Below are positions 1 through 64,000 of a stretch of 64,000 nucleotides of DNA, piece after piece. The position numbers and the translations under genes were made by a program. Position 1 is the first letter of the stretch. The number at the start of each line of letters is the position of its first letter. The notes below the pieces were generated by a model. It was not told the origin of the DNA. It made no database searches and was given only the letters and a program-made list of their open reading frames with translations. Source of the DNA: a virus. The stretch lies in IMG/VR virus record IMGVR_UViG_3300044714_000124, positions 5,577 through 69,576 of that record; one strand, given 5' to 3'.

Positions 1-686
1 TGGCCGTCAAGTCGCGTCGATCGGTCCTTCTGGACGATGGCGCGGTGAATGATCTTGTTGGTGCGCAGATCTTCGACCTGTTCCATGTACACTAACAGCG
101 AGGGCTCAAACCCTGTTTCGCCTTCGGTCTTCATCTTGGTTCCGACTTTTTCGATGTGGCGTTTGCCCTGGTCGTCTTTGTAGTCGTCGAATTCGTAGCC
201 GGCCCTGCCGCACATGATGATGTGAAGCTTGGAGTTGATGAAGCGATCGGTGAACTTTGCCCATCCATGTTCGCCTTTGAGATAGCCCCAATCTTCCATC
301 TGCAAAAACGTGCGCTGTTTCTTGCGCATGTGAGCTTCGCACAACTCCCGCCACGGATGGGTGATCGAGTCAATGATGAGGATGGAGGCGCCGGCCTCGG
401 CCTCGTTGAGAACCGCGAGAAGATCGGCAAAGCTGCGTCGCTTGGCGGCGACGAACGGCACGTTCGCCTTGTGAAAGTCCTCGATCAGCCAGTCGCTCCC
501 GGTCTCGGTGTCAAAAAAAGCGACCGGTTTGTTGCGGCAGTCGAGGCCCTTGGATTGCATGTATTTGTAGAGGCCGATCGCGGTCTTGCCGGCGGTCTTG
601 GTTTTGCCGGACCCCTGGAAGCCCAGGAGCCCCATTTTGAGGTAGGCCGAGGTAAACTTCGCGGGTTGCAGAAGTGAAAGTGTCAT
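1..686 (-). CDS. AAA/Sak4-like ATPase (phage recombination protein), runs off the window start
   Basis: Manual translation from ATG at 686 (absent from the ORF track because there is no stop in the window): MTLSLLQPAKFTSAYLKMGLLGFQGSGKT (Walker A), FFDTETGS, ILIIDSITHPW (Walker B). Purine-rich RBS upstream. Confidence 0.75.
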   Translation of the reverse strand, partial: MTLSLLQPAKFTSAYLKMGLLGFQGSGKTKTAGKTAIGLYKYMQSKGLDCRNKPVAFFDTETGSDWLIEDFHKANVPFVAAKRRSFADLLAVLNEAEAGASILIIDSITHPWRELCEAHMRKKQRTFLQMEDWGYLKGEHGWAKFTDRFINSKLHIIMCGRAGYEFDDYKDDQGKRHIEKVGTKMKTEGETGFEPSLLVYMEQVEDLRTNKIIHRAIVQKDRSTRLDG

Positions 687-1129
687 GTAAAGCCCCTTTG
701 ATTTGGTTGGTTGACGTCAGATCGGCGGACAGGCGATGCAGTAGATCGCGAGCCACACCGCAACGGCGATGGTCGCCGTGATGATCTCGGCGATCGTCAT
801 ATCTGCACAAACGCCACGGCGTCGGCCGACAGACAGCGCGAATGCTTGGCGTGGGATAGCGCCACGAGATTGAGGTAGCTGGCAACGACAAGCCCGCCGA
901 TGACGATCATGACGGCGGCGGCCGAGTAGGTTTTGATGATCATGGTATGCCCCTTTGGCTGGTTGACGTTTCAACTATCCACCGAAACTCTTAATGCTTG
1001 GTTAATGCGATCAAAAGAAACTCCCCAGAAGCCCTGAGCTGGGAGGCCGGTAAGGCCCCTGGGGAGGCCGCGACCGCAGCGAGCCGGCGGGCGGGTACGT
1101 CGTTGGCTGGTTTGCCCGCCGGGGGCGAC

Positions 1130-1456
1130 TTATGACGGTCGTGGTTTTCGAAACAATGCTGTAGCACTGTCTTTAATCCTGTCGAGGAAGCCTTTGTGGC
1201 CATATCGCGGAAGATCGTGTATTTTGCAGCGGAACAGGCGCTCGACGCGGCGTTGTGTTGCATCGTCGTAGTAGCCGGCATAATAGCCGATGTTCTCTCG
1301 TTCGATTGCTTCGGCTGTGTCACGAGCGCGGCCGAAACTCATATTGTGTGTGACGCATTTTTCGAAATAAGCGTCAGCCTCCGATTGATCGGTGATTTTC
1401 ATCGCTGGGTCGTATTTTTGGCCTATGGTGATGTCCTTCGAAAAACTCTCGCTCAT
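1130..1456 (-). CDS. hypothetical phage protein
   Basis: 108-aa ORF with AAGGA RBS, part of the minus-strand early gene run. Confidence 0.6.
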   Translation of the reverse strand: MSESFSKDITIGQKYDPAMKITDQSEADAYFEKCVTHNMSFGRARDTAEAIERENIGYYAGYYDDATQRRVERLFRCKIHDLPRYGHKGFLDRIKDSATALFRKPRPS

Positions 1457-1479
1457 ATGGTATCCTTTCCTTTTCGGTT

Positions 1480-1647
1480 TCAGTCCTGAAGCGGTCTTTG
1501 ATCTTCAAAAGCGTCGATAGCGTTACGCAAGAGGCTGATTTGCGCAGTTCCAACTTCGTGACCGTCTTCCATCAATCGACACACGAAATCAGATATTTTG
1601 CGCAAGTGGTCTATCTTGTTGATTGTTTTGTTTTCATACGCTGTCAT
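1480..1647 (-). CDS. hypothetical protein
   Basis: MTAYENKTINKIDHL..., AGGAG RBS upstream of the ATG. Confidence 0.45.
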   Translation of the reverse strand: MTAYENKTINKIDHLRKISDFVCRLMEDGHEVGTAQISLLRNAIDAFEDQRPLQD

Positions 1648-1740
1648 GTCAGGCTCCTGCTTTCTTGTTTTGAATAGGCGCTCGCGCAGCTTTAACCGGT
1701 GGCACAATTCCGCCGCGCGAGCGCCCGATCGGCCACAACG

Positions 1741-2190
1741 CTAGACCGGCGCGGCCGCAAGCGTATAGTAATCATGTTCGGCATGCTCGGGATCGGCGAG
1801 TTCCTCGGCAATGCGCTGCTCGATATAGGCGGTGTAGCGCTTGTCGAAAGCGTCGAGGATCAAGAGATAAAGCCGCTCGTCGCGGTCGGCATCAAGGTTG
1901 GCGAGCGTGGCGCGGTTCAAGGTGCCGAATTTGTAGTTCTCGCACTGAATTCGCAGATTGGTCACGTGCCAGTCGCCGGAGTGGTCGTATTCGACTTCCG
2001 CCCATCCATCGACCAGGAGAGCGCAAAGCGTCTCGCCCTTGTGTTGATAGGAGAACAGCGGCAACTCTTCGATCGGCAGTGAAAACCCGTAGGGATAAAC
2101 GCCGGGCCAGCCATGTGCTGCCGAGGCCGGACTGATGGAGGTTGCGGGCGACGGTGAAACGAGTGTAAGGTGGGTGGTATCCTGAACCAT
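1741..2190 (-). CDS. hypothetical phage protein
   Basis: 149-aa ORF with protein-like composition, in the early gene run. Confidence 0.55.
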   Translation of the reverse strand: MVQDTTHLTLVSPSPATSISPASAAHGWPGVYPYGFSLPIEELPLFSYQHKGETLCALLVDGWAEVEYDHSGDWHVTNLRIQCENYKFGTLNRATLANLDADRDERLYLLILDAFDKRYTAYIEQRIAEELADPEHAEHDYYTLAAAPV

Positions 2191-2313
2191 GGTTAAGCCC
2201 CTAAGTGGTTTGGGTTGAGGCCGGATGGGAGTTGCTGTGGGAAGGGCTCCCGTCCGGCTTGATCGGCTGGTCGCCGTTGATGGCCTCTGGGGAGGCCATG
2301 GGCTGCGATCAGG

Positions 2314-2586
2314 TTAGTTGCACGCGAATTGTCGGCCGTGGTTTTTGCCGCCGCAAGAGCATTCGCAGTTCATGCTTTTGCCGGTTGCTCCCATGCAACG
2401 AGCGTCGCATTCATGCTTCGAGGGGAATGCTTTATATTGAATGCGGCGCGTGACCTTGATCCATTTCTTGCCATCAGGGTCCCATCCCCACGTACCGCCG
2501 TTCAGGCCGGCGCCGCCGCGATGATCGATGTTGGTCACTCGAATAACCCGATCTGCGACGTCGGCGAAGTATCGGATGTTTGCCAT
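2314..2586 (-). CDS. small Cys/His-rich (Zn-binding) phage protein
   Basis: Motif HECDARCMGATG...CECSCGGKNHG. Confidence 0.65.
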   Translation of the reverse strand: MANIRYFADVADRVIRVTNIDHRGGAGLNGGTWGWDPDGKKWIKVTRRIQYKAFPSKHECDARCMGATGKSMNCECSCGGKNHGRQFACN

Positions 2587-2621
2587 TTCCGTGTTCCCCG
2601 TTTCGATGACCAGACCATATC

Positions 2622-2708
2622 ACAAGTGTAACACACCGCAACACACTTTTCAGCATAGCTGATCCGCGTAAGGTGCAACACACTTATCGGAAAGTGTGTT
2701 GCACTTGT
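2622..2708. promoter_or_regulatory. divergent control region with repeated GCAACACAC operator-like boxes and a 13-bp perfect palindrome
   Basis: GTGCAACACACTT (2673-2685) and AAGTGTGTTGCAC (2692-2704) are inverted copies; further boxes at 2627-2636 and 2638-2648; lies directly upstream of an RHH gene. Confidence 0.6.
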
Positions 2709-2736
2709 CGGTGTGTATGTGCTAGGGACCCGCCCC

Positions 2737-3006
2737 ATGTCCGGCACGTCGACCCGCACCAAGTATTTTTCATTGCGTCTGCCCAATGCTTTGTGGAGCG
2801 AGCTTCAGCACAGAGCGAATGCGCGGGGAACCTCGATGTCATTCGAGATGCTGTCGGGATTGACGCTGTTGCCGGCGCGCGAGGAAGCACTGATTGACGC
2901 ATGGCGGGCGCTTGAACGCGACAAACCAAGCCGCAGCGAGGCCGTCAGGCGGCTGGTATTGAGGCAATTACGGGGACGGAAGCCACGGGAGGGATTGGAT
3001 GGCTAA
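2737..3006 (+). CDS. ribbon-helix-helix (Arc/CopG-like) DNA-binding protein
   Basis: KYFSLRLPNALWSELQHRANARGTSM and IDAWRA...PSRSEAVRRLV are two RHH-like segments; overlaps the start of the effector gene. Confidence 0.7.
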   Translation: MSGTSTRTKYFSLRLPNALWSELQHRANARGTSMSFEMLSGLTLLPAREEALIDAWRALERDKPSRSEAVRRLVLRQLRGRKPREGLDG

Positions 3007-4366
3007 GCGCACGAGACCGGTCGATGGCGTCAATCGCCGTTATACGTGGCGGCTCTATCCGCTGCGCGAGCAGGAGGAAATTCTCTGGCAGCAAGCGCGG
3101 ATGTGCGCCGATCTGTGGAATGCGCTGCTTGAGATGTGCGAGACGATCGAACAGCGCCTGCATCAGCGGCTGTCGTGGATCGACGGCGTTGGCGGCCGGC
3201 ATCGCGGCGTGGTCACTCATGATGAGTGTTGGTACATGACGGCTCAGGGTCCGAGTCGTCATCCGCCCGACGGTGACGCCGAGAAAGCGCGCCGTAGCGG
3301 CCTGCCGTCGGAATACGACATGGGTTATTGGATCACCGCGATGCTGCGCGAATTACCTGAGTGGCGGGCGCTCTCGACCTGGACGCCGCGCCGGGTGGCG
3401 ACCAGTTTGACGGCGGCTTGGAAAGCATTCTTTCGGCGCGTGCGCGAAGGGCAAACCGGTGCCGAGGCCGGCTATCCGCGCTATAAGTCGCGGCGCAAGG
3501 CCGCAAGCGTGCCGCACCGCTCGGTGAGCGGGTGCACCTTCGAGAAGTCGGCGACCCATCCGCGGGCCTGGGCGTTGCATCTCAAGGGCGTCGGCGGTCC
3601 TGGATGGAGCGGGATCGGTTGGGGCACTTACGGGCTCGATGCTGGAATTCCCGCTTTGGGCGTTGTGCGCCTTGCGGCAGCGCCGACCGAATGGCTCGAC
3701 GTCGATGTGGTACATCGCGGCGGCCATTGGGAGGCGTCGGCTGCGGTCGCGATCGCGGCGCCGCGGGTCGCGGGCAACCGGCCGGTCACTGTACGGCTGG
3801 ACCTGCTCGACGGGTTTTGTCTGGTCAACAACATGCCTGACACGCCGCCCGAACTTGTCGATGCCGCGATAGTGGCGGAAGATTGCGATCGGCTGCAAAC
3901 TGAGTTTGATCTGCGCTGGCCGCGCGGCAGGCGGTTGACGGATGATGAGCGCCGGAGCCGGGAAGCAGAATGGGGGGTCATCGCTCGCAAAATGAGACAT
4001 GTCGCCGACAAGCGCCGTAACGCGCTGCATGTCTGGTCGGCGCGCCTGGTGGCCCGCGCGAGCGTTATCACGGTGATCATGCCGGCGCCGAAATCGGCAA
4101 CGCGCAGTGCGCGCGGCGATGAAAAACAATGGGGTGCGGCCGTGGCTGACGTGGCGCGGGTGAACCGGGGCGCCTTGAATTTTGCACCGGCGATGGCGGC
4201 GCAGATGCTGCGATACAAGGCGGGCGAGGCGGGCATTGCCTGCACAATAGTCGAGGATAGCGAGCCTAAGCTGGCCGTGGCGCCTCGATTGGTGCAGGCG
4301 GTAAAAACCGTGAGGACCGCATCGCGCGGTGTGCGGCGGCCGGCGGTGTTACGTCATGCCGATTGA
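2999..4366 (+). CDS. TnpB-derived compact Cas12-like RNA-guided protein, predicted nuclease-dead (Cas12m/TldR-like)
   Basis: TnpB N-terminus RRYTWRLYP...EQ...LWNALL; AWKAFF...GYPRYKSR; degenerate RuvC-I (VTVRLDLL); RuvC-II ITVIMPAPKSATRSARG has Ile at the Glu position; LRYKA..AG motif; no CxxC Zn finger or RuvC-III; adjacent CRISPR array. Confidence 0.85.
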   Translation: MAKRTRPVDGVNRRYTWRLYPLREQEEILWQQARMCADLWNALLEMCETIEQRLHQRLSWIDGVGGRHRGVVTHDECWYMTAQGPSRHPPDGDAEKARRSGLPSEYDMGYWITAMLRELPEWRALSTWTPRRVATSLTAAWKAFFRRVREGQTGAEAGYPRYKSRRKAASVPHRSVSGCTFEKSATHPRAWALHLKGVGGPGWSGIGWGTYGLDAGIPALGVVRLAAAPTEWLDVDVVHRGGHWEASAAVAIAAPRVAGNRPVTVRLDLLDGFCLVNNMPDTPPELVDAAIVAEDCDRLQTEFDLRWPRGRRLTDDERRSREAEWGVIARKMRHVADKRRNALHVWSARLVARASVITVIMPAPKSATRSARGDEKQWGAAVADVARVNRGALNFAPAMAAQMLRYKAGEAGIACTIVEDSEPKLAVAPRLVQAVKTVRTASRGVRRPAVLRHAD

Positions 4367-4724
4367 TCCGGCAATCGCGACTGAAATTGCCGCGCTCGAC
4401 GAGTCGATGGCGATGGCGAGAGCGGCTTTCGATGGCGCCGAAAGCGTCTTCGATTCGACGGCGTCGATCGCCGGCAAGCGGAAAATCGAAATCGCACATA
4501 TCGAGCTTGGTGCCGCGCGAGCCATGATCAACGCGACGCGGCTGCGATTGCTCGGGCGTTTGATGGCGCCGCGATTGTTGCGGCACGAGGCATTAACGGT
4601 GGGAACCGCCGCCGTGGTTGCGAGCGCTGCGGCGCCGCGTTCTGTGCCGGGAGCGCTCGATGCGGAAAATATCAGTTCCAACAATAACTTGCGCGGTGGC
4701 CGAAAGGGAGTTGATGAATCATGA
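4356..4724 (+). CDS. small helical protein between the effector and the CRISPR array
   Basis: ATG at 4356 overlaps the effector end; 122 aa, Ala-rich amphipathic helices. Confidence 0.5.
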   Translation: MPIDPAIATEIAALDESMAMARAAFDGAESVFDSTASIAGKRKIEIAHIELGAARAMINATRLRLLGRLMAPRLLRHEALTVGTAAVVASAAAPRSVPGALDAENISSNNNLRGGRKGVDES

Positions 4725-4795
4725 CATGGGAAGAGAAAGAGCGCTCGCAAAGGTCACAAAAATGATAGGATGGACAAGAGGATATGGGTTACCGG

Positions 4796-5792
4796 GTGTT
4801 GCGGCCCGGCTCGCCGGGACGGAAGCGAGATGTGGTTACCGAATTACATTGGTCGCGGACGGCCATGGTGTTGCGGCCCGGCTCGCCGGGACGGAAGCGA
4901 GATAACCACTCCCTAGCACAGATCGCTGTGTTTGCAAACAGGTGTTGCGGCCCGGCTCGCCGGGGGGGAAGCGAGATGAGCAGATCGGCAACCGCGCGAC
5001 GCATTCTCTGCACGGGGGTGTTGCGGCCCGGCTCGCCGGGGAGGAAGCGAGATGTTCAGCGCCTCGACGCATTCGCCGACGAAGATGTGCAGGGTGTTGC
5101 GGCCCGGCTCGCCGGGGAGGAAGCGAGATGGGTTGCCGACGCGCCCAACTGGACGGGTGACCAAAGGTGTTGCGGCCCGGCTCGCCGGGACGGAAGCGAG
5201 ATGGGGGCGGAGTCCGAGGAGGGGCCGACGGCGGAGCCTTGTGTTGCGGCCCGGCTCGCCGGGACGGAAGCGAGATAGCGGAATGAAACCAATTCCGACG
5301 GCCTTTGCCGATTGTGTTGCGGCCCGGCTCGCCGGGAAAGAAGCGAGATGAACCTTGCGGCCCCAGCATTTCCGACCGCGCTATGTGCGAGTGTTGCGGC
5401 CCGGCTCGCCGGGGCGGAAGCGAGATAAAAAATAGAGCCGGGAAACATCCTGATTCCGTGGATGTGTTGCGGCCCGGCTCGCCGGGGCGGAAGCGAGATG
5501 TCTTAATTTGGTTGAGGGCGGTGGCTGTCGTCGCCCGGTGTTGCGGCCCGGCTCGCCGGGGAGGAAGCGAGATTGGCGCGCCGGCTGATAAACGGACGCA
5601 ACACCCTTTGTGTTGCGGCCCGGCTCGCCGGGGAGGAAGCGAGATCGGATCATGTGAACCCCCAACAACCGGGGCCGCGCGGAGGGTGTTGCGGCCCGGC
5701 TCGCCGGGACGGAAGCGAGATCAGCAGACAAGCCTGGCAAATTCGCGGCCGGGATTGTGTTGCGGCCCGGCTCGCCGGGGAGGAAGCGAGAT
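4796..5792 (+). CRISPR. CRISPR array 1: 14 repeats, 13 spacers (35-41 nt)
   Basis: 36-nt repeat GTGTTGCGGCCCGGCTCGCCGGG(ACG/GAG/GCG/GGG/AAA)GAAGCGAGAT starting at 4796, 4868, 4942, 5018, 5094, 5167, 5241, 5314, 5391, 5464, 5538, 5610, 5686, 5757. Strand inferred from the effector orientation. Confidence 0.98.
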
Positions 5793-5821
5793 AAGGTTTC
5801 CACATGGAAGGCAAATAAACA

Positions 5822-5983
5822 ATGTATGATCTGCTTTCACTACCCTATACCACGCTGTCCGTGATCGCCATGCAGACGGCGCGCGAAATCGACCGTGGCG
5901 CATGGCAGAAACGCGCGCGGCTTGAGGCAATTTTTCGCGAAATGCGATCACGGCTGGAATTGGCGTCTTTGGAGGACCAATGA
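5822..5983 (+). CDS. small hypothetical protein (53 aa)
   Basis: MYDLLSLPYTTLSVIAMQTAREIDRG...; the stop overlaps the next ATG (ATGA). Confidence 0.45.
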   Translation: MYDLLSLPYTTLSVIAMQTAREIDRGAWQKRARLEAIFREMRSRLELASLEDQ

Positions 5984-6702
5984 GCCGCGGTGATCGCAGG
6001 CATCATGATCTGAGCGGTCGTGAGATGGATCGGTTGCTGGACGATGTACTTGCGAATCCGGCAATCAAGGCTCGTCTGGCGCGGCGCTATCGACTGCTGA
6101 CGATCTACGATATCGCGCTGCTCGGTTCATCCTCGATCGGTGGCGCTCATGTCTATCTTGACCGGCATCTGCGGGAGAATGGTCAGCCCTATGGTGTTCT
6201 GAAAATCAAAGGGGGGCCTTTCGATGTCCGCCCGCATCTGGTGGGGCACGAGCGCCTTGAGCAGGCGATCGAGGATGTGTTGGGGTGGCCCTATTTCATG
6301 CTGGCGCACCCTCTGGCTACACACGCGGAGAATCGCAGCGTGATAATGAGAGGCGGCGACCCTACCGCCTATGAAGCTGCGCTGAAACCGTTTATCAAGG
6401 CTGACGAATCGGAGCGCATCACCAAGACGCCGTCCGATCTTGACATGCGCCCTCTGATGGCATGGGGTGACGACAAGGTGATTGCGCAGGTCAAGGCAGT
6501 AGCGCAGAAGGAAAAACGCGACCATGCAAGCGTCGGCTATGTAGGGCAATCGCAACGCTCCGGTCAGCAATGCAGCAAGTGCGCGATGTTCATCGCGGAA
6601 AAATACGGTGGTCCGGCCTGCACGGGGGTGCAGAGTCCCATAGCGCCGGATGGATGGTGCCGGCGGTTTAACGCCGGCAAGCTGGATGCTCCGGGAGATT
6701 GA
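5980..6702 (+). CDS. protein with C-terminal HiPIP-like [4Fe-4S] motif
   Basis: GYVGQS...QCSKCAMF...ACTGVQSPIAPDGWCRRF matches the HiPIP Cys pattern. Confidence 0.6.
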   Translation: MSRGDRRHHDLSGREMDRLLDDVLANPAIKARLARRYRLLTIYDIALLGSSSIGGAHVYLDRHLRENGQPYGVLKIKGGPFDVRPHLVGHERLEQAIEDVLGWPYFMLAHPLATHAENRSVIMRGGDPTAYEAALKPFIKADESERITKTPSDLDMRPLMAWGDDKVIAQVKAVAQKEKRDHASVGYVGQSQRSGQQCSKCAMFIAEKYGGPACTGVQSPIAPDGWCRRFNAGKLDAPGD

Positions 6703-6705
6703 TCG

Positions 6706-6933
6706 ATGCCCTATACGATGCCCTCCGGCGACCTTGCTCGCTGCATCACACACGAGGCCGACGAATCATGGCCGGTGATGATCGAGATCGTCGCCTATTT
6801 CGGGGAGGGGCGGCGCAAGCGGCGGTCGGTGGAAATACCGGCTGATCAGTTCTTCGGGCGGAATGGTTTCGGCGCGCCGATGTCCGGTGAGCAGATTGTG
6901 ATGATGATCGATAAGCTCCGGAGGCAAAAGTGA
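6706..6933 (+). CDS. hypothetical protein
   Basis: 75-aa ORF tightly packed in the operon. Confidence 0.55.
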   Translation: MPYTMPSGDLARCITHEADESWPVMIEIVAYFGEGRRKRRSVEIPADQFFGRNGFGAPMSGEQIVMMIDKLRRQK

Positions 6934-7115
6934 TTTCTGACGACGAACTGGTGAAAATCGCAAAAGTGTTGGCTACCGCTGACGGCGGGTGTCCCTCTTG
7001 CGTCCCTGCGATTTTCCGAGTATTCGTCGAGAGTTTTCCTGAGCACTCGGCGCGGATGAAAGAGTTATATCATCTAGTATATGACGATGAATATAATTTC
7101 TGGGAGGATGATTGA
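6930..7115 (+). CDS. hypothetical protein (CxxC)
   Basis: TADGGCPSCV; overlapping start/stop codons with both neighbours. Confidence 0.55.
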   Translation: MISDDELVKIAKVLATADGGCPSCVPAIFRVFVESFPEHSARMKELYHLVYDDEYNFWEDD

Positions 7116-7633
7116 TGAAAACCAGCGACGACGGCCGACGACTGATCGAGGCGTTTGAGGGACTGTTTTTGTCGGCCTACGACGATGCCGATGATCGGAT
7201 CATGAAGCTCGGTCAGGTCGTTCGCGGGACACTGACAATCGGTTACGGGCACACTTCTGCCGCAGGGCCGCCCAAAGTATATATCGGCATGACGATCACG
7301 CACGAGGAAGCGGATTCATTTCTTTCCTCCGACCTGACCAGCGTCGAGTTGGAAATCGCCCATCTGGTGAAGGTGAGCCTCGATCAACAGCAGTTTGATG
7401 CGCTGGTCTCGTTCCAGTACAACACCGGCTGGCTGGCGCATCGTCAATGCTCGCTGCTGGCAGCGCTTAATGCGGGAAATTACGATTTGGCTGACAAGGA
7501 TTTTGGGCTATACGACGAAGCCGCCGGCAAGGTCCTTGCCGGCTTGCAGCGGCGCCGGAGGGCCGAGGCTTTGATGTTCTCCGGCAAAGTGCAGCAGGCG
7601 TTTGCTGTGGCGGGGGTGCCGGTTGTATCATGA
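7115..7633 (+). CDS. endolysin, lysozyme (GH24-like)
   Basis: LIEAFEGLFLSAYDD...LTIGYGHT...QQQFDALVSFQYNTG...GLQRRRRAEALMF. Confidence 0.92.
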   Translation: MKTSDDGRRLIEAFEGLFLSAYDDADDRIMKLGQVVRGTLTIGYGHTSAAGPPKVYIGMTITHEEADSFLSSDLTSVELEIAHLVKVSLDQQQFDALVSFQYNTGWLAHRQCSLLAALNAGNYDLADKDFGLYDEAAGKVLAGLQRRRRAEALMFSGKVQQAFAVAGVPVVS

Positions 7634-8117
7634 CGGCCCGGCTCGCCGGGGCGGAAGCGAGATCGCAACGTCGCAACGTCGCAACGCCGCAACGCCGACA
7701 ACTGTTGACAGAGGTGTTGCGGCCCGGCTCGCCGGGGAGGAAGCGAGATATTAAAGTTAACGAAGACATCCTAAGTCATCGACAAGGTGTTGCGGCCCGG
7801 CTCGCCGGGACGGAAGCGAGATATATCCCAAAATAATGCTTGCTAGTTCGAATAGCAAGGTGTTGCGGCCCGGCTCGCCGGGGCGGAAGCGAGATAACCA
7901 CTCCCTAGCACAGATCGCTGTGTTTGCAAACAGGTGTTGCGGCCCGGCTCGCCGGGGGGGAAGCGAGATAAAAAATAGAGCCGGGAAACATCCTGATTCC
8001 GTGGATGTGTTGCGGCCCGGCTCGCCGGGACGGAAGCGAGATGATCCAAATCTTGTACGTCTTATCAATCGCCTCATTGATGTGTTGCGGCCCGGCTCGC
8101 CGGGGAGATAGCGAGAT
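7628..8117 (+). CRISPR. CRISPR array 2: 7 repeats, 6 spacers, same repeat as array 1
   Basis: Repeats at 7628 (5'-degenerate, overlaps the endolysin stop), 7714, 7787, 7860, 7934, 8007, 8082; two spacers are identical to array 1 spacers. Confidence 0.97.
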
Positions 8118-8296
8118 CAAGAAGTCGTGGATGCGTCCCACAACGCCAGCAAGGCGTTCATTCTTTCGTCCTGCCTGGCGAGTTCCAGCCACGATTGAGC
8201 GATCGACAAGCGCAACAAGCGTTCCCGCGGTGGGAATGCCAGTGCCGCGCTCAGGCATTCAGCGGCAATCAGGCGGTATCGTTGCCAGTTCTGCAT
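8117..8296 (-). CDS. small protein (59 aa) resembling short helical proteins common in rhizobial genomes
   Basis: Manual translation MQNWQRYRLIAAECLSAALAFPPRERLLRLSIAQSWLELARQDER; AAGGA RBS. Confidence 0.5.
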   Translation of the reverse strand: MQNWQRYRLIAAECLSAALAFPPRERLLRLSIAQSWLELARQDERMNALLALWDASTTS

Positions 8297-8435
8297 GGTC
8301 CATCCTTCCCCATGCGCATCTTAACCTGACGGCATGACGGGTCTGTGCAAAATTGATCGAGTGTCGATCTTTTTTTGCCATCAGTGCTTGATAAACGTAT
8401 AAGCTGACGCTCATGCGCTTGATGGAGTGACTCAA

Positions 8436-8618
8436 ATGACACGTGGCTTGATCTTCTGGGTGCTGATGCTCATTTGGTTCGTCTTTTCATTGGCTCTTTT
8501 TGGCGGTGTATTTCCGGGCAATGTTGCCCGCTTTGGCGAGATCGGGAATACGTTCCTGTTCTTCGTTTTGTTTGCCCTGCTTGGCTGGGAGGCCTATGGT
8601 CCGGCTGTGCATGGATAG
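8436..8618 (+). CDS. small two-TM membrane protein (possible lysis accessory)
   Basis: Two hydrophobic segments, close to the endolysin. Confidence 0.55.
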   Translation: MTRGLIFWVLMLIWFVFSLALFGGVFPGNVARFGEIGNTFLFFVLFALLGWEAYGPAVHG

Positions 8619-8627
8619 GGTGCAGTG

Positions 8628-8855
8628 ATGAAAGTCGATCCGAAAGTCACGATGATCCTTGGGATCATCACGACATTGTCGCTGGCGATCGGCCAGGGCA
8701 CGATTCATCTGACCGGAGCGGTGCCCGACACCTGGATTCCGGTCATCACCGGATGGGCGGCGATCATCAGCACGGTCAACAGCGCTGTATTGACGGCGCT
8801 CGCGGCAATATCCTCGAAACAATCCGGGCCGCTGTCGTCGGATGCGCCTAAATAG
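8628..8855 (+). CDS. small membrane protein, holin candidate
   Basis: Two hydrophobic segments and a polar C-terminal tail, in the lysis region. Confidence 0.5.
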   Translation: MKVDPKVTMILGIITTLSLAIGQGTIHLTGAVPDTWIPVITGWAAIISTVNSAVLTALAAISSKQSGPLSSDAPK

Positions 8856-8864
8856 GAGATCGGG

Positions 8865-9053
8865 ATGGCCTACAGCGTCGGCGAGATCAATGCGGTGTTC
8901 GCCCAGGTCAAGAGAGACCTGTTTGCTCTGATCGATGCCAAGGGCGGCATGTTCTCCGGCGAGATCGAGGACCAAATCTCCGATGCCGAGCTTCTGACTA
9001 TCGTCAGGGATGGCCTGACGGCCTTGTCGAACTATCAGACCCAGCAAAAATAG
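8865..9053 (+). CDS. hypothetical protein
   Basis: AGGAG RBS, 62 aa. Confidence 0.55.
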   Translation: MAYSVGEINAVFAQVKRDLFALIDAKGGMFSGEIEDQISDAELLTIVRDGLTALSNYQTQQK

Positions 9054-9065
9054 GAGAGCCTCTCT

Positions 9066-9395
9066 ATGGCGATTACCAGCCTGAATTCCGTCGTGTCGAT
9101 CCTCCAGAGTGCCGGCGTGACCGGCACGGCGCTTTCGACCGCCATTTCCGGGCTATTTGCGGCGAGTCCGACGACGGCTATCAATGCGACTTGCCAAGTG
9201 ATCCTTGCCAATTCCAACAATCCGACAGTGGTCAAGGACGAGGCGATGAAGCTCGGTGAGATTCCGAATCTGCCGCTTGCCGTGGCAAACCTGATTCCGA
9301 GCCTGACGGCAGCCAATAGCGCACCGGAGGTCGTGCAGGCGGTACAGAATATCGAGACGGCGATAGGACCGAATCACTCGATTTTCAACCTGTAG
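9066..9395 (+). CDS. hypothetical protein
   Basis: AGGAG RBS, 109 aa. Confidence 0.6.
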   Translation: MAITSLNSVVSILQSAGVTGTALSTAISGLFAASPTTAINATCQVILANSNNPTVVKDEAMKLGEIPNLPLAVANLIPSLTAANSAPEVVQAVQNIETAIGPNHSIFNL

Positions 9396-9407
9396 AGTGC
9401 CTCTGAC

Positions 9408-9644
9408 GTGAGTCCTTTCACGCTCGTTGACATAGCCGCTATTTTGAGCGCCGTGGCAGCGCTCGGCAGTTGCGTTGTAGGCTGGTCGAATATGCGCAGA
9501 ATCCAGGAAGTGCATTTGTCCGTCAACTCGCGCCTCGATCAATTGCTGGCGGTGACGAAGGCGAAAGCATATGAAAACGGCATGGCCGAACAAAGAGCGC
9601 GTCATCTGGAAGACAATCCGGGAATTGCCGAAAGGAAACTCTAG
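9408..9644 (+). CDS. membrane-anchored hypothetical protein
   Basis: N-terminal TM segment followed by VHLSVNSRLDQLL. Confidence 0.55.
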   Translation: MSPFTLVDIAAILSAVAALGSCVVGWSNMRRIQEVHLSVNSRLDQLLAVTKAKAYENGMAEQRARHLEDNPGIAERKL

Positions 9645-9930
9645 GCAATGTCCGTCATCGATCGCTTTGTGGTTCTGACCGGAGTGGTCGCATTTGCCGC
9701 TGCCGTCGTCATTATTTTGATCGCGGCGTTTTTCGTGCCATGGTAAATCGAATGATGGCTTGTGCGGCGAGTTTCTGGCTAGGCGGCATGTTCTCGGTGC
9801 CGGTTGGATATGCGGTTGCGCGCAACGCCGGCGCCGAGCCGCTGCCATGGCTCATCGTGGCTGTGGCGACGCTGTTTTGGCCGTTGACGCTCATGCTGGG
9901 GGTCGCTGGGGTGAAGGCGGACCGCAGATT

Positions 9931-10257
9931 GTGAGCGATATCCCGGGTAACGTCGATCTGGCATTCAAGGCCGCCGAGGTCCTGTCGATATTCGGCGGCG
10001 GGAGTTTCATGCTGGTCAAGCTCGGCCGCGCCGTCGAGCGCTTCGAGATCCTGGGCGCCCTGCAATCAAAGGAAATCGCCGAACTGAAAACCGAAGTCGT
10101 GACCATGCGCAACGTGATCACGCAAGTTGCACTGCAGAACGAGCGCCTGGACCAGATTTCCAAGCGCATCAATAATCAGGACGAGACGATTCTGCTGATG
10201 CGCAAGGGGGAAGGGTATATTTTCCCGCTGCGGGATCGTGTCATTGAGGCTAAGTGA
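9931..10257 (+). CDS. TM plus coiled-coil hypothetical protein
   Basis: GTG start inferred; heptad-like C-terminal half. Confidence 0.5.
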   Translation: MSDIPGNVDLAFKAAEVLSIFGGGSFMLVKLGRAVERFEILGALQSKEIAELKTEVVTMRNVITQVALQNERLDQISKRINNQDETILLMRKGEGYIFPLRDRVIEAK

Positions 10258-10579
10258 TGTTTCCGGCGCATCGGCGCTTCTTCTCCTGCCACGCGAGAAC
10301 CGCCCCGTAAACCCGTCCCTGGATGGTCGGATGAATCCGCACGACCCGGTCGGCCTTGCCGCACCTGACCACGACGATCAATCCATAGGCGACGAGCTCA
10401 TCGATGGTGTGCTGCGACAGGGTGAGGCCGCCATGGAAAAAACGTCCCCGTGAAGCATTGATCGGTCCGTGGCGGTGTATCCAGCGCAATGCCCCGCGCA
10501 AGCGTGGCGGCAATGCGTAGGCCATGGCGCGCAGATGGGCAAACGCGGCGGCCGGGTCGATGGTCTCGACGCTGCGCAT
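10250..10579 (-). CDS. hypothetical protein (possible winged helix)
   Basis: LSQHTIDELVAYGLIVVV pattern. Confidence 0.4.
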   Translation of the reverse strand: MRSVETIDPAAAFAHLRAMAYALPPRLRGALRWIHRHGPINASRGRFFHGGLTLSQHTIDELVAYGLIVVVRCGKADRVVRIHPTIQGRVYGAVLAWQEKKRRCAGNIT

Positions 10580-10589
10580 GGCGGTGCGC

Positions 10590-10937
10590 CTATCGCCGGA
10601 CCACGCTCCCGTCCATTTTCTTCTTCCACTTGCTCCGCCGGCCGCACGGCATCGGCCGCGACGACAGTCCCGGCCCGCTGATTCCCAGATGCCGCCGTCT
10701 CTGCCGCTTGACCTTGGCGACCATCGGGACCACGATTTCGCTGCCGTGACGGCGATTGCACGCGACATGCGCGACGCCGACCTCTTCGCCTCCCAAGGCC
10801 GCCGGGGCGCCGATGTGGGATATCTCCCAGGCAGCGCCGGCCTCGACGATGAAACCGCATATATTGCAACGCACCGCGCCGCTTACGTCGCGGGAAATCT
10901 GCCAGATATGCTCACGCCGACGCGGTGATGAGGTCAC
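10590..10937 (-). CDS. HNH-like endonuclease
   Basis: CNICG...WEISH...P.ALGG...AHVACNRRH. Confidence 0.7.
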   Translation of the reverse strand: MTSSPRRREHIWQISRDVSGAVRCNICGFIVEAGAAWEISHIGAPAALGGEEVGVAHVACNRRHGSEIVVPMVAKVKRQRRRHLGISGPGLSSRPMPCGRRSKWKKKMDGSVVRR

Positions 10938-10999
10938 GCAACAACTCCATTTAATCCTGTTGACAACCTCACGCTACCATTTGCAACCTGCCTGTCAAT

Positions 11000-11272
11000 A
11001 TGAAAAATGAATCGAAATCTAACGAGCAGGATCACCTCCTCATGCGCCATCCCCTGGAAGTGTTTCGCGAGCGCCAGCAACCGCCGTGGCGCCAAATCGA
11101 TCTGGCCCGGAAGCTCGGCGTCGGACGGGCGACGGTCTCCCATTGGGAGGGCGGCACCCGGCGCATCGGGATCGACAAGCTCGCGCGCGTGATGGCTGTG
11201 ACGGGCTTGGATATGATGGTGCTGCGCCAGGATATCGGCGAGTTGCTCGAACGGAATGGGGACAGGCAATGA
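11000..11272 (+). CDS. Cro/XRE-family HTH regulator
   Basis: QIDLARKLGVGRATVSHWEGGTRRI. Confidence 0.85.
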   Translation: MKNESKSNEQDHLLMRHPLEVFRERQQPPWRQIDLARKLGVGRATVSHWEGGTRRIGIDKLARVMAVTGLDMMVLRQDIGELLERNGDRQ

Positions 11273-12600
11273 CAGGCGCGGACCCGGCGATTGCGCAAGC
11301 CGTAAAGCTCCATCGCGGCGGTCTGGGCTACCGGGCCATCGCCCTCGAACTCGGCAAGCCCACGCGCTGGGTGCGGGAGCGGCTAACGGAGGCGGGCGTC
11401 ATGGGGCTTGGGGCGACGCGCCAAGCGCTGGCGCTGGCCTCTCGGGGCCGTGGCGGGCTATCCCTCTACGAGACTGCCCGGCAGGCGATCGCCATGGCGA
11501 AGAGCGCCGATGAGGTCCGGGAGATCGCCGACCGCCATGCCGCGCTGCAAGAATATGCACGGCGCGCCAAGGACCGCGGAATGGAGGTTGACTGCGCGGA
11601 AATCCGTATTCTGAGCGGCAAGCGGCTCGGAGAGATGCTGCGTGGTGTGAAGTTGAGCGCCGGAGGGCGGCCGAAAACCGGTCCTGCTGCGGAACCGTTT
11701 TCTGCTGGAAAGGGGCGGCCGAAAACCGGTCCTGCGTCAGGACCGGTTTCTGCGGAGATGGAGGTCACATTGAGGGATGTAGGAATCGACAAGAATATGT
11801 CGGCGCGGGCGCAGAAGCTCGCCAAATTGAGTGATGATGAATTCGAGCGGCGTTTGCGGGATTGGCGAAGTCACGCTGAATCGACCCGCGACCGGGTATC
11901 CGCCGACCTGCTGCGCGAGGGCCACGTCAACGGTTCGCGCGCCGTGATGGCGGCACGGCAGGCGAGCGAAGATGAGCTCGATTTCTATCCGACGCCCCCA
12001 TGGGCCACGCGCGCCCTGATGCAGTATGCGATGCCGGCGATAGGATGGACCGGCAAGCGCTTCGATTCGGTGTGGGAGCCGGCCTGCGGCGAAGGCCACA
12101 TGGCAGAAGTGCTCGCCGAATATTCCGACGACGTGCGCGCCAGTGACGTGCACGATTATGGTTATGGCAAGCTTTTCGATTTTCTCGACCCGCAGCCGAA
12201 TCGCGGCTTGGCAATGAAAGAATTGCCGTCCTGGATCATCACCAACCCCCCGTTCAAAGGCGACAAAGCAGAGCAATTCACGGCGCGCGCTATTCTCTTG
12301 GCACGTGTCGGCGTCGCCATGTTTGTCCGTGTCCAGTTCCTCGAAACCGTAGGCCGCTACGAGCGTCTGTTCGAGCGGCTGCCGCCCACACTGCTCGCAA
12401 TGTTTTCGGAACGCGTCAACCTGCGCCAGGGTTATTGGGACCCTGACGGCGGCACGGCAACGGCCTATTGCTGGCTCATCTGGGTCAAGGACATGGCGCC
12501 ATTGCCGCCGCTGTGGATTCCACCGTATTGCCGGGAAAATCTGACGCGCGCTGATGATCGTGCGCGGTTTACGGAGCATCCGGTTAAACGGAGAGTGTGA
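11269..12600 (+). CDS. DNA N6-adenine/N4-cytosine methyltransferase with an N-terminal HTH/linker
   Basis: DFYPTPPWAT, VWEPACGEGHMA (SAM binding), WIITNPPF (catalytic motif). Confidence 0.85.
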   Translation: MTGADPAIAQAVKLHRGGLGYRAIALELGKPTRWVRERLTEAGVMGLGATRQALALASRGRGGLSLYETARQAIAMAKSADEVREIADRHAALQEYARRAKDRGMEVDCAEIRILSGKRLGEMLRGVKLSAGGRPKTGPAAEPFSAGKGRPKTGPASGPVSAEMEVTLRDVGIDKNMSARAQKLAKLSDDEFERRLRDWRSHAESTRDRVSADLLREGHVNGSRAVMAARQASEDELDFYPTPPWATRALMQYAMPAIGWTGKRFDSVWEPACGEGHMAEVLAEYSDDVRASDVHDYGYGKLFDFLDPQPNRGLAMKELPSWIITNPPFKGDKAEQFTARAILLARVGVAMFVRVQFLETVGRYERLFERLPPTLLAMFSERVNLRQGYWDPDGGTATAYCWLIWVKDMAPLPPLWIPPYCRENLTRADDRARFTEHPVKRRV

Positions 12601-13403
12601 TGGGCGAAGAGACCGCAATCGAATGGGCGGATCATACCTGGAATCCATGGATCGGATGCACGAAAGTTTCGGCGGCCTGCGACGGGTGTTATGCCGAGGA
12701 TTTGATGTCTCATCGATATGGCCGCGTCAGATGGGGCGCCGGCCAGCATCGAGTGCGGACGTCTATGGCTAACTGGCGGGAACCCGCGCGATGGAACCGC
12801 AAAGCATGCGCTGCCGGCAGAATGGAGACGGTGTTCTGCTTGTCGCTCGGCGATATCTGGGACAATGAGGTCGATCCGGTTTGGCGCCATGAAGCGTTCG
12901 ATGTGATGAATAACACATCGAATTTGCTGTATTTGCTGCTCTCCAAGCGTGTCGGCAATGCGGTGAAAATGTGTGATCCTGCTGCCGGCAATCTAATGCT
13001 GCCGCGCAATTGCGCGCTGGGTGCGACTCTCGAAAACCAGGAGGTATGGAACCGGGATATTCAAAAACTGATCAGAGCCGCGAAAACGCTCGGTGCGCGC
13101 TTTTCGTTCGCGAGTGTCGAGCCGATGCTGGGGCCGATCGACGCTCGCGGGATGCTCCCGGATTGGGTGATTGTCGGGGGCGAAAGCGGCAACAGGGCGC
13201 GACCGATGGACCCTGATTGGGCACGCGGCCTCCGCGACCAATGCGCGGCGGCCGGGGTGCCTTACTTTTTCAAGCAATGGGGCGAGTATCATCCATTGAT
13301 GAGTCAGGATGGCGATACGCATAAATTCCATCGCGTCGGCAAGAGAGCGGCCGGTCGCGTGCTCGATGGTGTAGTACATGACGCCATGCCGCGGATGCCG
13401 TAG
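12600..13403 (+). CDS. phage Gp37/Gp68-like (DUF5131) protein
   Basis: TAIEWADHTWNPWIGCTKVSAACDGCYA...WVIVGGESG..ARPM. Confidence 0.88.
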   Translation: MGEETAIEWADHTWNPWIGCTKVSAACDGCYAEDLMSHRYGRVRWGAGQHRVRTSMANWREPARWNRKACAAGRMETVFCLSLGDIWDNEVDPVWRHEAFDVMNNTSNLLYLLLSKRVGNAVKMCDPAAGNLMLPRNCALGATLENQEVWNRDIQKLIRAAKTLGARFSFASVEPMLGPIDARGMLPDWVIVGGESGNRARPMDPDWARGLRDQCAAAGVPYFFKQWGEYHPLMSQDGDTHKFHRVGKRAAGRVLDGVVHDAMPRMP

Positions 13404-13601
13404 TGACCCGTCATCGCTGGCGCCTCGACACGCGCGTTGACGATCATCTGACCATCCGCACCTGCGTAAAATGCGGCTGCGTTGCTCATTCTCGCCACGA
13501 ATGGAACGGCCGCTACGAGGTCCACTGGAAGGAATACTATACGGCGGACAGGCCGGAAATAAGGCTCACGATCATGCCGGAATGTGGGGAGGGATAGTGA
13601 G

Positions 13602-14177
13602 ATGTCGATGAAAGCAATCATGTGGGCTTTCGGCTTGCGTGGTATGAGTCCCGGTGCAAAACTGGCGGCGATCGGAGTGGCCGAATGTGCATCCGGGGGC
13701 GTCGTTGATCATCGGAAAGTGGAATGGCTGGCTAGGTTCGTTGGCGTGGACGTTGATCGTCTGTTTGTATATCTGGATGAATTAACCGAAAATTGCGGGG
13801 TGGAATTACGGAAGCTGCCTGATGGCGGAATTGAAATATTAGCGCCGGCATTAATTCCCGATACGCTCGAAAGAAAGGCAACCGCTTCGGATGAATCACC
13901 TTCTTTTATTTACATAATTGCCGGCGTTGAAATAACCAAAATAGGCATTTCTTCAAGTCCGAGAGAGCGATTGTACAGCTTGCAACTTTCGTTCGAAAGT
14001 CCCCTGAAATTGATAGCTGCATACGCGGGGCCTGTCTGGTTGATCAGGCTGATCGAACGTGAATGCCATGCGATATTGCAGCCGAAGAAAGCTTTCGGTG
14101 AATGGTACAGGGTATCCCCCGACGAGGCGATTGAGATCGTCAGGGGTCGATTTGATGTGCACGGGAGACCGATATGA
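13602..14177 (+). CDS. GIY-YIG/T5orf172-domain protein with an N-terminal replication-protein-like HTH
   Basis: FIYII...TKIGISSSPRERLYSLQ...IERECH...GEWY. Confidence 0.7.
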   Translation: MSMKAIMWAFGLRGMSPGAKLAAIGVAECASGGVVDHRKVEWLARFVGVDVDRLFVYLDELTENCGVELRKLPDGGIEILAPALIPDTLERKATASDESPSFIYIIAGVEITKIGISSSPRERLYSLQLSFESPLKLIAAYAGPVWLIRLIERECHAILQPKKAFGEWYRVSPDEAIEIVRGRFDVHGRPI

Positions 14178-15478
14178 GCGAAAAGCATAGCAGTCCGAAA
14201 GCGCGGCGTTTCGGGTCGGATGAAGCACATTCCTGGGCTCGAAATTTGCGTTTAGGCAACAGCCACGCGAAGCATATCCTTAAAGCTCTGACGCTGTACG
14301 TGGATGGGGATGGATCATGTTTCGTGAGCGTGCCGCAATTAGCGCTCGATTGTGAGATTGCGCCCGAGACGGTGCGCCGGCGACTGGTGTGGTTGGAATC
14401 GATTGGCGCAATCGTGCGGCTGCCACAATGGATTCACGAAAATGGCAGGCGTAGCGGTAGTCCGCCAGGTAAGCGGACCAGTGATGAGATTCGGTTGCTG
14501 ATCATGGATGACGTCGAGGAAATCGAACGCCGGGCATGCGGCGAGGATGGTACGGGGGCAGGTCAGGAAGACAGTGAACTTAATCAATGTGATGAGCCGG
14601 ATAGTGGTATTGAGGTAGGCCACGTACCGCAGCCAGGGCTAAATGATGCGGTTAGCCACGTACCGCAGCCAGGGCTAAATAATGCCCAGGACTCTAGTAG
14701 GACTCTAGTAGGACTCTATCAGGACTCTAATACGGTAGAGTCCACAGAATCGCGCGCGCGCGATTCTAACCTTAACCTTAATAAGAAAGAAAACCCCCCT
14801 ACCCCCCTTAAAAGGGGGGGGGAACATGAAATTCAATTTGAGGATTTCAGCGCGGCCTATCCTGGGCCTGTAATCGACGTGCCGAAGGCGGAGGCATTCT
14901 GGCGCGCCCTCACCGATCCCGAACGCGCCGCCGCCCTCACGGGCGCCAAAGGCTACGCGGCCTACATCGACGCCGAACGCTCCGCCGGCCGCAACCGCGC
15001 CGTCAAGGACGCCCATCGCTGGCTGCGCGACAAATTGTGGATCGGATTTGCCAAGGAAGGCGCCAAGGCGGAAACCTCCGCCCAACAATTCACCTGTACG
15101 GAGAATTCGCCCGAATGGCTCAAATGGCAGGTCTACTACCGCTGCTGCGGCGAGGATGGCATTCCCGAATATCGGATCAGCCGCTTCGAGGGGCGCAATG
15201 CCAAACTCGCCACGGTGCCTCGGCGCTGGCCTCCCGAATGCGGCGGCTTCTCAGGCGAACCATGGCAGGAACATGCTCGAGGGTCGCGCGAGTGCGCCGC
15301 GTGGCTCGCCCGGCTGCGCGAATTGCCCGGCGCGCGGATCGTCTTTCGCCGGGTGCGCGTCGGCGGTGAGATGGCGGTTGGTTTGCGTGTTCCGTCGCAA
15401 TGGCCTCCCGCCAAGGGCTCGAGCGTGGCGCCGGAGACGCTGATGGATGCCGAGGATGCAGCGGCATTCGGCGCCTAG
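14174..15478 (+). CDS. phage replication initiator protein
   Basis: N-terminal wHTH (LALDCEIAPETVRRRLVWLESIGAI), internal iterons, NLNLN..PPTP linker, F..FS.AYP C-terminal domain. Confidence 0.75.
   Translation: MSEKHSSPKARRFGSDEAHSWARNLRLGNSHAKHILKALTLYVDGDGSCFVSVPQLALDCEIAPETVRRRLVWLESIGAIVRLPQWIHENGRRSGSPPGKRTSDEIRLLIMDDVEEIERRACGEDGTGAGQEDSELNQCDEPDSGIEVGHVPQPGLNDAVSHVPQPGLNNAQDSSRTLVGLYQDSNTVESTESRARDSNLNLNKKENPPTPLKRGGEHEIQFEDFSAAYPGPVIDVPKAEAFWRALTDPERAAALTGAKGYAAYIDAERSAGRNRAVKDAHRWLRDKLWIGFAKEGAKAETSAQQFTCTENSPEWLKWQVYYRCCGEDGIPEYRISRFEGRNAKLATVPRRWPPECGGFSGEPWQEHARGSRECAAWLARLRELPGARIVFRRVRVGGEMAVGLRVPSQWPPAKGSSVAPETLMDAEDAAAFGA
14619..14731 (+). repeat. iterons / likely replication origin inside the initiator gene
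   Basis: 26-bp GCCACGTACCGCAGCCAGGGCTAAAT x2 (14619, 14655) and 11-bp AGGACTCTA(GT/TC/AT) x4 (14688-14731), followed by an AT-rich stretch. Confidence 0.75.
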
Positions 15479-15553
15479 CGCGTCGGATTCGACTCGAAGC
15501 TAAAAATCTGATAAATCCGTTGCAATCGGTGTCGAATTGCGCGGAATCTCGAG

Positions 15554-16210
15554 ATGGAATCCCTCGAATCACTGCCGACCACGAACAGCGCCGCGATCCC
15601 CCTCAAGCGCGCCAAGTGGGAGCTCTACGCCCAGGAGCGCAGTTTAGGCCGCGGCGCCTGGGAGGCCTGCAAGCGCGCCGGCCTCGAGCCGAAGAACGGC
15701 GCTGCGACGAAAGTGGAACAGCATCCCGACGTCCAGGCCCGCATCGCCTATCTGGCCGCGCAGACCGCCGACATTCTCGCCGAAAAACGAGCCCGCATCG
15801 AAGCGCGCCAATGGCTCGTCCACGACGCGAACCTTGAATTATTCTATGAGGACGTGGAAGAACCGATCATACGCGACGGCAAGCTCGTGCTCGGTCCCGA
15901 CGGCCAGCCGCTGACGCGCAACGTGCATCGGCTGCGGCGTTTCAGCGACATCCCATCCGAATTGCTGATGGCCATTGAAACGCTGACGCATACCGACAAG
16001 GGGCGTCCGAACCTCAAACTCTACTCGAAGGAAAAAGCCTCGATCGAATTGCGCCGTCTCAACGGCCTCGATGCGCCTTCGCGTGATGCGCCCGCCGACG
16101 GCCCGCCGCAGAGCGCCGAACAGATGCTCTCCGAACTGCGCAAGCAGGCTGTCGATCTCGGCATCATCAAATATCTGGTCGGCGGCGACAGCGGCGATGG
16201 AGCGGCGTGA
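15554..16210 (+). CDS. terminase small subunit
   Basis: WELYAQ...AWEACKRAG...HPDVQARIAYL...LKLYSKEKA; lies upstream of the large terminase. Confidence 0.75.
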   Translation: MESLESLPTTNSAAIPLKRAKWELYAQERSLGRGAWEACKRAGLEPKNGAATKVEQHPDVQARIAYLAAQTADILAEKRARIEARQWLVHDANLELFYEDVEEPIIRDGKLVLGPDGQPLTRNVHRLRRFSDIPSELLMAIETLTHTDKGRPNLKLYSKEKASIELRRLNGLDAPSRDAPADGPPQSAEQMLSELRKQAVDLGIIKYLVGGDSGDGAA

Positions 16211-16473
16211 TGAGTGATTGGCTTCCGATTGAAAGCGCGCCGAAAGACGGCAGCGCAATTCTGGGCTTTGGTACGCATGTCGGAACTCCTCATGAGGAGC
16301 AACGTGGCGTGGTTGCCGGGGATTGGTGGTGGGCTATCATGCTGTGGGACGTGTGGCGTAATCCGCATCAGTGGGTGTTCAGCAAGGATGGATCGCCGAC
16401 ATGGTCGGCGCCGTCTCACTGGATGCCGCTGCCGCGAGCTCCATTGCGGGTTGAAGACGTGATCTCGGGTTGA
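16207..16473 (+). CDS. DUF551-like phage protein
   Basis: WLPIESAPKDG...PSHWMPLP. Confidence 0.75.
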   Translation: MMSDWLPIESAPKDGSAILGFGTHVGTPHEEQRGVVAGDWWWAIMLWDVWRNPHQWVFSKDGSPTWSAPSHWMPLPRAPLRVEDVISG

Positions 16474-16485
16474 AGAGGTGATCTG

Positions 16486-18207
16486 ATGTCGCTGCAATCA
16501 CCCGCTCTGCTCGGAGGTTTCAAGCGTGCGCTCGATCGTTACGCCGACCAGTTGCTTCGCAATGAGCATTCGACGCGTGGCTATCGCGACGCCGAAGGCG
16601 TGTGGTGCTGCGGGCTCTACAGTTTCGTCCAGCATTTCTGGCGCGTGATCGAGCCCGAGACGCCGATGGTGCCCGGCTGGCCGATGGAGGCGATCTGTCA
16701 GCATCTGGAAGCGGTCACATTCGGCGATATCACGCGGCTGCTGATGAACGTATCGCCCGGCAGTTGCAAGAGTTTGCTGGTCGATGTGTTCTGGCCCGCG
16801 TGGGAATGGGCGATCGGTTATTCGCACTACCGCTATGTGACGTTCTCCTACTCCGCATCGCTGACGGAGCGCGACAACGGCCGCTTTCGCGACCTGATCG
16901 CGAGCGCGGCCTATCAGCGGCTCTATGGCGATGTCGTAACTCTGCGAAACAAGACGACGCTGAAAGTGATCAACACCGCGACCGGCTGGAAGCTTGCGTC
17001 CTCAGTCGGCGGCGTGGGTACCGGCGAGCGCGGCGACCGGATCATCCTCGACGATCCGCACAACGTCAAGGACGCCGAGTCTCAGATTGTCCGGGACGAG
17101 ACGGTGCGCTGGTTTCGCGAGTCGATGAGCAATCGCCTTAACGATTTGGAGCATGGCGCGATCGTGATCATCATGCAGCGCGTTCACGAGGACGATGTGT
17201 CCGGGGCGATCATCTCGTTGCGGCTTGACTACTGCCATTTACTGATCCCGATGGAGCATGAATATGTGCGCAAACCGAACGAGATCGGATGGAGCGATCC
17301 GCGCGACGATGATGACGATGCGGAAATACTCTGCTGGCCGGAACGGTTTTCGGCGGCCGTGGTCGAGCGCACCAAGCGCGAAGTCGGGCCTTACGCCTGG
17401 GCCGGTCAGTATCAGCAGACACCCGCTCCTCGCGGCGGCGGCATATTCAAGCGCGAATGGTGGCAGGAATGGCGCGACGAGCGCGGTAAATTCCCCGTCT
17501 GCGATCTGGTGATCGCGTCGCTTGATGGGGCGTTCACTGAAAACGAAGAAAACAGCGCCTGCGCCCTCACGGTATGGGGAACCTTCACGCATCCCGAACA
17601 CAAGCGCCGGCGCATCATCCTGCTTCACGCTTGGCGCAAGCATCTGCAATTCTCCGGTGCGCGCATCGAGCGTCTGCCCCATGAAATCATTCTCCCGGAA
17701 ATGCACGAGGAAGTCCGCAAGGCCCGCAACCAGATGTATCGCCGCCGCTGCATGAGTTCGCAGACGTGGGGCCTGATCGAGTGGACGCGCGACACTTGCG
17801 TCCGCTTCAAGGTCGATCGCCTCTTGATCGAAGCGAAGGCAAGCGGCATGTCGGCAGCCCGCGAATTGCGCAGCCGTTACGGCAACGAGAATTACGCGGT
17901 GCATCTGTGCAAGGTGACCGCGGACAAATACGCGCGCGCACAAGCGGCGCAGCCGACCTTTTCGCAGGAGCTCGTCTACGCGCCGTGGAACCTTGCCATC
18001 GACAACTGGTATACCCACGCCGAAACCGTGATCGACGAGATGGCGGTATTCCCGAAAGGCAAGTACGACGACTTGACCGACTCGGCGACTCAGGCGATCA
18101 AACACCTGCGCGATCTGGGCTTTGCCAACACGGACGACGAGGCAAGCGCGATCGAGATCGACGCGGTCACTCACAGGCCGCAGCCCAAGCCGCTTTATCC
18201 GGTGTAA
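16486..18207 (+). CDS. terminase large subunit
   Basis: RLLMNVSPGSCKS, GTGERGDRIILDDPH, IMQRVHEDD, GQYQQTP, FPKGKYDDLTDS. Confidence 0.95.
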   Translation: MSLQSPALLGGFKRALDRYADQLLRNEHSTRGYRDAEGVWCCGLYSFVQHFWRVIEPETPMVPGWPMEAICQHLEAVTFGDITRLLMNVSPGSCKSLLVDVFWPAWEWAIGYSHYRYVTFSYSASLTERDNGRFRDLIASAAYQRLYGDVVTLRNKTTLKVINTATGWKLASSVGGVGTGERGDRIILDDPHNVKDAESQIVRDETVRWFRESMSNRLNDLEHGAIVIIMQRVHEDDVSGAIISLRLDYCHLLIPMEHEYVRKPNEIGWSDPRDDDDDAEILCWPERFSAAVVERTKREVGPYAWAGQYQQTPAPRGGGIFKREWWQEWRDERGKFPVCDLVIASLDGAFTENEENSACALTVWGTFTHPEHKRRRIILLHAWRKHLQFSGARIERLPHEIILPEMHEEVRKARNQMYRRRCMSSQTWGLIEWTRDTCVRFKVDRLLIEAKASGMSAARELRSRYGNENYAVHLCKVTADKYARAQAAQPTFSQELVYAPWNLAIDNWYTHAETVIDEMAVFPKGKYDDLTDSATQAIKHLRDLGFANTDDEASAIEIDAVTHRPQPKPLYPV

Positions 18208-18217
18208 TTGGGGAGGA

Positions 18218-18904
18218 ATGGAAATGATCGATTTTGAAAAATTGGCCGTGTTTCGTTTGTTGATCGGGTCGCACAGGACTGCCGAATCAGGGCTGTGCGC
18301 GATGGAAGCGGTGGCGTGGCTTGAAGGTCTGCCGCACAGTGATCGGCCAGTATGCACCTGTCCGATCATAGGCGCCTATGTGCGCGCTCTGAATGATGGG
18401 TTGCCTTATGAACAGCGGCAACTGCTGTTAGCTTATCTTCCACGGCTTGTAGGCACGGTAGCTCCCGGAAAGGAGTCGGAGCGGACGCAATTCCTGATCC
18501 AAGAATCGTTGAGCCGGGTATGGCCCGTGGTTTTGCGTGCTTGGAATCTGAATGAACTGGCACAAGAGTTCGAACAGATGGCGCGGGATTGGAAATGCGG
18601 TGCGCGCGTGGATTTTGATGCGCTGTACATTTACGCTTTACGTCTAAATTACAGGCGGCTTGCTACCTCCATCGTTTTTTTTGAAGCCGGCCTTTCCAGT
18701 TCGGTTCCCGTCGTCGCCGCTAACTTCGCCGCTCTCTCTTGTGGCCCCGCCCGTGTCTGGCTCACCGATCGCGCTGCCCTCAGGGCCATTTACGATATCC
18801 AATTCGAAATGCTGGATGGCGTCTTGAAGATCGGCGCACCATCTCCGGGTTTTACGAAATCGATAGAGCCTCGCATTCTGGCATATCTAGAATTGGTGTC
18901 GTAA
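18218..18904 (+). CDS. hypothetical protein
   Basis: GSH...LCAMEAVAWLEG.PHSDRPVC.CP; GGAGG RBS. Confidence 0.6.
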   Translation: MEMIDFEKLAVFRLLIGSHRTAESGLCAMEAVAWLEGLPHSDRPVCTCPIIGAYVRALNDGLPYEQRQLLLAYLPRLVGTVAPGKESERTQFLIQESLSRVWPVVLRAWNLNELAQEFEQMARDWKCGARVDFDALYIYALRLNYRRLATSIVFFEAGLSSSVPVVAANFAALSCGPARVWLTDRAALRAIYDIQFEMLDGVLKIGAPSPGFTKSIEPRILAYLELVS

Positions 18905-18990
18905 GCAAAGGGCGTCGTAAAAATGCCGATCGATAGATTGTGCCGGAAGCTGGATCACGAACGAAAGAAACGCTAGGGAAATCTCTTCGC

Positions 18991-19278
18991 ATGACCCTGC
19001 ATCTCCCACTCGACGAAGCCCAGATCGCTTGCGCCGATCTGCTCAAGGAAGCACTCGCCGAAGCGCTTGAAGGCCGCGTGACGTCGATCGGGATCATTGC
19101 CTGCATGAAGGACGGCTATGCCGCGGTGATGGCGGGCCATCAGGCGTCCGCTCTCAATCTGGGCTGCGACGAGCTCAAGCGGCGTATCCTCGATGCGATT
19201 TCCTCCGGGAATGTAAGGCCGGTGGCGGCGAAGCCGAAAATCGAGCTTGGGGTGTGGGAAAACGGGAGGCCGAAATGA
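18991..19278 (+). CDS. hypothetical protein
   Basis: ORF overlapping the next start codon. Confidence 0.5.
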   Translation: MTLHLPLDEAQIACADLLKEALAEALEGRVTSIGIIACMKDGYAAVMAGHQASALNLGCDELKRRILDAISSGNVRPVAAKPKIELGVWENGRPK

Positions 19279-19823
19279 GCGATTACGAGAAGCTGAAACG
19301 CAGAGTTCTTGAATTCGAGGAATGGTTGCGAGGAAACGATCGTGCGGGCGGCGGTCAATTCGATACGCTGGTTCATGATTTGTGGAACGAGATCGAGTGG
19401 CTGCGCTCCAGACTTGGCGCGATCTCCGATTCCGAATCCGGTAGGTCATGGGCGCCTGAGGAATTTTCCGATATGACGTTTCGGGATTTCAGCCGTGCAA
19501 ATCGTAAACGCTGCGAAGCCGGGAATGGGTTTAATCATCGGCTGGATGCTTGGACTTCATCCGATTGGATGACGGCAGTCATGGGCGAATTGGGTGAAGC
19601 AGCAAATATCGTGAAGAAACTTAACCGTGTTCGCGATTGTATTCCTGGAAATAAAGAAACGGAAAAAGAACTGAAAAATAAGCTCTATCAGGAGCTCGGA
19701 GATACTTTTGTCTATCTTGATCTGCTTTCTCAGTCGTTAGCATTTAATATCGGGGAAGCGGCTTGTGTGGTGTTTAAAAATAAATCAATCCAAATAGGGT
19801 ATCCCCTGGTGGATAAAATATGA
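19275..19823 (+). CDS. MazG-like nucleotide pyrophosphohydrolase
   Basis: GELGEAANIVKK...ELGDTFVYLDLL. Confidence 0.8.
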   Translation: MSDYEKLKRRVLEFEEWLRGNDRAGGGQFDTLVHDLWNEIEWLRSRLGAISDSESGRSWAPEEFSDMTFRDFSRANRKRCEAGNGFNHRLDAWTSSDWMTAVMGELGEAANIVKKLNRVRDCIPGNKETEKELKNKLYQELGDTFVYLDLLSQSLAFNIGEAACVVFKNKSIQIGYPLVDKI

Positions 19824-22078
19824 CCGACCTCTCCGTCGTCATCGATGACGATACGCAAACCGTCCACGTCGATCCGGTAACGGGCAGCGTGACGACGGAT
19901 CAGCCCGACGGCGGGGTGGTCGTGCAATTGCGTGATCGTCCAAAAACGGCGGATGCGAGCGCCGGTGACTTTGACGCCAATTTAGCCGAGACGATGGATT
20001 CGCAGAGCCTCGCGAGGATCGCCAACGATCTTTATGACGCCATCGGGGCCGACGATCAGTCGCGTCAGGAATATCTGCAAATCCGCGCCCGCGGCTTCGG
20101 CCTGCTCGGCACGAAACTCGAAGAGCCGAAATCGACAGTCGGCGATACCTCGTCGTCGATGGAGGGTATGGCGACCGTCACCAATCCGCTGCTGCTCGAA
20201 GCGGTCCTCAAAGGATGGGCCAACGCTCATGCCGAGATGCTGCCGGCCGATGGCCCGGTCAAGATCAAGGAGGACGGCGAGGAAACAACCGCCGACGATG
20301 ACGACGCCGAAGCGCTCGAGCGCGGCATGAACCATTACCTCACGGTCACGGCCTCCGATTATTACGCCGACACGTCGCACATGCTGTTGTGGGGGCCGTA
20401 TTTCGGCGGCAGCGGATTCAAGAAAGTCTATCGTTGTCCGTTGCGCGAGCGTCCGGTGTCGGAAGCAATCGACGTCAAGGATTTGATCGTTTCCGACGCC
20501 AAGAAAGACCTGCGCGCATGCGAGCGCATCACCTTCCAGACGGAGATGCGCTCGTCCGTCATGAAGCGTATGAAGCTCGCCGGCGCCTATCGCGACGTGA
20601 CGTTGACGCAACCTTCGCCCGAAACCAACGCGGTCGATTCGAAGATCGCGTCTATCCAAGGCGTGCAGCCGTCGCAGACGCGACCGGAAGACCAGCCGCA
20701 CAACATCTGGGAATCGCAATGCGAGCTCGATATCGAAGAAGGCTTCGACCATAAATCGATGCGCGGCAGCCGCTTCAAGGACCGTGGCATTCCGCTGCCC
20801 TATCTCGTCACGATGGACAAGGATTCCCGCGAAATCCTCGCCCTGCGCCGCGATTGGAGCGAGGGCGATCCGAACTGCACGCGAAAACGCCTCTATGTCC
20901 GCTTTCCCTATGTTCCCGGTCCCGGCTTCTACGGCACGGGCCTGCTCAACATCCTTGGCAATTCATCGGCCGCGATGACGGCTGCATGGCGGCTCGCTCT
21001 CGACAGCGGCATGCTGGCGAACTTCCCGTCAGGTATGATCGCCAAGATCGCCGGTCGCCAGAACTCAAGCGACATGCGCGCCGGCCCCGGCGAGTTCGTT
21101 CCGATCGACACCGGGGGGGTGCCGCTCAAAGACATGATCATGCCCAATCCGTTCCATGACATCACGTCGGGCTTCATGACGCTGATCGACAAGATCAGTT
21201 CGCAGGCCAAGGAAGTCGGCGGAACGGCCGATATCCCGGTCGGCGAGGGCCTCCAGAATGTCCCGGTCGGGACGATGCTTGCCAATATCGAGCAGGCAAC
21301 GAAGATCATGGCCGCCGCCCACAAGGGCCTCGTCAAGGCGATGGCGGAAGAGTTGCAGATGCTGCTCGACCTATTCCGCCGGCATCCCGAAGACTTCTGG
21401 CGCGAAAGCGAAATCCAGCCGGATTATTGGGACGAGCAGAAGCTTTTGCGCGCCCTCGACAATACCAAGCTGGTGCCGGTCGCCGACCCCAACACGCCGT
21501 CGCATCTCCATCGCGTCGCAAAAGCGCTCGCCCTCGTGCAATTGCTTGCCGTGCCGCAGTTCGCGCCGCTTCTCAATGCCAAGGAAGCGCTGCTGCGCTG
21601 CCTGCGGGTGATCCGCGAAGACCCGACCAACCTCGTTGTCGATCCCCCGCCCCAGGCTCAACAGCCCGACCCGAAGGCCATCGCCGCTCAGGCCGCGCTG
21701 ACCAAGGCTCAGGTCGCCGGCATGGAAGCGCAGGCCAAGGTCGCCTCGGCGCAACAGGATGCGCAGCTACAGCAAGCGAAGTTGGCGACCGAAAAGGATA
21801 TCGCGACCGTCGATCTGTCGAAGGAAATGGTCATCCACAATGCCGATCAGGATCGTCTTGCCCAGCAAAACGATCTTGAGGCAAGGCAGCACGCTCTCGA
21901 CGTCGTCAAGACAGCCCATCAGATTCGCGGCGATCAGCAAGACCGCGGCCTTGAAGCGGTCAAGACCGCGCACGACGCCGCGATGGATCATCACGAGGCC
22001 GGAATGGCGCAGCAGGAACATGCGTTGAATGTCGCTCAGGCGATGAAGCCGGAAACGCCGGCCGCGAAGAAGGATTGA
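19820..22078 (+). CDS. portal protein
   Basis: 752 aa downstream of the terminase; FDANLAE, GSGFKKVY, YVPGPGFYGTGL, PGEFVPID, PVGT; Gln/Ala coiled-coil C-terminus. Confidence 0.88.
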   Translation: MTDLSVVIDDDTQTVHVDPVTGSVTTDQPDGGVVVQLRDRPKTADASAGDFDANLAETMDSQSLARIANDLYDAIGADDQSRQEYLQIRARGFGLLGTKLEEPKSTVGDTSSSMEGMATVTNPLLLEAVLKGWANAHAEMLPADGPVKIKEDGEETTADDDDAEALERGMNHYLTVTASDYYADTSHMLLWGPYFGGSGFKKVYRCPLRERPVSEAIDVKDLIVSDAKKDLRACERITFQTEMRSSVMKRMKLAGAYRDVTLTQPSPETNAVDSKIASIQGVQPSQTRPEDQPHNIWESQCELDIEEGFDHKSMRGSRFKDRGIPLPYLVTMDKDSREILALRRDWSEGDPNCTRKRLYVRFPYVPGPGFYGTGLLNILGNSSAAMTAAWRLALDSGMLANFPSGMIAKIAGRQNSSDMRAGPGEFVPIDTGGVPLKDMIMPNPFHDITSGFMTLIDKISSQAKEVGGTADIPVGEGLQNVPVGTMLANIEQATKIMAAAHKGLVKAMAEELQMLLDLFRRHPEDFWRESEIQPDYWDEQKLLRALDNTKLVPVADPNTPSHLHRVAKALALVQLLAVPQFAPLLNAKEALLRCLRVIREDPTNLVVDPPPQAQQPDPKAIAAQAALTKAQVAGMEAQAKVASAQQDAQLQQAKLATEKDIATVDLSKEMVIHNADQDRLAQQNDLEARQHALDVVKTAHQIRGDQQDRGLEAVKTAHDAAMDHHEAGMAQQEHALNVAQAMKPETPAAKKD

Positions 22079-22084
22079 TCCCGG

Positions 22085-22543
22085 ATGTATGATTTGAGCC
22101 TTGAAGCCGCCCGGCGGCAGTTCGAGACACTGTTCTCCCACGTCTATGAATTCCGGTCGGAAACTCATCGGATTGGCAGGAATGAGTTGTTTCCGGCTCG
22201 AACGCCCAACGGCAAATCCTACATGATCGTTCGCAATGGCACCCTCGTGCTCGAAGCCGAAAACCGCGTCGCCCCCTTGCCTGAGCGCGACGCCATCGCG
22301 GCATGGTCTTCTGCGGTAATATCGCTTTGGCGGTTGATGGGCGCGCCATCCTACCTTTACTGGCGCACCGGTCCGGCATATGATTCCGGGTTCGTCTATT
22401 CACGATTCGCAATGTCCCACGATCCGCCGTTCGACAACTATGCGGGGCGGCCGATCAAGTCGCCCGAGCATGCGCCGCTCCTCCAGGAGGTCTCCGATGG
22501 CTCATCCCTATCATCAGCATCGCCAACACAAGGTCGAGCATAG
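22085..22543 (+). CDS. hypothetical protein
   Basis: 152-aa ORF directly after the portal gene. Confidence 0.45.
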   Translation: MYDLSLEAARRQFETLFSHVYEFRSETHRIGRNELFPARTPNGKSYMIVRNGTLVLEAENRVAPLPERDAIAAWSSAVISLWRLMGAPSYLYWRTGPAYDSGFVYSRFAMSHDPPFDNYAGRPIKSPEHAPLLQEVSDGSSLSSASPTQGRA

Positions 22544-23255
22544 GCGCGTCGGCCATATCGCGCACGGCTATGCCAGCGGCGGCGGCGTGCGGGTGGAGCA
22601 CACCGACGAGGGCGCCGACCGCAAGCTGTTCGCGAAGATGTTCCGCGAGCGCGATGCGCAGGCCGCGGAGGGCGAAGGTGCCGCCCAACGCCGCGATCGT
22701 CCGCACCGCGCGAGGGGCGGCAAGGTTTCCGGCAAGAAGCATCATGGCAAAACCAACGTCAATGTGATCGTAGCGCCGTCCGCCCCTCCTGCTGCGGGCG
22801 GCCTGCGTGGTCCGCAGGTCCTCCCTGGCGGACCGGTCGCGGCGGGCGCACCCGTGTCTCCCCAGACCCCCCCGCCGCGACCTCCCATGCCGCCGCAGGC
22901 CGGTGTCGGCCCCGTTCCGCCCGGAATCGGTGCTTCTGGGGCGCCGGTCATTCCCCCCGGCATGCGCCGCGCCGGAGGGCGTACCGGCTACGCCAAAGGC
23001 GGCGGGGTGAAAGACGGCCCGGCCTGGCGGGAAGGCATTCGCAACGCCACGCCCGTTCAACACAACGAGAGCGGCAAGCTGAATATGGGCGATGTAGGCC
23101 GCGGCAAGCCGATCACCTATCGGCAGGGCGGCGCGGTGCGCGGCGAATCCTCCGATGCAATCGCGCCCGCCACGAAGTTGCCGGGCGGCTCCGGCGGGGC
23201 ACGCGCGCGGCTGGCGAAGGAGAAGCGCGCGGCCAAGGATTATGCGAGGGCATGA
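22497..23255 (+). CDS. low-complexity protein with repeated xxGGxV motifs
   Basis: GGAGG RBS; YASGGGV, RARGGKV, YAKGGGV, YRQGGAV. Confidence 0.65.
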   Translation: MAHPYHQHRQHKVEHRRVGHIAHGYASGGGVRVEHTDEGADRKLFAKMFRERDAQAAEGEGAAQRRDRPHRARGGKVSGKKHHGKTNVNVIVAPSAPPAAGGLRGPQVLPGGPVAAGAPVSPQTPPPRPPMPPQAGVGPVPPGIGASGAPVIPPGMRRAGGRTGYAKGGGVKDGPAWREGIRNATPVQHNESGKLNMGDVGRGKPITYRQGGAVRGESSDAIAPATKLPGGSGGARARLAKEKRAAKDYARA

Positions 23256-23482
23256 TGGCCGGCGGCGAATCTCCGATCAAGTTTTTCGCCGCCGACTATC
23301 CTGGTGGCCCGCGCAATCTCAGGGAACGCCTCGATGAGGCCATGCGCCTTTGTGCGCGGGAAATCGTAACCCCCGGCGTGGTCAAGGATTGGCCGGATTT
23401 TGTGCGGCGGATGGGAATTGTCCAGGGGTTGCAATCCGCCATCGGGATCTGCGATCGGATCGACAAGGAAATGAGGTCGTAA
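23252..23482 (+). CDS. hypothetical protein
   Basis: DWPDFVRRMGIVQGL; lies before the GroES-like genes. Confidence 0.55.
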   Translation: MMAGGESPIKFFAADYPGGPRNLRERLDEAMRLCAREIVTPGVVKDWPDFVRRMGIVQGLQSAIGICDRIDKEMRS

Positions 23483-23914
23483 ATGCACGCTAATTTACGT
23501 GAAATAGCCGAAGCGGCGACAGTCGATCCAAAACAGGCGCTATTGGACGCTGTAGGGGAGTTGTCCTACTACGAGGTGTTTCATAATCTCGTGCTGATCG
23601 CGACTTACGTGGCCTCGGAAAAGGTTGGATCATTGTATATGCCCGATCAGACGTTGACGGCCGGACGATTTTATAACGAGGTCGGGTTGGTTCTCAAAAG
23701 TGGTCCGCTGGCATTCAGGGATGACGATGCCGTGAAGTTTGGCGGCATTACGATAGCAACTGGCGATTGGGTGCTTTATAAGCCGTCCGAAGCCTGGGAG
23801 CATTTCATCCGGGATCGGCGTGGTGCTCATAAGGGGGTGTCGGTGCGACTGGTGCATGATACCAGAGTGCTTGCGCGGGTTGTCGATCCGACGATGATCG
23901 GCCGCAGCAGATGA
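23483..23914 (+). CDS. GroES-like co-chaperonin, copy 1
   Basis: GSLYMPD...GLVLKSGPLAFRD...GDWVLY...RLVHDTRVLARV. Confidence 0.7.
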   Translation: MHANLREIAEAATVDPKQALLDAVGELSYYEVFHNLVLIATYVASEKVGSLYMPDQTLTAGRFYNEVGLVLKSGPLAFRDDDAVKFGGITIATGDWVLYKPSEAWEHFIRDRRGAHKGVSVRLVHDTRVLARVVDPTMIGRSR

Positions 23915-24309
23915 CTACTTTGCGGCAAGTCGCCAAAGCCTCGGCGGTGGAATCGCAAGATGCGTGGCGGGCGGCTCTTGGCGACATCTCCGGGATGGCA
24001 ATTGAAGGGAATTTTTTGTTGGTTGCTCCATATATAGGATCGGAGAAAATCGGATCGTTGTTCAAGACGGACGAACATCTCGAACAGGCGAGATATCAGG
24101 CAAAAACAGGATTTGTGTTGAAGTGCGGCCCGGTGGCATTTCGCGATGATGAGAGCGTGCGGTTTGGCGGCGTTGGTGTAAAAAACGGTGATTGGGTCAT
24201 ATTTCATCCTAGAAAAATCTTTGAAATTTTCGTAAATGGACTGCCTTTGCGTTTATTGGAAGACGTTGATGTGATGGCGCGGGTCACCGACCCCGAAATG
24301 ATTTATTGA
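23911..24309 (+). CDS. GroES-like co-chaperonin, copy 2
   Basis: GFVLKCGPVAFRD...GDWVIF...RLLEDVDVMARVTDP; paralog of the preceding gene. Confidence 0.72.
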   Translation: MTTLRQVAKASAVESQDAWRAALGDISGMAIEGNFLLVAPYIGSEKIGSLFKTDEHLEQARYQAKTGFVLKCGPVAFRDDESVRFGGVGVKNGDWVIFHPRKIFEIFVNGLPLRLLEDVDVMARVTDPEMIY

Positions 24310-24316
24310 GGGCGTC

Positions 24317-24610
24317 ATGCCACTGATAACCTCGCGCCGATCGCTGATTACCGGGCTGGTCTCGTTGATGGCCGCGCCGGCCATCGTGCGTCTGCAAAGC
24401 ATCATGCCGGTCAAGGCGATCGAGGCATTTGATCCGGTTAAAGACACCGAAGGTCTTGCTGCGTGTGTCGCGTCGGGTTACGCCATCACATGCAAGGCCA
24501 TCGTCGATAATCTCTTCGAACAGCAATTCAATGCGCCTAATCTGCTTTTTGTAAAGGCGCTGGAACATTTTTCCCAAGGATACAATGATCCGAGATCAAT
24601 CTATGGCTGA
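24317..24610 (+). CDS. hypothetical protein with a Tat-like N-terminus
   Basis: SRRSLITGLVSLMAAPAIVR. Confidence 0.5.
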   Translation: MPLITSRRSLITGLVSLMAAPAIVRLQSIMPVKAIEAFDPVKDTEGLAACVASGYAITCKAIVDNLFEQQFNAPNLLFVKALEHFSQGYNDPRSIYG

Positions 24611-25628
24611 CGAAGATATCGTGATCGCCCTCGAACCGGATGTCACCGGCACAACGGCCGGCAACCAATCTGTCGTCACGAAGACTGTCGATCCCGCCGA
24701 GGACCTCGCCGCACAATTCAAGGAAGCCCAGGCCGAACGGGACCGCGAACGCCAAGGCCGCGAAGCGGCGGAGCGCCAGGCGCAGGCCGAGCGGGAAAAC
24801 AGCCGGCGCGCCCATGAGGAACTCGCGACAGCCCGCCGGGAAACGAGCGACAGCCGCTACGATACGGTGTCGTCTGGCATAACCGCGGCGACTGCCGAGA
24901 TCGATGCTGCCAAGAAGGACATCCGTGCCGCCGCCGAAGCTGGCGATTTCGACCGTCAGGCCGACGCATACGACAAGCTCGCCCGAGCCAATGCGCGCAT
25001 GGTGCTGCTTACCGAGGCAAAGAGCGAGCTTGAAGCGCAGCGGTCGCGAAGTGCTGACGAAGGGGCTGCGGCCGATACACGGCGCCAGGGCGCCCAGACC
25101 GCCGCTGCGGCGCCGGCCGACCCGGTCGAGGCATTCATCTCATCGCGCACGGCGCCTAGCCAGCAATGGCTCCGCGCGCATCTCGATTACGTCAAGGACC
25201 CGAAAAAAAACGCCCGGATGACGGCCGCTCATTTCGATGCGAAGGCGGATGGCCTGATGGAAGATACGGCGGAATATTTCGCGCACATCAACAAATATCT
25301 CGGTCTGGATCGCGCGGCCAATGGCGCCGGCAATGACACCGGCAACGGTCATGCGCAGAATCAGCAAACCGCCATAAGGAGACCCGCCGTGCCCGTTGCT
25401 CCCGTCAATTCGAGCCGCGGCGGCGACGGCAGCAGTCCGACCGAAGTGCGTTTGAGCCGGTCGGAGGCCGAAGCCGCGACCGACGGAACGCATGTGTGGA
25501 ATTATGACGATCCTTCGCCGCAGAAGCGCTTCAAGAAAGGCGATCCGATCGGGACTCAGGAATTTGCGCGGCGCAAATACGAAATGACGAAGCAGGGGCG
25601 CTATGCGCGGTATAACACGGATCAGTAG
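24603..25628 (+). CDS. capsid scaffolding protein (putative)
   Basis: Acidic coiled-coil protein in the head module with a C-terminal VRLSRSE...EFARRK helix. Confidence 0.65.
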   Translation: MADEDIVIALEPDVTGTTAGNQSVVTKTVDPAEDLAAQFKEAQAERDRERQGREAAERQAQAERENSRRAHEELATARRETSDSRYDTVSSGITAATAEIDAAKKDIRAAAEAGDFDRQADAYDKLARANARMVLLTEAKSELEAQRSRSADEGAAADTRRQGAQTAAAAPADPVEAFISSRTAPSQQWLRAHLDYVKDPKKNARMTAAHFDAKADGLMEDTAEYFAHINKYLGLDRAANGAGNDTGNGHAQNQQTAIRRPAVPVAPVNSSRGGDGSSPTEVRLSRSEAEAATDGTHVWNYDDPSPQKRFKKGDPIGTQEFARRKYEMTKQGRYARYNTDQ

Positions 25629-25636
25629 GAGACTTG

Positions 25637-26296
25637 ATGTCGTTTTCGTCATGGGTGCGCCGTGCGGTGGCGTACGTGGAAAGCTTGGTCGCGCCGCGAC
25701 GCGACACCAAACCTTATTCAATCGATCCGTTTCACGTCGATCCCGCCATTGTGCCGGAGGGATGGGAGTATCAATGGAATGTTCTGACCGTTCTCGGGCA
25801 GGAACAGGTGCAGTTGGAAAAATTCATGGCAAATGGCGGCTGGCATCCGGTCCCGTTTCGCAAGCATGCGCGTTATTTTCCAGGCTATGAACGCGACGGG
25901 GAAATTCACTATGGTGGTCAACGGCTGGAACGCCGGCTCAAAGCAGAAAACGCCGGCAGGACAAGCGCCGGGGGCCTTGAGGAAATCCTGGGCTATCATG
26001 CTCAACGGTATCCGCAACTGCCGTCGATTGATAAGGTGCTGGAATCCCCCAAGGGGGTTTATGGGTTGTCATATAATGATCGAAATCCAATAAAGTCATC
26101 TCCGACAGAGCATGTTTCGATCGAAGATGTCGTATTGACGACAAGAGAAATCGAAGCAGCGACCGATGGAACAATCCCTTGGAACCATGACGATATCGCT
26201 GGGAGCTATAAAAAAGGCGATCCCATCGGAATTGACGAGTATAAACGCCGGAAGGCGATCATGACCAAAGAGGGCCGCTACGATGTCAAACACTGA
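25637..26296 (+). CDS. chimeric paralog: N-half like the downstream gene, C-terminus like the upstream scaffold
   Basis: HVDPAIVPEGWEYQWN shared with 26283-26930; EAATDGT...KKGDPIG..E..RRK..MTK.GRY shared with 24603-25628. Confidence 0.7.
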   Translation: MSFSSWVRRAVAYVESLVAPRRDTKPYSIDPFHVDPAIVPEGWEYQWNVLTVLGQEQVQLEKFMANGGWHPVPFRKHARYFPGYERDGEIHYGGQRLERRLKAENAGRTSAGGLEEILGYHAQRYPQLPSIDKVLESPKGVYGLSYNDRNPIKSSPTEHVSIEDVVLTTREIEAATDGTIPWNHDDIAGSYKKGDPIGIDEYKRRKAIMTKEGRYDVKH

Positions 26297-26930
26297 GGGA
26301 ATGCCGATGGACCTCGGCGAGGACGTTCATGCCGCCGCCATGCCGCGCCGCGGGCGCCCGCGCAAGGATGCGCGTTCCGAGTCTGCCCGCGAATTGCCGC
26401 GCGAGATGCGCGAAGGTCTCGTCGTGCAGGGCCGCAACGGCGAAATGCTGTCCCGGAAGAGGCGCGGCAACATCTCCGACCCGCTGCACGTCGATCCTTC
26501 CATGGTGCCCGAAGGTTGGGAATACCAGTGGAACACCGTCGATGTCTACGGCAATGCCGACGTGGTCCGCCGCCAATCGAATGAGATGTACGCGAACGGC
26601 TGGCGCCCTGTTCCGGCCGAGCGCCATCCGGGCATCTGGACGGCGATCGATTACAAGGGGCCTATCATCATGGCCGGATGCCGTCTTGACGAGCGGCCGA
26701 AATCCCTGTGCGACGATGCCCGCGAAGACATGCGGGCCGAAGCTCGCCGGCAGACTCAGGATCGTGACAATTCGATCATGGGCGGCAAGGCCGCGTTGCG
26801 GCAGAACATGCCGCCTGGATTCGAGATGGATCGGCGCTATCGCGGCACCGGCGGCGACCTGCGCATGTCGATCGATCCGGCAGTGGACGTGCCGGCGCCG
26901 CAGCATCGGCTTGCGGAACCAGGGGAATGA
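26283..26930 (+). CDS. conserved head-module protein
   Basis: PEGWEYQW...GWRPVPAERHP...GCRLDERP. Confidence 0.7.
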   Translation: MSNTEGMPMDLGEDVHAAAMPRRGRPRKDARSESARELPREMREGLVVQGRNGEMLSRKRRGNISDPLHVDPSMVPEGWEYQWNTVDVYGNADVVRRQSNEMYANGWRPVPAERHPGIWTAIDYKGPIIMAGCRLDERPKSLCDDAREDMRAEARRQTQDRDNSIMGGKAALRQNMPPGFEMDRRYRGTGGDLRMSIDPAVDVPAPQHRLAEPGE

Positions 26931-27069
26931 GGATTACCCATCCGGGACATCTTTCGGCTTGGGCAGCGCCGGGCTCGGGTATCGGAAATGTAGCCTGCGG
27001 GTTTCGGATGGGACAAAGCGTGATCACCGTTCAAGGCTACAGACCGGCGCACCAATCAAGGAGGATCGA

Positions 27070-28029
27070 TTGCCGAAACTGGTCATCTCTCTAGCGACCC
27101 GAGGCCGCCCGGCGCAGCTTCTTGACACCATCCTGAAGTCCCGCGCGAACTGGACGCACCCGGAAACCGTGCTGGTGGTCGCCTGCGACGATGACGACCA
27201 GCCATCCATCGCCGCGGTGCTCGGCCTCAATCCCGCGATCCGCCATCCGCAATTGCCGGTCCCCCAGACCGGTATCGTGCTTGATGTCAGGCCAAGAGAA
27301 GACACCATCGCCGGCAAATGGAACCGCGCAATCGAAGTCCCCGCCGATGTCTATCTGGTGGCCGCCGATGATGCTCCCGATGTCACGCCGGGTTACGACA
27401 GCGCCATTCTCGAAGCCGCTGGCCGTTTCAACGACGGAATCGGTGTCGTATATGGGCACCTCGCCAACGCTTCCTTTCCCGGCATCATGGCCCCAACCCG
27501 CAAGTTTGTCGAAAAGCTCGGCCATATCTTTCCTCCGTTGTTCTCCTACTGGTTCGTCGATCACTGGATCGACGATATCGCGCGATTGATCGACCGCATT
27601 TCGTTTGCCGATGTTCGCACCGACCAATCCCGCGCCGGGCAGACCCAGGAAATGCGCGAGCCTGCTTGGTGGGCGAATTTCTTCGATGCGGGCTATCTGC
27701 TGCGCCGGCGGATCGCTCATGCGATCGTCTCCGGCGAGGACTTCATCGAGACTCCGGGCCGGAAAGCGATACTGCTTGCCCACCATCCCCTGATCGAATT
27801 CCGTTCGCGCTGGATCAACGACAACGTCCGCGCCAATGCGGGCGCAATGACCAATTGGGCGGCCGAGCAGAACAAGGACGAGCGCTACATGCGCGTGCGC
27901 AATGCCGCGGTGGGGATGCTCGATGGCATTCTCGACGGAATGGATGCCGTCGAGGCGGCGCGGTTTCGTGGCTTGCTGGTGCCGCCCACCATCGTGCCGG
28001 CGCTGCCGCGGGCTGTGGGGTTCATGTGA
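27070..28029 (+). CDS. glycosyltransferase (GT-A/GT2-like)
   Basis: TTG start after GAGGA; ISLATRGRP, VACDDDD, VAADD, FVDHWIDD. Confidence 0.75.
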   Translation: MPKLVISLATRGRPAQLLDTILKSRANWTHPETVLVVACDDDDQPSIAAVLGLNPAIRHPQLPVPQTGIVLDVRPREDTIAGKWNRAIEVPADVYLVAADDAPDVTPGYDSAILEAAGRFNDGIGVVYGHLANASFPGIMAPTRKFVEKLGHIFPPLFSYWFVDHWIDDIARLIDRISFADVRTDQSRAGQTQEMREPAWWANFFDAGYLLRRRIAHAIVSGEDFIETPGRKAILLAHHPLIEFRSRWINDNVRANAGAMTNWAAEQNKDERYMRVRNAAVGMLDGILDGMDAVEAARFRGLLVPPTIVPALPRAVGFM

Positions 28030-29462
28030 TGGCCGTCCCGCGCAGTTATTTACCATTTCCGCCTGATCTATATATCGTAAATCCTCGTATTGTGTTAGCC
28101 CACGGCTGCTTCGACCTTCTCCATCTCGGCCACATTCGCCATCTTCAGGAAGCCCGCGCCATGGGCGATCGTCTGGTTGTGAGCGTGACCGGCGACCAGC
28201 ACGTCGAAAAGGGTTTGGGCCGCCCGCGCTTTACCGCCGCTGAGCGCGTGGAGGCGCTCAAGGCGTTGGCCTGCGTCGATGAAGTGTTCGTCAACGATGA
28301 TTCGGATGCGGTTGCAACAATCCAGCGAATTCGGCCGGCGGTGTATGTCAAGGGCGCCGATTACGTCTCGCACGGCAACGATGTTGTGGGAATGTCCGAT
28401 GCCATTTTGGCCGCCGAGGTCTCGGCGGTTCGATCCCATGGCGGCGAATTTGCTCTCACCAAGGCCGCCCTGTGGTCGTCCTCCCGTCTTCTGGCCGGCG
28501 AGGTCTATTCGCCCGACGTCTTCGATTATCTCTCCCACGCCCGCGCCAATGGCTTCGGCGAGGCTATCGCCGAAGCCATGGCAAAAGCCGATCGGCTTAA
28601 GATCATCTTCGTGGGCGAGCGCATCATCGACGAGTACCGCTACGTCGAGGCGCTTGCGCGTCCGTCGAAGGAAACCATCGTCGCGGTTGCCGAAGGTGAC
28701 CGTACCGAAGTGTTCGACGGTGGCGTTGCGATCGCTGCGCAGCATGGCGAATGGAAGCGCGCCAAAGTCGTCACGGCTGGCATTCCGTTGCGCAAGACAC
28801 GGTTCATCGACCGTGATTTTCACCGCAAGCTGTTCGAAAGCTATTCCGCCCCGCAGATGGAGTGGAAGCCCGAACAGCGCGAGCGGTTCCGCGAAATCGT
28901 GGCGAAGGAAGCCGGCGAGGCCGATGTGGTGATCGCCCTCGATTTCGGGCACGGATTGATCGATGCGCAAATGCGGCGCGCGATGGAAGCTGCATCGTTC
29001 TTCGCGGTGAACTCCCAGACCAACGCGGCGAACCGCGGCTTCAATCCGATCACGCTTTATCATCGCGCCGATCTGGTGTGTCTCGACGATCCGGAAGCGC
29101 GGCTTGCCGTGCATCTCCAATTCGAGCCGATCGCGATGGTGATTGATGCTCTGCGGGCAAAGATTGAAAGTCCTCGTTTCCTTGTCACACACGGTCGCTA
29201 TGGCGCGGTGGCTTGGCAGCAATGGTTTCAAGCCTCACTGTACCGCGAGCTTCCGGCCTTGGCGACCCGTGTCGTGGACACCATGGGCGCCGGCGACGCC
29301 TTCTTCGCGGTGGCCGCTCCGCTGGTGGCGGCGGGTTGCGGCCTCGAAGCCGCCGCCTTCGCCGGCAGTGTCGCTGCGGCCATCAAGACCTCGATCGTCG
29401 GGCATCGGCGCCCGGTCGGCCGCGGTGAGTTGGTGGCGACCATCAAGGCGTTGCTGAAATGA
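28029..29462 (+). CDS. bifunctional nucleotidyltransferase / PfkB sugar kinase (HldE/RfaE-like)
   Basis: HGCFDLLHLGHIRHL, YVKGADY, DFGHG, VVDTMGAGDAF. Confidence 0.9.
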   Translation: MAVPRSYLPFPPDLYIVNPRIVLAHGCFDLLHLGHIRHLQEARAMGDRLVVSVTGDQHVEKGLGRPRFTAAERVEALKALACVDEVFVNDDSDAVATIQRIRPAVYVKGADYVSHGNDVVGMSDAILAAEVSAVRSHGGEFALTKAALWSSSRLLAGEVYSPDVFDYLSHARANGFGEAIAEAMAKADRLKIIFVGERIIDEYRYVEALARPSKETIVAVAEGDRTEVFDGGVAIAAQHGEWKRAKVVTAGIPLRKTRFIDRDFHRKLFESYSAPQMEWKPEQRERFREIVAKEAGEADVVIALDFGHGLIDAQMRRAMEAASFFAVNSQTNAANRGFNPITLYHRADLVCLDDPEARLAVHLQFEPIAMVIDALRAKIESPRFLVTHGRYGAVAWQQWFQASLYRELPALATRVVDTMGAGDAFFAVAAPLVAAGCGLEAAAFAGSVAAAIKTSIVGHRRPVGRGELVATIKALLK

Positions 29463-29547
29463 TCGACTTCGTATTCAGCTTTGTGCACGACTTTTTGGTA
29501 GTGTTTGTGATGACGTTTCTTGGGCTTGGTATTGCCAGCTACGTGTT

Positions 29548-29840
29548 ATGGGGAAAGGCAGGATGGGATACGTTTGTGGACATGCTGAAATGAACGACTT
29601 CCCTAGGGATAACGTAGATGGATATGCTCCGGATCGTCGCCCAGTCCTGGCCACTCGCGGCGGTGGCGATCTCGTTCATTGCATTCGTCGGAGTCTACGC
29701 GCTGTTTAGTCGGGCCGCCCGTCGCGAGGACGAGCGCGTACGCATGTTCAGGATTGAAAACCGCAGCAGGGACAGTTGACGTGATTCGCAGGCATGGGGA
29801 AAGGCAGGATGGGATACGTTTGTGGACATGCTGAAATGAA
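29548..29840 (+). repeat. 47-bp perfect direct repeat (29548-29594, 29794-29840)
   Basis: ATGGGGAAAGGCAGGATGGGATACGTTTGTGGACATGCTGAAATGAA occurs twice. Confidence 0.9.
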
Positions 29841-30435
29841 TGAATCCATCAGCACCACACTGATCTGGCCCGGACGTCCGTTTGCCGACGGTCGAGGCTT
29901 CGGCTGGGATGTCCAGCAGGCATTCACTCACGTCGAGGCTGAGCCGGATGCCTTTGAGACGGCCTTGAAAATCATGACTTCGGCCCGCGACAGGCGCAGC
30001 AAGCTCTATTTCGTCGGCAACGGCGGCTCGGCGGCGATCGCGAGCCACATGGCGGCCGACTTCACGAAAGCGGGTGGCTTTTCGGCCTTTGCCCTCAATG
30101 ATGCCGCTGCATTGACGGCGTGGTCGAACGACTGCGGCTACGAAAAATCCTATGTGTCGCAACTCCACAATCACCTGGACAACGGCGATGTCGTGATAGC
30201 GATTTCAAGCTCGGGGGCCTCGCGCAATATCATCGATGCGGTCGATGTCGATCACCAGGGGCCGCATGAATTCGACCGCATCACGCTTTCCGGCTTCAAT
30301 CCTGGCAATCCGCTCCGCGCCAAAGGCGATCTTAACTTCTACGTTCCGTCGCACCGCTATGGCGTGGTCGAGGTCGTGCATTTGATGATCCTTCACGCGA
30401 TGCTTGACAGTATCGTGGCGCAGGAGGTCGCGTGA
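29836..30435 (+). CDS. SIS-domain sugar-phosphate isomerase (GmhA-like)
   Basis: FVGNGGSAAIASHMAAD, ALTAWSNDCGY, IAISSSGASRNI. Confidence 0.88.
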   Translation: MNESISTTLIWPGRPFADGRGFGWDVQQAFTHVEAEPDAFETALKIMTSARDRRSKLYFVGNGGSAAIASHMAADFTKAGGFSAFALNDAAALTAWSNDCGYEKSYVSQLHNHLDNGDVVIAISSSGASRNIIDAVDVDHQGPHEFDRITLSGFNPGNPLRAKGDLNFYVPSHRYGVVEVVHLMILHAMLDSIVAQEVA

Positions 30436-30834
30436 TGAAACCCATAGAACCGCTGCACGTGAATGTTCGTTTCGGTCCCGGCATTCCGGTCGAGGTTTAT
30501 GGAACAGCGCTGTTGCAGTTCGAAAAGTATCTGCGCGCCTTGGCGAATCTGCCGTGCGAAGTATTCCAGGATCGCGCCGGCGATGATTCCAAGCTCCGCG
30601 CCGCGATGACGCCGCAACAGAGGGCAAAGCTATGATCCATCCTTCCCGCATGAGGTTGCGTGTATGTGCCGTAGGAGGCGATTGCTGGGAGGGCATGGAC
30701 GACGCGCAGCATTGCAATGCTGCTTGCAAATTAAGCGGTGCCAATAAGCGTTATTGGGATGTGAGGCCGGGAGAATCCCTTGGGGAGATGATGCGGCGCG
30801 GTGGCCCCGGTATTGTGGAGGATAAAAATCAGAC

Positions 30835-31983
30835 ATGACCTCTCCCCTCCCCGAACTCGTCAGCCATGTGGTCGGCGGATCGCCGGTCTACGACCTCGAG
30901 CTCGACGGTACCAAGATCGGCTGGTATCGCGACCGCGTGCTGGCATGGCAGCGGGGCGAGCGCATCGCGCCTATTACGATGGATGTCGCATGGACGCGCA
31001 AATGCGAGGCAGCCTGCAATTTCTGCTACGCCGCTTTGCAGGCGAGCGAAGATACCGTCATCACAAAACAGAACGCTTTCGACTTCCTGGAAGACGCCGC
31101 TGCGATCGGCGTCAAGGGCGTCTCTCTGATCTCCGATGGCGAAAGCACCAACGTGCCCTGGTATGCCGAGTCGATCAAATACGGCGCCTCCCTCGGCTTG
31201 CAGCTTGGCATCAGTTCGAACGGCGTCAAACTCACGCCGGATGTGCTCGAACAAATCCTGCCGCATCTGTCTTACCTCCGCTTCAATTTCTCCGGCGGCG
31301 ACAAAAAACGCTGGGCGCAGATCATGGGGATGAAACAGGCGATGTTCGATCGCGTCGTCGCCAACATCAAGGCCGCCATGGAGATCAAGCGGCGCGATAT
31401 GTTAACGTGCAACGTCAACATGCAGTTCGTCGTCATGCCAAAGGACGGTGACCAGATAATACCGTTCACCAGACTGGCGAAGGAACTGCGGCCCGACTAC
31501 GCCATCATGAAGCATTGCGCGGATAGCGTCGATGGCGAGCTCGACGTCGATTACCGCCGCTATAGCGACCTGTTTCCGCTGTTCGAGGAAGCGGAGACCT
31601 ACAGCGATGCGACCTTCCGGGTGGCGGTGAAATGGTCGCGGATACAGAACGAGGGCAAACGGCTCTATCAAAGGTGCTACGGCCCGCCGTTCATTCTGCA
31701 AATGTCCGGCAATGGGCTGATCGCGCCGTGCGGGCAGAAGTTCAATTCGCGCTATGCGAAGTTTCATATCGGGAACATCACGCGTGACCGGTTCCGGGAT
31801 ATCTTTGCGAGTGACCGCTATTGGGAAGTGATGAGCTATCTGGCAAGCGATGCGTTTGATGCGCAGCAGAATTGCGGCGAAAATTGTCTTCAGACGAATA
31901 CCAATCTCTGGCTGGATCGCTTTGTGAAGGGAAACGCAGCGTTTCCGACTACACCGGCGCCGCCGCAACTGGGATTCTTGTGA
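30835..31983 (+). CDS. radical SAM/SPASM protein
   Basis: CEAACNFC (CxxxCxxC); C-terminal CYGP...APC...IGNI...C...C. Confidence 0.9.
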   Translation: MTSPLPELVSHVVGGSPVYDLELDGTKIGWYRDRVLAWQRGERIAPITMDVAWTRKCEAACNFCYAALQASEDTVITKQNAFDFLEDAAAIGVKGVSLISDGESTNVPWYAESIKYGASLGLQLGISSNGVKLTPDVLEQILPHLSYLRFNFSGGDKKRWAQIMGMKQAMFDRVVANIKAAMEIKRRDMLTCNVNMQFVVMPKDGDQIIPFTRLAKELRPDYAIMKHCADSVDGELDVDYRRYSDLFPLFEEAETYSDATFRVAVKWSRIQNEGKRLYQRCYGPPFILQMSGNGLIAPCGQKFNSRYAKFHIGNITRDRFRDIFASDRYWEVMSYLASDAFDAQQNCGENCLQTNTNLWLDRFVKGNAAFPTTPAPPQLGFL

Positions 31984-31984
31984 A

Positions 31985-32117
31985 CTAACATAGCCCGGCT
32001 CGCCGGGGAGGAAGCGAGATGGCGCGTTGATAAAGGAGTTAATCGAGAGCTGCGTGGAGTGAACGGCCATTGCGAGCATTTGTATTGCGGCTCGGCTCGC
32101 CGGGACGGAAGCGAGAT
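31985..32117 (+). CRISPR. CRISPR mini-array 3 (two repeats of the array 1 family, 61-nt spacer)
   Basis: GCCCGGCTCGCCGGGGAGGAAGCGAGAT ending at 32020 and GTATTGCGGCTCGGCTCGCCGGGACGGAAGCGAGAT at 32082-32117. Confidence 0.9.
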
Positions 32118-32159
32118 TGGCTCGCTCGCGGGAGGGCCAAGCAAGTCAGATGATTTGGA

Positions 32160-33947
32160 GTGCCGGACGTGAAACTCGCCCAATACGTCGCCGACTGGAT
32201 CGCCTCATTCTCTCCCCGCGTCTATGCGGTCTGTGGCGCCGGCGCCATGCACCTCAACGATGCGATCTGTCACCATGACTGGATCGACGTGATTGCCGTA
32301 CATCATGAACAGGCGGCCTGTTTCGCCGCCGAGGCGGAAGCGCGCATCACCAACGAACCGTCCGTCGTCCACGTTACCGCAGGTCCCGGCGGCACCAACA
32401 CCATGACAGGCATCGCCTGCGCATTCGTCGATTCCATTCCCATGATAGTCCTTGCCGGGCAGGTATCCTCGGAGACCATGCGCGCCGGACTGCGCTATCG
32501 CCAGTATGGAATGAACGAGCTCGACATGCTGACGATGGTCAAGTCGATCACCAAGTATTGCGCATCGGTGACAAGGCCCGATTCGATCCGCTACCATCTT
32601 GAACGTGCCTTGCATCTCGCCAACACGGGCCGCAAGGGGCCGGTGTGGCTCGAAATCCCGCTGGATATCCAGGCCGCCGAAATCGATCCGGCCAGCCTGC
32701 GGGCCTTCAACGTCGCGGAATATCCGGTGATCGAAAATCAGGCCTATCTCGCTCGCAATGCCGTCAAGGTAATGGATATGATCGCCGCCGCCAAGCGGCC
32801 CTTGATGATCATAGGCAACGGCGTGCGGCTCTCGGGTGCATGCGATGACCTGCTCCGGCTGGTCAATCTGCTCGAAATTCCAGTCGTCTCATCGTGGAAT
32901 GCGAGCGACATCGTGCCGAACGATTATTCGTGGTACATCGGCCGTTGCGGCATTTTTGGTGGGAGGGTGGCAAATCGGGCGGTGCAGGACGCCGATGTTA
33001 TTCTTGCGATCGGCACAAGGCTTTCCGTTGCGCAGATCGGGCATGATACAACTGCTTTCGCGCCGCACGCCGCAAAGATCGTGGTCGATATCGATCCCTT
33101 CGAGGCAGAGCGGCTCAACCCGCATCTTGCTGTCGTGGCCGATGCCGGCGAATTCATTCGTGCCTTATTTGATCGAATCGGTCCATGGCGGGGGCGGTTC
33201 CAGTCAACCGTATCATGGGTTCGGCCATGGGCATCAGGAACATTGGAGGACAGGCCCGCGCTTCTTGATCCCGATGCCGGCGTTGATGCCTATCGGTTCG
33301 TGCGCATGCTGCCGCGATTTCTCGACGATAATGCGATCGTCGTCACCGACGTGGGGTTTTCGTTCATTCCGGTCATGCAGGAATTGAGTTTGAGGCCCGG
33401 ACAGCGGCTGTTTCATTCCTCCGGCGTTTCTCCGATGGGTTGGGCGCTCGCCGCCGCCATTGGCGCCGCCAAGGCTGCGCCCGACTGTCAGGTCGTATGC
33501 CTGATCGGCGACGGCGGCTTGATGGTCAATATCCAGGAGTTTCACACCATCGCCCAGCTCGGATTGCGAATCACCGTGTTCGTGTTCTGCAACGACGGCT
33601 ACGCGACCATGCGGCTCACCCAGCAGCATCATTTTCAGCGCGAGTCGATATCAGGACCGAACAGCGGGCGCGCCATAGCGCCGGAAATGATCATCGATGT
33701 GGCCGAAAGATTCAATCTGCCGACGTATTTCTTGGAGTCTGACGATGAGCTGGATGAGTTTACCGACGGACTGTTCAATCCGCGCCGTCTCACGCCCTGC
33801 GTAGTCGCCTTGAGCATGGCGCCCGATCAGGTTATCTCGCCGCGGGTGATGTCCTATATGAAGGATGGGCAGATGATCCCCGGCCGGCTCGATGCGATGT
33901 GGCCGCCGCTGGCGCAGCAAGAGCGAATCATGGAGACTGCAACGTGA
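32160..33947 (+). CDS. thiamine-pyrophosphate-dependent enzyme (acetolactate synthase-like)
   Basis: HHEQAACFAAEA, VTAGPGGTN, GRKGPVWLEIPLD, IGDGGLMVNIQE...NDGY. Confidence 0.9.
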   Translation: MPDVKLAQYVADWIASFSPRVYAVCGAGAMHLNDAICHHDWIDVIAVHHEQAACFAAEAEARITNEPSVVHVTAGPGGTNTMTGIACAFVDSIPMIVLAGQVSSETMRAGLRYRQYGMNELDMLTMVKSITKYCASVTRPDSIRYHLERALHLANTGRKGPVWLEIPLDIQAAEIDPASLRAFNVAEYPVIENQAYLARNAVKVMDMIAAAKRPLMIIGNGVRLSGACDDLLRLVNLLEIPVVSSWNASDIVPNDYSWYIGRCGIFGGRVANRAVQDADVILAIGTRLSVAQIGHDTTAFAPHAAKIVVDIDPFEAERLNPHLAVVADAGEFIRALFDRIGPWRGRFQSTVSWVRPWASGTLEDRPALLDPDAGVDAYRFVRMLPRFLDDNAIVVTDVGFSFIPVMQELSLRPGQRLFHSSGVSPMGWALAAAIGAAKAAPDCQVVCLIGDGGLMVNIQEFHTIAQLGLRITVFVFCNDGYATMRLTQQHHFQRESISGPNSGRAIAPEMIIDVAERFNLPTYFLESDDELDEFTDGLFNPRRLTPCVVALSMAPDQVISPRVMSYMKDGQMIPGRLDAMWPPLAQQERIMETAT

Positions 33948-34169
33948 CGTTCAAGCTGTATGTCATCGTCGGCGAACTGCTTTGGGCTCTTATTATCGGC
34001 ACGGTCGATCCCGTCAAGGTGCATCGGGAGTGGCATAGGGCGGGGCTCGTGCCGCGACTTGACTGTGCGGTGCTGGGAAGCGTCGTATCGGTTTTGGCTT
34101 GGCCGCTCGTACTGGCTTATGTGCTATGTCTGGCAGTGCGTGAGAGTGAATGAAAACAAGGAGAGAGAT

Positions 34170-34589
34170 ATGGCAACATCGACGACACCCAAGCCGACCA
34201 ATCCGCCTGCGGGGCAGCCCGTGAAACGGTTGGAGCCACCGGCCGGTCTGGGTCAGGGCGTTCTTTACACGCCGGACGGACAGAAATGGTGGGTCGGGTT
34301 TACGACGAGCGCCCGGACTGCGGCTCCCGCCACTCCCGCGGCACCTGCGCTACCAAATCCATCATCCGGCGGAACGAGCCCCAAGGTTCCGGTAGCACCG
34401 ACGCCGGCGCCCCGCGCAACGGCCGATATCCTGGTCTGGGACGTGGATGCGGCCAACTGGACTTTGCTCATCGGAGTGGCGGAAGGCGGCGATGAAACGC
34501 CGTACTTCTTGGCAAATACCGGTACCGGATCGGGTGCCGGGCAATACAAGGCGCCGCCGCCCGTCCCGCCGAGGCCGCCGGCCGCCTGA
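34170..34589 (+). CDS. Pro-rich hypothetical protein
   Basis: AAGGAG RBS; MATSTTPKP... Confidence 0.5.
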   Translation: MATSTTPKPTNPPAGQPVKRLEPPAGLGQGVLYTPDGQKWWVGFTTSARTAAPATPAAPALPNPSSGGTSPKVPVAPTPAPRATADILVWDVDAANWTLLIGVAEGGDETPYFLANTGTGSGAGQYKAPPPVPPRPPAA

Positions 34590-34635
34590 TATTGATTGAT
34601 ATTGTCGACTAAACGTAGAGGAAGAAAAGCGCCCG

Positions 34636-35334
34636 ATGCTCACCGATCGCGATACCAAGCATTGGGCGCCGCTCCAGGCGGTAACGGATCATCTGTGCCG
34701 GATCATTCCGGCGGGCGCCAAGGTGCTCGATGTCGGTCCGGGTCATGCGCCGTTTGCGCGCGCCGATGCTTCCGTCGATTTCCAGGACGCGCCGGGAGCG
34801 AAGAATCTGACGAAATGCGACTTTGCCGTCGAGGCGCTGCCGTTTTCCGACAAGAGCTTCGATTTCGTGTACTGTCGCCACGTCCTCGAAGACCTCCATG
34901 ATCCATTCCATCTGATTGCCGAAATGTCTCGCGTCGGGAAAGCGGGCTATATCGAGACGCCGTCGCCGTTCGCCGAATTGACGCGCGGAGTTGACGGGGG
35001 CTCGCCGCCGTGGCGGGGCTATCACCATCACCGCTGGATCATCTGGTCGCGTCAACTCAGCGAGGCTTTGCGTGCCGATGAATTGTGTTTCGTCTCCAAG
35101 TTCCCGATGATCGAACACGATTCGCGGCTCGACGACCTCGAACCGCTGTTGCGTGCTTCTGCCCGGCGGTGGAATACTTATCACCTGTGGAGCGATCAGA
35201 TCTTCGTCAAACATCATCAGAATCCGCTCGATTTCCGCATGCCGGAAGGCTATCAGGGCCTGTTGTTCGCGGCAGCGGCCGGTTCGCAGAATGCGACGGA
35301 TCGGTTTTTCGGGGAGAATAACATTGGCTCATAA
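34636..35334 (+). CDS. class I SAM-dependent methyltransferase
   Basis: KVLDVGPG, LPFSDKSFDFVYCRHVLED, GYIETP. Confidence 0.88.
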   Translation: MLTDRDTKHWAPLQAVTDHLCRIIPAGAKVLDVGPGHAPFARADASVDFQDAPGAKNLTKCDFAVEALPFSDKSFDFVYCRHVLEDLHDPFHLIAEMSRVGKAGYIETPSPFAELTRGVDGGSPPWRGYHHHRWIIWSRQLSEALRADELCFVSKFPMIEHDSRLDDLEPLLRASARRWNTYHLWSDQIFVKHHQNPLDFRMPEGYQGLLFAAAAGSQNATDRFFGENNIGS

Positions 35335-36328
35335 GCTTTTCATCTTCGTCCCCGCCTTCGGGCATCTGGTGACGACCACGACATTCCTCACCACCCATGC
35401 GCTTCAACAGGGCCTGGGCGCTCGCGGCATCCAGGCCGGCATATCGTCCCTGTCGTTCCCCGATATCGCCGAACTCCGCGCCATGGCCTTGACCGTGTTC
35501 TACGACACGTCGGATTTCTCGCATCTGCTGTTCGTCGATTCGGACATGGGCTTCGCTCCCGATCTCGTATTCGACATGCTGCTTCTCGACGAGCCGATCG
35601 TGGGCACGCTCTACCGCCAGCGCCGCGAGCCCGTATCGTGGGCCGGCTCCGGCAACGGCGCCCCGACCACGGAGCGCCGTGCCGGCTTCATGAAGGTCGA
35701 AGGCGTCGGCATGGGCTGTACGCTGATCCGCCGCGACGCCGTCAAGGCGATCATCGAAAAATTCCCCGAGATCGTTGACGTGCGCCTCGAACTCCACCCG
35801 GCTCGCGATATCCTGTTCGGGTCGGGTGCCCGGCGCCTCATTCGCGCTTTCGAGAAGATCGATATTCCCGGCCGCGGCATCGTCAGCGAGGACCTGTCGT
35901 TCTGCATGCGCTGGAACCAGTGCGGCGGCAGCGTATGGGCGGCGATCAATCATCGTATTTCCCACGTCGGGCAATACGACTATAATGGGCGGTTTCTGGA
36001 CGACGTCGAGCGCCAGGCGGCGATGGAGGCGGCGAAAGCGGGTCAGGGACAGGTCGTAAAACCGACGACGGTGGCTGAGTTGGAAAAAATATTAAACGAT
36101 CCAAATCCTCCTGAAGTGAACGTTATGCCCGATGGCAGATGTGAACCAGCGTCCACGGTCGTCACAGCACCGGATTCCGATAGGAATTTGGGAAGCGATG
36201 CCGACCAAATCGTCCGGGAGGCGAGGCCGAATCCTCAATATCAGCCGTCGAACGGCGATTGGGAAAAATGGGCAGCGGACACAGGAACGAATTACCCCAA
36301 AGCAGAGGCGCCGCGCGACGCGATCTAG
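35324..36328 (+). CDS. glycosyltransferase-like protein
   Basis: SHLLFVDSDMGF, VGMGCTLIRR, SEDLSFCMRW, ISHVG. Confidence 0.75.
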   Translation: MAHKLFIFVPAFGHLVTTTTFLTTHALQQGLGARGIQAGISSLSFPDIAELRAMALTVFYDTSDFSHLLFVDSDMGFAPDLVFDMLLLDEPIVGTLYRQRREPVSWAGSGNGAPTTERRAGFMKVEGVGMGCTLIRRDAVKAIIEKFPEIVDVRLELHPARDILFGSGARRLIRAFEKIDIPGRGIVSEDLSFCMRWNQCGGSVWAAINHRISHVGQYDYNGRFLDDVERQAAMEAAKAGQGQVVKPTTVAELEKILNDPNPPEVNVMPDGRCEPASTVVTAPDSDRNLGSDADQIVREARPNPQYQPSNGDWEKWAADTGTNYPKAEAPRDAI

Positions 36329-36956
36329 GCTGGCTCTGCGACCTCAAATTCGCCCCTCGCTGCTGCTGGGGCTGTACGAGGCCGTTCATTCCGCGTCATA
36401 GCGCCCATCGGTTCTGTTCCTCTCTCTGTGCGGCCAGAAAGCATTCTTTGATTGTCTGGATCAAGAAGCGTCACGGCAGCTATCGAGCTTCGGCGCCGAT
36501 GCCTGTGGTTTATATGAAGTGGTGAACAGATGATCATGGATATTTTGCTTGCAGCTACAATGAGTTGCAATCCTAATCCGTGTAACGAATACGGGGTCTC
36601 GCGGGATTGGAAAGACACTGCGCCAAGTGGAATGCATACCGAAAATCGCGACGGCAAAATGCTGTGGTGCGATCAGATGGAGTGTGCGCCGGCAGGAAGC
36701 TTTATTTATTCTCCGTCTCCGGGAGTAAGGGAATATTGCGCGGGGTATCCGTTAACTTGCGTTAGAGCTGGGTCGAACACTCAATGACCCTCGATCCCTA
36801 TGCCGAACTCGGCGTCAAGCGCGCATCAAGAACGATCTGGCCGTGCGCGATGAAGCACTGTCGATCATGAAGGATTGTGGATTCAGCTAAACTCCCTGTT
36901 GACAGTCTCTTCGATTTGATTCTACCCTGATCGTCAACGTTTCTCCGTTGAACCTC

Positions 36957-37123
36957 TCCCTTGCGCGCCGCGAGGGATCGAAGATCAAGCCATCACCGTC
37001 AGGGCGACGCTCGCCGGGTCGATGGCTTTACTGCCGCAGCGCGCCGCAGCGGCTCCCCCCGCGTCCGCCGTATTCCCTTGATGACGCCCATCGGGAATGG
37101 ACCGCAGCCCGGAGGCGTCCGGC
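36957..37123 (+). ncRNA. structured 5' leader of the capsid operon with four RCGCY-pentaloop hairpins
   Basis: Loops GCGCC (36965), ACGCT (37007), GCGCC (37041), ACGCC (37084), each closed by a stem; TTGACA at 36899; RBS inside the CCGGAGGCGTCCGG hairpin. Confidence 0.6.
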
Positions 37124-37729
37124 GTGGCCAATATCCAAGCGCAGTTCGGCTTCAAGCACATCGGCTTCCTGTCGGGTTTTGCCCCCGATTACCAGATGAC
37201 CACGCGGGCGATTCAATCGACCTATGCGACGGCCATCGGGCTCGGTGATCCGGTCGCCAAGGTCAACGCGACGTCCGCATACATCGGGCAGGCGGGCAAT
37301 ACGATCTCGACGACAAGCATTCTCGAAGGGATATTCGCCGGCTGCACCTACGTGCCCTCGGGGGGTGGGCCGCCCACATGGTCGCCATATTGGCCCGGCG
37401 CGCAGAATTCCAACGGTACCGCCTATCTGATCGATTCGCCCGGCGCTCTTTTTCTGGTGGCCGCGCTTCAGACCGCGATCACGAGCGCCAATATCGGTCA
37501 GGCCATCAATTTCACGACCGGCGCTCCGACCACGACGGGCGGCGGGTTTGCCATCGCCACGGTCGATCAATCGACCGCAACCTCGGCCAACGCCACGTCG
37601 GCCGCCCTGCCGTTCAAGGTGCAGGGCCTCTATCCCGGCATCGGCAACGGCTCCGACCCGACCACCAATTACAATTGGGTTGTCGTCACCTTCAACAATC
37701 AGCGCTGGAAAGCGCTGACGGCGCTGTGA
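37124..37729 (+). CDS. capsid-associated (decoration/cement-like) protein
   Basis: MANIQAQFGF..., GTG start after GGAGG, directly upstream of the major capsid gene. Confidence 0.65.
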   Translation: MANIQAQFGFKHIGFLSGFAPDYQMTTRAIQSTYATAIGLGDPVAKVNATSAYIGQAGNTISTTSILEGIFAGCTYVPSGGGPPTWSPYWPGAQNSNGTAYLIDSPGALFLVAALQTAITSANIGQAINFTTGAPTTTGGGFAIATVDQSTATSANATSAALPFKVQGLYPGIGNGSDPTTNYNWVVVTFNNQRWKALTAL

Positions 37730-37744
37730 TTGGAGGATTGACGG

Positions 37745-38659
37745 ATGCCCGTAGCTCTCGCCAATATTCGCTCAGAACTTCTGCCCGGCCTCTTCGATGT
37801 CCGCGGCTCCTACGACATGATCCCGCGCCAGTGGGACAAGGTCTTCCGCACTCATAAATCCAACATGGCGGTCGAACGCTCGACGCAGATGGCGTTCGTG
37901 GCGCTGCCGTATCTCAAGGACGAGGGGGCAGCCACTCAGTTCGACAACAACGCCGGCGAACGTTTCACCTGGGCGTTTACCCATATCGAGGTCGCCCTAG
38001 GCTACGCCATAACTCGTAAAGCGATAGATGACAATTTGTACAAGCAACAGTTTAATCCGACCAACCTGAAGCTCCAGGAAGCATTCGCGCAGTTCAAGGA
38101 AATTCAGGCCGCGAATATCCTGAACAACGGCACGACCTACAACAACGCCATCATCGGCGATCAAGTAGCGCTGTTCTCGACCGCACATCCCTATGACGGG
38201 GGCACCTGGGCCAATACGTCTTCGACGCCGAAGAGCCTCAACGAATCGACGCTGCTTGCCGACATGAGCAATGTCCGTGCGCAGTTCGTCAACGAGCGCG
38301 GCCTGCGCATCTTCTCGCGGGCGCGCCGGCTCGTGGTGCCGATCAATCTTGAGGCCATCGCGATCCGGTTGATGAAGACCGAATTGCGGCCCGGCACGGC
38401 CGACAACGACGTCAACGCGATCCTCACCTTGAGCGGCGGGCTGCCGGAAGGGCATATCGTGCTGGACTTCCTGACCAGCAACTTCGCGTGGTTCCTCACG
38501 ACGAATATCGAGGGGCTCATACACATGCTGAGGATTCCGTATGAGAGCGACTTGTGGGTCGATAATGTTACGGATAATTTACTGACAAAGGCGTACGAGC
38601 GGTACTCGTTCGGGTACAACGACCCGCGAGCCGCGTGGGGAGAGTTCCCGACCAGTTAA
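37745..38659 (+). CDS. major capsid protein
   Basis: ELLPGL, KDEGAA..FD, ALGYAITRKAIDDNLY, ALFSTAHP, RYSFGYNDPR. Confidence 0.9.
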   Translation: MPVALANIRSELLPGLFDVRGSYDMIPRQWDKVFRTHKSNMAVERSTQMAFVALPYLKDEGAATQFDNNAGERFTWAFTHIEVALGYAITRKAIDDNLYKQQFNPTNLKLQEAFAQFKEIQAANILNNGTTYNNAIIGDQVALFSTAHPYDGGTWANTSSTPKSLNESTLLADMSNVRAQFVNERGLRIFSRARRLVVPINLEAIAIRLMKTELRPGTADNDVNAILTLSGGLPEGHIVLDFLTSNFAWFLTTNIEGLIHMLRIPYESDLWVDNVTDNLLTKAYERYSFGYNDPRAAWGEFPTS

Positions 38660-38809
38660 GGTTGTATCGGTTCATGAGACATACATGGCGGCCGCGCGCA
38701 AGTATCAAGGTGCCTTTGCTCACGCCGGTCAGGCGCCGCAGAACGTTCCCCTCTCGCCCCATCGTGATTGGTTGATAGTGGCCAGTCCGAACTTTGGAGC
38801 CTAACCCCG

Positions 38810-40111
38810 ATGGGTGAAACCAACTGGCGCGGCCCGCTCAATGCGATGGGCTCTCTCGAAGTCGATGCGGGGACGACCGCGTCGATACAGCCGTTCGACG
38901 GGCCGAGCGGGTTCTATCAGGGTATCGTCTACCCCGACATTCGCGGCGCACCGTTTCCGGCCGAGGGCACGGCACCGGGGCGCGCATCCGGGTTTCTCGA
39001 CATTGCGTCGCAGTTCACGATCGATAACAAGCCGCAGGCCAATGCGACGAATGTGATCGCAACGTCGCAGGTTGCGACGACCTCGCTTGCCATTGCGCTC
39101 GTCACGGCCGCGCCGGCCGGGGCCAATGCGGGCTCGCCGCAATTGACGGTCGCCGTGCCGATCATCCCCAGCGGGACGACCGTTGCAACGACTGCGGCGA
39201 TCGCGATCGATTTCGGGTTCACTACGGGCACGACCACGGCCGCGAGTTCGACCGTCGTGGTCTACGACAATACCCAATTCACGTTGGGACAATGGGTGTT
39301 CATCGGCGGTGCGGGTGCCTCGGGAAACACCGCGGGCCTGTTCACCCAGGTGACGGCGATCGCGACCGCGAATTTCACCGGGATCAATGTGTTTCCGCTT
39401 CCGACCGGTTCGCTTGCCAATGCGCCGATCGGACAGGCTGCGCTTTACGGGTCGGGCCTGTTGCCGGCTCAGACGCAATTCGGTCCGGGAGCCGTCACGC
39501 CGGCTGCGATCAATCCGAATGTGCTTGCCGGCCTTTACAAGGTGCATAATCCGAGGGAAGCGATCGCGCGTAATCTATCGGTTACGCTGGTCACCGGGGG
39601 CACCGCGACTTCGGTTGGGTTCCTGGCGCTCGGATGGGATCTGTGGCGCCAGCCGATGAGCGAGCTGATTACCGTTCCGGCGACCACGTCGGCCACGACC
39701 GCATATGGCAAGAAGGCGTTCAAGTTCGTCAGTTCGATCACGCCTCAATCGAATCCGGCCGGCAATTCGTATGCGGTCGGTGTCGGCGACGTGTTCGGTT
39801 TGCCGATTCGTGCCGATGAATGGGAACAGACGCAAATCTATTGGAACGGCTGTCAGGTTCCGACCTCGCTTGGGTTTACCGGTGCGGTCAGCACCACGGG
39901 CTCGCCGGCCACCAACACGACGGGCGACGTGCGAGGGACGATCCAGGTTTCTACGGTCGGGGGCGGTTCGGCCGCCGCTGTTGCGACCGCGCAGGTATCG
40001 AACGGAACGGCCCGGCTGTGCGTTATTCAGAACGCCGGTGTGTGGAATCAGGTATTCGGGACGCCGATCAATACGGTGCCGATGTTCGGGGTGCAGAATT
40101 CTACGAACTAG
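38810..40111 (+). CDS. virion structural protein
   Basis: Thr/Gly-rich; GKKAFK, VGVGDVFGLP, ATNTTGDVRGT. Confidence 0.7.
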   Translation: MGETNWRGPLNAMGSLEVDAGTTASIQPFDGPSGFYQGIVYPDIRGAPFPAEGTAPGRASGFLDIASQFTIDNKPQANATNVIATSQVATTSLAIALVTAAPAGANAGSPQLTVAVPIIPSGTTVATTAAIAIDFGFTTGTTTAASSTVVVYDNTQFTLGQWVFIGGAGASGNTAGLFTQVTAIATANFTGINVFPLPTGSLANAPIGQAALYGSGLLPAQTQFGPGAVTPAAINPNVLAGLYKVHNPREAIARNLSVTLVTGGTATSVGFLALGWDLWRQPMSELITVPATTSATTAYGKKAFKFVSSITPQSNPAGNSYAVGVGDVFGLPIRADEWEQTQIYWNGCQVPTSLGFTGAVSTTGSPATNTTGDVRGTIQVSTVGGGSAAAVATAQVSNGTARLCVIQNAGVWNQVFGTPINTVPMFGVQNSTN

Positions 40112-40137
40112 AGTTGAAAGTTGAGCGAACGAAATGA

Positions 40138-40259
40138 AATCAAATCACGGTTACGTCGATGGATTACACCTATCAACACGGTGCCGATGTTCGGTGTCGT
40201 GCTTCAATGAGGCCGTGACACTTGAGATGTCACGGAAATCGAGTTCCCGTGATTTGATT
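40138..40259 (-). CRISPR. single-spacer unit A with a type I-G-like repeat
   Basis: Minus-strand repeat GATTTCCGTGACATCTCAAGTGTCACGGCCTCATTGAAGC (40240-40201), spacer 40200-40166, flanking inverted repeat AATCAAATCACGG/CCGTGATTTGATT. Confidence 0.8.
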
Positions 40260-40307
40260 ACTGGTGATATAACGTAAGTGTGCTAATGACGCAATAGGAG
40301 GACCGCC

Positions 40308-40679
40308 ATGAAGGGTGGCCATAAAGCGCATCACCACGGGCATAAGAAGGCTGAGGGCGGCCGCACTGAGATGAAGGTTTCGGGGAATCCTGACGTTTTC
40401 AAAGAGACCAAAGGCCCGGAATTCAAGCACGGCGGCCGGGCGAAGAAGCATCGCGCCAATGGCGGCAAGGTCGCAGGGGTGGCCGGTGAGGGCGGCGGCA
40501 AGGTCCTCGGGCTGATGACCGGAGGGGCCGTCAGGCCGCGTTTAGACCGTCCTGGACGCAAGATGGGGGGCCGGGTGGGCGCCGACAAGTCGCCGCTGTC
40601 TACGGCTCACCACGGGCATCCTGACGGGCATGAGACGCCATCGAGCAAGGACAGTTACGGCGGGACGCCTTCGGACTGA
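40308..40679 (+). CDS. basic low-complexity protein with xxGGxV motifs
   Basis: GGAGG RBS; FKHGGRA, RANGGKV, MTGGAV, KMGGRV. Confidence 0.65.
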   Translation: MKGGHKAHHHGHKKAEGGRTEMKVSGNPDVFKETKGPEFKHGGRAKKHRANGGKVAGVAGEGGGKVLGLMTGGAVRPRLDRPGRKMGGRVGADKSPLSTAHHGHPDGHETPSSKDSYGGTPSD

Positions 40680-40685
40680 GCCGTC

Positions 40686-40934
40686 GTGAGCAAGCTTACG
40701 GCAAAGCGGCGGAATGCGTTGCCGGCGAACACCTTCGCTGGTCCCGATAGAAGCTATCCGATTCCAGATGCAAGCCACGCCAGGAACGCGCTTGCCAGGG
40801 CTTCACAGCATGCGGGGGCTGATCTGAAGGCAAAAATACGCGCCAAGGTTCACAAGAAATTTCCGCAAATCCAGATGGCGATGGAGGGCGGGGCGGTCAG
40901 GGCGCGGATGGATCGCCAGAGATGCAAGACATGA
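40686..40934 (+). CDS. small conserved phage protein
   Basis: KLTAKRRNALPANTFAGPDRSYPIPDASHARNALARA. Confidence 0.7.
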   Translation: MSKLTAKRRNALPANTFAGPDRSYPIPDASHARNALARASQHAGADLKAKIRAKVHKKFPQIQMAMEGGAVRARMDRQRCKT

Positions 40935-40938
40935 TTGG

Positions 40939-41040
40939 TGGAGGATTAAACTTGATGCTGCCGCCAGCGAATAGGTTATCACGTTCGGGCTTCAATGAGG
41001 CCGAGGCGTGGATAGCCCCGGAAATCTGTTTAATCCTCCA
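40939..41040 (-). CRISPR. single-spacer unit B with a type I-G-like repeat
   Basis: Minus-strand repeat GATTTCCGGGGCTATCCACGCCTCGGCCTCATTGAAGC (41026-40989), spacer 40988-40954, perfect 13-bp flanking inverted repeat TGGAGGATTAAAC/GTTTAATCCTCCA. Confidence 0.8.
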
Positions 41041-41095
41041 AGCAGGATTGATACACCGACGTTTTCCGTTTGTCTACTGTTGACGCGGAGCGTTC

Positions 41096-41770
41096 ATGCT
41101 GCCGAATGTTATCACTTACTCTTTGATTGCGGCGTCCGCGACAGGTGTGGTCAATGCGGCGCCCATCCAGGGGCCGGGACCTCTCCCGCTTAATTCTCCG
41201 CAGACGCTTGCTCCGACGGGCTCCCTGGTCAATTCGACCACGAATCCGGTCGTACTCGATAATCAGCGGCGGCTGCTGATTACGACCTCGGGCAACGAAA
41301 GCAGCAATAAATTCACCATCGTCGGGCTCAATCAGAACGGCTTCACGACCACGGAAATAATCGTCGGGCCGAGCAGTTCGACGGCGCAATCGCTGCTCGA
41401 TTACAAGACCGTGATTTCCATCACGCCCCTTGCCACCACGGCGGCGACGGTCTCGGTCGGCACTAACGGGGTCGGCGATACGCCTTGGAACATCATCAAT
41501 ACCCACGACACGCCGGTCAATATCGAGGTCTCGACGATCCTGGTCACCGGGGCGGCGACGTGGTCGGTGCAATATACCGATGACGATCCGAACAACCTGC
41601 CTGCCGGCGTGACGGCGCCGCAGGCGTTCAATCATGCGACCATCGTCAATGCGACGGCGACGGTTGACGGGTCGATCACTTCGCCGATCTTCGCGAACCG
41701 GTTGCAGATAACCGGAGGAACGGGAACGATCAGGTTCATATCGCTGCAAGCCGGGATCAGCGGGCCATGA
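41096..41770 (+). CDS. virion structural protein
   Basis: Thr-rich beta-type composition; WSVQYTDDDP. Confidence 0.65.
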   Translation: MLPNVITYSLIAASATGVVNAAPIQGPGPLPLNSPQTLAPTGSLVNSTTNPVVLDNQRRLLITTSGNESSNKFTIVGLNQNGFTTTEIIVGPSSSTAQSLLDYKTVISITPLATTAATVSVGTNGVGDTPWNIINTHDTPVNIEVSTILVTGAATWSVQYTDDDPNNLPAGVTAPQAFNHATIVNATATVDGSITSPIFANRLQITGGTGTIRFISLQAGISGP

Positions 41771-42381
41771 GCGATCCGATGGGCAGTGTGGGGGGTTCCG
41801 CGCGGAAAGCGCCGGGCGATGTGGATATCGCCTTCGAGGGCGGCCCGCCGTTTGCGGCCCGGATCGCCCAATTGAGCACGCTCAAGGAAGCAAACAGCGA
41901 AGCGCTGGCGGAATTGAAGCTCGGGCGCAGCGCGCGAGCGGCTTATGACGAGGCAGCCCGGCTTCATGATCTTGCGGTGTCGGACAGGAATGATGCGGCC
42001 GGGGTTCTCGCCAAGGCAAAAGCGGACGCGGAAAAGCTGCTTGCCGATGCGCGCGATGAGGCGGCGAGCGTTCGGACTGAAGCCGCGAAAGCGGCTGATG
42101 AGATGCGCGCAGAAGCCGCCCGTCAGACAGCCGGCATTGTAGCCGAAATGGGGCGGCAGAAACAGCTTGCCGATGATGACCGCGCGGCGGCAGCGAAGCT
42201 CAAGGGTGATGCGCGGGATGTCTTGCGTGAGGCCGAAGCGAAAGCCGTCGAGGCCGGGAAAGCGAGGGACGAGCAGGAACGGCAGAGTGCCGCCGCGGTG
42301 GCATTGCAGGACGATCTGAAGGGGAAACACGCGAAGCTGCAAGCTGTCCTGCGGGATGTGATCGGCCCCGCGCCGGGGTAA
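41767..42381 (+). CDS. Ala-rich coiled-coil protein
   Basis: Heptad-like A/E/K/R composition. Confidence 0.6.
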   Translation: MSDPMGSVGGSARKAPGDVDIAFEGGPPFAARIAQLSTLKEANSEALAELKLGRSARAAYDEAARLHDLAVSDRNDAAGVLAKAKADAEKLLADARDEAASVRTEAAKAADEMRAEAARQTAGIVAEMGRQKQLADDDRAAAAKLKGDARDVLREAEAKAVEAGKARDEQERQSAAAVALQDDLKGKHAKLQAVLRDVIGPAPG

Positions 42382-42385
42382 TCGC

Positions 42386-42565
42386 GTGGACGCGCAAGGC
42401 AGCAAATCGACACTCGGCGGTGTCCTGTGGACGCTGCCGGCGCCGGCTGCTTATAATTCTCCAGGGATTGCCGGCCAGATTTCCTACGATTCCAACGGAA
42501 ATTTCTATCTGTGCTATGCGTCGAACATGTGGGCATTGTTTGTTGGCCTCTTGGTGTTTCCTTGA
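42386..42565 (+). CDS. short paralog of the following gene (59 aa)
   Basis: MDAQGSKSTLGGVLWTLPAPAAYNSPGIAGQISYDSNGNFYL versus MADAQGSKSTPGGVLWTLPAPAADDSPGRAGQISYDSSGNFYL. Confidence 0.6.
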   Translation: MDAQGSKSTLGGVLWTLPAPAAYNSPGIAGQISYDSNGNFYLCYASNMWALFVGLLVFP

Positions 42566-42580
42566 CTCGGGAGATTTGGC

Positions 42581-42838
42581 GTGGCTGACGCGCAAGGCAG
42601 CAAATCGACACCGGGCGGCGTCCTGTGGACGCTGCCGGCGCCCGCGGCGGACGATTCGCCGGGGCGCGCCGGGCAGATTTCCTATGATTCAAGTGGAAAT
42701 TTCTACCTGGATTATGGGCCGAATATGTGGGCCAAATTTACCGGAACGCTGATATGGCCGGTGCAGCCTTACGTCTTCGACTTTTCTCAGGTTGCGAACA
42801 GTCAATACATTCCGATACTTCTTGGCGGGTTTGCGTGA
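42581..42838 (+). CDS. small structural/fibre-associated protein
   Basis: GGAG RBS; P..PG.AGQI.YD..YL motif. Confidence 0.6.
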   Translation: MADAQGSKSTPGGVLWTLPAPAADDSPGRAGQISYDSSGNFYLDYGPNMWAKFTGTLIWPVQPYVFDFSQVANSQYIPILLGGFA

Positions 42839-42841
42839 TGA

Positions 42842-45217
42842 ATGGCTAGTTATACCTTCTTTACGGTACTCAACTCGGCCGGAGCGACAACCTATTTCGG
42901 CGCCGTCGAGAACGGTACCGGATTATTCAATCAATCGATTCCGACAAATCTATCCGGCACGGCGCTGATCGGTTCGTCTGTAATGGCGAACGCGATACCG
43001 TTTACGCTTGCGACGGATCAGCCGGCTATGCCGGTCAATCTGGCTTCGGTGGGTGGCGTTAGTTTTGGGTTGGGCCAGGCCGTCATGGCGACCTCGCTGC
43101 CGGTCGCCATAGCGTCAAATCAATCCGCAATTCCTGTTACCATTGGTTCGGGGACTTCGCCGATCGGCACGGCGACGGTGCTTCAAGGGACCAATCCCTG
43201 GGTCGTCAATCTCTCGCAAATCAACGGCACGGCGATCAGTATCGGCCAGGGAGTGATGACGGCTTCCGTGCCCGTCGTGATCGCTTCCAATCAAAGCAAT
43301 TTGACGACGGTGCTCGGCGCTGCTCTGCCGGCCGGCACGAACGCTATTGGTACAGTGTCGATCACGGGCGCGTTGCCGGCTGGGACGAATGCGTTAGGAA
43401 CCGTCTCCATAACCGGCGCGCTGCCCGCGGGTACCAACGCCATCGGCACGGCGACGGTCTTGCAGGGCACCGCGCAATGGGCCGTCAATCTCGAACAGGT
43501 TGGCGGTTCGACCTTGGCCTTCGGTCAGGCCGTGATGGCCTCGTCGATTCCGGTTGCGATCGCATCGAACCAATCTGCGATTCCAGTTACCGGCTCGCTC
43601 AGCGCGTCGATCTCCGGTTTTCAGCCTGGCAACAGCTACACGTCGCAAACCTTTAGTACCGCTGCCGGCACCATAGGGTTGCCGACGGGAACGACGGTCA
43701 TCGTCTATAACGTCGGCAGCAATTCGGTCAGTGTGGCGCTCGGGACGACCACGATCTCGGCCGCCACGACCAATGACCAGATTCAGGCCGGTGGGTGGCT
43801 CGCCTATGCGGTTGGTACCGCGACGACGCTGGGCGGCATTACGGCCAACAGCACGACCAAACTCGTGTTGTCCGGCGGTCAGGGCTTGCCTACCGGTGTT
43901 GGTGGGCTCTCCAGCGGCGGGAGCGGCGGTTCCGTTACCCAAGGAACGGTACCGTGGTTGGATAACATCTCGCAGTTCGGCGGCTCTACGGTCGCTCTTG
44001 GTCAGGGGGTGATGGCCTCGTCGATGCCGGTGGTGATCGCGTCGAACCAGAGCAACCTCACGACCGTCCTCGGTGCGGCAATTCCGGCCGGCACGAACGC
44101 CATCGGCACGGTTTCTGTGACCGGCGCGCTTCCTGCGGGCACCAACGCCATCGGTACTGCCACGGTGCTTCAGGGCACTGCGCAATGGGCCGTAAATCTC
44201 GATCAGGTTGGCGGCTCGACTTTGGCCTTCGGCCAGGCCGTCATGGCGACCAGCATTCCGGTCGCGATAGCGTCGAATCAAAGCGCGATTCCCGTCACCA
44301 TCGGTGCCGGCACCAACGTTATCGGCACGGCGACGGTGCTTCAAGGGACCAATCCGTGGGTCGTCAATCTCTCGCAAATTAACGGGACGGCGATCAGTAT
44401 CGGCCAGGCCGTGATGGCGACCTCGCTGCCGGTCGCCATCGCGTCGAATCAAAGCGCGATTCCCGTCACCATCGGGGCCGGCGCGAACGCTATCGGCACG
44501 GTCTCCGTGACCGGGGCGCTGCCGGCCGGCACCAACGCCATCGGAACGGCGACGGTCTTGCAGGGTACCGCGGAATGGGCCAGCAACGTCAATCAGATCG
44601 GCGGCGTGGCGCTCGCCTTCGGCCAGGCCGTCATGGCGACCTCGATCCCGGTCGCCATCGCATCGAATCAGTCCACGCTGCCGATCAACCTCGGGACCGT
44701 GGCCGGCGTCGCCATAGCGACTTCCGGCTTCTCAGGTGGGCTTGCGGTCGGCGGGTTGACGGCCGCCGGCGGGGCTCCCGTCGGCTATCCGCTGTGGCTG
44801 GGAGCGCAGGCACAGACCGGGGAAATCGCGACCTCGGCAACCGGCAAACTCATTCCCCTGGTCGCCGACAAGGTCGGGAAGCAGATCATTCTGCCGCATG
44901 CCAATCCTGAGAATTATACCTCCGGCAAGGCGGCTATCAACACGACGGTGGCGCAGCAAATCATCACCGCTGCCAACGCCACCAACCGGTTCTATATGAC
45001 ATCGATGCAGCTTGGTAACAGTTCGACCGCTGCCACTACGATCCTCGTTAGTTTGAACGATCCTGCGCAATCGCAGTTCATTGTTCCTGGGGGCGGCGGC
45101 AGCAACCTGACTTTTCCTGTTCCGCTGGTGTTCGGGCTGGGCAGCGCTGTCCTGGCGACCTGCGCTGCGGCGGCAGCGACCGTGTATGTCAATGCGCAGG
45201 GCTATGTAGGGACGTGA
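42842..45217 (+). CDS. repetitive fibre-like virion protein
   Basis: Multiple GQAVMATSLPVAIASNQSAIPV and ALPAGTNAIGTV repeats. Confidence 0.75.
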   Translation: MASYTFFTVLNSAGATTYFGAVENGTGLFNQSIPTNLSGTALIGSSVMANAIPFTLATDQPAMPVNLASVGGVSFGLGQAVMATSLPVAIASNQSAIPVTIGSGTSPIGTATVLQGTNPWVVNLSQINGTAISIGQGVMTASVPVVIASNQSNLTTVLGAALPAGTNAIGTVSITGALPAGTNALGTVSITGALPAGTNAIGTATVLQGTAQWAVNLEQVGGSTLAFGQAVMASSIPVAIASNQSAIPVTGSLSASISGFQPGNSYTSQTFSTAAGTIGLPTGTTVIVYNVGSNSVSVALGTTTISAATTNDQIQAGGWLAYAVGTATTLGGITANSTTKLVLSGGQGLPTGVGGLSSGGSGGSVTQGTVPWLDNISQFGGSTVALGQGVMASSMPVVIASNQSNLTTVLGAAIPAGTNAIGTVSVTGALPAGTNAIGTATVLQGTAQWAVNLDQVGGSTLAFGQAVMATSIPVAIASNQSAIPVTIGAGTNVIGTATVLQGTNPWVVNLSQINGTAISIGQAVMATSLPVAIASNQSAIPVTIGAGANAIGTVSVTGALPAGTNAIGTATVLQGTAEWASNVNQIGGVALAFGQAVMATSIPVAIASNQSTLPINLGTVAGVAIATSGFSGGLAVGGLTAAGGAPVGYPLWLGAQAQTGEIATSATGKLIPLVADKVGKQIILPHANPENYTSGKAAINTTVAQQIITAANATNRFYMTSMQLGNSSTAATTILVSLNDPAQSQFIVPGGGGSNLTFPVPLVFGLGSAVLATCAAAAATVYVNAQGYVGT

Positions 45218-45221
45218 AGCG

Positions 45222-45599
45222 ATGCGCTTCACCGGTCATCGGTTTGGTGGCGTGATGGCTTCGATCTATTATTTGGCATCCGGCGAACGGATCGACTGGC
45301 ATCAGCACCCGGTCGCGCATTCTACCGGCGTTAGCGCCGGCCGCTCGCTGGTCGATGTCGGCGATGACGTTTCGCTTGAGATGCGCCCCGGCGATCCTGA
45401 CTACGAGTTACCGCCCAACATCAGGCACCGCGTCACCGCGCTGGAAGACGGCACCATCGTCGTGCACATGATCGAGCGCATTCAATCGGACGACCCGCCG
45501 CCGGTCGGTCCCGACGGCAAGCCGCGCACCCACGGCGGCGTGCTGCTCGATACCGGCGAGATCATCTACGATAATGATAACACAGGAGAACTAATATGA
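45222..45599 (+). CDS. cupin-like protein
   Basis: WHQHPVAH...PPNIRHRVTALEDGT. Confidence 0.6.
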   Translation: MRFTGHRFGGVMASIYYLASGERIDWHQHPVAHSTGVSAGRSLVDVGDDVSLEMRPGDPDYELPPNIRHRVTALEDGTIVVHMIERIQSDDPPPVGPDGKPRTHGGVLLDTGEIIYDNDNTGELI

Positions 45600-45818
45600 G
45601 GATGATTCAGTTTACTCCATACAATATCGCCACTGGAGCGTTGCAGGCTCCAACCGCGCGCTCTGATATCAGAATCGCTCAGATCGGCGAGTTTGGTTAT
45701 CAAGGTCCTAATAATTTTATTCGCGTTCCAGCGACACAACTGATCTTCAGTGACGGATCGACAGCATATTGCCAGGAAGCCATCGCGACTCTAGTGGCGA
45801 ACAGCTAAACAAGTTGCC

Positions 45819-46865
45819 GTGATGGCTGACGATTGCGAGATCATCCCAACGTTGCGCTCCCTCAAGGAGCGCGAGCGATTCAAGCCGGTGAAAATCCAGT
45901 TCGTGCTTGGCAGGCCGCGTAATCGGCGCCTCTATCACACTGTCGTCATCGGCAGCATCGCGGCGCTGAGCCTGTTGCTGTCGTGGGGCGTGATCCCGCG
46001 GATCAATCCAATCAGCAGGGACTTGCTCATCGGACATCATCAGCTCACGTCCGATCAATGGAAGCAGCTACTTGATCGCCACGATGTAATCTTGGGATTG
46101 TCATGGGCGTTTGCCACTAGCGGCTCTACCCTCACACTCGATCCGACATTCAATACGGCCTCGAACAACATCTACTGCATCGGGGCCGGCCGAGGCGGTG
46201 CTAATGGCGCTGGCGCCACCGGCGGCGGTGGCGGCGGCGGCGGCGCTTTCGCGACCTTGGCAAACTACAATTTGAACGGTCCCAATGCGTCGGTCGGCAT
46301 CCAGGTTGCCGGCGCCAATACGATTTTCGACACGACAAATAATGCTGTCATTGCAGTTCAAGGTGCTGCCGGAAGCGGTGCTACCGGTGGCACGGGGGGG
46401 GCCGCTGCGTCGTGCACGCCATCCACGGGGGCGTTCTCGGGTGGCACTGGCGGGGCCAGCGGTTCGGGATTGGACGGCGGAGGGGGCGGCGGTGCCGCCG
46501 GCCCGAACGGAAACGGTAATAATGGAAGCGCCGGGATCACCACGAATGGCGGCAACGGCGGCAGTGGTGATGGCGGCGTAGGGGGAAGCGGAGGGGCTGC
46601 CGGCTCGTGTAGCCCTAGCGGGGGGGGCGGGACTGAGTGGTCTGCGTCTCCAAACCGCGGGTCCGGCGGCGGGGGCGGCGGCGGCGCAACAGGCATTGCT
46701 GCCGCCGGGGCCGGGGGCGCGTATGGTGCCGGTGGGGGCGGCGGCTCGAAAACATCGTTGCAAACCGGTGCCGCGGGCACTGGTGGCCTGATCGCGGTCA
46801 GTTGGACGCCGGCCAGCGGCGGCGCCGCAACGCAGTTTCTGTCGCTGCTGGGGGTTGGCACATGA
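45819..46865 (+). CDS. glycine-rich virion/fibre protein
   Basis: Extensive GGGG/GAGG tracts. Confidence 0.65.
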   Translation: MMADDCEIIPTLRSLKERERFKPVKIQFVLGRPRNRRLYHTVVIGSIAALSLLLSWGVIPRINPISRDLLIGHHQLTSDQWKQLLDRHDVILGLSWAFATSGSTLTLDPTFNTASNNIYCIGAGRGGANGAGATGGGGGGGGAFATLANYNLNGPNASVGIQVAGANTIFDTTNNAVIAVQGAAGSGATGGTGGAAASCTPSTGAFSGGTGGASGSGLDGGGGGGAAGPNGNGNNGSAGITTNGGNGGSGDGGVGGSGGAAGSCSPSGGGGTEWSASPNRGSGGGGGGGATGIAAAGAGGAYGAGGGGGSKTSLQTGAAGTGGLIAVSWTPASGGAATQFLSLLGVGT

Positions 46866-47575
46866 CCAGTTCCGGCACGTATAATTGGGGTCTATCCAAC
46901 GCCGAAGCGGTCTTCGCCGCTTTCGAGCGCGTGCAAATCCGCATGCCGGAACTTCGCCAGGAGCACATGGCGACGGCGCGGCGCGAGTTGAATGACCTTT
47001 TCGTCGAGCTATCGAACCGCCAGGTCAATCTCTGGAAAGTCCAACTCAACACAGTCTCGCTCACCGCAGGCATCGGCACCTACACGCTCCCCTCCAACGT
47101 GGTGATGGTCCTCGACGCCTACCGCTCCCTTAATTACGGCGCCACGAATCAGACCGACATCTACACCACGCCGATCAGCCGCACCGAATATGCGACCTAT
47201 GCGGCAAAGACGACGCCGGGGCCGCCGATCGTCTATTGGTTCGACCGCACGATTACGCCGACCGTGACCTTCTACCCCTATCCCGACTCCGGGGGACCGT
47301 ACACATGGGCCTATTATGCGGCGGTCCAGATTCAGGATGCGAATCTGCCCGGAGGGGAAACGCCGGATTTGCCCTATCGCTGGCTGGGGGTGCTGGTCGC
47401 GGGCCTCGCATTGCGGCTCGCAAGGTGCTACCCTCCATCGGGAATCGACCCGATCGCGTTCAAGGCGGACCGGCAGGCCGATTACGACAAGGCGTGGATG
47501 TATGCGGCGGGGCAGGATACTGAGAACGTGAATTTCAGCCTCGGGGTGGCGCTGGATTCCTATTATAGGCGGTGA
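46862..47575 (+). CDS. head-tail adaptor / tail tubular protein A-like
   Basis: MTSSGTYNW...ARRELN.LF.ELSNRQVNLW...PISRTEY...PYRWL..LVAGLA. Confidence 0.7.
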   Translation: MTSSGTYNWGLSNAEAVFAAFERVQIRMPELRQEHMATARRELNDLFVELSNRQVNLWKVQLNTVSLTAGIGTYTLPSNVVMVLDAYRSLNYGATNQTDIYTTPISRTEYATYAAKTTPGPPIVYWFDRTITPTVTFYPYPDSGGPYTWAYYAAVQIQDANLPGGETPDLPYRWLGVLVAGLALRLARCYPPSGIDPIAFKADRQADYDKAWMYAAGQDTENVNFSLGVALDSYYRR

Positions 47576-47863
47576 ATGATGCCTCCGGGACTTCTGTATT
47601 GCGGCCCGCCGCACTCATTGATGGTGGCTGTTCTGGGAGTTGTCATTCCGGTGCTGTTCGCTGCCGGCGTCCTTGCTTGGGTGATCATCAGGGATGATTC
47701 GAGGATCGTTTGATGAGTCCGCTGTTCCCTGTAGTTCTGCATCATTGCGGCCAGCCGCATTCATTGATGGTGGCTATTCTGGGATTTGTCATTCCGGCGC
47801 TGTTTGAGGCCGGCGTCTATGCTTGGGTGTTGACTAGGAAAGATTAGAGGATCGTTTGATGAG
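47576..47863 (+). repeat. tandem duplicated small single-TM ORFs
   Basis: Two similar copies encoding CGPPHSLMVAVLGVVIPVLF and CGQPHSLMVAILGFVIPALF, each followed by GAGGATCGTTTGATGAG. Confidence 0.7.
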
Positions 47864-48074
47864 CCCGCATGCGATAGGGTGAGGTGACGTCATGCTTTTG
47901 ATTTTGGGGTTACTGGTCGCTGTCGGGACGGTTATTTTTGGTATCATGGCTGTGGCAGCCAACATGGCGACTGATGCGCCGAGTGTACAAAGTACCTCCG
48001 TCACACCGATTTTTGTAATCGGATTTGGCGTGGCTGCGGTGCTGATATTGGTTCATTTTGTAGGGGTGTGAGCC

Positions 48075-48530
48075 ATGCGCCCGCATCCGCGACGAACGAT
48101 AACCGATCCGACGAGGCCGGAAGCCTGGGGCACGGACGATCGTTCGGGGTTTATCGGCAATCATAAGAATTTGCGCTGGCAGATGGAATGGGCCGGCACG
48201 AAGCTCATCAACAAGCGCGTGCTGGTGTTCGACGATCAATACGATACCCCTCAACGCCAACTCGGCACGCTCATCCTTCCTCCCGACCCGGTGCCGATCG
48301 CGAATGCCCGGCCCGAACAATATCCGCTTGATGAAATCTGGCCTGTATTGACAGAAATCGGCACCGAACACGGCGCCATCCCGCTTTATCTGGAAACCTC
48401 GACATTATTGAACAACCCCGAAGAGATCATTGCCGTTTCGCTCGAATTGTCTACGATCCCCGCAACGCCGACGGCGCAGCCGTTCGTGGTGGGACAGAGT
48501 CAAATCGGGGGGCCGAATGTCATTGCCTAG
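48075..48530 (+). CDS. conserved phage protein
   Basis: AWGTDDRSGF...QMEWAG...DTPQRQL...DPVPIANARPE. Confidence 0.65.
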   Translation: MRPHPRRTITDPTRPEAWGTDDRSGFIGNHKNLRWQMEWAGTKLINKRVLVFDDQYDTPQRQLGTLILPPDPVPIANARPEQYPLDEIWPVLTEIGTEHGAIPLYLETSTLLNNPEEIIAVSLELSTIPATPTAQPFVVGQSQIGGPNVIA

Positions 48531-50277
48531 GCTGTTCGCCGCGGTTCTGCTTTTCGTGATCGGCTGCGCGGCGCCGAGCTTCGGGCAGACGAATCCGGGG
48601 TTTGTCAATGGGCAGGTGCTCACCGCGGATCAGTTGAATCAGGCATTTGCGCGCAAACAGGACCTCCTTTCGATTTCCATCGGAGGGACGCCGGCGGCCG
48701 GTTATGTTCCGGTTGCCTCGTCCGCGACGGCCGCCGCGTGGGCTCAGTTGAACTTCTCCGGCTTGAGCGGCGTTATTGCGACCAATCAACTCGGCGGGAC
48801 CGTCGGGGGTGATCTCGTCGGGACATTACCGAATCCGGGCGTGGCGAAGATCAATGGGGTTGCCGTAACGGGGACGCCGGCGGCCGGGTATGTGCCTGCC
48901 GCGACATCTTCGACGGCGGCCGCATGGGCTCAATTGAATTTCTCCGGGTTGAGCGGCGTGATCGCGACCGGCCAACTCGGCGGGACCGTCGGGGGCGATC
49001 TTTCCGGGACGCTTCCTGATCCGAGCGTGGCGAAACTCAATGGCGTCGCGGTGAGCGGTACGCCAGTGGCGGGCGCCGTGCCGATTGCCACCAATGCCTT
49101 TGCGGCGGGGTGGGCATTGCTCTCGATCGTACCGGCCTTCGATGTGGCAAATTATGTCAACGGCGCTGCCGGGGCTGTCGCGGCGTGTACTGCCGCCGGG
49201 GGCGGCTGGATTTATTTCGGGGCAGGCACATTCATCGAAACGGCCCTGACGATTCCAAACGGCTGTAACGTGCTGTGCGCCGGCATCGAGGCCACTACCA
49301 TCGAGGCCGGATCGGCGACGGGAGACATATTCGACGTTGTCGGATATTCGAGCATTCTGCATTGCGGATTTCTGTCGTCCGGGACACCGGGAACCTCGCA
49401 GACGGCCGGATCGTTTGTCAATCTGACGGGCGCGTGGGCGGAAGTGGGCGACGTGTGGTGCAACGGCGCCTATAACTGCCTGACGTTGAACAATGGCATC
49501 GCCCGGATTCATGACGTCGTCGTCAATCATCTGACCCGGCGAACCGTTGCGGCGGGCGCGTCGGCCATTCTGTGCTTGCAGGGCGGCAGCGTCCAGGTTT
49601 CCCGTCTGACGGTCGGCACGACCTCGGACCCGTCATCGGAATGGGCGAGTTATGGCGTGCTGGCGACCGGGGCAAACGGTACATGCCCGCTGCAAATATC
49701 GGACTCGGCGATCCTCGAAGTACAGACTGGGCTCGCGGCGCTCCCCGCCGCCGGCAAGGCGGTCTGCATCAAATCGAGCAACAATTATTATGACAACAAT
49801 CTCCAACCTGTCATTCTTCAGCCGCAGGCCAATACAGGCTTGATCTGCAATGCGTCCTTCGTCGGCGACAGTTTCAACATGATCAATACGGGTCAGACGC
49901 CGGCCGGCCTGCTCGCGGATACCAACACCAACGGCGGCACCATCGATCAGTTGACGATTACCGGAACCAATAACATCTCCTACACGACCGGAAACGGAAG
50001 CTGCATCACGCTCTCCGGGAGCGGTTTGGTCTCGGCACAGATTACCGGAAACAATTGCGGCAGCACCAATCAGGTCTGGTACAACGGCGTCACCGTCATC
50101 AACGGCGCCGGCAATTTCGACATATCGCACAACTCGCTGATGAACTCCGGCGGCACCACGATCTTCTGCAATTCGACCGGCAACAATCTGGTCATCGAAT
50201 TCAACCGGTTGAACGGCGGCAACACCAACACGTCGGCGTGTAACAACTCGCCCTATCTGATCGGCAACAATCAGTAA
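48517..50277 (+). CDS. tail fibre/spike with a beta-helix-like C-terminus
   Basis: Repeated GGDLxGTLPxPxVAKxNG segments, GGGWIYFGAGTF, Asn-rich beta-helix-like tail. Confidence 0.7.
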   Translation: MSLPRLFAAVLLFVIGCAAPSFGQTNPGFVNGQVLTADQLNQAFARKQDLLSISIGGTPAAGYVPVASSATAAAWAQLNFSGLSGVIATNQLGGTVGGDLVGTLPNPGVAKINGVAVTGTPAAGYVPAATSSTAAAWAQLNFSGLSGVIATGQLGGTVGGDLSGTLPDPSVAKLNGVAVSGTPVAGAVPIATNAFAAGWALLSIVPAFDVANYVNGAAGAVAACTAAGGGWIYFGAGTFIETALTIPNGCNVLCAGIEATTIEAGSATGDIFDVVGYSSILHCGFLSSGTPGTSQTAGSFVNLTGAWAEVGDVWCNGAYNCLTLNNGIARIHDVVVNHLTRRTVAAGASAILCLQGGSVQVSRLTVGTTSDPSSEWASYGVLATGANGTCPLQISDSAILEVQTGLAALPAAGKAVCIKSSNNYYDNNLQPVILQPQANTGLICNASFVGDSFNMINTGQTPAGLLADTNTNGGTIDQLTITGTNNISYTTGNGSCITLSGSGLVSAQITGNNCGSTNQVWYNGVTVINGAGNFDISHNSLMNSGGTTIFCNSTGNNLVIEFNRLNGGNTNTSACNNSPYLIGNNQ

Positions 50278-50281
50278 GCCA

Positions 50282-52594
50282 ATGGCAAGCAGCGGATATC
50301 CGACTGACGGACGGATTACCAGCTTGGCGACCTTCACAGGCGCGCTGGTCGGCAGCGAATTGATTCCGATCGTGTCTCCTGGCAACGCGGCGTCCGGCGT
50401 CAATTACAACATGACGACGCTGAATTTCGCCAACTCGCTGCTGTCGTCGCTGATAAATGCGACGTCGTTTGCCTCGATACAGGTACTCGGTACCGCGACT
50501 TTCAGCGCCGGACCGGTAATCATCAACGGCACGACGCAAAGTTTTCCGTCGAGCGGGGATATCGTTGGCGCGGTCGAAACCGCGACGCTTACCAACAAGA
50601 CGCTCAATTCCGCGATCCTGAACAATCCGGCGTTGAATACCGCGACGTTCAACAATGCTACGATCAACACTGCGATCATCAACAATGCCACGCTCAACAC
50701 GGCAGTTCTCAACAATCCAGTTCTCAACACCGCAATCCTCGGCACCGCGACGCTGAATTCTCCGACCATCGCCTCCGCGACCTTCACCGGCACTCAGACT
50801 TTGCCGGATGGCACTCTTTGGGGCGTGAACGGCATCAGTGCCGCCAACGGCGCGGCGGTGGCGCTTGGAGCGCTGACCTTTGCCGCGGCGGCCTACAATC
50901 TGACCTTGGCGGCAACGGCAACCGCTGGCGCGCTCACGGTCACTGCCAATGCGATAAGTCAAATGGGCGCCACTACTGGCGTCACGCCGAGCGCGGCAAA
51001 TCCCGTGCTCATTGGTTTCCGCTCGAATACCATCTCCTACGGATATCCGACGTTCGAAAGCGTCACCAGTGCGCTGTCGATCACGATCGCGTCCGGCAAC
51101 ACGCTGGGCATGACCAACGGCTCGACGTCGAGGCTGTACGTTGTCGGCATGAACAATGCCGGCAGCGTGGCGCTGGCGCTGTACAATGGGGCGGGGTCGA
51201 GCATCAACGAGGACCTGTTGCAGACGAGCGCCGTGGGCACGGCGGGCGGCAACAGCACCAGCATCTTCTATGCGTCGCAAAGCGGTCTGAGCAATGTAGC
51301 GGTTCGCATCATCGGCTACATGGATATCGCCGAGACAACGGCCGGCGTCTGGGCGAACGGTCCTACCATGCTCAAGCTGTTCGGCGGCAACGAATTGAGC
51401 GCTTCGACAAGTTCGATTTCCACTTCGACCTTCACGACATTGACGGTCCTTGGTACCGCGACTTTCAGTGCGGGGCCGACCACTTTCAACGGTACGACGA
51501 CGCTTAACACGCCGACCATCGCCTCCGCAACTTTCACCGGCACCCAGACTTTGCCGGATGGCAACACCTGGGGTGTAGGCGGCCTTTCCGGCAGCCTGCA
51601 ATCGGGCAGCATCAATGCCGGTTCTCTCAACATCAGCGCTTTGCCCTACGCGCCCGTTAACCTGACATTGGAGGCAACCGTCGCCAACAGCGCGTTGACG
51701 GTCGCGGTGCAGGCGGCTACGTCGAGCGGCACGACAGGCGTGGTTCCGACCGCGGCGAATCCGGTCATCATACCGTTCCGCTCGAACAACATTGGTTTTG
51801 GCTATCCGGCCGTTGAGACGGTTACTGCGGCGCTGTCGATCACGATTGCCTCCGGCCACACCTTGGGCACCATAAGCGGGCAGATGGCGCGACTGTGGAT
51901 CGTCGGCATGAACAACGCCGGGAGCGTCGCCGTGGCGCTCTACAATGCGCTGCAAAGCGCTGCGGTGGGTGGATGGACCATCCAGGGCATCAACGAGGAC
52001 GTTCTCCAATCGAGCGCCAGTGGCACGACGGGCGGCAGCAGTGTGCAGACCTATTACGCCTCGCAAAGCTCGCTGAGCAACGTCGCCGTCCGCATCCTCG
52101 GCTACCTGGAAATCCAGCAGCAGACTGCGGGGACCTGGGCGACTGCGCCGAATATCGTAAGGCTGTTCGGCCCCGGCACGCTCAAGCCCGGCGAGACGGT
52201 GCAGATCGCGTGGACTAATTCAAGCGCCATCACCACGACGGCGCTTACGGCGACCTTCGCCACGGTCGGACCGATCGCGGTCATCAACCCGTTCTCGGCG
52301 GCCAATCTCATCAAGGTCAACACGTTCGGTTCTCTCCAGAACGCCAGCACGCTCGGTGCCGGGACCGACATGATCATCGGCAAGAACGGCACGACGCAGG
52401 TAGGTTATGTCTATCAGACGAATTCCGCCGGCACCGCTTATGCGTCGCCGATAGCGATGGAGGTCTATGATGCGCCGAACTCAACGGCGCTCTTGAGTTA
52501 TGGGGCTTGCGCCAAGATCACGACGGGAATTTTGAGTTATCCCTATAGCAACGTCGGGGCTGCGACGGTTTCCGCAACCGAAATTCAGGTGTAA
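50282..52594 (+). CDS. tail fibre-like protein with an internal duplication
   Basis: TLTNKTL and 5-residue LNTAI repeats; duplicated ANPV.I.FRS...GYP domain. Confidence 0.7.
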   Translation: MASSGYPTDGRITSLATFTGALVGSELIPIVSPGNAASGVNYNMTTLNFANSLLSSLINATSFASIQVLGTATFSAGPVIINGTTQSFPSSGDIVGAVETATLTNKTLNSAILNNPALNTATFNNATINTAIINNATLNTAVLNNPVLNTAILGTATLNSPTIASATFTGTQTLPDGTLWGVNGISAANGAAVALGALTFAAAAYNLTLAATATAGALTVTANAISQMGATTGVTPSAANPVLIGFRSNTISYGYPTFESVTSALSITIASGNTLGMTNGSTSRLYVVGMNNAGSVALALYNGAGSSINEDLLQTSAVGTAGGNSTSIFYASQSGLSNVAVRIIGYMDIAETTAGVWANGPTMLKLFGGNELSASTSSISTSTFTTLTVLGTATFSAGPTTFNGTTTLNTPTIASATFTGTQTLPDGNTWGVGGLSGSLQSGSINAGSLNISALPYAPVNLTLEATVANSALTVAVQAATSSGTTGVVPTAANPVIIPFRSNNIGFGYPAVETVTAALSITIASGHTLGTISGQMARLWIVGMNNAGSVAVALYNALQSAAVGGWTIQGINEDVLQSSASGTTGGSSVQTYYASQSSLSNVAVRILGYLEIQQQTAGTWATAPNIVRLFGPGTLKPGETVQIAWTNSSAITTTALTATFATVGPIAVINPFSAANLIKVNTFGSLQNASTLGAGTDMIIGKNGTTQVGYVYQTNSAGTAYASPIAMEVYDAPNSTALLSYGACAKITTGILSYPYSNVGAATVSATEIQV

Positions 52595-52597
52595 CGC

Positions 52598-53323
52598 ATG
52601 CTCAGTTACGCCACCTTCGTCACGTCGCTCGCGAACCTGCTGGTGGTGCCGGCGGGTGACGCAGGCTTCCAGACGGTTCTGCCGAACATCATCGACGACG
52701 CCGAGCAGCGCATCTATCGCGATTTGGATTTTCTCACCACTTTGGCTCAGACCACGACAGCCCTGACGGCGATGAACAGGGAATTTTCAGCGCCGCAGGT
52801 CAACTCCAACGGGCTCAACGTTCCCTATGTGGTGATCGAAGAGGTCAACGTCATCACGCCCGCATCCGTGACGAATCCCAATCTGGGCTCGCGCAATCAG
52901 TTGGTGCCGACCAGCAAGGAAGTCCTCAACTTGACGTGGCCCAGTTCGAGCGGAGCGACGGTCCCCGAATATTATGCCATGGTGGGGCAGACCAGCATTC
53001 TGCTCGGGCCGTGGCCTGATCAAGCCTATACGGTCGAAGTCGTCGGCACCTACCGGCCGGCGCCCATGTCGCCGAGCAATCAGTTTACCTTCATCAGTCT
53101 GAATCTGCCTGATCTGCTGCTTGCCGCGGCGATGGTGTTCGGTAATGGGTACCTGAAAAACTTCGGCTCCGTGGTTGACGATCCGAAAGCGGCAGTTACG
53201 TGGGAAAGTCATTATCAGACTCTCAAGCAGAGCGCCGAGGTCGAGGAAGCCCGCAAGAAGTTCACCGCGGCCGGATGGTCTACCAAACAGCCATCGCCGA
53301 TCGTGACGCCGCCGAGGATGTGA
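52598..53323 (+). CDS. phage adaptor/tail protein
   Basis: IIDDAEQRIYRDL...PEYYA...GPWPDQAYTVE...PDLLLAAAM. Confidence 0.7.
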   Translation: MLSYATFVTSLANLLVVPAGDAGFQTVLPNIIDDAEQRIYRDLDFLTTLAQTTTALTAMNREFSAPQVNSNGLNVPYVVIEEVNVITPASVTNPNLGSRNQLVPTSKEVLNLTWPSSSGATVPEYYAMVGQTSILLGPWPDQAYTVEVVGTYRPAPMSPSNQFTFISLNLPDLLLAAAMVFGNGYLKNFGSVVDDPKAAVTWESHYQTLKQSAEVEEARKKFTAAGWSTKQPSPIVTPPRM

Positions 53324-53324
53324 T

Positions 53325-54299
53325 ATGGCCGAACCGACGACCAATAATAAGGGTCTGATCGTTCCTAATACCGGCGACCTGGTCGGCGCATGGGGCACGA
53401 CCGCCGTCAACGCCGATTTCAACGCCATCGACGGCATGCTCGGCGGTGTTCTCAATCTTTCGCTTTCCGCTGCGACCAGTTTCAATCTGACAGCGCCGTC
53501 CGCCACCATCACGCCGAGTTCCGGCCCGACGCAATCGCAGAACATGGCGATTCACCTGTCGGGAACGCTTACCGGAAATGTGCAGATAGGCTTCACGCTT
53601 CCCGGCATCTATCTCGTGGACAATTCCTGCATCACGGGAGCCTATTACGTCCAGTTGATGAATTCCGGGGGCCTTGGCGCGGGCTCCTATGTCGGGTGCC
53701 CTCCCGGCTTCCCGATCTTCGTCTATTACGACGGGACGAATGTGAGGCTCGTCAACGCGCCCCCTGTCGGGAGTTATCTCGACCTCGCAGTGACGACGTC
53801 GCCGCTGTGGATGACGGCTTCTTCGTTCGTGCCATATCTGCCTTGTAATGGCTCGACCTATAATACCAGCGCCTATCCGCAGCTCGGCAACCTGCTGGGT
53901 TCGACCTTCGGCGGCAACGGCATCACGACGTTCGCGGTGCCCGACCTCTCGAACCGCTTCCGCATTCCTCTCGATCTGACGGGGAGCAACCGCGTTACGG
54001 CGGGCGGTGCCGGAATCAGCGGGACGACGCTTGGCGCTGCGGGGGGCGATCAGAGTCTCCAGGCACACACCCATGCCGCCGTGGCGACGGTGACCGATCC
54101 GGGGCACTCGCACACCGATATCGCTATCCTGGCGGGCACCGTGCTCGGCGCTCAAAATGGCTTTCAGGTTACGCCCAGCACGACCGGCGTGTCTGTGACC
54201 AACATCAGCGTCGCGGTCGCCAACGCCACGACCGGCGTGGGGGGCGGGCAGAACATGCCGCCCTCGATGGTGGCGGGGATATGTTTCATCAAGACGTGA
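53325..54299 (+). CDS. tail collar domain protein
   Basis: YLPCNG...YPQL..LLG.TFGGNG.TTFAVPDL. Confidence 0.85.
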   Translation: MAEPTTNNKGLIVPNTGDLVGAWGTTAVNADFNAIDGMLGGVLNLSLSAATSFNLTAPSATITPSSGPTQSQNMAIHLSGTLTGNVQIGFTLPGIYLVDNSCITGAYYVQLMNSGGLGAGSYVGCPPGFPIFVYYDGTNVRLVNAPPVGSYLDLAVTTSPLWMTASSFVPYLPCNGSTYNTSAYPQLGNLLGSTFGGNGITTFAVPDLSNRFRIPLDLTGSNRVTAGGAGISGTTLGAAGGDQSLQAHTHAAVATVTDPGHSHTDIAILAGTVLGAQNGFQVTPSTTGVSVTNISVAVANATTGVGGGQNMPPSMVAGICFIKT

Positions 54300-54305
54300 G
54301 AGGCG

Positions 54306-54827
54306 ATGGTGTGGTGCGTTTCCCATCGTGCCGATCCTGCTGCGGCTAGATTAGCTGATAGGCACTACAACCGGCAGAAGATTGGGACGCCTCAATTTGC
54401 GCCCACAGGTTCATGTTGCGTGTTCGTTACCGATTGCGGCCGGGCTTTCTGGATTACGTCATATCCGCTTGCAGAATGGGTAAAACATGCGTGGGGCGGC
54501 GCGTGGATATGCAGCGCCTTTCGTTCAGAAGGCGCTGGGTGCGCGTCTGAATTGATCCGTCAGGCGGTTGGTGCAACCCGTGCGCATTACGGCGAACCGC
54601 CGGCTATGGGAATGGTGACGTTCATCGATCGGCGCAAGGTGAGACCCATAAAAGTGCGATCGCGCGATGTTTGGGGGTGGACATGGCGCAAGGCTGGATT
54701 TGTGGAGGACGGCGAAACCAAGGGTGGCCTTCTGGTGATGCGATTGCATGTGTGCGACATGCCAAACGCTTTGCCGGCCGCGCCTCGCACGATGCGCGGC
54801 TCTCCGCTGTTTGATTGGATTGCGTGA
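54306..54827 (+). CDS. hypothetical protein, possibly Mom-like/GNAT DNA-modification fold
   Basis: LADRHYNRQ...CSAFRSEG..ASELIRQA...AGFVEDGETKGG; weak resemblance only. Confidence 0.35.
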   Translation: MVWCVSHRADPAAARLADRHYNRQKIGTPQFAPTGSCCVFVTDCGRAFWITSYPLAEWVKHAWGGAWICSAFRSEGAGCASELIRQAVGATRAHYGEPPAMGMVTFIDRRKVRPIKVRSRDVWGWTWRKAGFVEDGETKGGLLVMRLHVCDMPNALPAAPRTMRGSPLFDWIA

Positions 54828-56878
54828 TGCCATTCGGAGAAATTAAGCTCGTCCCCGGCGTCAATGTCGAGCGCACTCCGACATTGCTGCAAGCCTCGAT
54901 CTCGTCCGGCAACCTCATCCGCTTCAAAGACGGTCTCGTCCAGAAGCTCGGCGGCTGGCAGTCTTATTACCCTTTCAGCGTGCCGGGCATGCCGCGCGAT
55001 CTGCACGCCTGGGAAGACCTCGATCAGGTCACTCATCTCGGCGTCGGCACCACGACCGCGCTTGGCGTCATCACGAACAACAATTACCAGGACATCACGC
55101 CGCAGACCCTGACGACGAACTTTCCGCCGAATTTCACCACTACCAGCGGCTCGCCGATCGTCACCGTGACTGATACGAACATCAATAACGTCACGATCTA
55201 CGACGCGGTTTATTTCAACACGCCGGTGAGCGTTGACGGGATCATCCTCTCCGGCCTGTATGCGATCAGCGAAGTGACCGGGGCGGATTCCTACGATATC
55301 GTCGCCGCGACCAATGGCGTGAGCGGCGTGACCTCGCAAGGCACCGTTCCGGCGTTCACCACGACGTCGGGGAGTGCGCTCGTCGCGGTCGAGCTTGCCT
55401 CCCATGGGCTTGTGGCGGGCAGCACGATCAATTTCCCGATCGGCACGACTGGAAACGGGGTGACGGTGCTTGGCACCTATCCCGTGGTCACGCTTATCGA
55501 TGCCAACAATTTCAAGATCGGAGCGAGCAATCAGGCGAGCGCGTCCGGCTCCTTCAACGTGAACGCGGCGAACACGCAGCTTGTCTATTACATCTCGCTG
55601 GGGCCGCCGGCGCTGGGGGCCGGCTACGGGCTCGGCGGTTACGGCGCAGGCGGCTACGGCACCGGGACGACGTCGGGCAACACTCAGACCGGGACGGAGA
55701 TCACGGCAACCGACTGGACGTCGGACAATTGGGGCGAAATCCTTCTTGCCGTGCCGGCCGGCGGCGGTGTCTATGCCTTCGACCCGACTTCGGGCTTCGT
55801 CAATGCGCAGCTCGTCGCGACTGCGCCGATCTTCAACGGCGGCGGATTCGTCTCGGCCAGCCTGCAAATCCTGGTGCTGTGGGGCTCGACGGTTGCGGAG
55901 GATATCGGCGTCACGCAGGACCCGTTGTTCATTCAATGGTCGAATGAAGGGGACTACACGGACTTCGTGGACCTGACGACGAACCTTGCCGGCAACGACC
56001 GGCTGTCGTCAGGCTCGAAGATCATGGGAGGGCTCGCGGTCCAGCAACAGAACCTGATCTGGACCGATATCGACCTGTGGGCGATGAATTACATCGGCGC
56101 CCCTCTGGTGTTTTCCTTCAACATCATCGGTGCCGGTGCGGGACTGATTTCATCACATGCGGCTCAGGCGGTCCGTGGGAACGTCTACTGGATGGGGCCT
56201 TCCAATTTCTACGCCTATACCAGCAACGGCGTGGCGGTGCTGCCTTGTCCGGTGTGGGATGCCGTGTTCCAGAATCTCAATACGGCCTATCAGCAGAACG
56301 TCCGGGCGATGCCGAATACGCCCTTCAACGAGGTAGGGTGGCTCTATCCCTCGGCGGCGAGCGTCTCGGGGGAATGCGATTCGTACGTCAAGTTCAACAT
56401 CACCGAATCCGGCGCGCCTTGGGATAACGGCGTGTGGCCGCTCGCGGGGCGCTCGGCCTGGATCGACCAGACCATCCTGGGGCCGCCGATCGGCGCCACT
56501 CCGGGCGGGGTGATCTACCAGCACGAAAGGACGCCCGACGCCGCCGGGGCGGCGATGGTCTCGACATTCACCACGGGATATTTCTACATCGGCGAGGGCG
56601 AGGATTTCTGCTTCGTCGATCAGATTTATCCCGATTTCATTTGGGAAACATATGCCGGGACGTACATTGCTCAAGGGTCGATGAGCTTCAATGTGACGAA
56701 CTATCCAGGCGACACGCCGACTGTGTACGGGCCTTACACGGTGACCAAATCGACGGAATATTTATCGGTGCGGTTGCGTGGGCGGCAAATGTCCATTACC
56801 GTGACGTTCCAGGATGTGGGGAGCTTCTATAGGCTGGGCAAGGTGCGGTACCGGTATAACCCGGACGGGAGGCGGTGA
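54827..56878 (+). CDS. tail nozzle / DNA stabilization protein (tail tubular B-like)
   Basis: LVPGVN.E.T...IRF.DGLVQKLGGW, IQWS, VYWMG..NFY.Y, LPCPVWD.VF, RLRGRQ...RLG..R....DGRR. Confidence 0.75.
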   Translation: MPFGEIKLVPGVNVERTPTLLQASISSGNLIRFKDGLVQKLGGWQSYYPFSVPGMPRDLHAWEDLDQVTHLGVGTTTALGVITNNNYQDITPQTLTTNFPPNFTTTSGSPIVTVTDTNINNVTIYDAVYFNTPVSVDGIILSGLYAISEVTGADSYDIVAATNGVSGVTSQGTVPAFTTTSGSALVAVELASHGLVAGSTINFPIGTTGNGVTVLGTYPVVTLIDANNFKIGASNQASASGSFNVNAANTQLVYYISLGPPALGAGYGLGGYGAGGYGTGTTSGNTQTGTEITATDWTSDNWGEILLAVPAGGGVYAFDPTSGFVNAQLVATAPIFNGGGFVSASLQILVLWGSTVAEDIGVTQDPLFIQWSNEGDYTDFVDLTTNLAGNDRLSSGSKIMGGLAVQQQNLIWTDIDLWAMNYIGAPLVFSFNIIGAGAGLISSHAAQAVRGNVYWMGPSNFYAYTSNGVAVLPCPVWDAVFQNLNTAYQQNVRAMPNTPFNEVGWLYPSAASVSGECDSYVKFNITESGAPWDNGVWPLAGRSAWIDQTILGPPIGATPGGVIYQHERTPDAAGAAMVSTFTTGYFYIGEGEDFCFVDQIYPDFIWETYAGTYIAQGSMSFNVTNYPGDTPTVYGPYTVTKSTEYLSVRLRGRQMSITVTFQDVGSFYRLGKVRYRYNPDGRR

Positions 56879-57322
56879 TGGATCAGGCTGAAAAAATCGA
56901 TCGCATCATGGGGCAGCTTCGGCAGATGAAGGCGATGCTGTGTAAGACAGTATTTAGTGGTCAGTCGTACGATACGAGCGATCACGAATACGAAGAATTT
57001 CATGAGGCATGGAATGATATTTACGACGCCGTCAGCGGACTGCTGCCATCGGAGAGCCTTGGATTGGCGAAGGAGCGGCGGTGATGAATGATCATGGTAT
57101 GCAGGAACAATCGGCGCCGCTGAAACAGCTTGCGGCAAAACCTCTATTGGATCGCTTGAAGGAATACAGTAAATCTGATGTTGAGGGTGTGCTTCGCGGC
57201 CTTGTGGTAACCGGTGAAATGGCAGATTACGATGATGAAATGGTTAATCGAGTGAGGGATGCCGCTGATCTGTGTGTCGCCGTGCGCGAGTTGCTGAGGC
57301 AATGGCCGTGATTGAAAATTGA

Positions 57323-57646
57323 ATGGCCTCCGCCGACGATATCAACTCGACCCTGCAGGGCATCAGCCGCAACATCGCCAATTGGGTGACGGCGTTCAAC
57401 GGAAGGCTGATCGCGGGCTCCGTGACCCTCGGCAACGCTACCGTGACCGTGGTAGCTCAACCGGGGGTGACGGGGGATTCCGTCATTTTCACGATGGCAA
57501 CCAACGCGGCGGCGGCGTTGACGCAACGCACGAATGGGCTGTATGTTTCCGCGTTGACGGCGGGCTCCGGTTTTTCGCTGGCGACGCAATCCGGGTCGGC
57601 CAGCGGCAGCGAAACCTTCGATTATATCTTGTTCAATCCGAGTTGA
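57323..57646 (+). CDS. hypothetical virion protein
   Basis: 107-aa ORF with structural-type composition. Confidence 0.55.
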   Translation: MASADDINSTLQGISRNIANWVTAFNGRLIAGSVTLGNATVTVVAQPGVTGDSVIFTMATNAAAALTQRTNGLYVSALTAGSGFSLATQSGSASGSETFDYILFNPS

Positions 57647-57649
57647 AAA

Positions 57650-57760
57650 CCGCTGATAGGACTGCCGTTCATGTCGGCCTCATTGAAGCGTGCGAAACGA
57701 GGCCCGTGGGATGATGCGTGGGCCGATATTTTCCGACGTGAACGGCAGCCTTATCAGCGG
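57650..57760 (+). CRISPR. single-spacer unit C with a split type I-G-like repeat
   Basis: CGGCCTCATTGAAGC ends at 57689; spacer about 57690-57725; then ATATTTTCCG; arms 57650-57677 and 57733-57760 form a 28-bp stem. Confidence 0.75.
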
Positions 57761-57780
57761 CTCGACAATATGGGTGAATG

Positions 57781-58467
57781 ATGCCTCTTTTGCATTCCTC
57801 TTCTCCGGGTGCCTTCCGGGCCAACGTCAAGACGTTGATGAGCGAGGTTGGCAAAAGTCCTCACGTGGGATCACGGGATCAAGCATTAGCTATCGCATAC
57901 GAGCTTAAGCGCCGCTCCAAACATGCCTTCGGCGGAGCGCCCGCGCCGTGGTTTGTCAGGCAAGAATCCCGCGGGATGATGCGCGGCCCTATTCTCTCCG
58001 CGGTTGCCGGGCGAACCGATCATCATCCGATGTCCGTCGCCAGCGGATCGTATGTGTTGCCGGCGGACCATATGAGCCACCTCGGCCAGGGCAATTCGCT
58101 TTCGGGCGCCAACGTCGTCAACCGCATGTTCCGCATGGGGCCTTATGGCGGCGCAGCGCCCTCGATCAAGCACGGCATGGGCGCGCCGAAACCTCCGAAG
58201 ATGCAGGGCGTCATGGGGGCCTCGGGGGGCGCCATGGATGCCGGCGGGGCGCGTGGCAGTCATGGCGCGCCGGGTGCGCCGGTCCCCATCATGGCGGCGG
58301 GCGGCGAGTTCGTCGTACCGCCGGAAAAGCTCTTGGAATTCCTCCATCGCAACGGCCTGCCAGCGAACCTCAAATACGGTCACGCCATGATGGATGAATG
58401 GGTGAAATCGACGCGGCAGAAGCACATCAAGACGCTGAAAAAATTACCGGGGCCTGCGAAATCATGA
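57781..58467 (+). CDS. conserved phage protein (GRTD...GEFVV family)
   Basis: QALAIAY, GPI.S.VAGRTDH.PM.V.SGSYVLPAD, AAGGEFVVPPE. Confidence 0.7.
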   Translation: MPLLHSSSPGAFRANVKTLMSEVGKSPHVGSRDQALAIAYELKRRSKHAFGGAPAPWFVRQESRGMMRGPILSAVAGRTDHHPMSVASGSYVLPADHMSHLGQGNSLSGANVVNRMFRMGPYGGAAPSIKHGMGAPKPPKMQGVMGASGGAMDAGGARGSHGAPGAPVPIMAAGGEFVVPPEKLLEFLHRNGLPANLKYGHAMMDEWVKSTRQKHIKTLKKLPGPAKS

Positions 58468-58727
58468 ACCTCGATACGCCGACATACACCAAGGCGTCGC
58501 GATTTGTGACAAGGGAAGTGCCGTTTGTAACGTTTGGCAATCATCGGGGCCTGACCGATTTTCAATTGGCGAGCGACCCTGGATTGATGGAGTTTTTTCT
58601 ACACTTCAAACATTGCTTTAAAAGAAATGAATATCTCATGAGTTGGGTTTATGATCCTTATGATGAGTTGCAGGATGGGTCTCAAGCGACCCATCCGATG
58701 AAACTGCTGGGGCCTGCAAAATCATGA
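58464..58727 (+). CDS. AT-rich hypothetical protein ending with the same GPAKS as the upstream gene
   Basis: GGGGCCTGC(G/A)AAATCATGAAC occurs at both ends. Confidence 0.5.
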   Translation: MNLDTPTYTKASRFVTREVPFVTFGNHRGLTDFQLASDPGLMEFFLHFKHCFKRNEYLMSWVYDPYDELQDGSQATHPMKLLGPAKS

Positions 58728-59968
58728 ACAGCGAAGCGGCGGATTTTGCGTTATGCCGGACACATGCCGAACAGGCATGGTCGTTTCCAGCGCCTCCCGA
58801 ATGTGCCGCGAGCGATTGGTGGTCGCGGTTGCAGCAACAAAATCGCGGTGCGATCCGTCAGCTTCCGAACGCCGTGGAAGCTACCAGATTTGCTCAGACC
58901 AGCGCTGCGAGCGGCTTCGATCATCGGCTCGTCGACAAGGGCGATGCCCGGCGGGTGGTGAACTTCAAGCTTGAAGAGCTTGGAACGCGGTTTCTTGGGC
59001 TGAATTGGCCGCGAAACCTGATGGAGTCGCCGCTTTCGCTGCGCGAATCCATCGTGGACGTCGGCGGTTGCCAGTTGAGCAGCATTTTCCTGACGCATCT
59101 GTATTTTTATTTGCGGTCGTCGCAAATGGTCGGACGCGATCCCAGGAGCGTGCTCGAAATCGGGTCCGGTTACGGCGGTCTTGCCCGCATCTACAAGATG
59201 GGCCAGCCGCAGATGAGATATTATCTGGTCGATCTGCCGGAGTCGCTCTATTTCGCGGAAGTATTTTTGCGAGCCAATTTTCCGACCGCGCGTTTTCACT
59301 ACGTTGCGTACGGGGCGCCAATCCCCGACGACAATGTGGATTTCGTGTTCGTCCCGGTGCAGCAACTTGGCGCATTGAACGGACTGCATGTCGATCTGGT
59401 CATCAATACCGGCAGCTTGCAGGAAATGACGGACGCGGCGGTCGCATTCTGGATGAATTTCGTACAGAAGCGCATTGCTGCCGACTATTTCTACAGTTGG
59501 AACTATTTCCTCAACAACAAGAAGCATTTTGCCGAAGTTGGGGTGCAGGCTAATGCGATCTGCCCGGTGCTCGATCCTTATTGGGAAGTGCAGCGCTTCC
59601 GCATCAATGATCCGTTGACGTCGGTGGATTGCCAGCAGCGCAATTGGCTGGAGGTCGGGCTAAGAAGGATCAACGATAAAGCCTTCGATCCAGGCCAGTC
59701 GGTCACTCGATTGCTTGCGGAGGCTGACGTGCTGGTGGCGGCAAGCAATGGCTGGTTTGCCAAGGTGTGGATGTCGATCTGGCAGGAACCGAGGGCGATC
59801 GCGCTGAAGGCGATGCTGGAGGGCCTGGAAATTTTCAGGTCGGGAAGAAGCTTCGGCGTCACCAATCATCTATTGCTGGCGCTTCCGATCTTCAACGCTT
59901 ACGATGAGGCGGCTTACTATCTCAACCGGTTGAGTGCGCTGGCCGAGACGGCGGGACCAAACAAATGA
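58724..59968 (+). CDS. putative sugar O-methyltransferase
   Basis: SVLEIGSGYGGLAR, YYLVDLPESL, DLVINTGSLQEM. Confidence 0.8.
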   Translation: MNSEAADFALCRTHAEQAWSFPAPPECAASDWWSRLQQQNRGAIRQLPNAVEATRFAQTSAASGFDHRLVDKGDARRVVNFKLEELGTRFLGLNWPRNLMESPLSLRESIVDVGGCQLSSIFLTHLYFYLRSSQMVGRDPRSVLEIGSGYGGLARIYKMGQPQMRYYLVDLPESLYFAEVFLRANFPTARFHYVAYGAPIPDDNVDFVFVPVQQLGALNGLHVDLVINTGSLQEMTDAAVAFWMNFVQKRIAADYFYSWNYFLNNKKHFAEVGVQANAICPVLDPYWEVQRFRINDPLTSVDCQQRNWLEVGLRRINDKAFDPGQSVTRLLAEADVLVAASNGWFAKVWMSIWQEPRAIALKAMLEGLEIFRSGRSFGVTNHLLLALPIFNAYDEAAYYLNRLSALAETAGPNK

Positions 59969-60282
59969 CCGAATCCACCAGACCGGCCCTTCCGATCTCC
60001 GACCCTCATCACGTCGCGCCGACGTTCGTCAATGACCTCGTCGCCCGCGGCATCTTCAACGGCAACGTCAACCTCACATTCGCTGCGGCGCTCTTCACGC
60101 CACGTGCCGACGGGACGGTCGATCCCGACCTTACCATCGTGGCGCGGCTTCGGATGGATATGCGCTGTGCGGCCGGTCTTTATCTGGCCCTTGGCGATCT
60201 TCTCAAGCAGGCGAATCCTTCGGTCGGACAGAACTCTACAGAGAGCGTCGATGCGGCGGCGGCGCCCGGCGCGCTGAATTGA
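59965..60282 (+). CDS. hypothetical protein
   Basis: DPHHVAPTFVND...IVARLRM. Confidence 0.55.
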   Translation: MTESTRPALPISDPHHVAPTFVNDLVARGIFNGNVNLTFAAALFTPRADGTVDPDLTIVARLRMDMRCAAGLYLALGDLLKQANPSVGQNSTESVDAAAAPGALN

Positions 60283-60286
60283 AGCT

Positions 60287-60871
60287 GTGGCCGCGATCTC
60301 GCCAGTGCGCCTTGCCACGCCGGCCGATGAACCGGAACTGATCGCGCTGTTGCGGATGATGCACCGCGAAGGCGGCATGCGCGGGCTCGATATCGATTGC
60401 GTCAAGGCGACATTCGCCAAGGCGTTCACGCGCAGGGGCGGCATTCTCGCGGTGATCGGGGATCCTGGACAGATCAAGGGAGCGCTCTTTCTCTTGATCT
60501 CCCGCATGTGGTACACGTCTGAAAATCATCTCGAAGATTTGTTCCTGTTTGTTCACCCGGATCATCGGCGCTCCGACTGCGCGCGGCAACTCGTCGAATA
60601 TGCGAAGAAATGCTCTGACGACATCTCGCGCGAGATGGGCGCCAAGGTTCCGCTGCTGATGGGGGTATTCAGCGCCAAGCGCACAGCGGCCAAGGTGCAT
60701 CTCTATCGCCGCTGGTTGGGGTTTCCGGTTGGTGCGGTGTTCGTGCATAATGCGACCTGGATCGACGCCGCGCAGTCATGTGACGAGGATTACTGGCGCT
60801 CGCCCAAAGTGGCGCTTAAGATCATCAACCAGCAGCGGCGGGTGGCGAGGCGGCGAATCGCGGCAAGGTGA
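60287..60871 (+). CDS. GNAT-fold protein of the virion module
   Basis: VRLATPADE, MWYT...LEDLFLFVHPDHRRS..A..L. Confidence 0.75.
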   Translation: MAAISPVRLATPADEPELIALLRMMHREGGMRGLDIDCVKATFAKAFTRRGGILAVIGDPGQIKGALFLLISRMWYTSENHLEDLFLFVHPDHRRSDCARQLVEYAKKCSDDISREMGAKVPLLMGVFSAKRTAAKVHLYRRWLGFPVGAVFVHNATWIDAAQSCDEDYWRSPKVALKIINQQRRVARRRIAAR

Positions 60872-60892
60872 GGTCGGGAGAGGGCGCAATCG

Positions 60893-63800
60893 ATGTGTAA
60901 GGGCTCGAATACGACCACCACACAGACGTCGCCCAATCCCCAGGCGATGGGGGCCTACACCAACGTCCTCAATCAGGCCCAAGGCGTCGCCCAGACGCCG
61001 TTCACGCCTTACGGGGGCCAATTCACGGCGCCGGTAAACGCCCAGCAATATGCCGGGATCAGCAACATCAACCAGAATGCCGGATTTGCCTCTCCCTACA
61101 TCAATGAGGCCGCCGGCTATGCGACGGAGGCGGCGCAGCCGATCGGATTTCAGCCGCTCACCACACCGCAGATCGATCAGTATATGTCGCCCTACACGCA
61201 GGACGTGGTGCAGGCGACGCAGGCGCAGTTCAACAATCAGAATGCGCAGCAGCAGGCTCAATTGACCGGCAATGCCGCGGCCCAGGGGGCGCTCGGCGGC
61301 GACCGCGTCGGCATCGCGGCGGCAAATCTTGCGGGGCAGCAGCAGCTTGCCGAAGCGCCGGTGATTGCCGGCCTTGAAAACACCGGCTATCAGACCGGAT
61401 TGCAGACTGCCCAACAGCAACAGCAGATGGGGTTGCAGACGCAGCTTGCCGAACAGGCAAACCTCGGCCAGGCGGCCTATTCGCTCGGCAATCTCGGCGT
61501 TGCCGGCGAGAATGCGGCGTTGACGGGAGCCAACGCGCAGGTCGGCGCCGGCAGTCTGGAGCAACAGACGCAACAGGCGAATCTCTCGGCGCTCTATAAC
61601 CAGTTCGAACAGCAGCAGGCGTTTCCGTTCCAGGAAACGCAATGGCTGGCCGGGGTTGATACCGGCGTCGGGTCGCAGATGGGCGGGACCTCGTCCACGA
61701 CGGGGCCGCCGCCGAGCTTGATCTCCCAATTGGCCGGCTTGGGAACTGCCGGTATCGGCGCCGGACAGAGCATGACCGGACTCTCCAATCTTCTGCCGCT
61801 TCTGGCGGCCGCGGGCGGCGGGGGCGTTGCCGGTTTCGCCGATGGCGGCAGTCCCGGCGGTGCGATGCCGGGGATCCCCTATGGCGGCGTTGCCGGATAT
61901 ATTCCCGGATTGAATCTCACGCCGGGCCACGGGCCTCCCTCGCCTCCCTCGGCATCGAACAGTTCGCAGCAGATGATGCAGCAGGCGGCGCAGCTCGCCG
62001 CCATGTTCAAGAATCAGGGCAATGCGAATTCAACCGGCATAAGCGGCGTCAACGGCAGTTCGCTATCGAATCCGAATCTCTCCGCGAACAATGAATATGC
62101 ACAGTTTCCCGCATGGACCGGGACGGGGGCCGATTCGGTTGCCGGCGATGCGAATGGAGGGGCCATAGCGGGCTTCGCTCCCGGCGGCTTCGTCGGTCGC
62201 CTGCCGATGAACAATCGCATCATGGTCCCGCCTCGGGTCATGTCCGGTCCGATGGGCGGGAATCGAGCGCCGATGGCGCCGATGCGGCCGGGCGGGTTGC
62301 GGGCCGGATTTGCGCCGGGTGGGCATGTGCTTTATCGGGATGACGGGGGGGCGACTGACGACGGTCCGGCGAATCCCCTGCCGGGGTTCAATCCCGTGCG
62401 CGACAGCGGTCTGGTGGCTTATCCTGACGACACCAATGTGCAGCCCGTCATTGGAGAAGGTGGTCAGGTTATGGGCTTCGCGCCGGCTGGCCCGATTTCA
62501 TACGACATGGCGGATATTCCGCAGCCTCGATCACGGCCGAATCCATGGCAGGACCTCGGGCCGAGTGCCGGGGAGAGTTCCGGGTTTTCTGTTGATATGC
62601 CGGTTCCCGCTTCGACCCCGAACGATTGGGGTAGTCTCAACAACGTAGCGGTCGGCCTGACGCCCTCGGGAGCCCCAAGGGGCAGTTCCGGGCAGGTCGC
62701 CGGCTTAGGCCCCTCACCGGCCGCCTCCGGGGCGCCACAGGCCGCCCCAGAAGCGGGTGGGGTCGCGGGGTTCGTCAACCGGCTGATCAATCCGATGGGG
62801 TTGAAAGTCAATCCGAACTTCGGCGATGTGCATTTCAATCCATCTCCGGCCGGCCTCGGCCTCATGGCCGCCGGTTTCGGAATGATGGCGTCGCGCAGTC
62901 CATTCCCCGGTGTAGCCATCGGGGAAGGGGCGCTTACCGGCATGCAGACTTATGCGGCGGCGACGAAACAGGAAGAAAGCGCCAAGGACGCGGCAAGGAA
63001 GCTCGATATCGAGGCGGACAAGGCGAAGCAAGAACAACAGAGAGAGACGGCGGCGGAAGCAAACAGGAATTTGATGGCGCAGCAGGGGCGGGAACGGATC
63101 GATATTGCGAGGCAGGCGCAGGACCCGGCCAGAAAGCTCGAATATGAAAAGCAACTCCTGGCGTTGAAGAATGATCCGGCAATGCTCAAAGCCGCGGCTG
63201 ACGCGAAGCGAACCGGCGCCGAACCTCCTGAAGCGATCGATTTCAGGGCTGAGATGGCGTTAGCTGGCAATCCGAGGGCGACACAGGGGCTGCGGGCAGG
63301 GACTCAGGCCGCATCGGACTTTGCGACGGCATTTGCGAGAAAAGCGGCCGAACAGGGGTTATCGCCGAAGGCGATCAATGATCGTCAGGCGCTCTATGCC
63401 GGGCAGATTTCGGGGCAAAAAGTACTTTCGAATCGCGAAGCAAATCTCCTGACCATAGGTAACGAGGCTCGTGATGCTATTCCGTTAGCAATTCAAAATT
63501 CGCAGGCGGCGGATCGTCACGGCAGTGCGACGTGGAATGCGCTGCAACAGAGATGGGAGACAGAATTCGGCGACCAGAAATGGGCAGATCACGTTACCTC
63601 TACCAACGCCCTTGTACATTTGTATGCGCGGGCGCGCAGCGGAGGCCAGGAAACGGTGAGTGGTGTCGAGGAGGGTCATCAACTGCTCAATCCAGCGATG
63701 CCGCCTGCGGCTTATAACGCGACAGTCAAGACTATGGCACGGGAGATCAATCGCTTCCTTCAAGCGCCTGGGGAAACTCGCGAACAGATGTTGAGCGGAA

Positions 63801-63961
63801 AGGTCACGCCGATCGATGTTGAGAACATCGGGAAGCCGCCGCCGAGCGCTGCTGTTTCACCGGGAGGCGGCGGCGCCCCGGCGCCCCCGCCTCCCGGCAA
63901 GTATATATTCAACCCGAAAACCAATCGCCTTGAACCGGTAACGGTGGCGGCTGGGCCATGA
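60893..63961 (+). CDS. internal virion / DNA ejection protein
   Basis: MCKGSNTTTT N-terminus, YMSPYTQDVV, GALGGDR, Q-rich helices. Confidence 0.7.
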   Translation: MCKGSNTTTTQTSPNPQAMGAYTNVLNQAQGVAQTPFTPYGGQFTAPVNAQQYAGISNINQNAGFASPYINEAAGYATEAAQPIGFQPLTTPQIDQYMSPYTQDVVQATQAQFNNQNAQQQAQLTGNAAAQGALGGDRVGIAAANLAGQQQLAEAPVIAGLENTGYQTGLQTAQQQQQMGLQTQLAEQANLGQAAYSLGNLGVAGENAALTGANAQVGAGSLEQQTQQANLSALYNQFEQQQAFPFQETQWLAGVDTGVGSQMGGTSSTTGPPPSLISQLAGLGTAGIGAGQSMTGLSNLLPLLAAAGGGGVAGFADGGSPGGAMPGIPYGGVAGYIPGLNLTPGHGPPSPPSASNSSQQMMQQAAQLAAMFKNQGNANSTGISGVNGSSLSNPNLSANNEYAQFPAWTGTGADSVAGDANGGAIAGFAPGGFVGRLPMNNRIMVPPRVMSGPMGGNRAPMAPMRPGGLRAGFAPGGHVLYRDDGGATDDGPANPLPGFNPVRDSGLVAYPDDTNVQPVIGEGGQVMGFAPAGPISYDMADIPQPRSRPNPWQDLGPSAGESSGFSVDMPVPASTPNDWGSLNNVAVGLTPSGAPRGSSGQVAGLGPSPAASGAPQAAPEAGGVAGFVNRLINPMGLKVNPNFGDVHFNPSPAGLGLMAAGFGMMASRSPFPGVAIGEGALTGMQTYAAATKQEESAKDAARKLDIEADKAKQEQQRETAAEANRNLMAQQGRERIDIARQAQDPARKLEYEKQLLALKNDPAMLKAAADAKRTGAEPPEAIDFRAEMALAGNPRATQGLRAGTQAASDFATAFARKAAEQGLSPKAINDRQALYAGQISGQKVLSNREANLLTIGNEARDAIPLAIQNSQAADRHGSATWNALQQRWETEFGDQKWADHVTSTNALVHLYARARSGGQETVSGVEEGHQLLNPAMPPAAYNATVKTMAREINRFLQAPGETREQMLSGKVTPIDVENIGKPPPSAAVSPGGGGAPAPPPPGKYIFNPKTNRLEPVTVAAGP

Positions 63962-63997
63962 GGGTGAATACCCGGCTCGCCGGGAAGGCAGCGAGAT
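63962..63997 (+). CRISPR. repeat of the array 1 family at the window end (possibly the start of a fourth array)
   Basis: CCCGGCTCGCCGGGAAGGCAGCGAGAT with a degenerate 5' end, immediately after the TGA at 63959-63961. Confidence 0.8.
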
Positions 63998-64000
63998 GGT

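Follow-up and report, generated by a model that had tools for sequence, protein, structure and literature searches.

A phage-borne TnpB/Cas12-like protein, probably nuclease-dead, with a conserved small partner gene and CRISPR-like units at six places in the genome

A gene for a compact TnpB/Cas12-like protein beside an array of direct repeats in a phage genome raises the question of whether its product cuts DNA, binds it under RNA guidance without cutting or serves some other purpose. The locus lies in the complete genome (69,576 bp, or 69.6 kb) of a soil phage with direct terminal repeats of 127 bp. We analysed a window of 64,000 nucleotides (positions 5,577 to 69,576 of IMG/VR record IMGVR_UViG_3300044714_000124), to which all coordinates refer unless genome positions are named. 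TerL, portal and lysozyme were found and, together with the terminal repeats, bear out the description of the system as phage-borne in an earlier note on this DNA. The note had placed an RHH gene, a 455-residue gene, a 122-residue ORF and a 14-repeat array in one operon, and all four are present on the plus strand. The features are as follows.

2622-2708: operator-like cluster upstream of the RHH gene, with four copies of G(C/T)AACACAC
2737-3006 (from ATG; the longest ORF starts at GTG 2713), plus strand: RHH/Arc-like gene (Pfam RHH_1, E = 2e-4; Arc, E = 0.019)
2999-4366, plus strand: 455-residue TnpB/Cas12-like effector (P0001), predicted to be nuclease-dead from profile and alignment
4356-4724, plus strand: conserved small partner ORF, 122 residues (ATG 4356) or 131 residues (GTG 4329)
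4796-5792, plus strand: array 1, fourteen 36-nt repeats (GTGTTGCGGCCCGGCTCGCCGGGNNGNNAGCGAGAT) separated by 13 spacers, each 35-41 nt long
7628-8117, plus strand: array 2, seven units with six spacers
31985-32117, plus strand: mini-array between two plus-strand genes, in which a 61-nt spacer separates a hairpin-only unit from a near-full repeat
63962-63997, plus strand: solitary hairpin unit in the 127-bp terminal repeat, corresponding to the unit at genome positions 89-124
Four sites upstream of the window, minus strand: further units, oriented as the neighbouring minus-strand genes

The earlier assignment of the 455-residue protein as TnpB/Cas12-like agrees with matches from Pfam, PDB profile, NCBIfam, Atlas and PADLOC searches. 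Pfam HTH_OrfB_IS605 (PF12323) scores 25.8 bits against a cut-off of 21. The top match of the PDB profile search is chain 9j09_A (E = 3.2e-12, profile positions 2-380 of 421), followed by TnpB chains at about 1e-7; entry 9J09 is identified as Cas12n in PMC12216341, which describes Cas12n as a nuclease and genome editor. The PADLOC models for Cas12f and Cas12u4 match with E values of 3.6e-15 and 4.3e-14, and the Atlas model of the effector superimposes on TnpB clusters over residues 7-435 with TM scores of 0.64-0.67. The NCBIfam model guided_TnpB reaches no more than 60.5 bits, short of its cut-off of 100, so the effector is a divergent member of the superfamily, with the characteristic N-terminal HTH_OrfB_IS605/WED-REC part and RNase-H-like RuvC core. 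It probably descends from an RNA-guided nuclease and has kept the guide-binding fold. Counts for the family are 75 proteins and 342 clusters at 50% identity (E <= 1e-3), and a profile search for more remote relatives returned the same family (75 proteins, with one difference).

Cas12n retains RuvC-III and the Zn finger, and chain 9j09_A (540 residues) carries an acidic Glu-Asp pair at RuvC-II where the phage family has a hydrophobic residue. The RuvC positions of the effector were placed by profile alignment to this chain together with the TnpB motifs. Ile360 occupies the position of the RuvC-II Glu and Asp268 that of the RuvC-I Asp, as had been read from the letters alone for a substituted RuvC-II and a degenerate RuvC-I. 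The phage proteins share with Cas12n, their best solved relative by sequence and the one to which the PADLOC Cas12u4 match (type V-N, V-U4) also points, the motif block after RuvC-II (..SxxG....G.xV...S.LNR..L..A......L.YKA), but they lack the RuvC-II Glu and everything beyond about 48 residues past YKA. The effector itself ends 48 residues past the Tyr of YKA and has no CxxC pair there; the absence of Zn finger and RuvC-III proposed earlier holds across the family. Among 169 full-length relatives, the tail after YKA has a median length of 48 residues, no tail holds two CxxC pairs (0/169), the RuvC-III/Zn-finger segment is missing throughout (169/169) and the RuvC-II column is acidic in only three. 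The RuvC-I column holds Asp in 130 of the 169 and Gly, Asn or another residue in 38. Neither the intact Asp-Glu-Asp triad nor the C-terminal two-CxxC Zn finger of an active nuclease was found in the family, and the family-wide loss of the RuvC-II Glu, Zn finger and RuvC-III, as aligned, indicates that these proteins are probably nuclease-dead.

A residual or rearranged metal site may nevertheless persist, given the fair conservation of Asp268 and of Asp/Glu271, the latter kept in 150/169 relatives. Were the protein still to act as a nuclease, either through a rearranged site (Asp268 with Asp271) or with a nuclease in trans, the locus would be an interference-competent phage CRISPR system like those of Cas12r or Cas12j. 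Catalytic-site rearrangements in TnpB are documented in PMC10691335, and other phage-borne miniature type V effectors are active, among them Cas12r (10.64898/2026.04.20.719267) and Cas12p (10.1101/2025.01.20.633832). We consider continued cleavage quite improbable, because a selected catalytic site would not show such variation as the replacement of the RuvC-I Asp in 38 relatives, the nearly uniform loss of acidity at RuvC-II and the absence of the entire RuvC-III/Zn-finger segment.

The start of the small ORF overlaps the effector stop codon by 11 nt, and the ORF is kept in 15 of 17 related loci. Its product has a helical core of about 70 residues; no family match was found in PHROGs, Pfam or PADLOC, and an Atlas search returned only low-confidence helical look-alikes. 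The RHH gene overlaps the effector start by 8 nt. No RHH homologue was found beside the effector in the loci of relatives, and the gene is specific to this phage. Of the operon proposed in the earlier note, the 122-residue ORF therefore stands as the conserved partner gene of the effector, and the RHH gene lies outside the conserved system; that the former rather than the latter accompanies the effector had gone unnoticed. The operator-like cluster upstream of the RHH gene contains a perfect 13-nt inverted repeat (2673-2685 / 2692-2704) and three exact copies of GCAACACAC, against 0.39 expected, a count reached in 0/100 shuffles.

A plain repressor would not need a small protein that is translationally coupled to it and retained in 15/17 loci. 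These traits lend some weight to a role as recruiter rather than roadblock, in which the dead effector would deliver to the target either the small protein or a host factor attached to that protein. Such a factor might be RNA polymerase, a nuclease or a protein of recombination or replication, and the result would be activation, in-trans degradation or a different targeted reaction. Precedents are dead homologues of Cas12f that work with a sigma factor to drive transcription (PMC13472631) and Cas12k with Tn7 and CasMu-V, in which RuvC-III is lost (PMC10910872). Against recruitment, a search of the entire 69,576-bp genome detected neither rve nor TniQ, so that it lacks the Tn7-like or Mu transposition genes of Cas12k/CAST and CasMu-V, and no Sigma70_r2 was found (search control positive in 10/14 genomes), so the adjacent ECF sigma gene of dead Cas12f systems is missing as well. 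The partner protein also matches no family, and we regard recruitment as unlikely. Nor did the genome show a Cas1 (control positive in 7/14 genomes), Y1 TnpA or tyrosine integrase, which extends the reported lack of cas1 and tnpA from the window to the complete genome; cas1 and cas2 accompany only some type V subtypes.

The phage genome holds 28 CRISPR-like units at six places. The first unit of array 2 is missing its 5' part and overlaps the stop codon of the lysozyme gene, two spacers of this array recur unchanged in array 1 as its spacers 2 and 9, and a terminator-like hairpin follows at 8142-8158. The terminal-repeat unit (genome 89-124) lies just upstream of a gene for a 1304-residue protein (genome 168-4082). 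The 22 spacers, 20 of which measure 35-41 nt, are all distinct except for the two duplicates and correspond to 20 distinct guides. With an effector next to direct repeats that enclose unique spacers, an arrangement kept across relatives, the locus fits type V in the broad sense. Array 2 (7628-8117), the units at 31985-32117 and 63962-63997 and the four minus-strand sites upstream had not been noticed earlier. In strains about 96% identical to this phage (runs X2 and X3), contigs are interrupted at the arrays and array 1 has a different end, where 78 nt are skipped at one joint and 18 other letters stand in their place; stretches lacking cover were left out of the evidence.

A covariance model found at least two homologous units in 14 of 18 related loci. 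The matches lie on the gene strand, except for one weak match (E = 0.007) and the four units upstream of the window. The handle of the unit is a 5-bp hairpin whose 4-nt loop is able to pair with a 3' CGAG to form a second helix. Stem sequences vary between loci yet stay complementary, with double changes in three of the five pairs of helix 1 and two of the four pairs of helix 2; 98.5% of cells are paired, compared with 91.3% in shuffles and 19-49% with the partner slid, and the same compensations appear independently in consensus repeats from TRF and from a repeat finder. Both helices are thus supported by covariation across the aligned units. Folding energies of the repeat are no better than those of shuffles (z from -0.1 to -1.2). 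The search for an anti-repeat or tracrRNA found the reverse complement of the 5' part of the repeat at chance frequency in G000, and no anti-repeat was seen near the effector gene in relatives.

Related proteins carry related repeat units, so the array is cognate to the effector, as implied when it was first described as the protein's own. This co-variation across distant relatives bears directly on whether the units are decoys. Mimics in the form of solitary repeat units and dead Cas homologues are known from phages (PMC10910872, on phage Cas9), and hairpin-only units are scattered through this genome; units mimicking host type V repeats, or the dead protein itself, could soak up host Cas proteins or crRNAs. 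The arrays, however, hold many distinct spacers, the repeat gave no match to Rfam CRISPR-DR families and no matching host array was seen in the 401 genomes searched. An anti-CRISPR role of this kind appears very improbable.

The placement of the units suggests a further possibility, that they are cis-acting RNA elements for processing, stability or antitermination, bound by the protein, and that the intervening sequences are not guides. Single or paired units sit between genes and share the orientation of their neighbours, at six places including the terminal repeat, and in several relatives their spacing is irregular (35-130 nt), unlike that of classical CRISPR. The target searches fit such elements too. 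The earlier note's proposal of spacer targets in the host or in mobile elements found no backing: no protospacer was found for any spacer in all the collections searched. With blastn-short, the spacers matched their own phage genome only at the two duplicates and at chance size, and exact matches to the seed, counted from spacer position 1, were about as frequent as in shuffles. Array 1 gave matches at E <= 0.01 in 71 of 401 sampled genomes from the order of G002, a MAG with a homologue, all of them short GC-rich partial matches in unrelated genes and many reaching into the repeat; array 2 gave 0 matches in the same genomes. The best-looking match, in an obg gene of G002 (21/22 at the spacer start), was considered as a target and rejected, since the same spacer matches 25-29 of 40 positions in unrelated genes of nine other genomes. 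Against plasmids and phages, array 1 gave chance or repeat-like matches only, and no protospacer emerged for four 24-nt spacer starts in viral contigs or for two of them in metagenome contigs. Both arrays showed only repeat-to-repeat similarity to the whole records of ten related phages. Among relatives, the arrays of L010 and L005 had no match in plasmids, that of L018 matched only itself in its own MAG, and the spacers of all loci, compared with all collected loci, are shared only among close relatives. A cis role would nevertheless hardly account for arrays of 14 and seven units that have no coding role and whose unrelated spacers are uniform in length (35-41 nt). Two spacers are preserved in duplicate across two arrays, and the geometry matches that of all known family members, which use a guide 3' of a structured scaffold. 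We therefore find it rather improbable that the units act only in cis.

We favour, with a probability of about 0.6, an RNA-guided DNA binder that does not cut, which would act in the manner of TldR or Cas12m with CRISPR-like multiplexing. This reading draws on homology and fold, the family-wide loss of the catalytic residues, the conserved gene pair, the way effector and repeat vary together across phages, and how many units there are and where they lie. Judging from their co-orientation, the arrays and scattered units would be co-transcribed with the surrounding phage operons. By analogy with Cas12 and TnpB, in which the guide is placed 3' of the scaffold, the RNA made from each unit would begin with a handle of about 28 nt and continue into a spacer-derived guide. 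The effector, probably with the small partner protein, would then bind guide-complementary DNA without cutting, and during infection this would keep targets of the host or of rival mobile elements from being transcribed or replicated.

Cas12m, at about 600 residues, is larger than the 455-residue effector and is mostly plasmid-borne; structures of it exist in the PDB, and no Cas12m chain is among the PDB profile matches at E <= 10. Like the phage system, type V-M combines a compact non-cleaving effector and an array on mobile elements without adaptation genes, and Cas12m blocks transcription without cutting (PMC11656645). TldR (Wiegand et al., 10.1101/2023.11.30.569447) is likewise a phage-borne nuclease-dead TnpB homologue without TnpA that is expected to bind under RNA guidance without cutting. 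It relies on a single neighbouring guide RNA, whose omega-RNA-like scaffold is long, and lies beside fliC or oppF, whereas here, as described, 28 short units (28-36 nt) in 36-nt repeat arrays and scattered sites take the place of the single guide, together with a small partner gene, in a phage without integrase. Cas12r of Thermus Lalka phages is also a phage-encoded TnpB-derived effector followed by an array of short degenerate repeats, with crRNA only, no adaptation genes and a proposed role in mobile-element conflicts; it differs in its 564 residues, its active RuvC (D238A abolishes interference) and its restriction to thermophiles (10.64898/2026.04.20.719267), while the present family is dead as predicted, smaller, from soil phages and provided with a partner gene. 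Altae-Tran et al. 2023 (PMC10691335) describe 40 V-U groups; some of these TnpB-derived, array-associated groups have altered catalytic sites (V-U24, V-U43 and V-U44), V-U24 being tied to an HTH-domain protein, and the present family may belong to one of the V-U groups. In the full-text literature, the supplementary V-U lists of that paper apart, we found no description of a nuclease-dead, array-linked TnpB/Cas12 protein in such phages.

More tentatively, we suggest that a widespread and hitherto undescribed family in phages (342 clusters at 50% identity) acts as a natural, multiplexed 'CRISPRi', in which a truncated dead TnpB derivative with a dedicated small partner would use dozens of minimal pseudoknot-handle guides, held in arrays that would grow without Cas1 and seeded singly into different transcription units, so that the guides would differ by time of infection and silence genes of the host or of rival elements. 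If true, this would join two ideas not seen together before, nuclease-dead TnpB regulators (TldR) and phage-borne CRISPR-like arrays, in a phage without integrase that carries 20 distinct guides and a partner protein of no known family. The system lets one ask by what route arrays are built and renewed in the absence of Cas1, how programmable DNA binding benefits a lytic phage and how small a handle (about 28 nt) a protein of TnpB size can use. If binding is confirmed, 455 residues and a crRNA-only handle would place it among the most compact programmable DNA binders.

The RHH ORF, 455-residue ORF, small ORF and 14-repeat array described in the earlier note are all present in that order on the plus strand (window coordinates):

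2713 or 2737–3006, +, RHH/Arc-like ORF (RHH_1, E 2e-4; Arc, E 0.019)
2999–4366, +, ORF of the 455-residue TnpB/Cas12-like effector, overlapping the RHH ORF by 8 nt
4356 (ATG, 122 residues) or 4329 (GTG, 131 residues) to 4724, +, small partner ORF, with an 11-nt overlap with the effector stop
4796–5792, +, array 1, 14 copies of a 36-nt repeat and 13 spacers of 35–41 nt

The motif G(C/T)AACACAC occurs four times 5′ of the RHH gene (window 2622–2708), in part as a perfect 13-nt inverted repeat; judged by sequence, the cluster resembles an operator to which the RHH protein would bind. Arc-type RHH proteins are reported to repress promoters of TnpB-carrying IS605 elements (10.64898/2026.09.24.754181). 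No RHH counterpart adjoins the effector gene in the relatives. Read in reverse complement, the GCAACAC of the operator-like motif gives GTGTTGC, the 7 nt with which the phage repeat opens (e.g. 4796–4802), and the repeats of relatives start with ..GCAACA.. or ..TCAACA.., i.e. in the opposite orientation; in a simple anti-repeat test the occurrence was at chance level.

Pfam matches the effector only in its N-terminal HTH_OrfB_IS605 domain (25.8 bits; cut-off 21), and the NCBIfam guided_TnpB model scores 60.5 bits, under its cut-off of 100. A PDB search with a profile of 26 family members retrieved Cas12n chain 9j09_A (E 3.2e-12, profile positions 2–380 of 421; 9J09 is described as a Cas12n structure in PMC12216341), followed by an AI-designed TnpB-like nuclease and ISDra2-type TnpB chains at about 1e-7. 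PADLOC matched residues 319–423 to Cas12f (E 3.6e-15) and Cas12u4 (E 4.3e-14), and the ESM Atlas model of the identical protein (pTM 0.60) has TnpB families as its nearest clusters (TM 0.64–0.67, residues 7–435). Taken together, the profile, PADLOC and Atlas matches assign a TnpB/Cas12 fold to almost the entire length of the effector.

In the alignment to Cas12n, Asp268 lies opposite the Asp of the GxDLG-like RuvC-I motif and Ile360 opposite the Glu of RuvC-II, columns that we take from the TnpB motifs to be the catalytic positions. These columns were compared in 169 full-length relatives (375–601 residues, median 451) from 217 proteins found in two protein searches. The RuvC-I column holds Asp in 130, Gly in 18 and Asn in 14, and the RuvC-II column is acidic in three of the 169; Pro362, which follows the latter, is kept in 161 and Asp/Glu271 in 150. 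The chains end a median of 48 residues past the Tyr of the YKA motif, and two CxxC motifs in the tail after YKA were found in none of the 169. The short tails and the missing double CxxC show that the loss of the zinc finger and RuvC-III is family-wide, beyond this copy. We consider it very improbable that the effector keeps residual nuclease activity. In many homologues the family protein alignment contains CxxC...C..H at columns of about 130–190, absent from the window protein, within a variable insertion after the N-terminal helix, which could be a small zinc-binding module in a REC-like region.

A word-indexed search gave 75 homologues, down to 31% identity and on contigs of up to 100 kb, and an exhaustive search gave 342 clusters at 50% identity with E ≤ 1e-3, 84 of them with E ≤ 1e-30. 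None of the homologues carries a functional name. The loci compared came from viral contigs (16) and from MAGs labelled Hyphomicrobiaceae and Rhodoblastus (two); these binning labels make a Hyphomicrobiales host range probable. Neighbour clustering was carried out on 17 loci (this phage and 16 others, with loci L006 and L015, a duplicate and a fragment, excluded). A single neighbour is conserved: in 15 of the 17, the small ORF follows the effector gene immediately and on its strand. The aligned small proteins show a helical core of some 70 residues; searches of Pfam, PHROGs and PADLOC matched them to no family, and the Atlas comparison gave nothing informative. Recruitment of another activity by the effector through this partner protein is unlikely in our estimate. 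In-frame tandem repeats of 60–66 nt occur inside homologous ORFs of two related loci (L016:5519–5713; L019:1699–1909 and 2217–2393).

The phage genome has a GC content of 60%. The window spans bases 5577–69576 of the 69,576-bp virus record. The last 127 nt of this record are a copy of its first 127 nt, and the collection lists the contig as complete (100%), with direct terminal repeats. Its phage genes include (window coordinates):

7112–7633, lysozyme
16486–18207, large terminase
19820–22078, portal

Further phage genes encode an AAA_24 protein, a methyltransferase, a replication initiator, a virion structural protein and a DNA ejection protein. Identity between the terminase and those of deposited phages does not exceed 40%. 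Searches of the whole genome for Cas1, Y1 TnpA, tyrosine integrase, rve, TniQ and Sigma70_r2 gave no match, with positive controls in every search. Directly after the terminal-repeat unit lies a gene for a 1304-residue protein (genome 168–4082), the C-terminal 150 residues of which match many PHROGs annotated as large virion, DarB-like or endolysin proteins. A 598-residue ORF (window 27666–29462) resembles a heptose 7-phosphate kinase/heptose 1-phosphate adenylyltransferase PHROG (E 5e-21), and window 35153–36328 weakly matches a glycosyltransferase annotation; both are possible surface-sugar auxiliary genes. The single Rfam match to CRISPR-DR16 (window 40989–41026, −, 37.5 bits against a gathering score of 35, E 2.4e-5) is intergenic and unrelated to the array repeat, and may be either a chance match or an isolated repeat-like unit from a host CRISPR type.

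Units, either 36-nt repeats or hairpin-only copies, recur outside array 1:

window 7628–8117, array 2, seven units, the first of which is the hairpin part only and overlaps the lysozyme stop codon
window 31985–32117, two units between two plus-strand genes
window 63962–63997, one unit inside the terminal repeat, the same as the unit at genome 89–124
genome 4439–4549 and 4819–4930, −, two pairs of units upstream of the window

The phage thus has 28 distinct units and 22 spacers, of which 20 are distinct; spacers 2 and 9 of array 1 recur unchanged in array 2. Each pair consists of a hairpin-only unit followed by a full repeat; the minus-strand pairs lie downstream of, and co-oriented with, a 412-residue minus-strand gene (genome 5024–6262), the nearest confident gene. 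Spacer GC content ranges from 35% to 79%. The first spacer of array 2 (7664–7713) consists of 50 nt of tandem 8-mers, CGCAACG(T/C), and is unlike the others; by eye, inverted repeats or hairpins resembling terminators can be made out in several AT-rich spacers, as would be the case in intergenic DNA. In contigs of ∼96%-identical strains from two other soil samples (X2 and X3), the penultimate repeat is joined to the post-array sequence with 18–20 differing letters between (5724–5803), and the end of array 1 therefore varies between strains. No spacer target was found in any search (own genome, 401 genomes of the order of a MAG with a homologue, plasmids, phages, whole records of ten related phages and, for a few 24-nt spacer starts, viral and metagenome contigs). 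A decoy role for the units or the effector strikes us as highly improbable.

Tandem Repeats Finder, which is model-free, located arrays of related consensus downstream of the gene in L002, L004–L008, L010, L011, L013 and L015. A covariance model gave 225 matches at E ≤ 0.01 in 20 sources, a count that is not independent, as the 75 distinct units of the model were drawn from loci later counted. At least two unit matches occur in 14 of the 18 related loci and one in L014; L001, L016 and L019 have none. In L016 a different 36-nt repeat occurs within the ORF and also forms an array downstream of the gene, and L001 has a tandem repeat of 27 nt. Apart from a weak match at E 0.007 and this phage's four minus-strand units, every match lies on the gene strand. 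In the whole records of five relatives, the units are found within a few kilobases of the gene, with a few outliers; their spacing in relatives (35 to ∼130 nt) is more irregular than in this phage. That the units are purely cis-acting RNA elements seems improbable to us.

Two helices could form in each unit: helix 1 may pair CCCGG with CCGGG around a CUCG loop, and helix 2 may pair this loop with the 3′ CGAG directly before the spacer. In a 75-row alignment 98.5% of cells are paired, compared with 91.3% in shuffles and 19–49% with slid partners. Two-sided changes affect three of five pairs in helix 1 and two of four in helix 2, the latter covariation being partly circular because the unit search pattern required complementarity at two variable helix 2 pairs. 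Consensus repeats obtained independently with Tandem Repeats Finder and find_repeats contain the compensations CGCGC/GCGCG, CCTGC/GCAGG, CCCGC/GCGGG and CGTGC/GCACG. Energy folding of the repeat returned the first hairpin only and did no better than with shuffles. Either the helices would replace one another, or together they would make a very tight pseudoknot. For Cas12/TnpB guide RNAs in general, a pseudoknot adjoining the guide has been described (10.1101/2025.01.20.633832), and the order of handle, then spacer, is likewise TnpB/Cas12-like.

Guided DNA binding without cleavage has been demonstrated for TldR (10.1101/2023.11.30.569447) and Cas12m (PMC11656645), and TldRs, as described there, resemble the effector family in RuvC decay and C-terminal truncation. 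The present system differs in its multiplexing (20 distinct guides in this phage), in the conserved partner protein of the family and in the seeding of units in several transcription units of an integrase-free phage. TldRs are phage-borne dead relatives with a single guide.

CasPhi is an active nuclease. The phage-borne miniature type V effectors Cas12r (564 residues; 10.64898/2026.04.20.719267) and Cas12p (500–700 residues, with a tracrRNA; 10.1101/2025.01.20.633832) are described as active nucleases. Cas-lambda, also miniature and encoded by phages, is described as a type V nuclease (PMC12141684). Dead array-linked Cas12 variants reported elsewhere are transposon-linked (Cas12k, CasMu-V), sigma-factor-linked or plasmid-borne (Cas12m) (PMC11656645, PMC10691335, PMC10910872). 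A literature search over the full text of papers returned no description of the effector family, yet Altae-Tran et al. (2023; PMC10691335) list 40 V-U groups in their supplement; the catalytic site is altered in some of these groups, and one is linked to an HTH protein. There is therefore a real possibility that the family has been catalogued before, with no study of its function.

The fold of an RNA-guided binder, the lost cutting site, the family's own repeat units and the phage setting are most simply read together as pointing to an effector that would bind DNA in a guide-dependent manner without cleaving it. Its guides would be co-produced with different phage operons and would direct the silencing of genes of the host or of rival elements.

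Follow-up and report, generated by a model that had tools for sequence, protein, structure and literature searches.

Putative guide units behind phage genes suggest a virus-built, multi-guide silencing system of a TnpB/Cas12-like protein

The stretch of DNA analysed here, called the window, comprises 64,000 nt (positions 5,577-69,576) of the IMG/VR record IMGVR_UViG_3300044714_000124. The record comes from a soil phage and is 69,576 bp long. Its two ends share a direct repeat of 127 bp, so it corresponds to a circle of 69,449 bp. The gene of an effector candidate, a 455-aa protein with a TnpB/Cas12 fold according to Pfam, profile and AF2/Foldseek comparison, lies at 2999..4366 on the plus strand, as do all window features described below. 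It is followed by a 122-aa ORF (4356..4724) that tblastn shows to be conserved across relatives; in loci L012, L013, L015 and L021 it likewise closely follows the effector gene, and it has no Pfam, PHROG or Atlas family match. The next 71 nt (4725..4795) read as non-coding sequence and a possible leader, in which promoter matches are not above chance. Array 1 then occupies 4796..5792; its 14 repeats are all full-length, and the 13 spacers between them measure 35-41 nt. The effector gene has an RHH gene, the 122-aa ORF and a lysozyme gene as neighbours, and no association with a transposase.

A scan with the pattern CCCGGCTCGCCGGGNNGNANGCGAGAT, allowing up to three mismatches, finds the 36-nt repeat 24 times in the window, always on the plus strand, against an expectation of 0.00 from 100 shuffles. 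Besides the 14 copies of array 1, seven lie at 7628-8117, two at 31985-32117 and one at 63962-63997, which bears out the satellite positions listed in a first-pass annotation. That annotation also placed every repeat on the plus strand, which holds within the window and fails for the genome: two 2-repeat cassettes, called A and B, sit on the minus strand shortly ahead of the window start (genome 4439-4547 and 4819-4928), within a minus-strand gene block.

Array 2 (7628..8117) has seven repeats, the first without its 5′ part, and spacers of 37-50 nt, two of which are identical to spacers of array 1; terminator-like hairpins lie downstream. The preceding lysozyme gene (7112..7633; Pfam PF00959 Phage_lysozyme, E 8e-34) ends with a TGA (7631-7633) that falls within the 5′ 9 nt of the first-repeat frame, and the conserved repeat core begins 3 nt later. 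With direct repeats of constant length and unique spacers, arrays 1 and 2 both have the form of canonical CRISPR arrays. The complete 69.6-kb genome gives no match to cas1 or cas2 (PF01867, PF09827), while control matches were obtained in 7 and 6 of 14 genomes, and Rfam 15 returns no RNA family at E ≤ 1 for genome positions 1-15000.

The remaining satellites are smaller. A radical SAM/SPASM gene (30835..31983; PF04055, PF13186) is followed by a mini-cassette at 31985..32117, consisting of a 5′-truncated repeat, a 61-nt spacer and a full repeat. The core begins 10 nt past the radical SAM stop codon (TGA, 31981-31983), and 42 nt separate the cassette from a TPP enzyme gene (GTG at 32160). Likewise, a 1022-aa DNA ejection protein gene (60893..63961; PHROG 4287, E 1.4e-15) runs into a solo repeat that has lost its 5′ part (63962..63997), with the core starting 9 nt after the TGA (63959-63961) and a 1304-aa gene beginning 43 nt beyond the repeat. 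Because the record is circular, this is the same copy as genome 89-124, so that the sequence past the window end can be read: no second repeat follows this lone copy, which on the circle precedes the effector gene by only 8.5 kb. No more than 8.5 kb separates five of the six repeat sites from the effector gene, and the first-pass description of cassettes dispersed across the genome was thus an overstatement.

In four of the five satellites, 1, 3, 9 and 10 nt separate the core from the stop codon. Cassette B is the exception, starting 104 nt past the stop of a well-supported 412-aa gene, with non-coding DNA ahead of it; the earlier claim that each cassette is fused to a gene's stop codon therefore stands for four satellites and not for this one. 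At four sites the next start codon comes 24-43 nt after the last repeat. At all six sites, including the minus-strand cassettes, the repeats share the orientation of the flanking genes. Since units are gene-oriented and mostly begin 1-10 nt past a stop codon, they are most likely made from phage polycistronic mRNAs. This is also how the first-pass annotation pictured the guides; co-orientation, short gaps at four of five satellites and relatives with interleaved units are consistent with it, as far as genome layout can tell. Among RNA runs, none contained the sequence.

The first repeat of each satellite has no spacer before it, and its two parts have fared differently. Across the five first repeats, only 11 of 45 positions in the 5′ 9 nt match the consensus, which is the chance level, while in the 27-nt core 108 of 110 do (98%). 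Later repeats hold both parts (79/81 in the 5′ part, 197/198 in the core). The contrast suggests that selection kept the core intact once the 5′ part had decayed, and it supports the view that constraint falls only on the 3′ 27 nt where no spacer precedes the repeat. The loss of the 5′ part had been noted correctly before. Both core changes in first repeats affect stem 1, where one produces a wobble pair and the other breaks the outermost pair.

In distant relatives the core alone is conserved. Its covariation among 135 distinct units, drawn from 15 loci of related phages, is that of an H-type pseudoknot. In these units 95.2% of the pseudoknot cells are paired, compared to 24-49% when partners are slid. 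Cells changed on both sides number 80, versus 15.6 ± 3.5 in shuffles, and none of 500 shuffles reaches 80. Compensatory change is seen in six of nine pseudoknot pairs, and loop and tail bases covary by locus (TCGC/GCGA, CCGC/GCGG, CTGC/GCAG, GCGC/GCGC and GTGC/GCAC). The working unit would accordingly be a pseudoknot of 25-27 nt, with stem 1 (CCCG/CGGG), stem 2 (CUCGC/GCGAG), AU and then the guide, and the first 9 nt of the 36-nt repeat would belong to the preceding unit. The earlier idea that processing needs only the 3′ part of the repeat fits this pattern of conservation and covariation.

Related phages place their units in similar positions. Of 14 related IMG/VR loci, 13 have units no more than 700 nt behind the effector gene, and six carry them upstream as well; some relatives interleave them with genes of the effector operon, and the 3′ end of the effector ORF runs into a unit in L021, L023 and L025. 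These three distant relatives, together with L014 and L019, which are also distant, have irregular unit spacing, down to 16-24 nt, and their 5′ repeat part is not conserved. In four of the relatives' five whole records, units and effector gene are at most about 11 kb apart; the fifth, that of L012, has no units.

Positions and spacers change between strains. A phage with ~90% amino acid identity, L010, carries two repeat insertions that are absent here: one of 37 nt directly after the TAG of the replication initiator, and one of 51 nt after codon 2 of TerL, where the unit lies in frame inside TerL. The comparison of cassette positions proposed earlier thus reveals solo repeats at other gene junctions. 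In contigs of ~95% variants, one repeat-spacer unit of cassette A and the whole of cassette B are missing, and different spacers occupy genome 11076 and the region before 13665; spacer content varies between close strains. The exact repeat occurs in one other IMG/VR record, from a close relative of this phage.

Spacers have no self-matches in this genome, and five 22-nt spacer seeds gave no hits in the collections scanned (IMG/VR for four, genome_contigs for one). Nucleotides 1-22 of the 37-nt spacer sp17 have no match in genome_contigs and a single one in metagenome contigs. This ambiguous match falls within the coding region of a bacterial rpoA, with ~0.05 matches expected by chance for an assumed collection size of ~0.5 Tb. 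The two-repeat satellites contain unique spacers of 37-38 nt closed by a full repeat, like array spacers, apart from one odd spacer of 61 nt.

The effector candidate has HTH_OrfB_IS605 as its only Pfam match, and 75 homologs. The top Foldseek matches of its AF2 model (pLDDT 84) are ISDra2 TnpB, dCas12f and Cas12f, among 36 PDB matches at E ≤ 1e-3, and the WED, REC and RuvC core of the TnpB/Cas12 fold is present (8exa, E 9e-14; also 9n9c, 8j1j and 8hhl). Searched as a profile against PDB sequences, the family best matches RdCas12n (9j09, E 2.7e-14, profile positions 1-386), which Foldseek places 31st (E 1.5e-4). The D-E-D triad of RuvC is not intact. The RuvC-II column holds D or E in 0 of 27 family sequences, with an invariant Pro directly after it, and the RuvC-I Asp is present in just 20 of 27. 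Counted from the YKA motif on, family members end after 43-56 residues (the effector candidate after 49); the zinc finger and RuvC-III are absent, and nothing past the YKA..G strand could hold RuvC-III. Among the 150 matches listed of 342 (E ≤ 1e-3), most full-length ones align to their own C-terminus at the query end. With the RuvC-II acid, zinc finger and RuvC-III all missing, the protein is predicted to be a nuclease-dead DNA binder and not a cutter. The casting of the effector as processor in the first-pass annotation needs revision, since a system with no intact RuvC site is that of a binder. Rearrangements of the TnpB catalytic site are known from the account in PMC10691335; in the effector family, though, RuvC-III is wholly missing. 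For a TnpB-like protein of ~430 aa, a 27-nt scaffold is very small, and a second RNA, like the tracrRNA of the closest solved relative Cas12n, may be involved.

Arrays and units behind genes together suggest a gene-silencing system with multiple guides, built by the virus. The main reading, to which we give a probability of roughly 55%, is that the repeats are guide units of a nuclease-dead TnpB/Cas12-like protein, embedded in operons, made from phage mRNAs and silencing by binding. Sequence comparison establishes the layout of the units, the covariation of their pseudoknot, the missing RuvC site, the association of effector gene with units and the changes among strains; transcription together with the genes, guide processing, DNA binding and silencing are inferred. 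The main array would be expressed from behind the effector operon and further units from the narrow spaces separating other phage genes; cleavage on the 5′ side of the pseudoknot, by the WED domain of the effector or by a host RNase, would release the guides, and the resulting ribonucleoprotein would bind complementary DNA without cutting it and block transcription of host or rival-phage genes.

Other readings are less probable. Satellites might be ordinary small arrays that happen to fill intergenic gaps and are transcribed from separate promoters within the 3′-terminal parts of the upstream genes. Phage genomes are tightly packed, so tolerated insertions fall near gene ends, and the 104 nt of non-coding DNA ahead of cassette B could house a promoter; however, gaps of 1-10 nt at the other four satellites leave no intergenic room for one, and strict co-orientation at six of six sites would not be needed. 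A sigma-70 scan, a weak one for a host whose promoters may be of other types, placed no promoter-like site near these satellites and found sites no commoner than in shuffles. We consider this explanation quite unlikely. The same low standing applies to the idea that the satellites have no function: recombination would have scattered pieces of arrays, and these would have survived as debris only where they fell between genes. Presence and absence among near-identical strains, the solo repeat without a bounded guide, the odd 61-nt spacer and the two spacers shared by arrays 1 and 2 would all suit debris, but the core and the 5′ part of the very same five first repeats differ sharply in conservation, orientation always follows the genes, and one of the two core changes keeps its stem 1 pair as a wobble, even if the other breaks the outermost pair.

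Units between genes could instead act mainly in cis, as protein-bound pseudoknots that split cistrons, stabilize them or gate their translation in the manner of REP-like elements or processing sites. REP elements are also located after stop codons. Position just past stop codons and 24-43 nt ahead of the next start codon agrees with such a role, as do the solo repeats of this genome and of L010, which precede native sequence only, and the in-frame unit in TerL. It is nevertheless rather unlikely, given that two-repeat satellites carry unique 37-38-nt spacers bounded by a full repeat and that identical units build long arrays. Very improbable is the proposal that the solitary repeats serve as RNA anti-CRISPRs, decoys that would disarm the host's Cas protein by resembling its CRISPR repeat. 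Solitary repeats in viral genomes are described as such Racrs in the account of PMC10651486. A decoy of this kind would act without a cognate phage effector; here the phage encodes its own protein beside a matching array, repeat variants track the protein across loci, and within IMG/VR the exact repeat recurs solely in a close relative.

In a more far-reaching and rather improbable version of the main reading, guides would be written into operons, so each transcription module would release its own guide set, and a single repeat behind a stop codon would turn the adjoining native sequence into a guide. The guide of a solo repeat would match the repeat-less allele of a competing relative and not its own genome, reusing the omega-RNA logic of TnpB for exclusion between phages. 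On this view, phages of this group would run a natural multi-guide ‘CRISPRi’, with a dead TnpB derivative of ~430 aa and a 25-nt scaffold, whose operon-written guides would silence host genes (possibly rpoA) or rival phages and whose solo repeats would exclude competing relatives.

No prior description of such a system was found in the literature. In Cas12a crRNA, the 5′ handle derives from the repeat and forms a short pseudoknot or stem that ends in ...AGAU directly before the guide, and mature crRNA keeps only the 3′ part of the repeat. Cas12a is an active nuclease of 1,200-1,300 aa that processes its own pre-crRNA. Its handle resembles the phage unit, but the phage protein has only ~430-455 aa and processing is putative.

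TldR proteins share with the phage effector a TnpB fold, a decayed RuvC, C-terminal loss and the absence of a nearby transposase, and one TldR clade is prophage-borne (bioRxiv 10.1101/2023.11.30.569447; PMC13622181). They are RNA-guided, with guides that match TAM-flanked targets in promoters and repress transcription by binding, and the action proposed here is likewise a steric block of RNA polymerase. The TldR guide RNA is, in these accounts, a single adjacent RNA of omega-RNA origin, whose scaffold measures ~100 nt and whose guide portion 9-16 nt, and arrays go unmentioned in their available text (‘array’ occurs zero times in that of PMC13622181). The phage system has a nuclease-dead TnpB-derived protein too, but in place of a single guide with a long omega-RNA-type scaffold it has multi-guide arrays, cassettes between genes and a pseudoknot scaffold of 25-27 nt.

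Cas12n (type V-N, formerly V-U4) is the closest solved sequence, with a miniature TnpB-like architecture and a CRISPR array (PMC12216341). That source reports it in Actinomycetota (Rothia, Micrococcus, Corynebacterium and Actinomadura), as a nuclease that is active, has a CCCC zinc finger and uses a tracrRNA overlapping its own ORF. The phage family is its kin in sequence but is found on phage contigs and has neither the RuvC-II acid nor a zinc finger nor RuvC-III. A weak anti-repeat search gave 51 repeat-complementary runs near the effector gene, versus 26-51 in nine control regions.

Cas12m (PMC10442227), dCas12f (PMC13472631) and Cas12k bind DNA by RNA guidance without cutting double strands, as proposed for the phage protein, and dCas12f (structures 9n9c, 9n9m), which has a sigma-factor partner, has lost RuvC-III as well. 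In these accounts they differ from the phage protein in being host-encoded, larger or partnered by sigma factors or transposases, and guided from their own locus only; guides behind unrelated genes are reported there for none of the three.

Viral mini-arrays, solitary repeats and crRNA-like regulators (PMC10651486, PMC11656645, bioRxiv 10.1101/2024.10.29.618823 and 10.1101/2023.03.03.530964) resemble the phage units as short arrays or single repeats scattered in viral genomes, the single repeats being followed by partial or native sequence. As these sources present them, such elements borrow host Cas, as decoys or to hijack regulation, or use host systems in conflicts between viruses. In the phage described here, by contrast, the cognate nuclease-dead protein is phage-encoded, and the units abut stop codons within operons.

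The 36-nt repeat of this phage is real: searched with a pattern for its core that allows up to three mismatches, the window yields 24 matches, every one on the plus strand, and 100 dinucleotide-preserving shuffles yield none. Array 1 (4796-5792) holds 14 copies. Array 2 (7628-8117) holds seven copies behind a lysozyme gene (Pfam E 8e-34), a mini-cassette (31985-32117) two behind the gene of a radical SAM/SPASM enzyme, and the last site (63962-63997) a single copy behind the gene of a 1022-aa PHROG ‘DNA ejection protein’ (E 1.4e-15); the Pfam and PHROG matches bear out the neighbours named in the first-pass annotation. The gap between the TGA of these genes and the conserved core of the first repeat is 3 nt (lysozyme), 10 nt (radical SAM) and 9 nt (ejection protein).

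The record of 69,576 bp carries a 127-bp direct terminal repeat and closes to a circle of 69,449 bp. Reading on past the window end, as had been proposed, reveals a lone repeat and no cassette: the solo repeat and genome 89-124 (whole-record coordinates) are one and the same copy across the circular junction, nothing repeat-like follows it, and a 1304-aa gene begins 43 nt downstream. Two further cassettes, A and B, each of two repeats, lie on the minus strand just outside the window (genome 4439-4547 and 4819-4928), so the earlier description of all sites as plus-stranded holds inside the window and not for the whole genome. Because both are enclosed by a minus-strand gene block (genome 4066-8162), six of six repeat sites are co-oriented with the surrounding genes. 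Cassette A begins 1 nt past the TAA of an 84-aa ORF, and cassette B 104 nt past the stop of a well-supported 412-aa AAA_24/Sak4-like gene; at four sites the next start codon follows the last repeat by 24, 29, 42 and 43 nt. On the circle, five of the six sites are no more than 8.5 kb from the effector gene and only the radical-SAM site, at 27.6 kb, is remote; to call the guides dispersed across the genome is too strong.

The radical-SAM site adjoins an auxiliary cluster (window 27666-33947) of heptose kinase/adenylyltransferase-like, radical SAM/SPASM and three-domain TPP enzyme genes, with a possible role in sugar or cell-envelope modification. The 1304-aa protein encoded after the solo repeat (genome 168-4082) combines an InPase domain at its C-terminus (Pfam E 1.4e-50) with DarB-like and minor-head PHROG matches; it is probably an internal protein of the virion that is injected.

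On the evidence of aligned sequences, the core of the repeat unit is a covarying pseudoknot. IMG/VR has homologs of the effector at 16 loci (52 stretches in the homolog scan matched a pattern and 17 encode a relative; L009 came from a separate search). The 7.5-kb contig of a close phage, L010, holds the very same repeat, while the repeats of relatives differ in sequence and retain two helices. Stem 1 occurs as CCCG/CGGG, CCGG/CCGG, CUCG/CGAG and CCAG/CUGG, and stem 2, which joins the hairpin loop to the 3′ tail, as CUCGC/GCGAG, CCCGC/GCGGG, CCUGC/GCAGG, CGCGC/GCGCG and CGUGC/GCACG; two nucleotides then precede the spacer. The alignment comprises 135 distinct sense-strand units from 15 loci, drawn from 436 matches (345 distinct). 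Units were selected by a hairpin consensus with at most two mismatches, clustered or exact; antisense copies of the palindromic hairpin were removed, as were seven matches judged to be chance or antisense (L018:6048, 6133 and 12226; L022:15276 and 15366; L025:7323 and 7433). The 3′ tail played no part in this selection, which acted partly on stem 1 and not on stem 2.

The H-type pseudoknot pairs 95.2% of 1215 cells, against 24.5-49.4% when the partners are slid by 1-3 columns. Cells changed on both sides number 80; shuffles give 15.6 +/- 3.5, and not one of the 500 comes up to 80. Compensatory change occurs at six of the nine pairs (pair 8-25 counts UA 85, CG 32 and GC 11). A sequence-blind scan for the pseudoknot geometry returns 29 genome sites vs 2-5 in shuffles. 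Rfam 15 has no match at E<=1 in genome 1-15000. ViennaRNA recovers the hairpin in single repeats with z-scores of -0.07 to -1.72, which are uninformative because pseudoknots lie outside its model.

The effector (window 2999-4366) is a protein of 455 aa whose sole Pfam match is HTH_OrfB_IS605. Scoring a set of 5.8 billion sequences yielded 75 relatives, and an exhaustive phmmer search 342 representatives of 50% identity clusters at E<=1e-3, of which 84 reach E<=1e-30; among the 150 matches listed of these 342, most full-length ones align to their own C-terminus, where the query also ends. An AlphaFold model built on a 27-row alignment (pLDDT 84.3) matches ISDra2 TnpB (E 9e-14), dCas12f, Cas12f, TranC and Cas12m, and the best solved sequence match of the effector profile is RdCas12n (9j09, E 2.7e-14). 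In the alignment to 9j09 the FEDL strand, which bears the RuvC-II glutamate, falls on ...V-A-P-K... of the profile. Among 27 of the 75 relatives, chosen across the identity range, the RuvC-II column holds D or E in none, and an invariant proline comes directly after it; 20 of the 27 keep the RuvC-I aspartate. The C-terminus, 43-56 residues from the YKA..G motif on, contains neither cysteine pairs nor a third acidic motif. Since the RuvC-II column lacks an acid and the third acidic motif is missing, two of the three catalytic positions are absent family-wide. From these sequence features we take the effector to be an RNA-guided binder; rearranged sites are known in TnpB lineages that remain active (PMC10691335).

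The complete genome encodes no Cas1 or Cas2, and GenBank phages gave neither a DNA match to window 4700-8200 nor a tblastn match to the effector. Hints of the host are weak, the nearest TerL being 40% identical. An ORF just upstream of the effector gene and overlapping it (window 2713-3006) has a weak ribbon-helix-helix/Arc-like match (Pfam E 2e-4, PHROG E 3.5e-4). At another locus (L026:4828-6135) the match to the effector homolog is broken in two, and between the pieces are three copies of a longer hairpin repeat unlike the present one (GGTCTCGTCACC...GGTGACGAGAAC). The gene is then split, or else it contains these units.

Gene and units keep company across the family. Units lie within 700 nt downstream of the effector gene in 13 of 14 related loci examined (none at L012), and within 900 nt upstream in six of the 14. 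A covariance model of the unit finds 4-21 units in four of five whole records of relatives, all within ~11 kb of the gene; the whole 52-kb record of L012 (78% complete) has no unit by this model, though an effector (48% identical) and the small ORF described below are both encoded in it. From the related loci and whole records, therefore, the interleaving of units with genes is a family trait, and the remote placement behind a radical-SAM gene is so far special to the present phage.

In L021, L023 and L025 the effector ORF and one unit share sequence at the last codons of the ORF. TnpB omega-RNA and Cas12n tracrRNA are comparable in that each overlaps the 3′ end of its gene (PMC12216341). In these loci and in L014 and L019, units are irregularly spaced, down to 16-24 nt apart, and their 5′ part is not conserved. 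These strings look more like scaffold-plus-guide modules than Cas1-Cas2-built arrays, and the spacing suggests a working guide of ~20 nt. Between the effector gene and array 1 lies a 122-aa helical ORF (window 4356-4724), which recurs in place in four loci (L013, L012, L021 and L015). It could be a partner of the effector; a family search gave no match, and the predicted complex of the two scored 0.22 (mark 0.32), which speaks neither for nor against a pairing. A search for an anti-repeat (tracrRNA) did not rise above control regions.

The cassettes turn over between close phages. L010, most of whose proteins show 82-98% identity to their counterparts in genome 20256-27750, carries two solo repeats at places without a repeat in the present genome. 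One is an insertion of 37 nt right behind the TAG of the replication-initiator gene, after which the native intergenic sequence follows the repeat. The other, of 51 nt (15 nt plus the repeat), lies in frame past TerL codon 2, and the coding sequence behind it is identical to the present genome for 22 nt. Here (L010:5860-6010, minus strand, against genome 22062 onward, window 16486 onward) TerL reads MS-QVVNDVLRPGSPGRKRD-LQSPALL, apparently with the repeat unit translated as a stretch of the protein. In variant contigs of ~95% identity, from two other soil runs, cassette A is shorter by precisely one repeat-spacer unit (73 nt), 281 nt including cassette B are missing, array 1 ends differently and other spacers are present. 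Arrays 1 and 2 have two spacers in common; the 24 bounded spacers comprise 22 distinct ones. As these insertions, deletions and common spacers show, the cassettes are gained, lost and reshuffled over short times. One ~95% variant, in another soil run, is also without 320 nt (genome 7839-8160, window 2263-2584), nearly all of a 90-aa minus-strand ORF, and without 152 nt upstream of the lysozyme gene (genome 12516-12669, window 6940-7093).

The searches established no target. A blastn-short comparison of 28 spacers and pseudo-spacers with the genome gave nothing past two duplicated spacers (best 18/19), and a search among 18 loci gave self matches and shared spacers only. The 22-nt seeds of sp3, sp10, sp21 and sp8 have no match in IMG/VR, and that of sp18 none in genome_contigs. 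The seed of sp17, the second spacer of array 2, has one match in metagenome_contigs (L027:1738-1759) and none in genome_contigs (185,579 species genomes). This match falls within a bacterial rpoA, on its antisense strand; the contig has a TPM-domain gene, rpoA and then rplQ. Only spacer positions 1-22 match; the other 15 nt are unrelated and include a stop in the rpoA frame. A random 22-mer would have ~0.05 chance matches in a collection of ~0.5 Tb, the size being assumed. The match is ambiguous and may be due to chance, and as a genuine target it is less likely than not; it fits a guide of ~20 nt and departs from the pattern of an acquired spacer.

The repeat is not kept evenly. In the five first repeats of the satellites, the sites other than array 1, the 5′ 9 nt agree with the consensus at 11 of 45 positions (chance level) and the 22 non-variable core positions at 108 of 110; in the nine later satellite repeats the figures are 79 of 81 and 197 of 198. 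The 5′ 9 nt are thus retained only behind a spacer and the 27-nt 3′ core everywhere, a sharper form of the earlier remark that first repeats are degraded at the 5′ end. Loop positions 15-19 differ from copy to copy within one array (window 4831-5792 and 7663-8117; ACGGA, GGGGA, GAGGA, GCGGA, AAAGA and GAGAT), which is unusual for arrays made by repeat duplication. The first spacer of array 2 (window 7664-7713), 50 nt long, opens with four tandem CGCAACG-like heptamers; GCAACA is also the 5′ part of repeats in the relatives L013 and L016.

To the mechanism as a whole (guides, co-transcribed satellites and a silencing binder) we assign a probability of roughly 0.55. That the units would serve as guides for a nuclease-dead effector is its most credible step and very probable. 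The satellites would probably be transcribed within the phage mRNAs that host them and excised by a cut 5′ of the pseudoknot, and the odds are about even that the resulting RNP would bind DNA and silence host or rival-phage genes. A sequencing-run search found the sequence in eight soil DNA runs and in no RNA run. Less probably, satellites could be driven by promoters of their own; sigma-70 and terminator scans near the cassettes stayed at chance level. At similarly low probability they could be debris, a reading against which stands the nearly invariant core beside the eroded 5′ ends of first repeats. They could also, again with low probability, be cis-acting mRNA elements; their place behind stop codons would suit this, and the unique, bounded spacers of the two-repeat satellites speak against it. 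Finally, and very improbably, the repeats might be anti-CRISPR decoys; the effector gene of the phage itself, next to the matching array, speaks against this.

If true, the guide-and-binder mechanism would make this the smallest RNA-guided DNA-binding system in nature to use multiplexed guides, built from a protein of ~430-455 aa and a scaffold of 25-27 nt. Guides behind ordinary genes would be a simple coupling of guide supply to the transcription programme of infection, and cassette positions that differ between near-identical phages point to some route by which single repeats move. With its covarying pseudoknot and a family of 342 clusters (50% identity), the system is directly testable, and its parts would lend themselves to compact CRISPRi tools.

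In the literature accessible to our search, no description was found of the effector family, the pseudoknot unit or guides behind ordinary phage genes; the family may be among the 40 unnamed V-U groups in the supplements of PMC10691335. Mini-arrays, solitary repeats and crRNA-like regulators have been reported in viruses (PMC10651486; PMC11656645; bioRxiv 10.1101/2024.10.29.618823; 10.1101/2023.03.03.530964). As described there, these depend on host Cas proteins, whereas here the effector is phage-encoded. The mode predicted from sequence, RNA-guided binding without cutting, is likened to that of TldR, Cas12m and dCas12f, of which the system would be a phage-borne counterpart. Cas12n is the closest to the present TnpB-derived protein. 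However, the catalytic and zinc-finger features of Cas12n are absent here, as is the guide-RNA feature that defines TldR, and the system is therefore filed under neither.

Follow-up and report, generated by a model that had tools for sequence, protein, structure and literature searches.

Among the closest described systems are the mini-CRISPR arrays of SPV1 and SPV2, whose proximity to their targets Medvedeva et al. (2019) state as unexplained (PMC6858448). According to the same paper (citing Faure et al. 2019), the spacers of phage mini-arrays hit adjacent genes of related viruses, and virus mini-arrays are described there as carrying spacers that match close relatives while the orthologous site of the carrier is mutated. 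The core idea of guides directed against the adjacent genes of relatives is thus not new, such phage mini-arrays having been described there. The three units considered here lie in a window of 64,000 nt (positions 5,577 to 69,576 of the IMG/VR record IMGVR_UViG_3300044714_000124) and share with these mini-arrays the lack of cas genes, repeats presumably of host type, the one or two spacers and the nearby targets; the carrier mismatches its spacers at 8, 13 and 11 of 36 positions. They differ from virus mini-arrays in being of type I-G and in a soil phage, in having one repeat rather than two and no recognisable leader, in the long-range stem of 12–27 bp that closes each of them, and in a target match that is found only at the peptide level and over 21 nt of DNA. 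A mini-array is taken to be a spacer between two repeats, or between a repeat and a shortened repeat, and the window units have neither arrangement.

Solitary intergenic viral repeat units that mimic the repeats of the host and carry no cas genes have been described as RNA anti-CRISPRs, or Racr (Camara-Wilpert et al. 2023, PMC10651486), and in these respects our units are alike. Racr, by the account given in that paper, needs no meaningful spacer, whereas the tails of the window units show homology to the genes next to them and agree with the alleles of a relative. Type I-G has 0 occurrences in the main text of the paper, the supplements of which may list I-G units. In the viral crRNA-like regulators called Cracr (10.1101/2024.10.29.618823) and in crlRNA/CreA of hosts a compact repeat with a short guide likewise reprograms host Cas proteins, in the case of Cracr on phages, but those guides are reported to address host cas or toxin promoters, whereas the window guides would address genes of the phage structural region and fit the relatives' alleles better than the phage's own.

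A further likeness is to homing endonuclease genes and synthetic CRISPR homing drives, where the element lies next to the site that it recognises, with a resistant carrier allele and a sensitive empty one, as would presumably be the case here. As with homing elements, some close relatives have the unit and others lack it at the same site, and a donor-like tract runs from element to site. Unlike homing endonuclease genes, the units encode no nuclease, so that cutting would rest wholly on the Cascade–Cas3 of the host; moreover, Cas3 degrades processively instead of making a single break. On balance we consider it rather likely that a soil phage carries the three units as guide-RNA genes of type I-G, each with one repeat and no cas genes, and that they are aimed at the alleles of sister phages. 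The phage probably borrows the CRISPR machinery of its host to attack its own relatives.

Repeats, closing stems and type I-G identity

The units, the genes around them and the own-allele sites homologous to the spacers (cognates) are placed as follows.

38810–40111, plus strand: gene A, a conserved virion-region protein; likely start ATG at 38810, the ORF opening at 38768
40060–40095, minus strand: own-allele cognate of spacer 1, in the last codons of gene A; 5′ flank TTC at 40096–40098
40138–40259, minus strand: unit 1 (motif, RF01330, inverted repeat, fold); 5′ arm 40259–40247, repeat 40240–40201, spacer 40200–40165, linker, 3′ arm 40150–40138
40201–40215 (minus), 40989–41003 (minus) and 57675–57689 (plus): the 15-nt repeat end CGGCCTCATTGAAGC
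40308–40679, plus strand: gene B, 123 aa, His/Gly/Lys-rich, between units 1 and 2
40686–40934, plus strand: ORF of 82 aa, phrog_16160, between units 1 and 2
40939–41040, minus strand: unit 2 (RF01330, inverted repeat, fold); 5′ arm 41040–41028, repeat 41026–40989, spacer 40988–40953, 3′ arm 40951–40939
41096–41770, plus strand: gene C, 224 aa
41102–41137, plus strand: own-allele cognate of spacer 2, codons 3–14 of gene C; 5′ flank CTG at 41099–41101
57323–57646, plus strand: gene of 107 aa directly upstream of unit 3 (from the ORF list)
57642–57766, plus strand: unit 3 (RF01330, fold); degenerate repeat 57660–57689, spacer 57690–57725, 3′ arm about 57733–57766
57778–58467, plus strand: gene D, 229 aa, its N-terminus being phrog_2423
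57955–57990, plus strand: own-allele cognate of spacer 3, gene D residues 60–71; 5′ flank TTT at 57952–57954

The repeat end CGGCCTCATTGAAGC occurs in three exact copies in the window, where 0.18 are expected from shuffling and none of 100 shuffles reaches three; the whole record of 69,576 nt holds no fourth copy. When extended, all three repeats match Rfam RF01330 (CRISPR-DR16): unit 2 reaches 37.5 bits and so exceeds the family's 35-bit gathering score, while unit 1 (30.7 bits, with E 7e-5 when 1.5 kb were searched) and unit 3 (a weak 22.2 bits, E 0.018) stay below it and are locally significant. Units 1 and 2 have repeat stems of 7–9 bp that are unlike in sequence yet both paired, followed by CCTCATTGAAGC; in unit 3 the local stem has just 3 bp, and a long-range stem ends at the equivalent place. 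A second match to RF01330 is absent from both unit regions up to E = 10. By eye, a repeat-like 5′ half can be seen after the spacer of unit 3 and none after the spacers of units 1 and 2.

In other genomes the same repeat end is found in 34 array rows with periods of 71–75 nt. I-G cas genes adjoin such arrays at all four of the loci L017, L055, L099 and L049, nine of the ten ORFs beside them being I-G Cas proteins (Csb1, Csb2, Cas3g, Cas4g/Cas1g). The complete 69.6-kb phage record gave no hit for any of the four I-G cas families searched; the searches for Csb1 and Csb2 left control genomes blank too, so that these two of the phage blanks are weaker. The arrays that share their repeat end show the repeats, at the level of sequence, to belong to type I-G. 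Like canonical I-G arrays (RF01330), they have a 5′ TTTCCG, a 7-bp hairpin, a 12-nt tail ending in ATTGAAGC and, after it, about 36 nt of spacer. Unlike such arrays, they form no array and have neither an adjacent cas operon nor a downstream repeat, their three stems differ within one genome, and unit 3 has long-range pairing in place of the local hairpin.

A long-range inverted repeat surrounds every unit. The arms of unit 1 form a perfect 13-bp inverted repeat, of which there are just 8 in 64 kb, and its fold has −50 kcal/mol (z −4.98); those of unit 2 are likewise perfect over 13 bp (fold z −3.92). In unit 3 the 5′ arm (57650–57677) is formed by the 5′ half of the degenerate repeat, the fold reaches −68.6 kcal/mol (z −8.25), and G-U pairs favour the plus strand by about 6 kcal/mol. 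With an independent example, locus L249, included, fold energies favour the guide orientation in just two of four units. On the minus strand, a consensus scan around units 1 and 2 gave no promoter; weak −35/−10 candidates only were noticed there by eye.

Spacers and their cognates

For each of the three 36-nt spacers, the best ungapped match in the whole window falls in the adjoining gene. Random 36-mers reach 22.5 on average and 28 at most in their best window match, so the nucleotide scores alone are not extreme; the signal is the proximity of the cognate, the chance of which is about 0.009 per unit. Spacer 1 agrees with the end of gene A at 28/36 nt and in all 11 residues of the peptide TPINTVPMFGV across a gap of 69 nt, with mismatches at positions 1, 2, 3, 6, 24, 30, 33 and 36. 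Spacer 2, a copy inverted relative to gene C, has 23/36 nt and 11/12 residues in common with its cognate (PNVITYSLAAAS against PNVITYSLIAAS; gap 113 nt), and its positions 1–8 pair with the own allele apart from position 6. For spacer 3 the figures are 25/36 nt and 10/12 residues (VRNEARGMMRGP against VRQESRGMMRGP; gap 229 nt), with mismatches at positions 3, 4, 6, 7, 9, 12, 13, 18, 30, 33 and 36. Nucleotide identity to the own genes is thus 64–78%, and third codon positions account for 5/5, 10/13 and 8/11 of the mismatches counted for spacers 1, 2 and 3 (permutation p = 3.5e-4, <5e-5 and <5e-5). Judged by this codon pattern, the spacers are shown to be recoded, synonymously diverged homologues of the neighbouring genes.

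Two of the three own cognates carry TT at the two 5′ flank positions (TT frequency 0.048, p 0.007), and with L249 added the count becomes three of four (p 4e-4); the type I-G PAM is given in print as TTN. The PAM side faces the unit in all three window units and not in L249. In the latter the spacer agrees with the adjacent ORF, 91 nt away, in 24/36 nt and 9/11 residues; the cognate is flanked by TTT, and the unit has a closing stem and is inverted relative to its cognate. Of 12 further IMG/VR loci whose units bear hairpins, only one has an adjacent cognate.

The first-pass annotation had described three intergenic units with a common repeat end like that of type I-G, in a phage free of I-G cas genes, whose spacers encode nearly the peptide of the adjoining gene with mostly third-position differences. 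It had also read TTC, CTG and TTT on the 5′ side of the cognate sites, and had given TTN as the I-G PAM and about 70–230 bp as the distance from guide to cognate; all of this is borne out by the data above. Its identity for spacer 3 stands, while 28/35 and 23/35 for the other two had to be corrected for the full 36 nt.

Relatives, empty sites and divergence

Gene A has 412 homologues at E ≤ 1e-10, the best of them 95% identical and beginning MGETNW, and no family in Pfam or PHROG. Gene C has 72, the closest (P0005) being 81% identical and beginning MLPNVITYSLAAAS, and gene D has 721, with P0076 closest at 93%. The spacer-2 and spacer-3 peptides are each found at 12/12 residues in a close relative phage (P0005, P0076), compared with 11/12 and 10/12 in the own alleles. 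One stretch of relative DNA, at a contig end, agrees with spacer 2 in 18/21 nt, whereas the own allele does so in 12/21; of the three mismatches left, two are at positions 30 and 36, where type I effectors form no pairs. By difference counts, the relative in run X4 could have at most 34/36 with spacer 3, and that in run X3 retains two or more of the four mismatches to spacer 1 that lie distal to the PAM. In IMG/VR, 0 stretches fitted the patterns back-translated from the three spacer peptides, and no nucleotide-perfect protospacer was found in the partial relative DNA compared. For spacer 1 there was no target among the gene A relatives; the 95%-identical P0196 differs in the seed codons, with the C-terminus GNANSTN as against the GVV implied by the spacer. 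The earlier expectation that relatives lacking the units would match the spacers almost perfectly thus holds for spacers 2 and 3 in their peptides, for the 21-nt stretch and for the absence of the units; for spacer 1 and in a perfect protospacer it found no support. None of 730 spacers from I-G arrays matched the phage, and the phage collection contained no isolate relatives.

All three units are missing from the relatives' contigs in three further soil metagenomes (runs X2–X4). In these empty sites 45, 28 and 139 other letters stand in place of 233, 180 and 260 nt at units 1, 2 and 3, between flanks that are 93–98% identical, and the joints run from 40089 to 40323, from 40915 to 41096 (in one relative) and from 57646 to 57907. 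At unit 3 the relatives' contigs align as far as 57646 and then skip the unit. Gene B is kept in the relatives (40323–40680 aligned, 9–12 differences) and is therefore not cargo of the units.

Divergence from the relatives is confined to the stretch between each unit and its protospacer, which is a new point. Sixteen of the 17 differences of gene D from P0076 lie within residues 1–64. Gene C differs from the relative at residues 11, 15 and 17 and then not until residue 81, and in one relative gene A is 98% identical up to 40089, where the alignment breaks within the PAM-proximal 6 nt of the protospacer.

Possible functions of the units

We infer the transcription, processing and interference of the units, and any drive. 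In a type I-G host, Csb2 would cut the unit transcript 4 nt past the repeat hairpin, the I-G cut site being reported 4 nt after the repeat stem (10.1101/2022.08.08.503147), and would leave an 8-nt handle with a spacer of about 36 nt that directs host Cascade–Cas3 to the sister phages' allele of the neighbouring gene. The own alleles of units 1 and 3 would escape by their seed mismatches, and that of unit 2 by its non-TTN flank and 8 effective mismatches. Guide and immune allele, 70–230 nt apart, would move as one linked block, and this linkage would prevent suicidal recombinants. A relative that has been cut and is repaired from the carrier genome would have its sensitive allele replaced by the block. 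The closing stem, the divergence islands and the PAM side, all of them new features, fit such linked guide-plus-immune-allele blocks.

Could the units instead be decoys of the Racr kind, solitary repeats that soak up host Csb2 and Cas7 and so blunt I-G immunity, their spacer-like tails being relics without guide function? For type I-F and others, such a role of solitary phage repeat units is reported (PMC10651486), and here too there is one repeat per unit and no cas gene, but a decoy does not require a spacer, and the peptide-exact matches to the relative's alleles, the TTN flanks of cognates, the adjacency in all three cases and the divergence islands ending at protospacers would be left unexplained. 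We regard it as improbable that this is the whole explanation, although a decoy role is compatible with guiding. Somewhat less probable still is that the units are neutral pieces of host I-G arrays without present function, captured by homology-assisted or illegitimate recombination. A recombinational origin of phage mini-arrays is discussed in PMC6858448 and PMC7099407, and recombination between spacer and protospacer would put array pieces near the cognate site. However, the genes are intact, with the copies 69–229 nt off in narrow intergenic spaces; both unit 2 and L249 have the inverse orientation to their cognates; the three units, different as they are, are each closed by a clean stem of their own; and the repeat hairpins still pair though their sequences differ. 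Together these features point to selection.

Another reading is regulation of the phage's own genes, crRNA-like RNAs making host Cascade bind genes A, C and D without cutting, after the manner of crlRNA/CreA. Regulatory crRNA-like RNAs with partial complementarity are described in hosts and phages (10.1101/2023.03.03.530964, 10.1101/2024.10.29.618823), and spacer 2 pairs with its own allele at positions 1–5 and 7–8, over the start of gene C. We nevertheless hold this very unlikely in view of the seed mismatches to the own alleles (unit 1 at 1–3; unit 3 at 3, 4 and 7), the CTG flank of unit 2 in place of TTN and the better fit of the spacers to the relative's alleles.

To return to guides aimed at sister phages, the homing or gene-drive step agrees with the divergence islands and with the Cas3 geometry, which do not prove it. 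Starting on the PAM side, Cas3 would run toward the empty site, and carrier-templated repair would copy the unit together with the immune allele. Homing of this kind would explain both the proximity of unit and target and the divergence islands. Assembly of the effector on a single-repeat RNA is uncertain because a lone upstream repeat gives no 3′ hairpin, and I-G Csb2 is reported to remain on the 3′ hairpin of the crRNA (10.1101/2022.08.08.503147). In a two-piece crRNA, the upstream fragment with its hairpin and bound Csb2 would stay paired to the 3′ end of the guide and substitute for the 3′ repeat hairpin required by I-G Cascade. That the units are both nuclease-free homing blocks and sources, through their closing stem, of such a one-repeat, two-piece crRNA is a joint reading that we put forward only tentatively, as possible though doubtful.

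What is new here is the single-repeat unit closed by a long-range stem, the restriction of the divergence islands to the unit–protospacer stretch, and the PAM side facing the unit in all three cases. With its three independent units, close relatives without units, sharp divergence tracts ending at protospacers and an arrangement that would send Cas3 toward the empty site, the locus is well suited to a test of array–target adjacency. If the stem-closed single-repeat design is functional, it would make clear how one repeat can drive a type I system whose processing subunit remains on the 3′ hairpin, and it would be a very compact guide format. If the linkage or homing reading is true, the units would amount to selfish blocks of natural origin, guided by RNA and spreading by means of the host nuclease, which would bear on the mosaicism and speciation of phages.

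Repeat units of type I-G in a phage lacking I-G cas genes

The viral record is rated complete (69,576 nt, with direct terminal repeats); the window has a G+C content of 60% and its plus strand carries nearly all of the called genes. The motif CGGCCTCATTGAAGC occurs here exactly three times, at 40201-40215 (minus), 40989-41003 (minus) and 57675-57689 (plus), against 0.18 copies expected from shuffles, which confirms the three units sharing a repeat end that the first-pass annotation had noticed. A similar match at 61098 with two mismatches was taken as chance, being intragenic and having no upstream hairpin by eye, and no further ATTGAAGC or ATTGAAAC sites with repeat context were found elsewhere in the record.

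Units and neighbouring genes (window positions)
40138-40259, minus strand: unit 1, one repeat and one spacer
40939-41040, minus strand: unit 2, one repeat and one spacer
57642-57766, plus strand: unit 3, one repeat and one spacer
38810-40111, plus strand: gene A
40308-40679, plus strand: gene B
40686-40934, plus strand: ORF of 82 aa
41096-41770, plus strand: gene C
57778-58467, plus strand: gene D

Rfam family RF01330 (CRISPR-DR16; gathering score 35) matches at every motif copy, with the motif at the 3' end of the match. Unit 2 exceeds the gathering score with 37.5 bits, unit 1 reaches 30.7 bits, and unit 3, where the local stem has only 3 bp, reaches 22.2 bits. Units 1 and 2 differ in stem sequence, but pairing is kept in both.

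An exact motif scan of 185,579 species genomes returned at least 120 stretches. Among the matches listed, 34 array rows carry the motif with periods of 71-75 nt; their repeats consist of ...TTTCCG, a variable 7-bp stem-loop and then CGGCCTCATTGAAGC, and their hosts belong to the Acidobacteriota, Gemmatimonadota, Alpha-, Gamma- and Deltaproteobacteria and other groups. Nine of the ten ORFs scanned beside four arrays (L017, L055, L099 and L049) are Csb1/Cas7g, Csb2, Cas3g with an extension, or Cas4g/Cas1g. A six-frame search of the phage record found none of four I-G cas families, where the Csb1 and Csb2 models, which did work on the array-side ORFs, gave no signal in control genomes either. Type I-G repeats thus occur in a phage without I-G cas genes, as had been proposed. 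In a search for the host, 730 spacers from I-G arrays gave no match to the phage longer than 17 nt.

The phage also possesses a separate CRISPR system at 2999-8127, here called the first system. A 455-aa protein with an IS605 OrfB-type HTH (TnpB/Cas12-like; 2999-4366) adjoins two arrays (4778-5800 and 7634-8127) with 14 and 7 copies of a 36-nt repeat; two spacers are common to both arrays, a lysozyme gene lies in between, and none of the first-system spacers has an adjacent cognate. The repeat recurs outside the arrays in solitary or paired copies at 31967-32123 and 63971-63999, one pair between a radical-SAM/SPASM gene and a TPP-enzyme gene and one copy in the terminal repeat, also at genome position 98. 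A metabolic-looking block (27666-33947) comprises a cytidylyltransferase-PfkB fusion, a radical SAM/SPASM protein and a TPP-dependent enzyme. The 791-aa gene at 42842-45217 has many internal repeats of 42-48 nt and 135-224 nt and a recurring ALPAGTNAIGT-like motif; it probably encodes a fibre or decoration protein, and its region shows joints and rearrangements in the relatives' contigs.

Spacers as recoded copies of adjacent genes

For all three spacers (36 nt after the repeat), the best ungapped match of the entire window lies next door, in the neighbouring gene; this own-allele match is called the cognate.

Cognates of the three spacers and mismatch positions in the own allele
Spacer 1, gene A: 40060-40095; 28/36 nt; gap to spacer 69 nt; mismatches at 1, 2, 3, 6, 24, 30, 33, 36
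Spacer 2, gene C: 41102-41137; 23/36 nt; gap to spacer 113 nt; mismatches at 6, 9, 12, 15, 18, 21, 22, 25, 26, 27, 30, 33, 36
Spacer 3, gene D: 57955-57990; 25/36 nt; gap to spacer 229 nt; mismatches at 3, 4, 6, 7, 9, 12, 13, 18, 30, 33, 36

The best matches of random 36-mers have a mean of 22.5 and a maximum of 28 identities, so that the nucleotide scores alone fall inside the random range and the evidence for a relation between spacer and gene comes from position and coding pattern. The chance of a match so near is about 0.009 per unit. Read antisense, spacer 1 encodes TPINTVPMFGV, identical at 11/11 residues to the end of gene A; the spacer 2 peptide is PNVITYSLAAAS against PNVITYSLIAAS at codons 3-14 of gene C, and that of spacer 3 is VRNEARGMMRGP against VRQESRGMMRGP at residues 60-71 of gene D. 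Mismatches at third codon positions number 5/5, 10/13 and 8/11 for spacers 1, 2 and 3 (permutation p = 3.5e-4, <5e-5 and <5e-5, respectively). Position and coding pattern together indicate that the spacers descend from homologues of the neighbouring genes that diverged under purifying selection, and the earlier description of recoded copies of the adjacent gene thus holds, with p at or below 3.5e-4 throughout.

The polarity is constant, the repeat end being followed by the copy independently of the gene strand, and the unit 2 copy runs in the opposite direction to gene C. Simple duplication of a flank at insertion was rejected in view of the inversion in unit 2 and in the viral locus L249, the abutment of all copies on the repeat end and their common polarity. 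A template repeat of a diversity-generating retroelement (DGR) was rejected by eye, the differences extending beyond adenines and the copies measuring only 36 nt; no sign of a reverse transcriptase appeared among the phage proteins scanned, a subset of the ORFs. The similarity of unit 3 to gene D extends 21 nt past the spacer (57726-57746 against 57991-58011; 12/21, background P about 0.006; IFSDVNG against ILSAVAG), and 57726-57746, which is also the 3' arm of the unit 3 stem, by eye resembles the 5' half of a second repeat.

In IMG/VR, 19 stretches contain TCCG, a gap of 10-24 nt and the motif, and a separate set of four has the GAAAC ending. Twelve loci outside the window with 7-bp hairpins were tested, leaving out the duplicates L179 and L245, the hairpin-less L162, L173 and L234, L196 with its short tail and, at the peptide level, the array L163. 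The same design, an I-G repeat, a recoded inverted spacer and a closing stem, was found at L249:5205-5325 on an unrelated 7,931-nt viral contig: the spacer peptide is IQALASAGTRI, and a site close to the end of the adjacent 112-aa ORF, at a distance of 91 nt, encodes VQALASAGTSI (24/36 nt); this cognate has a TTT flank and the 12-bp closing stem contains two G-U pairs. Another viral contig, of 8 kb, ends in an I-G mini-array with two repeats (L150:7902-8019) whose spacer matches the same contig at 36/36 nt around 5950, 2 kb away and with a TTG flank; this may be true self-targeting or a chimeric assembly. None of the remaining 10 of the 12 loci has an adjacent cognate within the DNA examined, nor has any of the four GAAAC-variant loci, and in bacterial loci 12 units that are solitary or stand at the end of an array gave no nearby cognate either. 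Two I-G-type units stand on one strand of a 47-kb IMG/VR contig (L176:688-1423), 721 nt apart, a spacing that resembles the 788 nt between units 1 and 2; no cognate lies within the 2.8 kb examined.

Relatives without the units and their alleles

No close relative was found in IMG/VR or among JGI metagenome contigs. The gene A search gave no related locus in IMG/VR, one distant match among the metagenome contigs and no match in a phage collection (tblastn); the gene D search gave 10 loci of 33-50% identity with no spacer match above 25/36, and back-translated patterns of the three spacer peptides retrieved no stretch from IMG/VR. Close relatives are present in a collection of 5.8 billion proteins, in which homologues number in the hundreds: P0005 shares 81% identity with C and P0076 93% with D, the longest contig for both having 68,606 nt. 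P0005 starts with MLPNVITYSLAAAS and P0076 contains ...FVRNEARGMMRGP..., so at the protein level the spacer 2 and spacer 3 peptides each match this relative at 12/12 residues, against 11/12 and 10/12 in the own alleles. The closest gene A protein, P0196 (95%), ends in ...PMFGNANSTN, this phage in ...PMFGVQNSTN, and spacer 1 implies ...PMFGVV; given this difference, the relative carrying P0196 is not the target of spacer 1. Alleles ending in GVVNST exist in the more distant homologues P0214, P0220 and P0237. The PAM-proximal end of protospacer 1 (40090-40095) encodes two highly variable residues, 442-443, which among homologues are VQ, NA, VA, VT, VV and others, the rest of the C-terminus being conserved.

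Of the words sampled from a 10-kb stretch, 13-16% were found in five soil-metagenome runs from two other studies, and contigs of three of these (X2-X4) and of the probable source run were aligned to 39900-58100 at a likeness of at least 80%. As had been predicted, the relatives on these contigs have none of the three units, each being skipped by a joint.

Joints in the relatives' contigs
40089 to 40323: 233 nt skipped, 45 other letters; runs X2 and X3
40915 to 41096: 180 nt skipped, 28 other letters; run X3
57646 to 57907: 260 nt skipped, 139 other letters; runs X2 and X4

The joint flanks are 93-98% identical (for example, 2 differences in 39982-40089 and 9-12 in 40323-40681). The 45 and 28 replacement letters are too few for a 100-nt unit, and the 139 correspond to the diverged first 43 codons of D with about 10 nt to spare. 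The relatives have both genes that lie between units 1 and 2, gene B and the 82-aa ORF, which are therefore not cargo.

The X2 contig end supplies a relative's DNA for the final 21 nt of protospacer 2, which agrees with the spacer at 18/21 positions against 12/21 in the own allele; its mismatches fall at positions 21, 30 and 36, the last two being every-sixth positions of the kind that, according to passages of 10.1101/2022.08.08.503147, Cas7 backbones do not offer for pairing. With 9 differences across 57907-58100, set against the 11 mismatches between spacer 3 and the own allele, the X4 relative can reach 34/36 at most. In the X3 relative, difference counts allow at most two of the four PAM-distal mismatches to spacer 1 to be removed. 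A relative fits better than the own allele for the spacer 2 and 3 peptides and, over 21 nt, for spacer 2 in nucleotides; no perfect protospacer was found.

The 5' flanks of the own cognates are TTC, CTG and TTT, as first read. Passages of the same study give the type I-G PAM as TTN, and a TT flank in 2/3 own cognates has p = 0.007 at a TT frequency of 0.048. At the own alleles, mismatches disrupt the seed of spacers 1 and 3; that of spacer 2 stays intact, but its own allele has the CTG flank and 8 effective mismatches after the seed.

Probable guides against sister phages and possible homing

A long-range inverted repeat encloses every unit. The arms are perfect over 13 bp in units 1 and 2, which account for two of the eight perfect inverted repeats in the window (arm length 11 nt or more, gap 40-140 nt); the unit 3 stem has 27 pairs over two main helices, G-U pairs included. 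Fold z-scores are -4.98, -3.92 and -8.25 for units 1, 2 and 3. These stem claims stand on the inverted-repeat count and the folds, automated closing-stem detection being too noisy for other loci. As the three arm sequences are unrelated, the stems are not one terminal-repeat family. In unit 3 and L249, G-U pairs stabilise the guide orientation by about 6-7 kcal/mol; this orientation signal is absent in units 1 and 2, and the antisense fold of unit 2 is the better one. Passages of the I-G study (10.1101/2022.08.08.503147) place the Csb2 cut 4 nt 3' of the 7-bp hairpin, giving an 8-nt handle, and describe Csb2 as remaining on the 3' hairpin of the crRNA. Because the units have no downstream repeat, the stem might keep the cleaved upstream hairpin tethered to the 3' end of the guide.

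Differences from the relatives concentrate from each unit to the far end of its protospacer. In gene D, 16 of 17 residue differences fall in residues 1-64 and one in 65-229; in gene C, after differences at residues 11, 15 and 17 the next comes only at residue 81; in gene A, the alignment with the X3 relative, 98% identical up to 40089, breaks within the six protospacer nt nearest the PAM. In 3/3 cases in the window the cognate faces its unit with the PAM side (p = 0.125, not significant); in L249 the PAM side points the opposite way. Cas3 travels 3' to 5' along the non-target strand, as passages of the same study state, and with this facing a Cas3 loaded at the relative's site would head for the empty insertion site. 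Such a divergence pattern is expected if unit and resistant allele were imported jointly as one tract, and also if that tract alone is under selection. We regard the homing reading, together with that of a two-piece crRNA, as tentative and rather doubtful. No proposal of homing of viral mini-arrays was found in the literature searched, as judged by listings or passages.

Solitary repeats can have RNA anti-CRISPR activity, according to passages of PMC10651486, and a decoy role of this kind, unlikely as the main function, may coexist with a guide role. That the units are relics seems more improbable still, and self-regulation appears very remote; viral crRNA-like RNAs can silence host cas or toxin promoters (10.1101/2024.10.29.618823). 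Action as guides against related viruses belongs to an already known kind, since cas-less mini-arrays of this sort have been described. Passages of Medvedeva et al. 2019 (PMC6858448) report that the cas-less mini-arrays of SPV1 and SPV2 have spacers targeting each other, the orthologous target sites being mutated in the carriers; Faure et al. 2019, as cited there, found phage mini-array spacers that target adjacent genes of close relatives and not of the carrier, and reviews give the same account. The present case differs from these in its I-G subtype, in the single, stem-closed repeat of each unit, in the presence of three units in one genome, each linked to its own protospacer, in the direct evidence of units in this phage and their absence from close relatives, and in divergence tracts that stop at the protospacers. 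The observation of the first-pass annotation is accordingly confirmed and its interpretation supported in part: the units probably serve as host-dependent I-G guides against the alleles of sister phages, tightly linked to the resistant alleles of their carrier.
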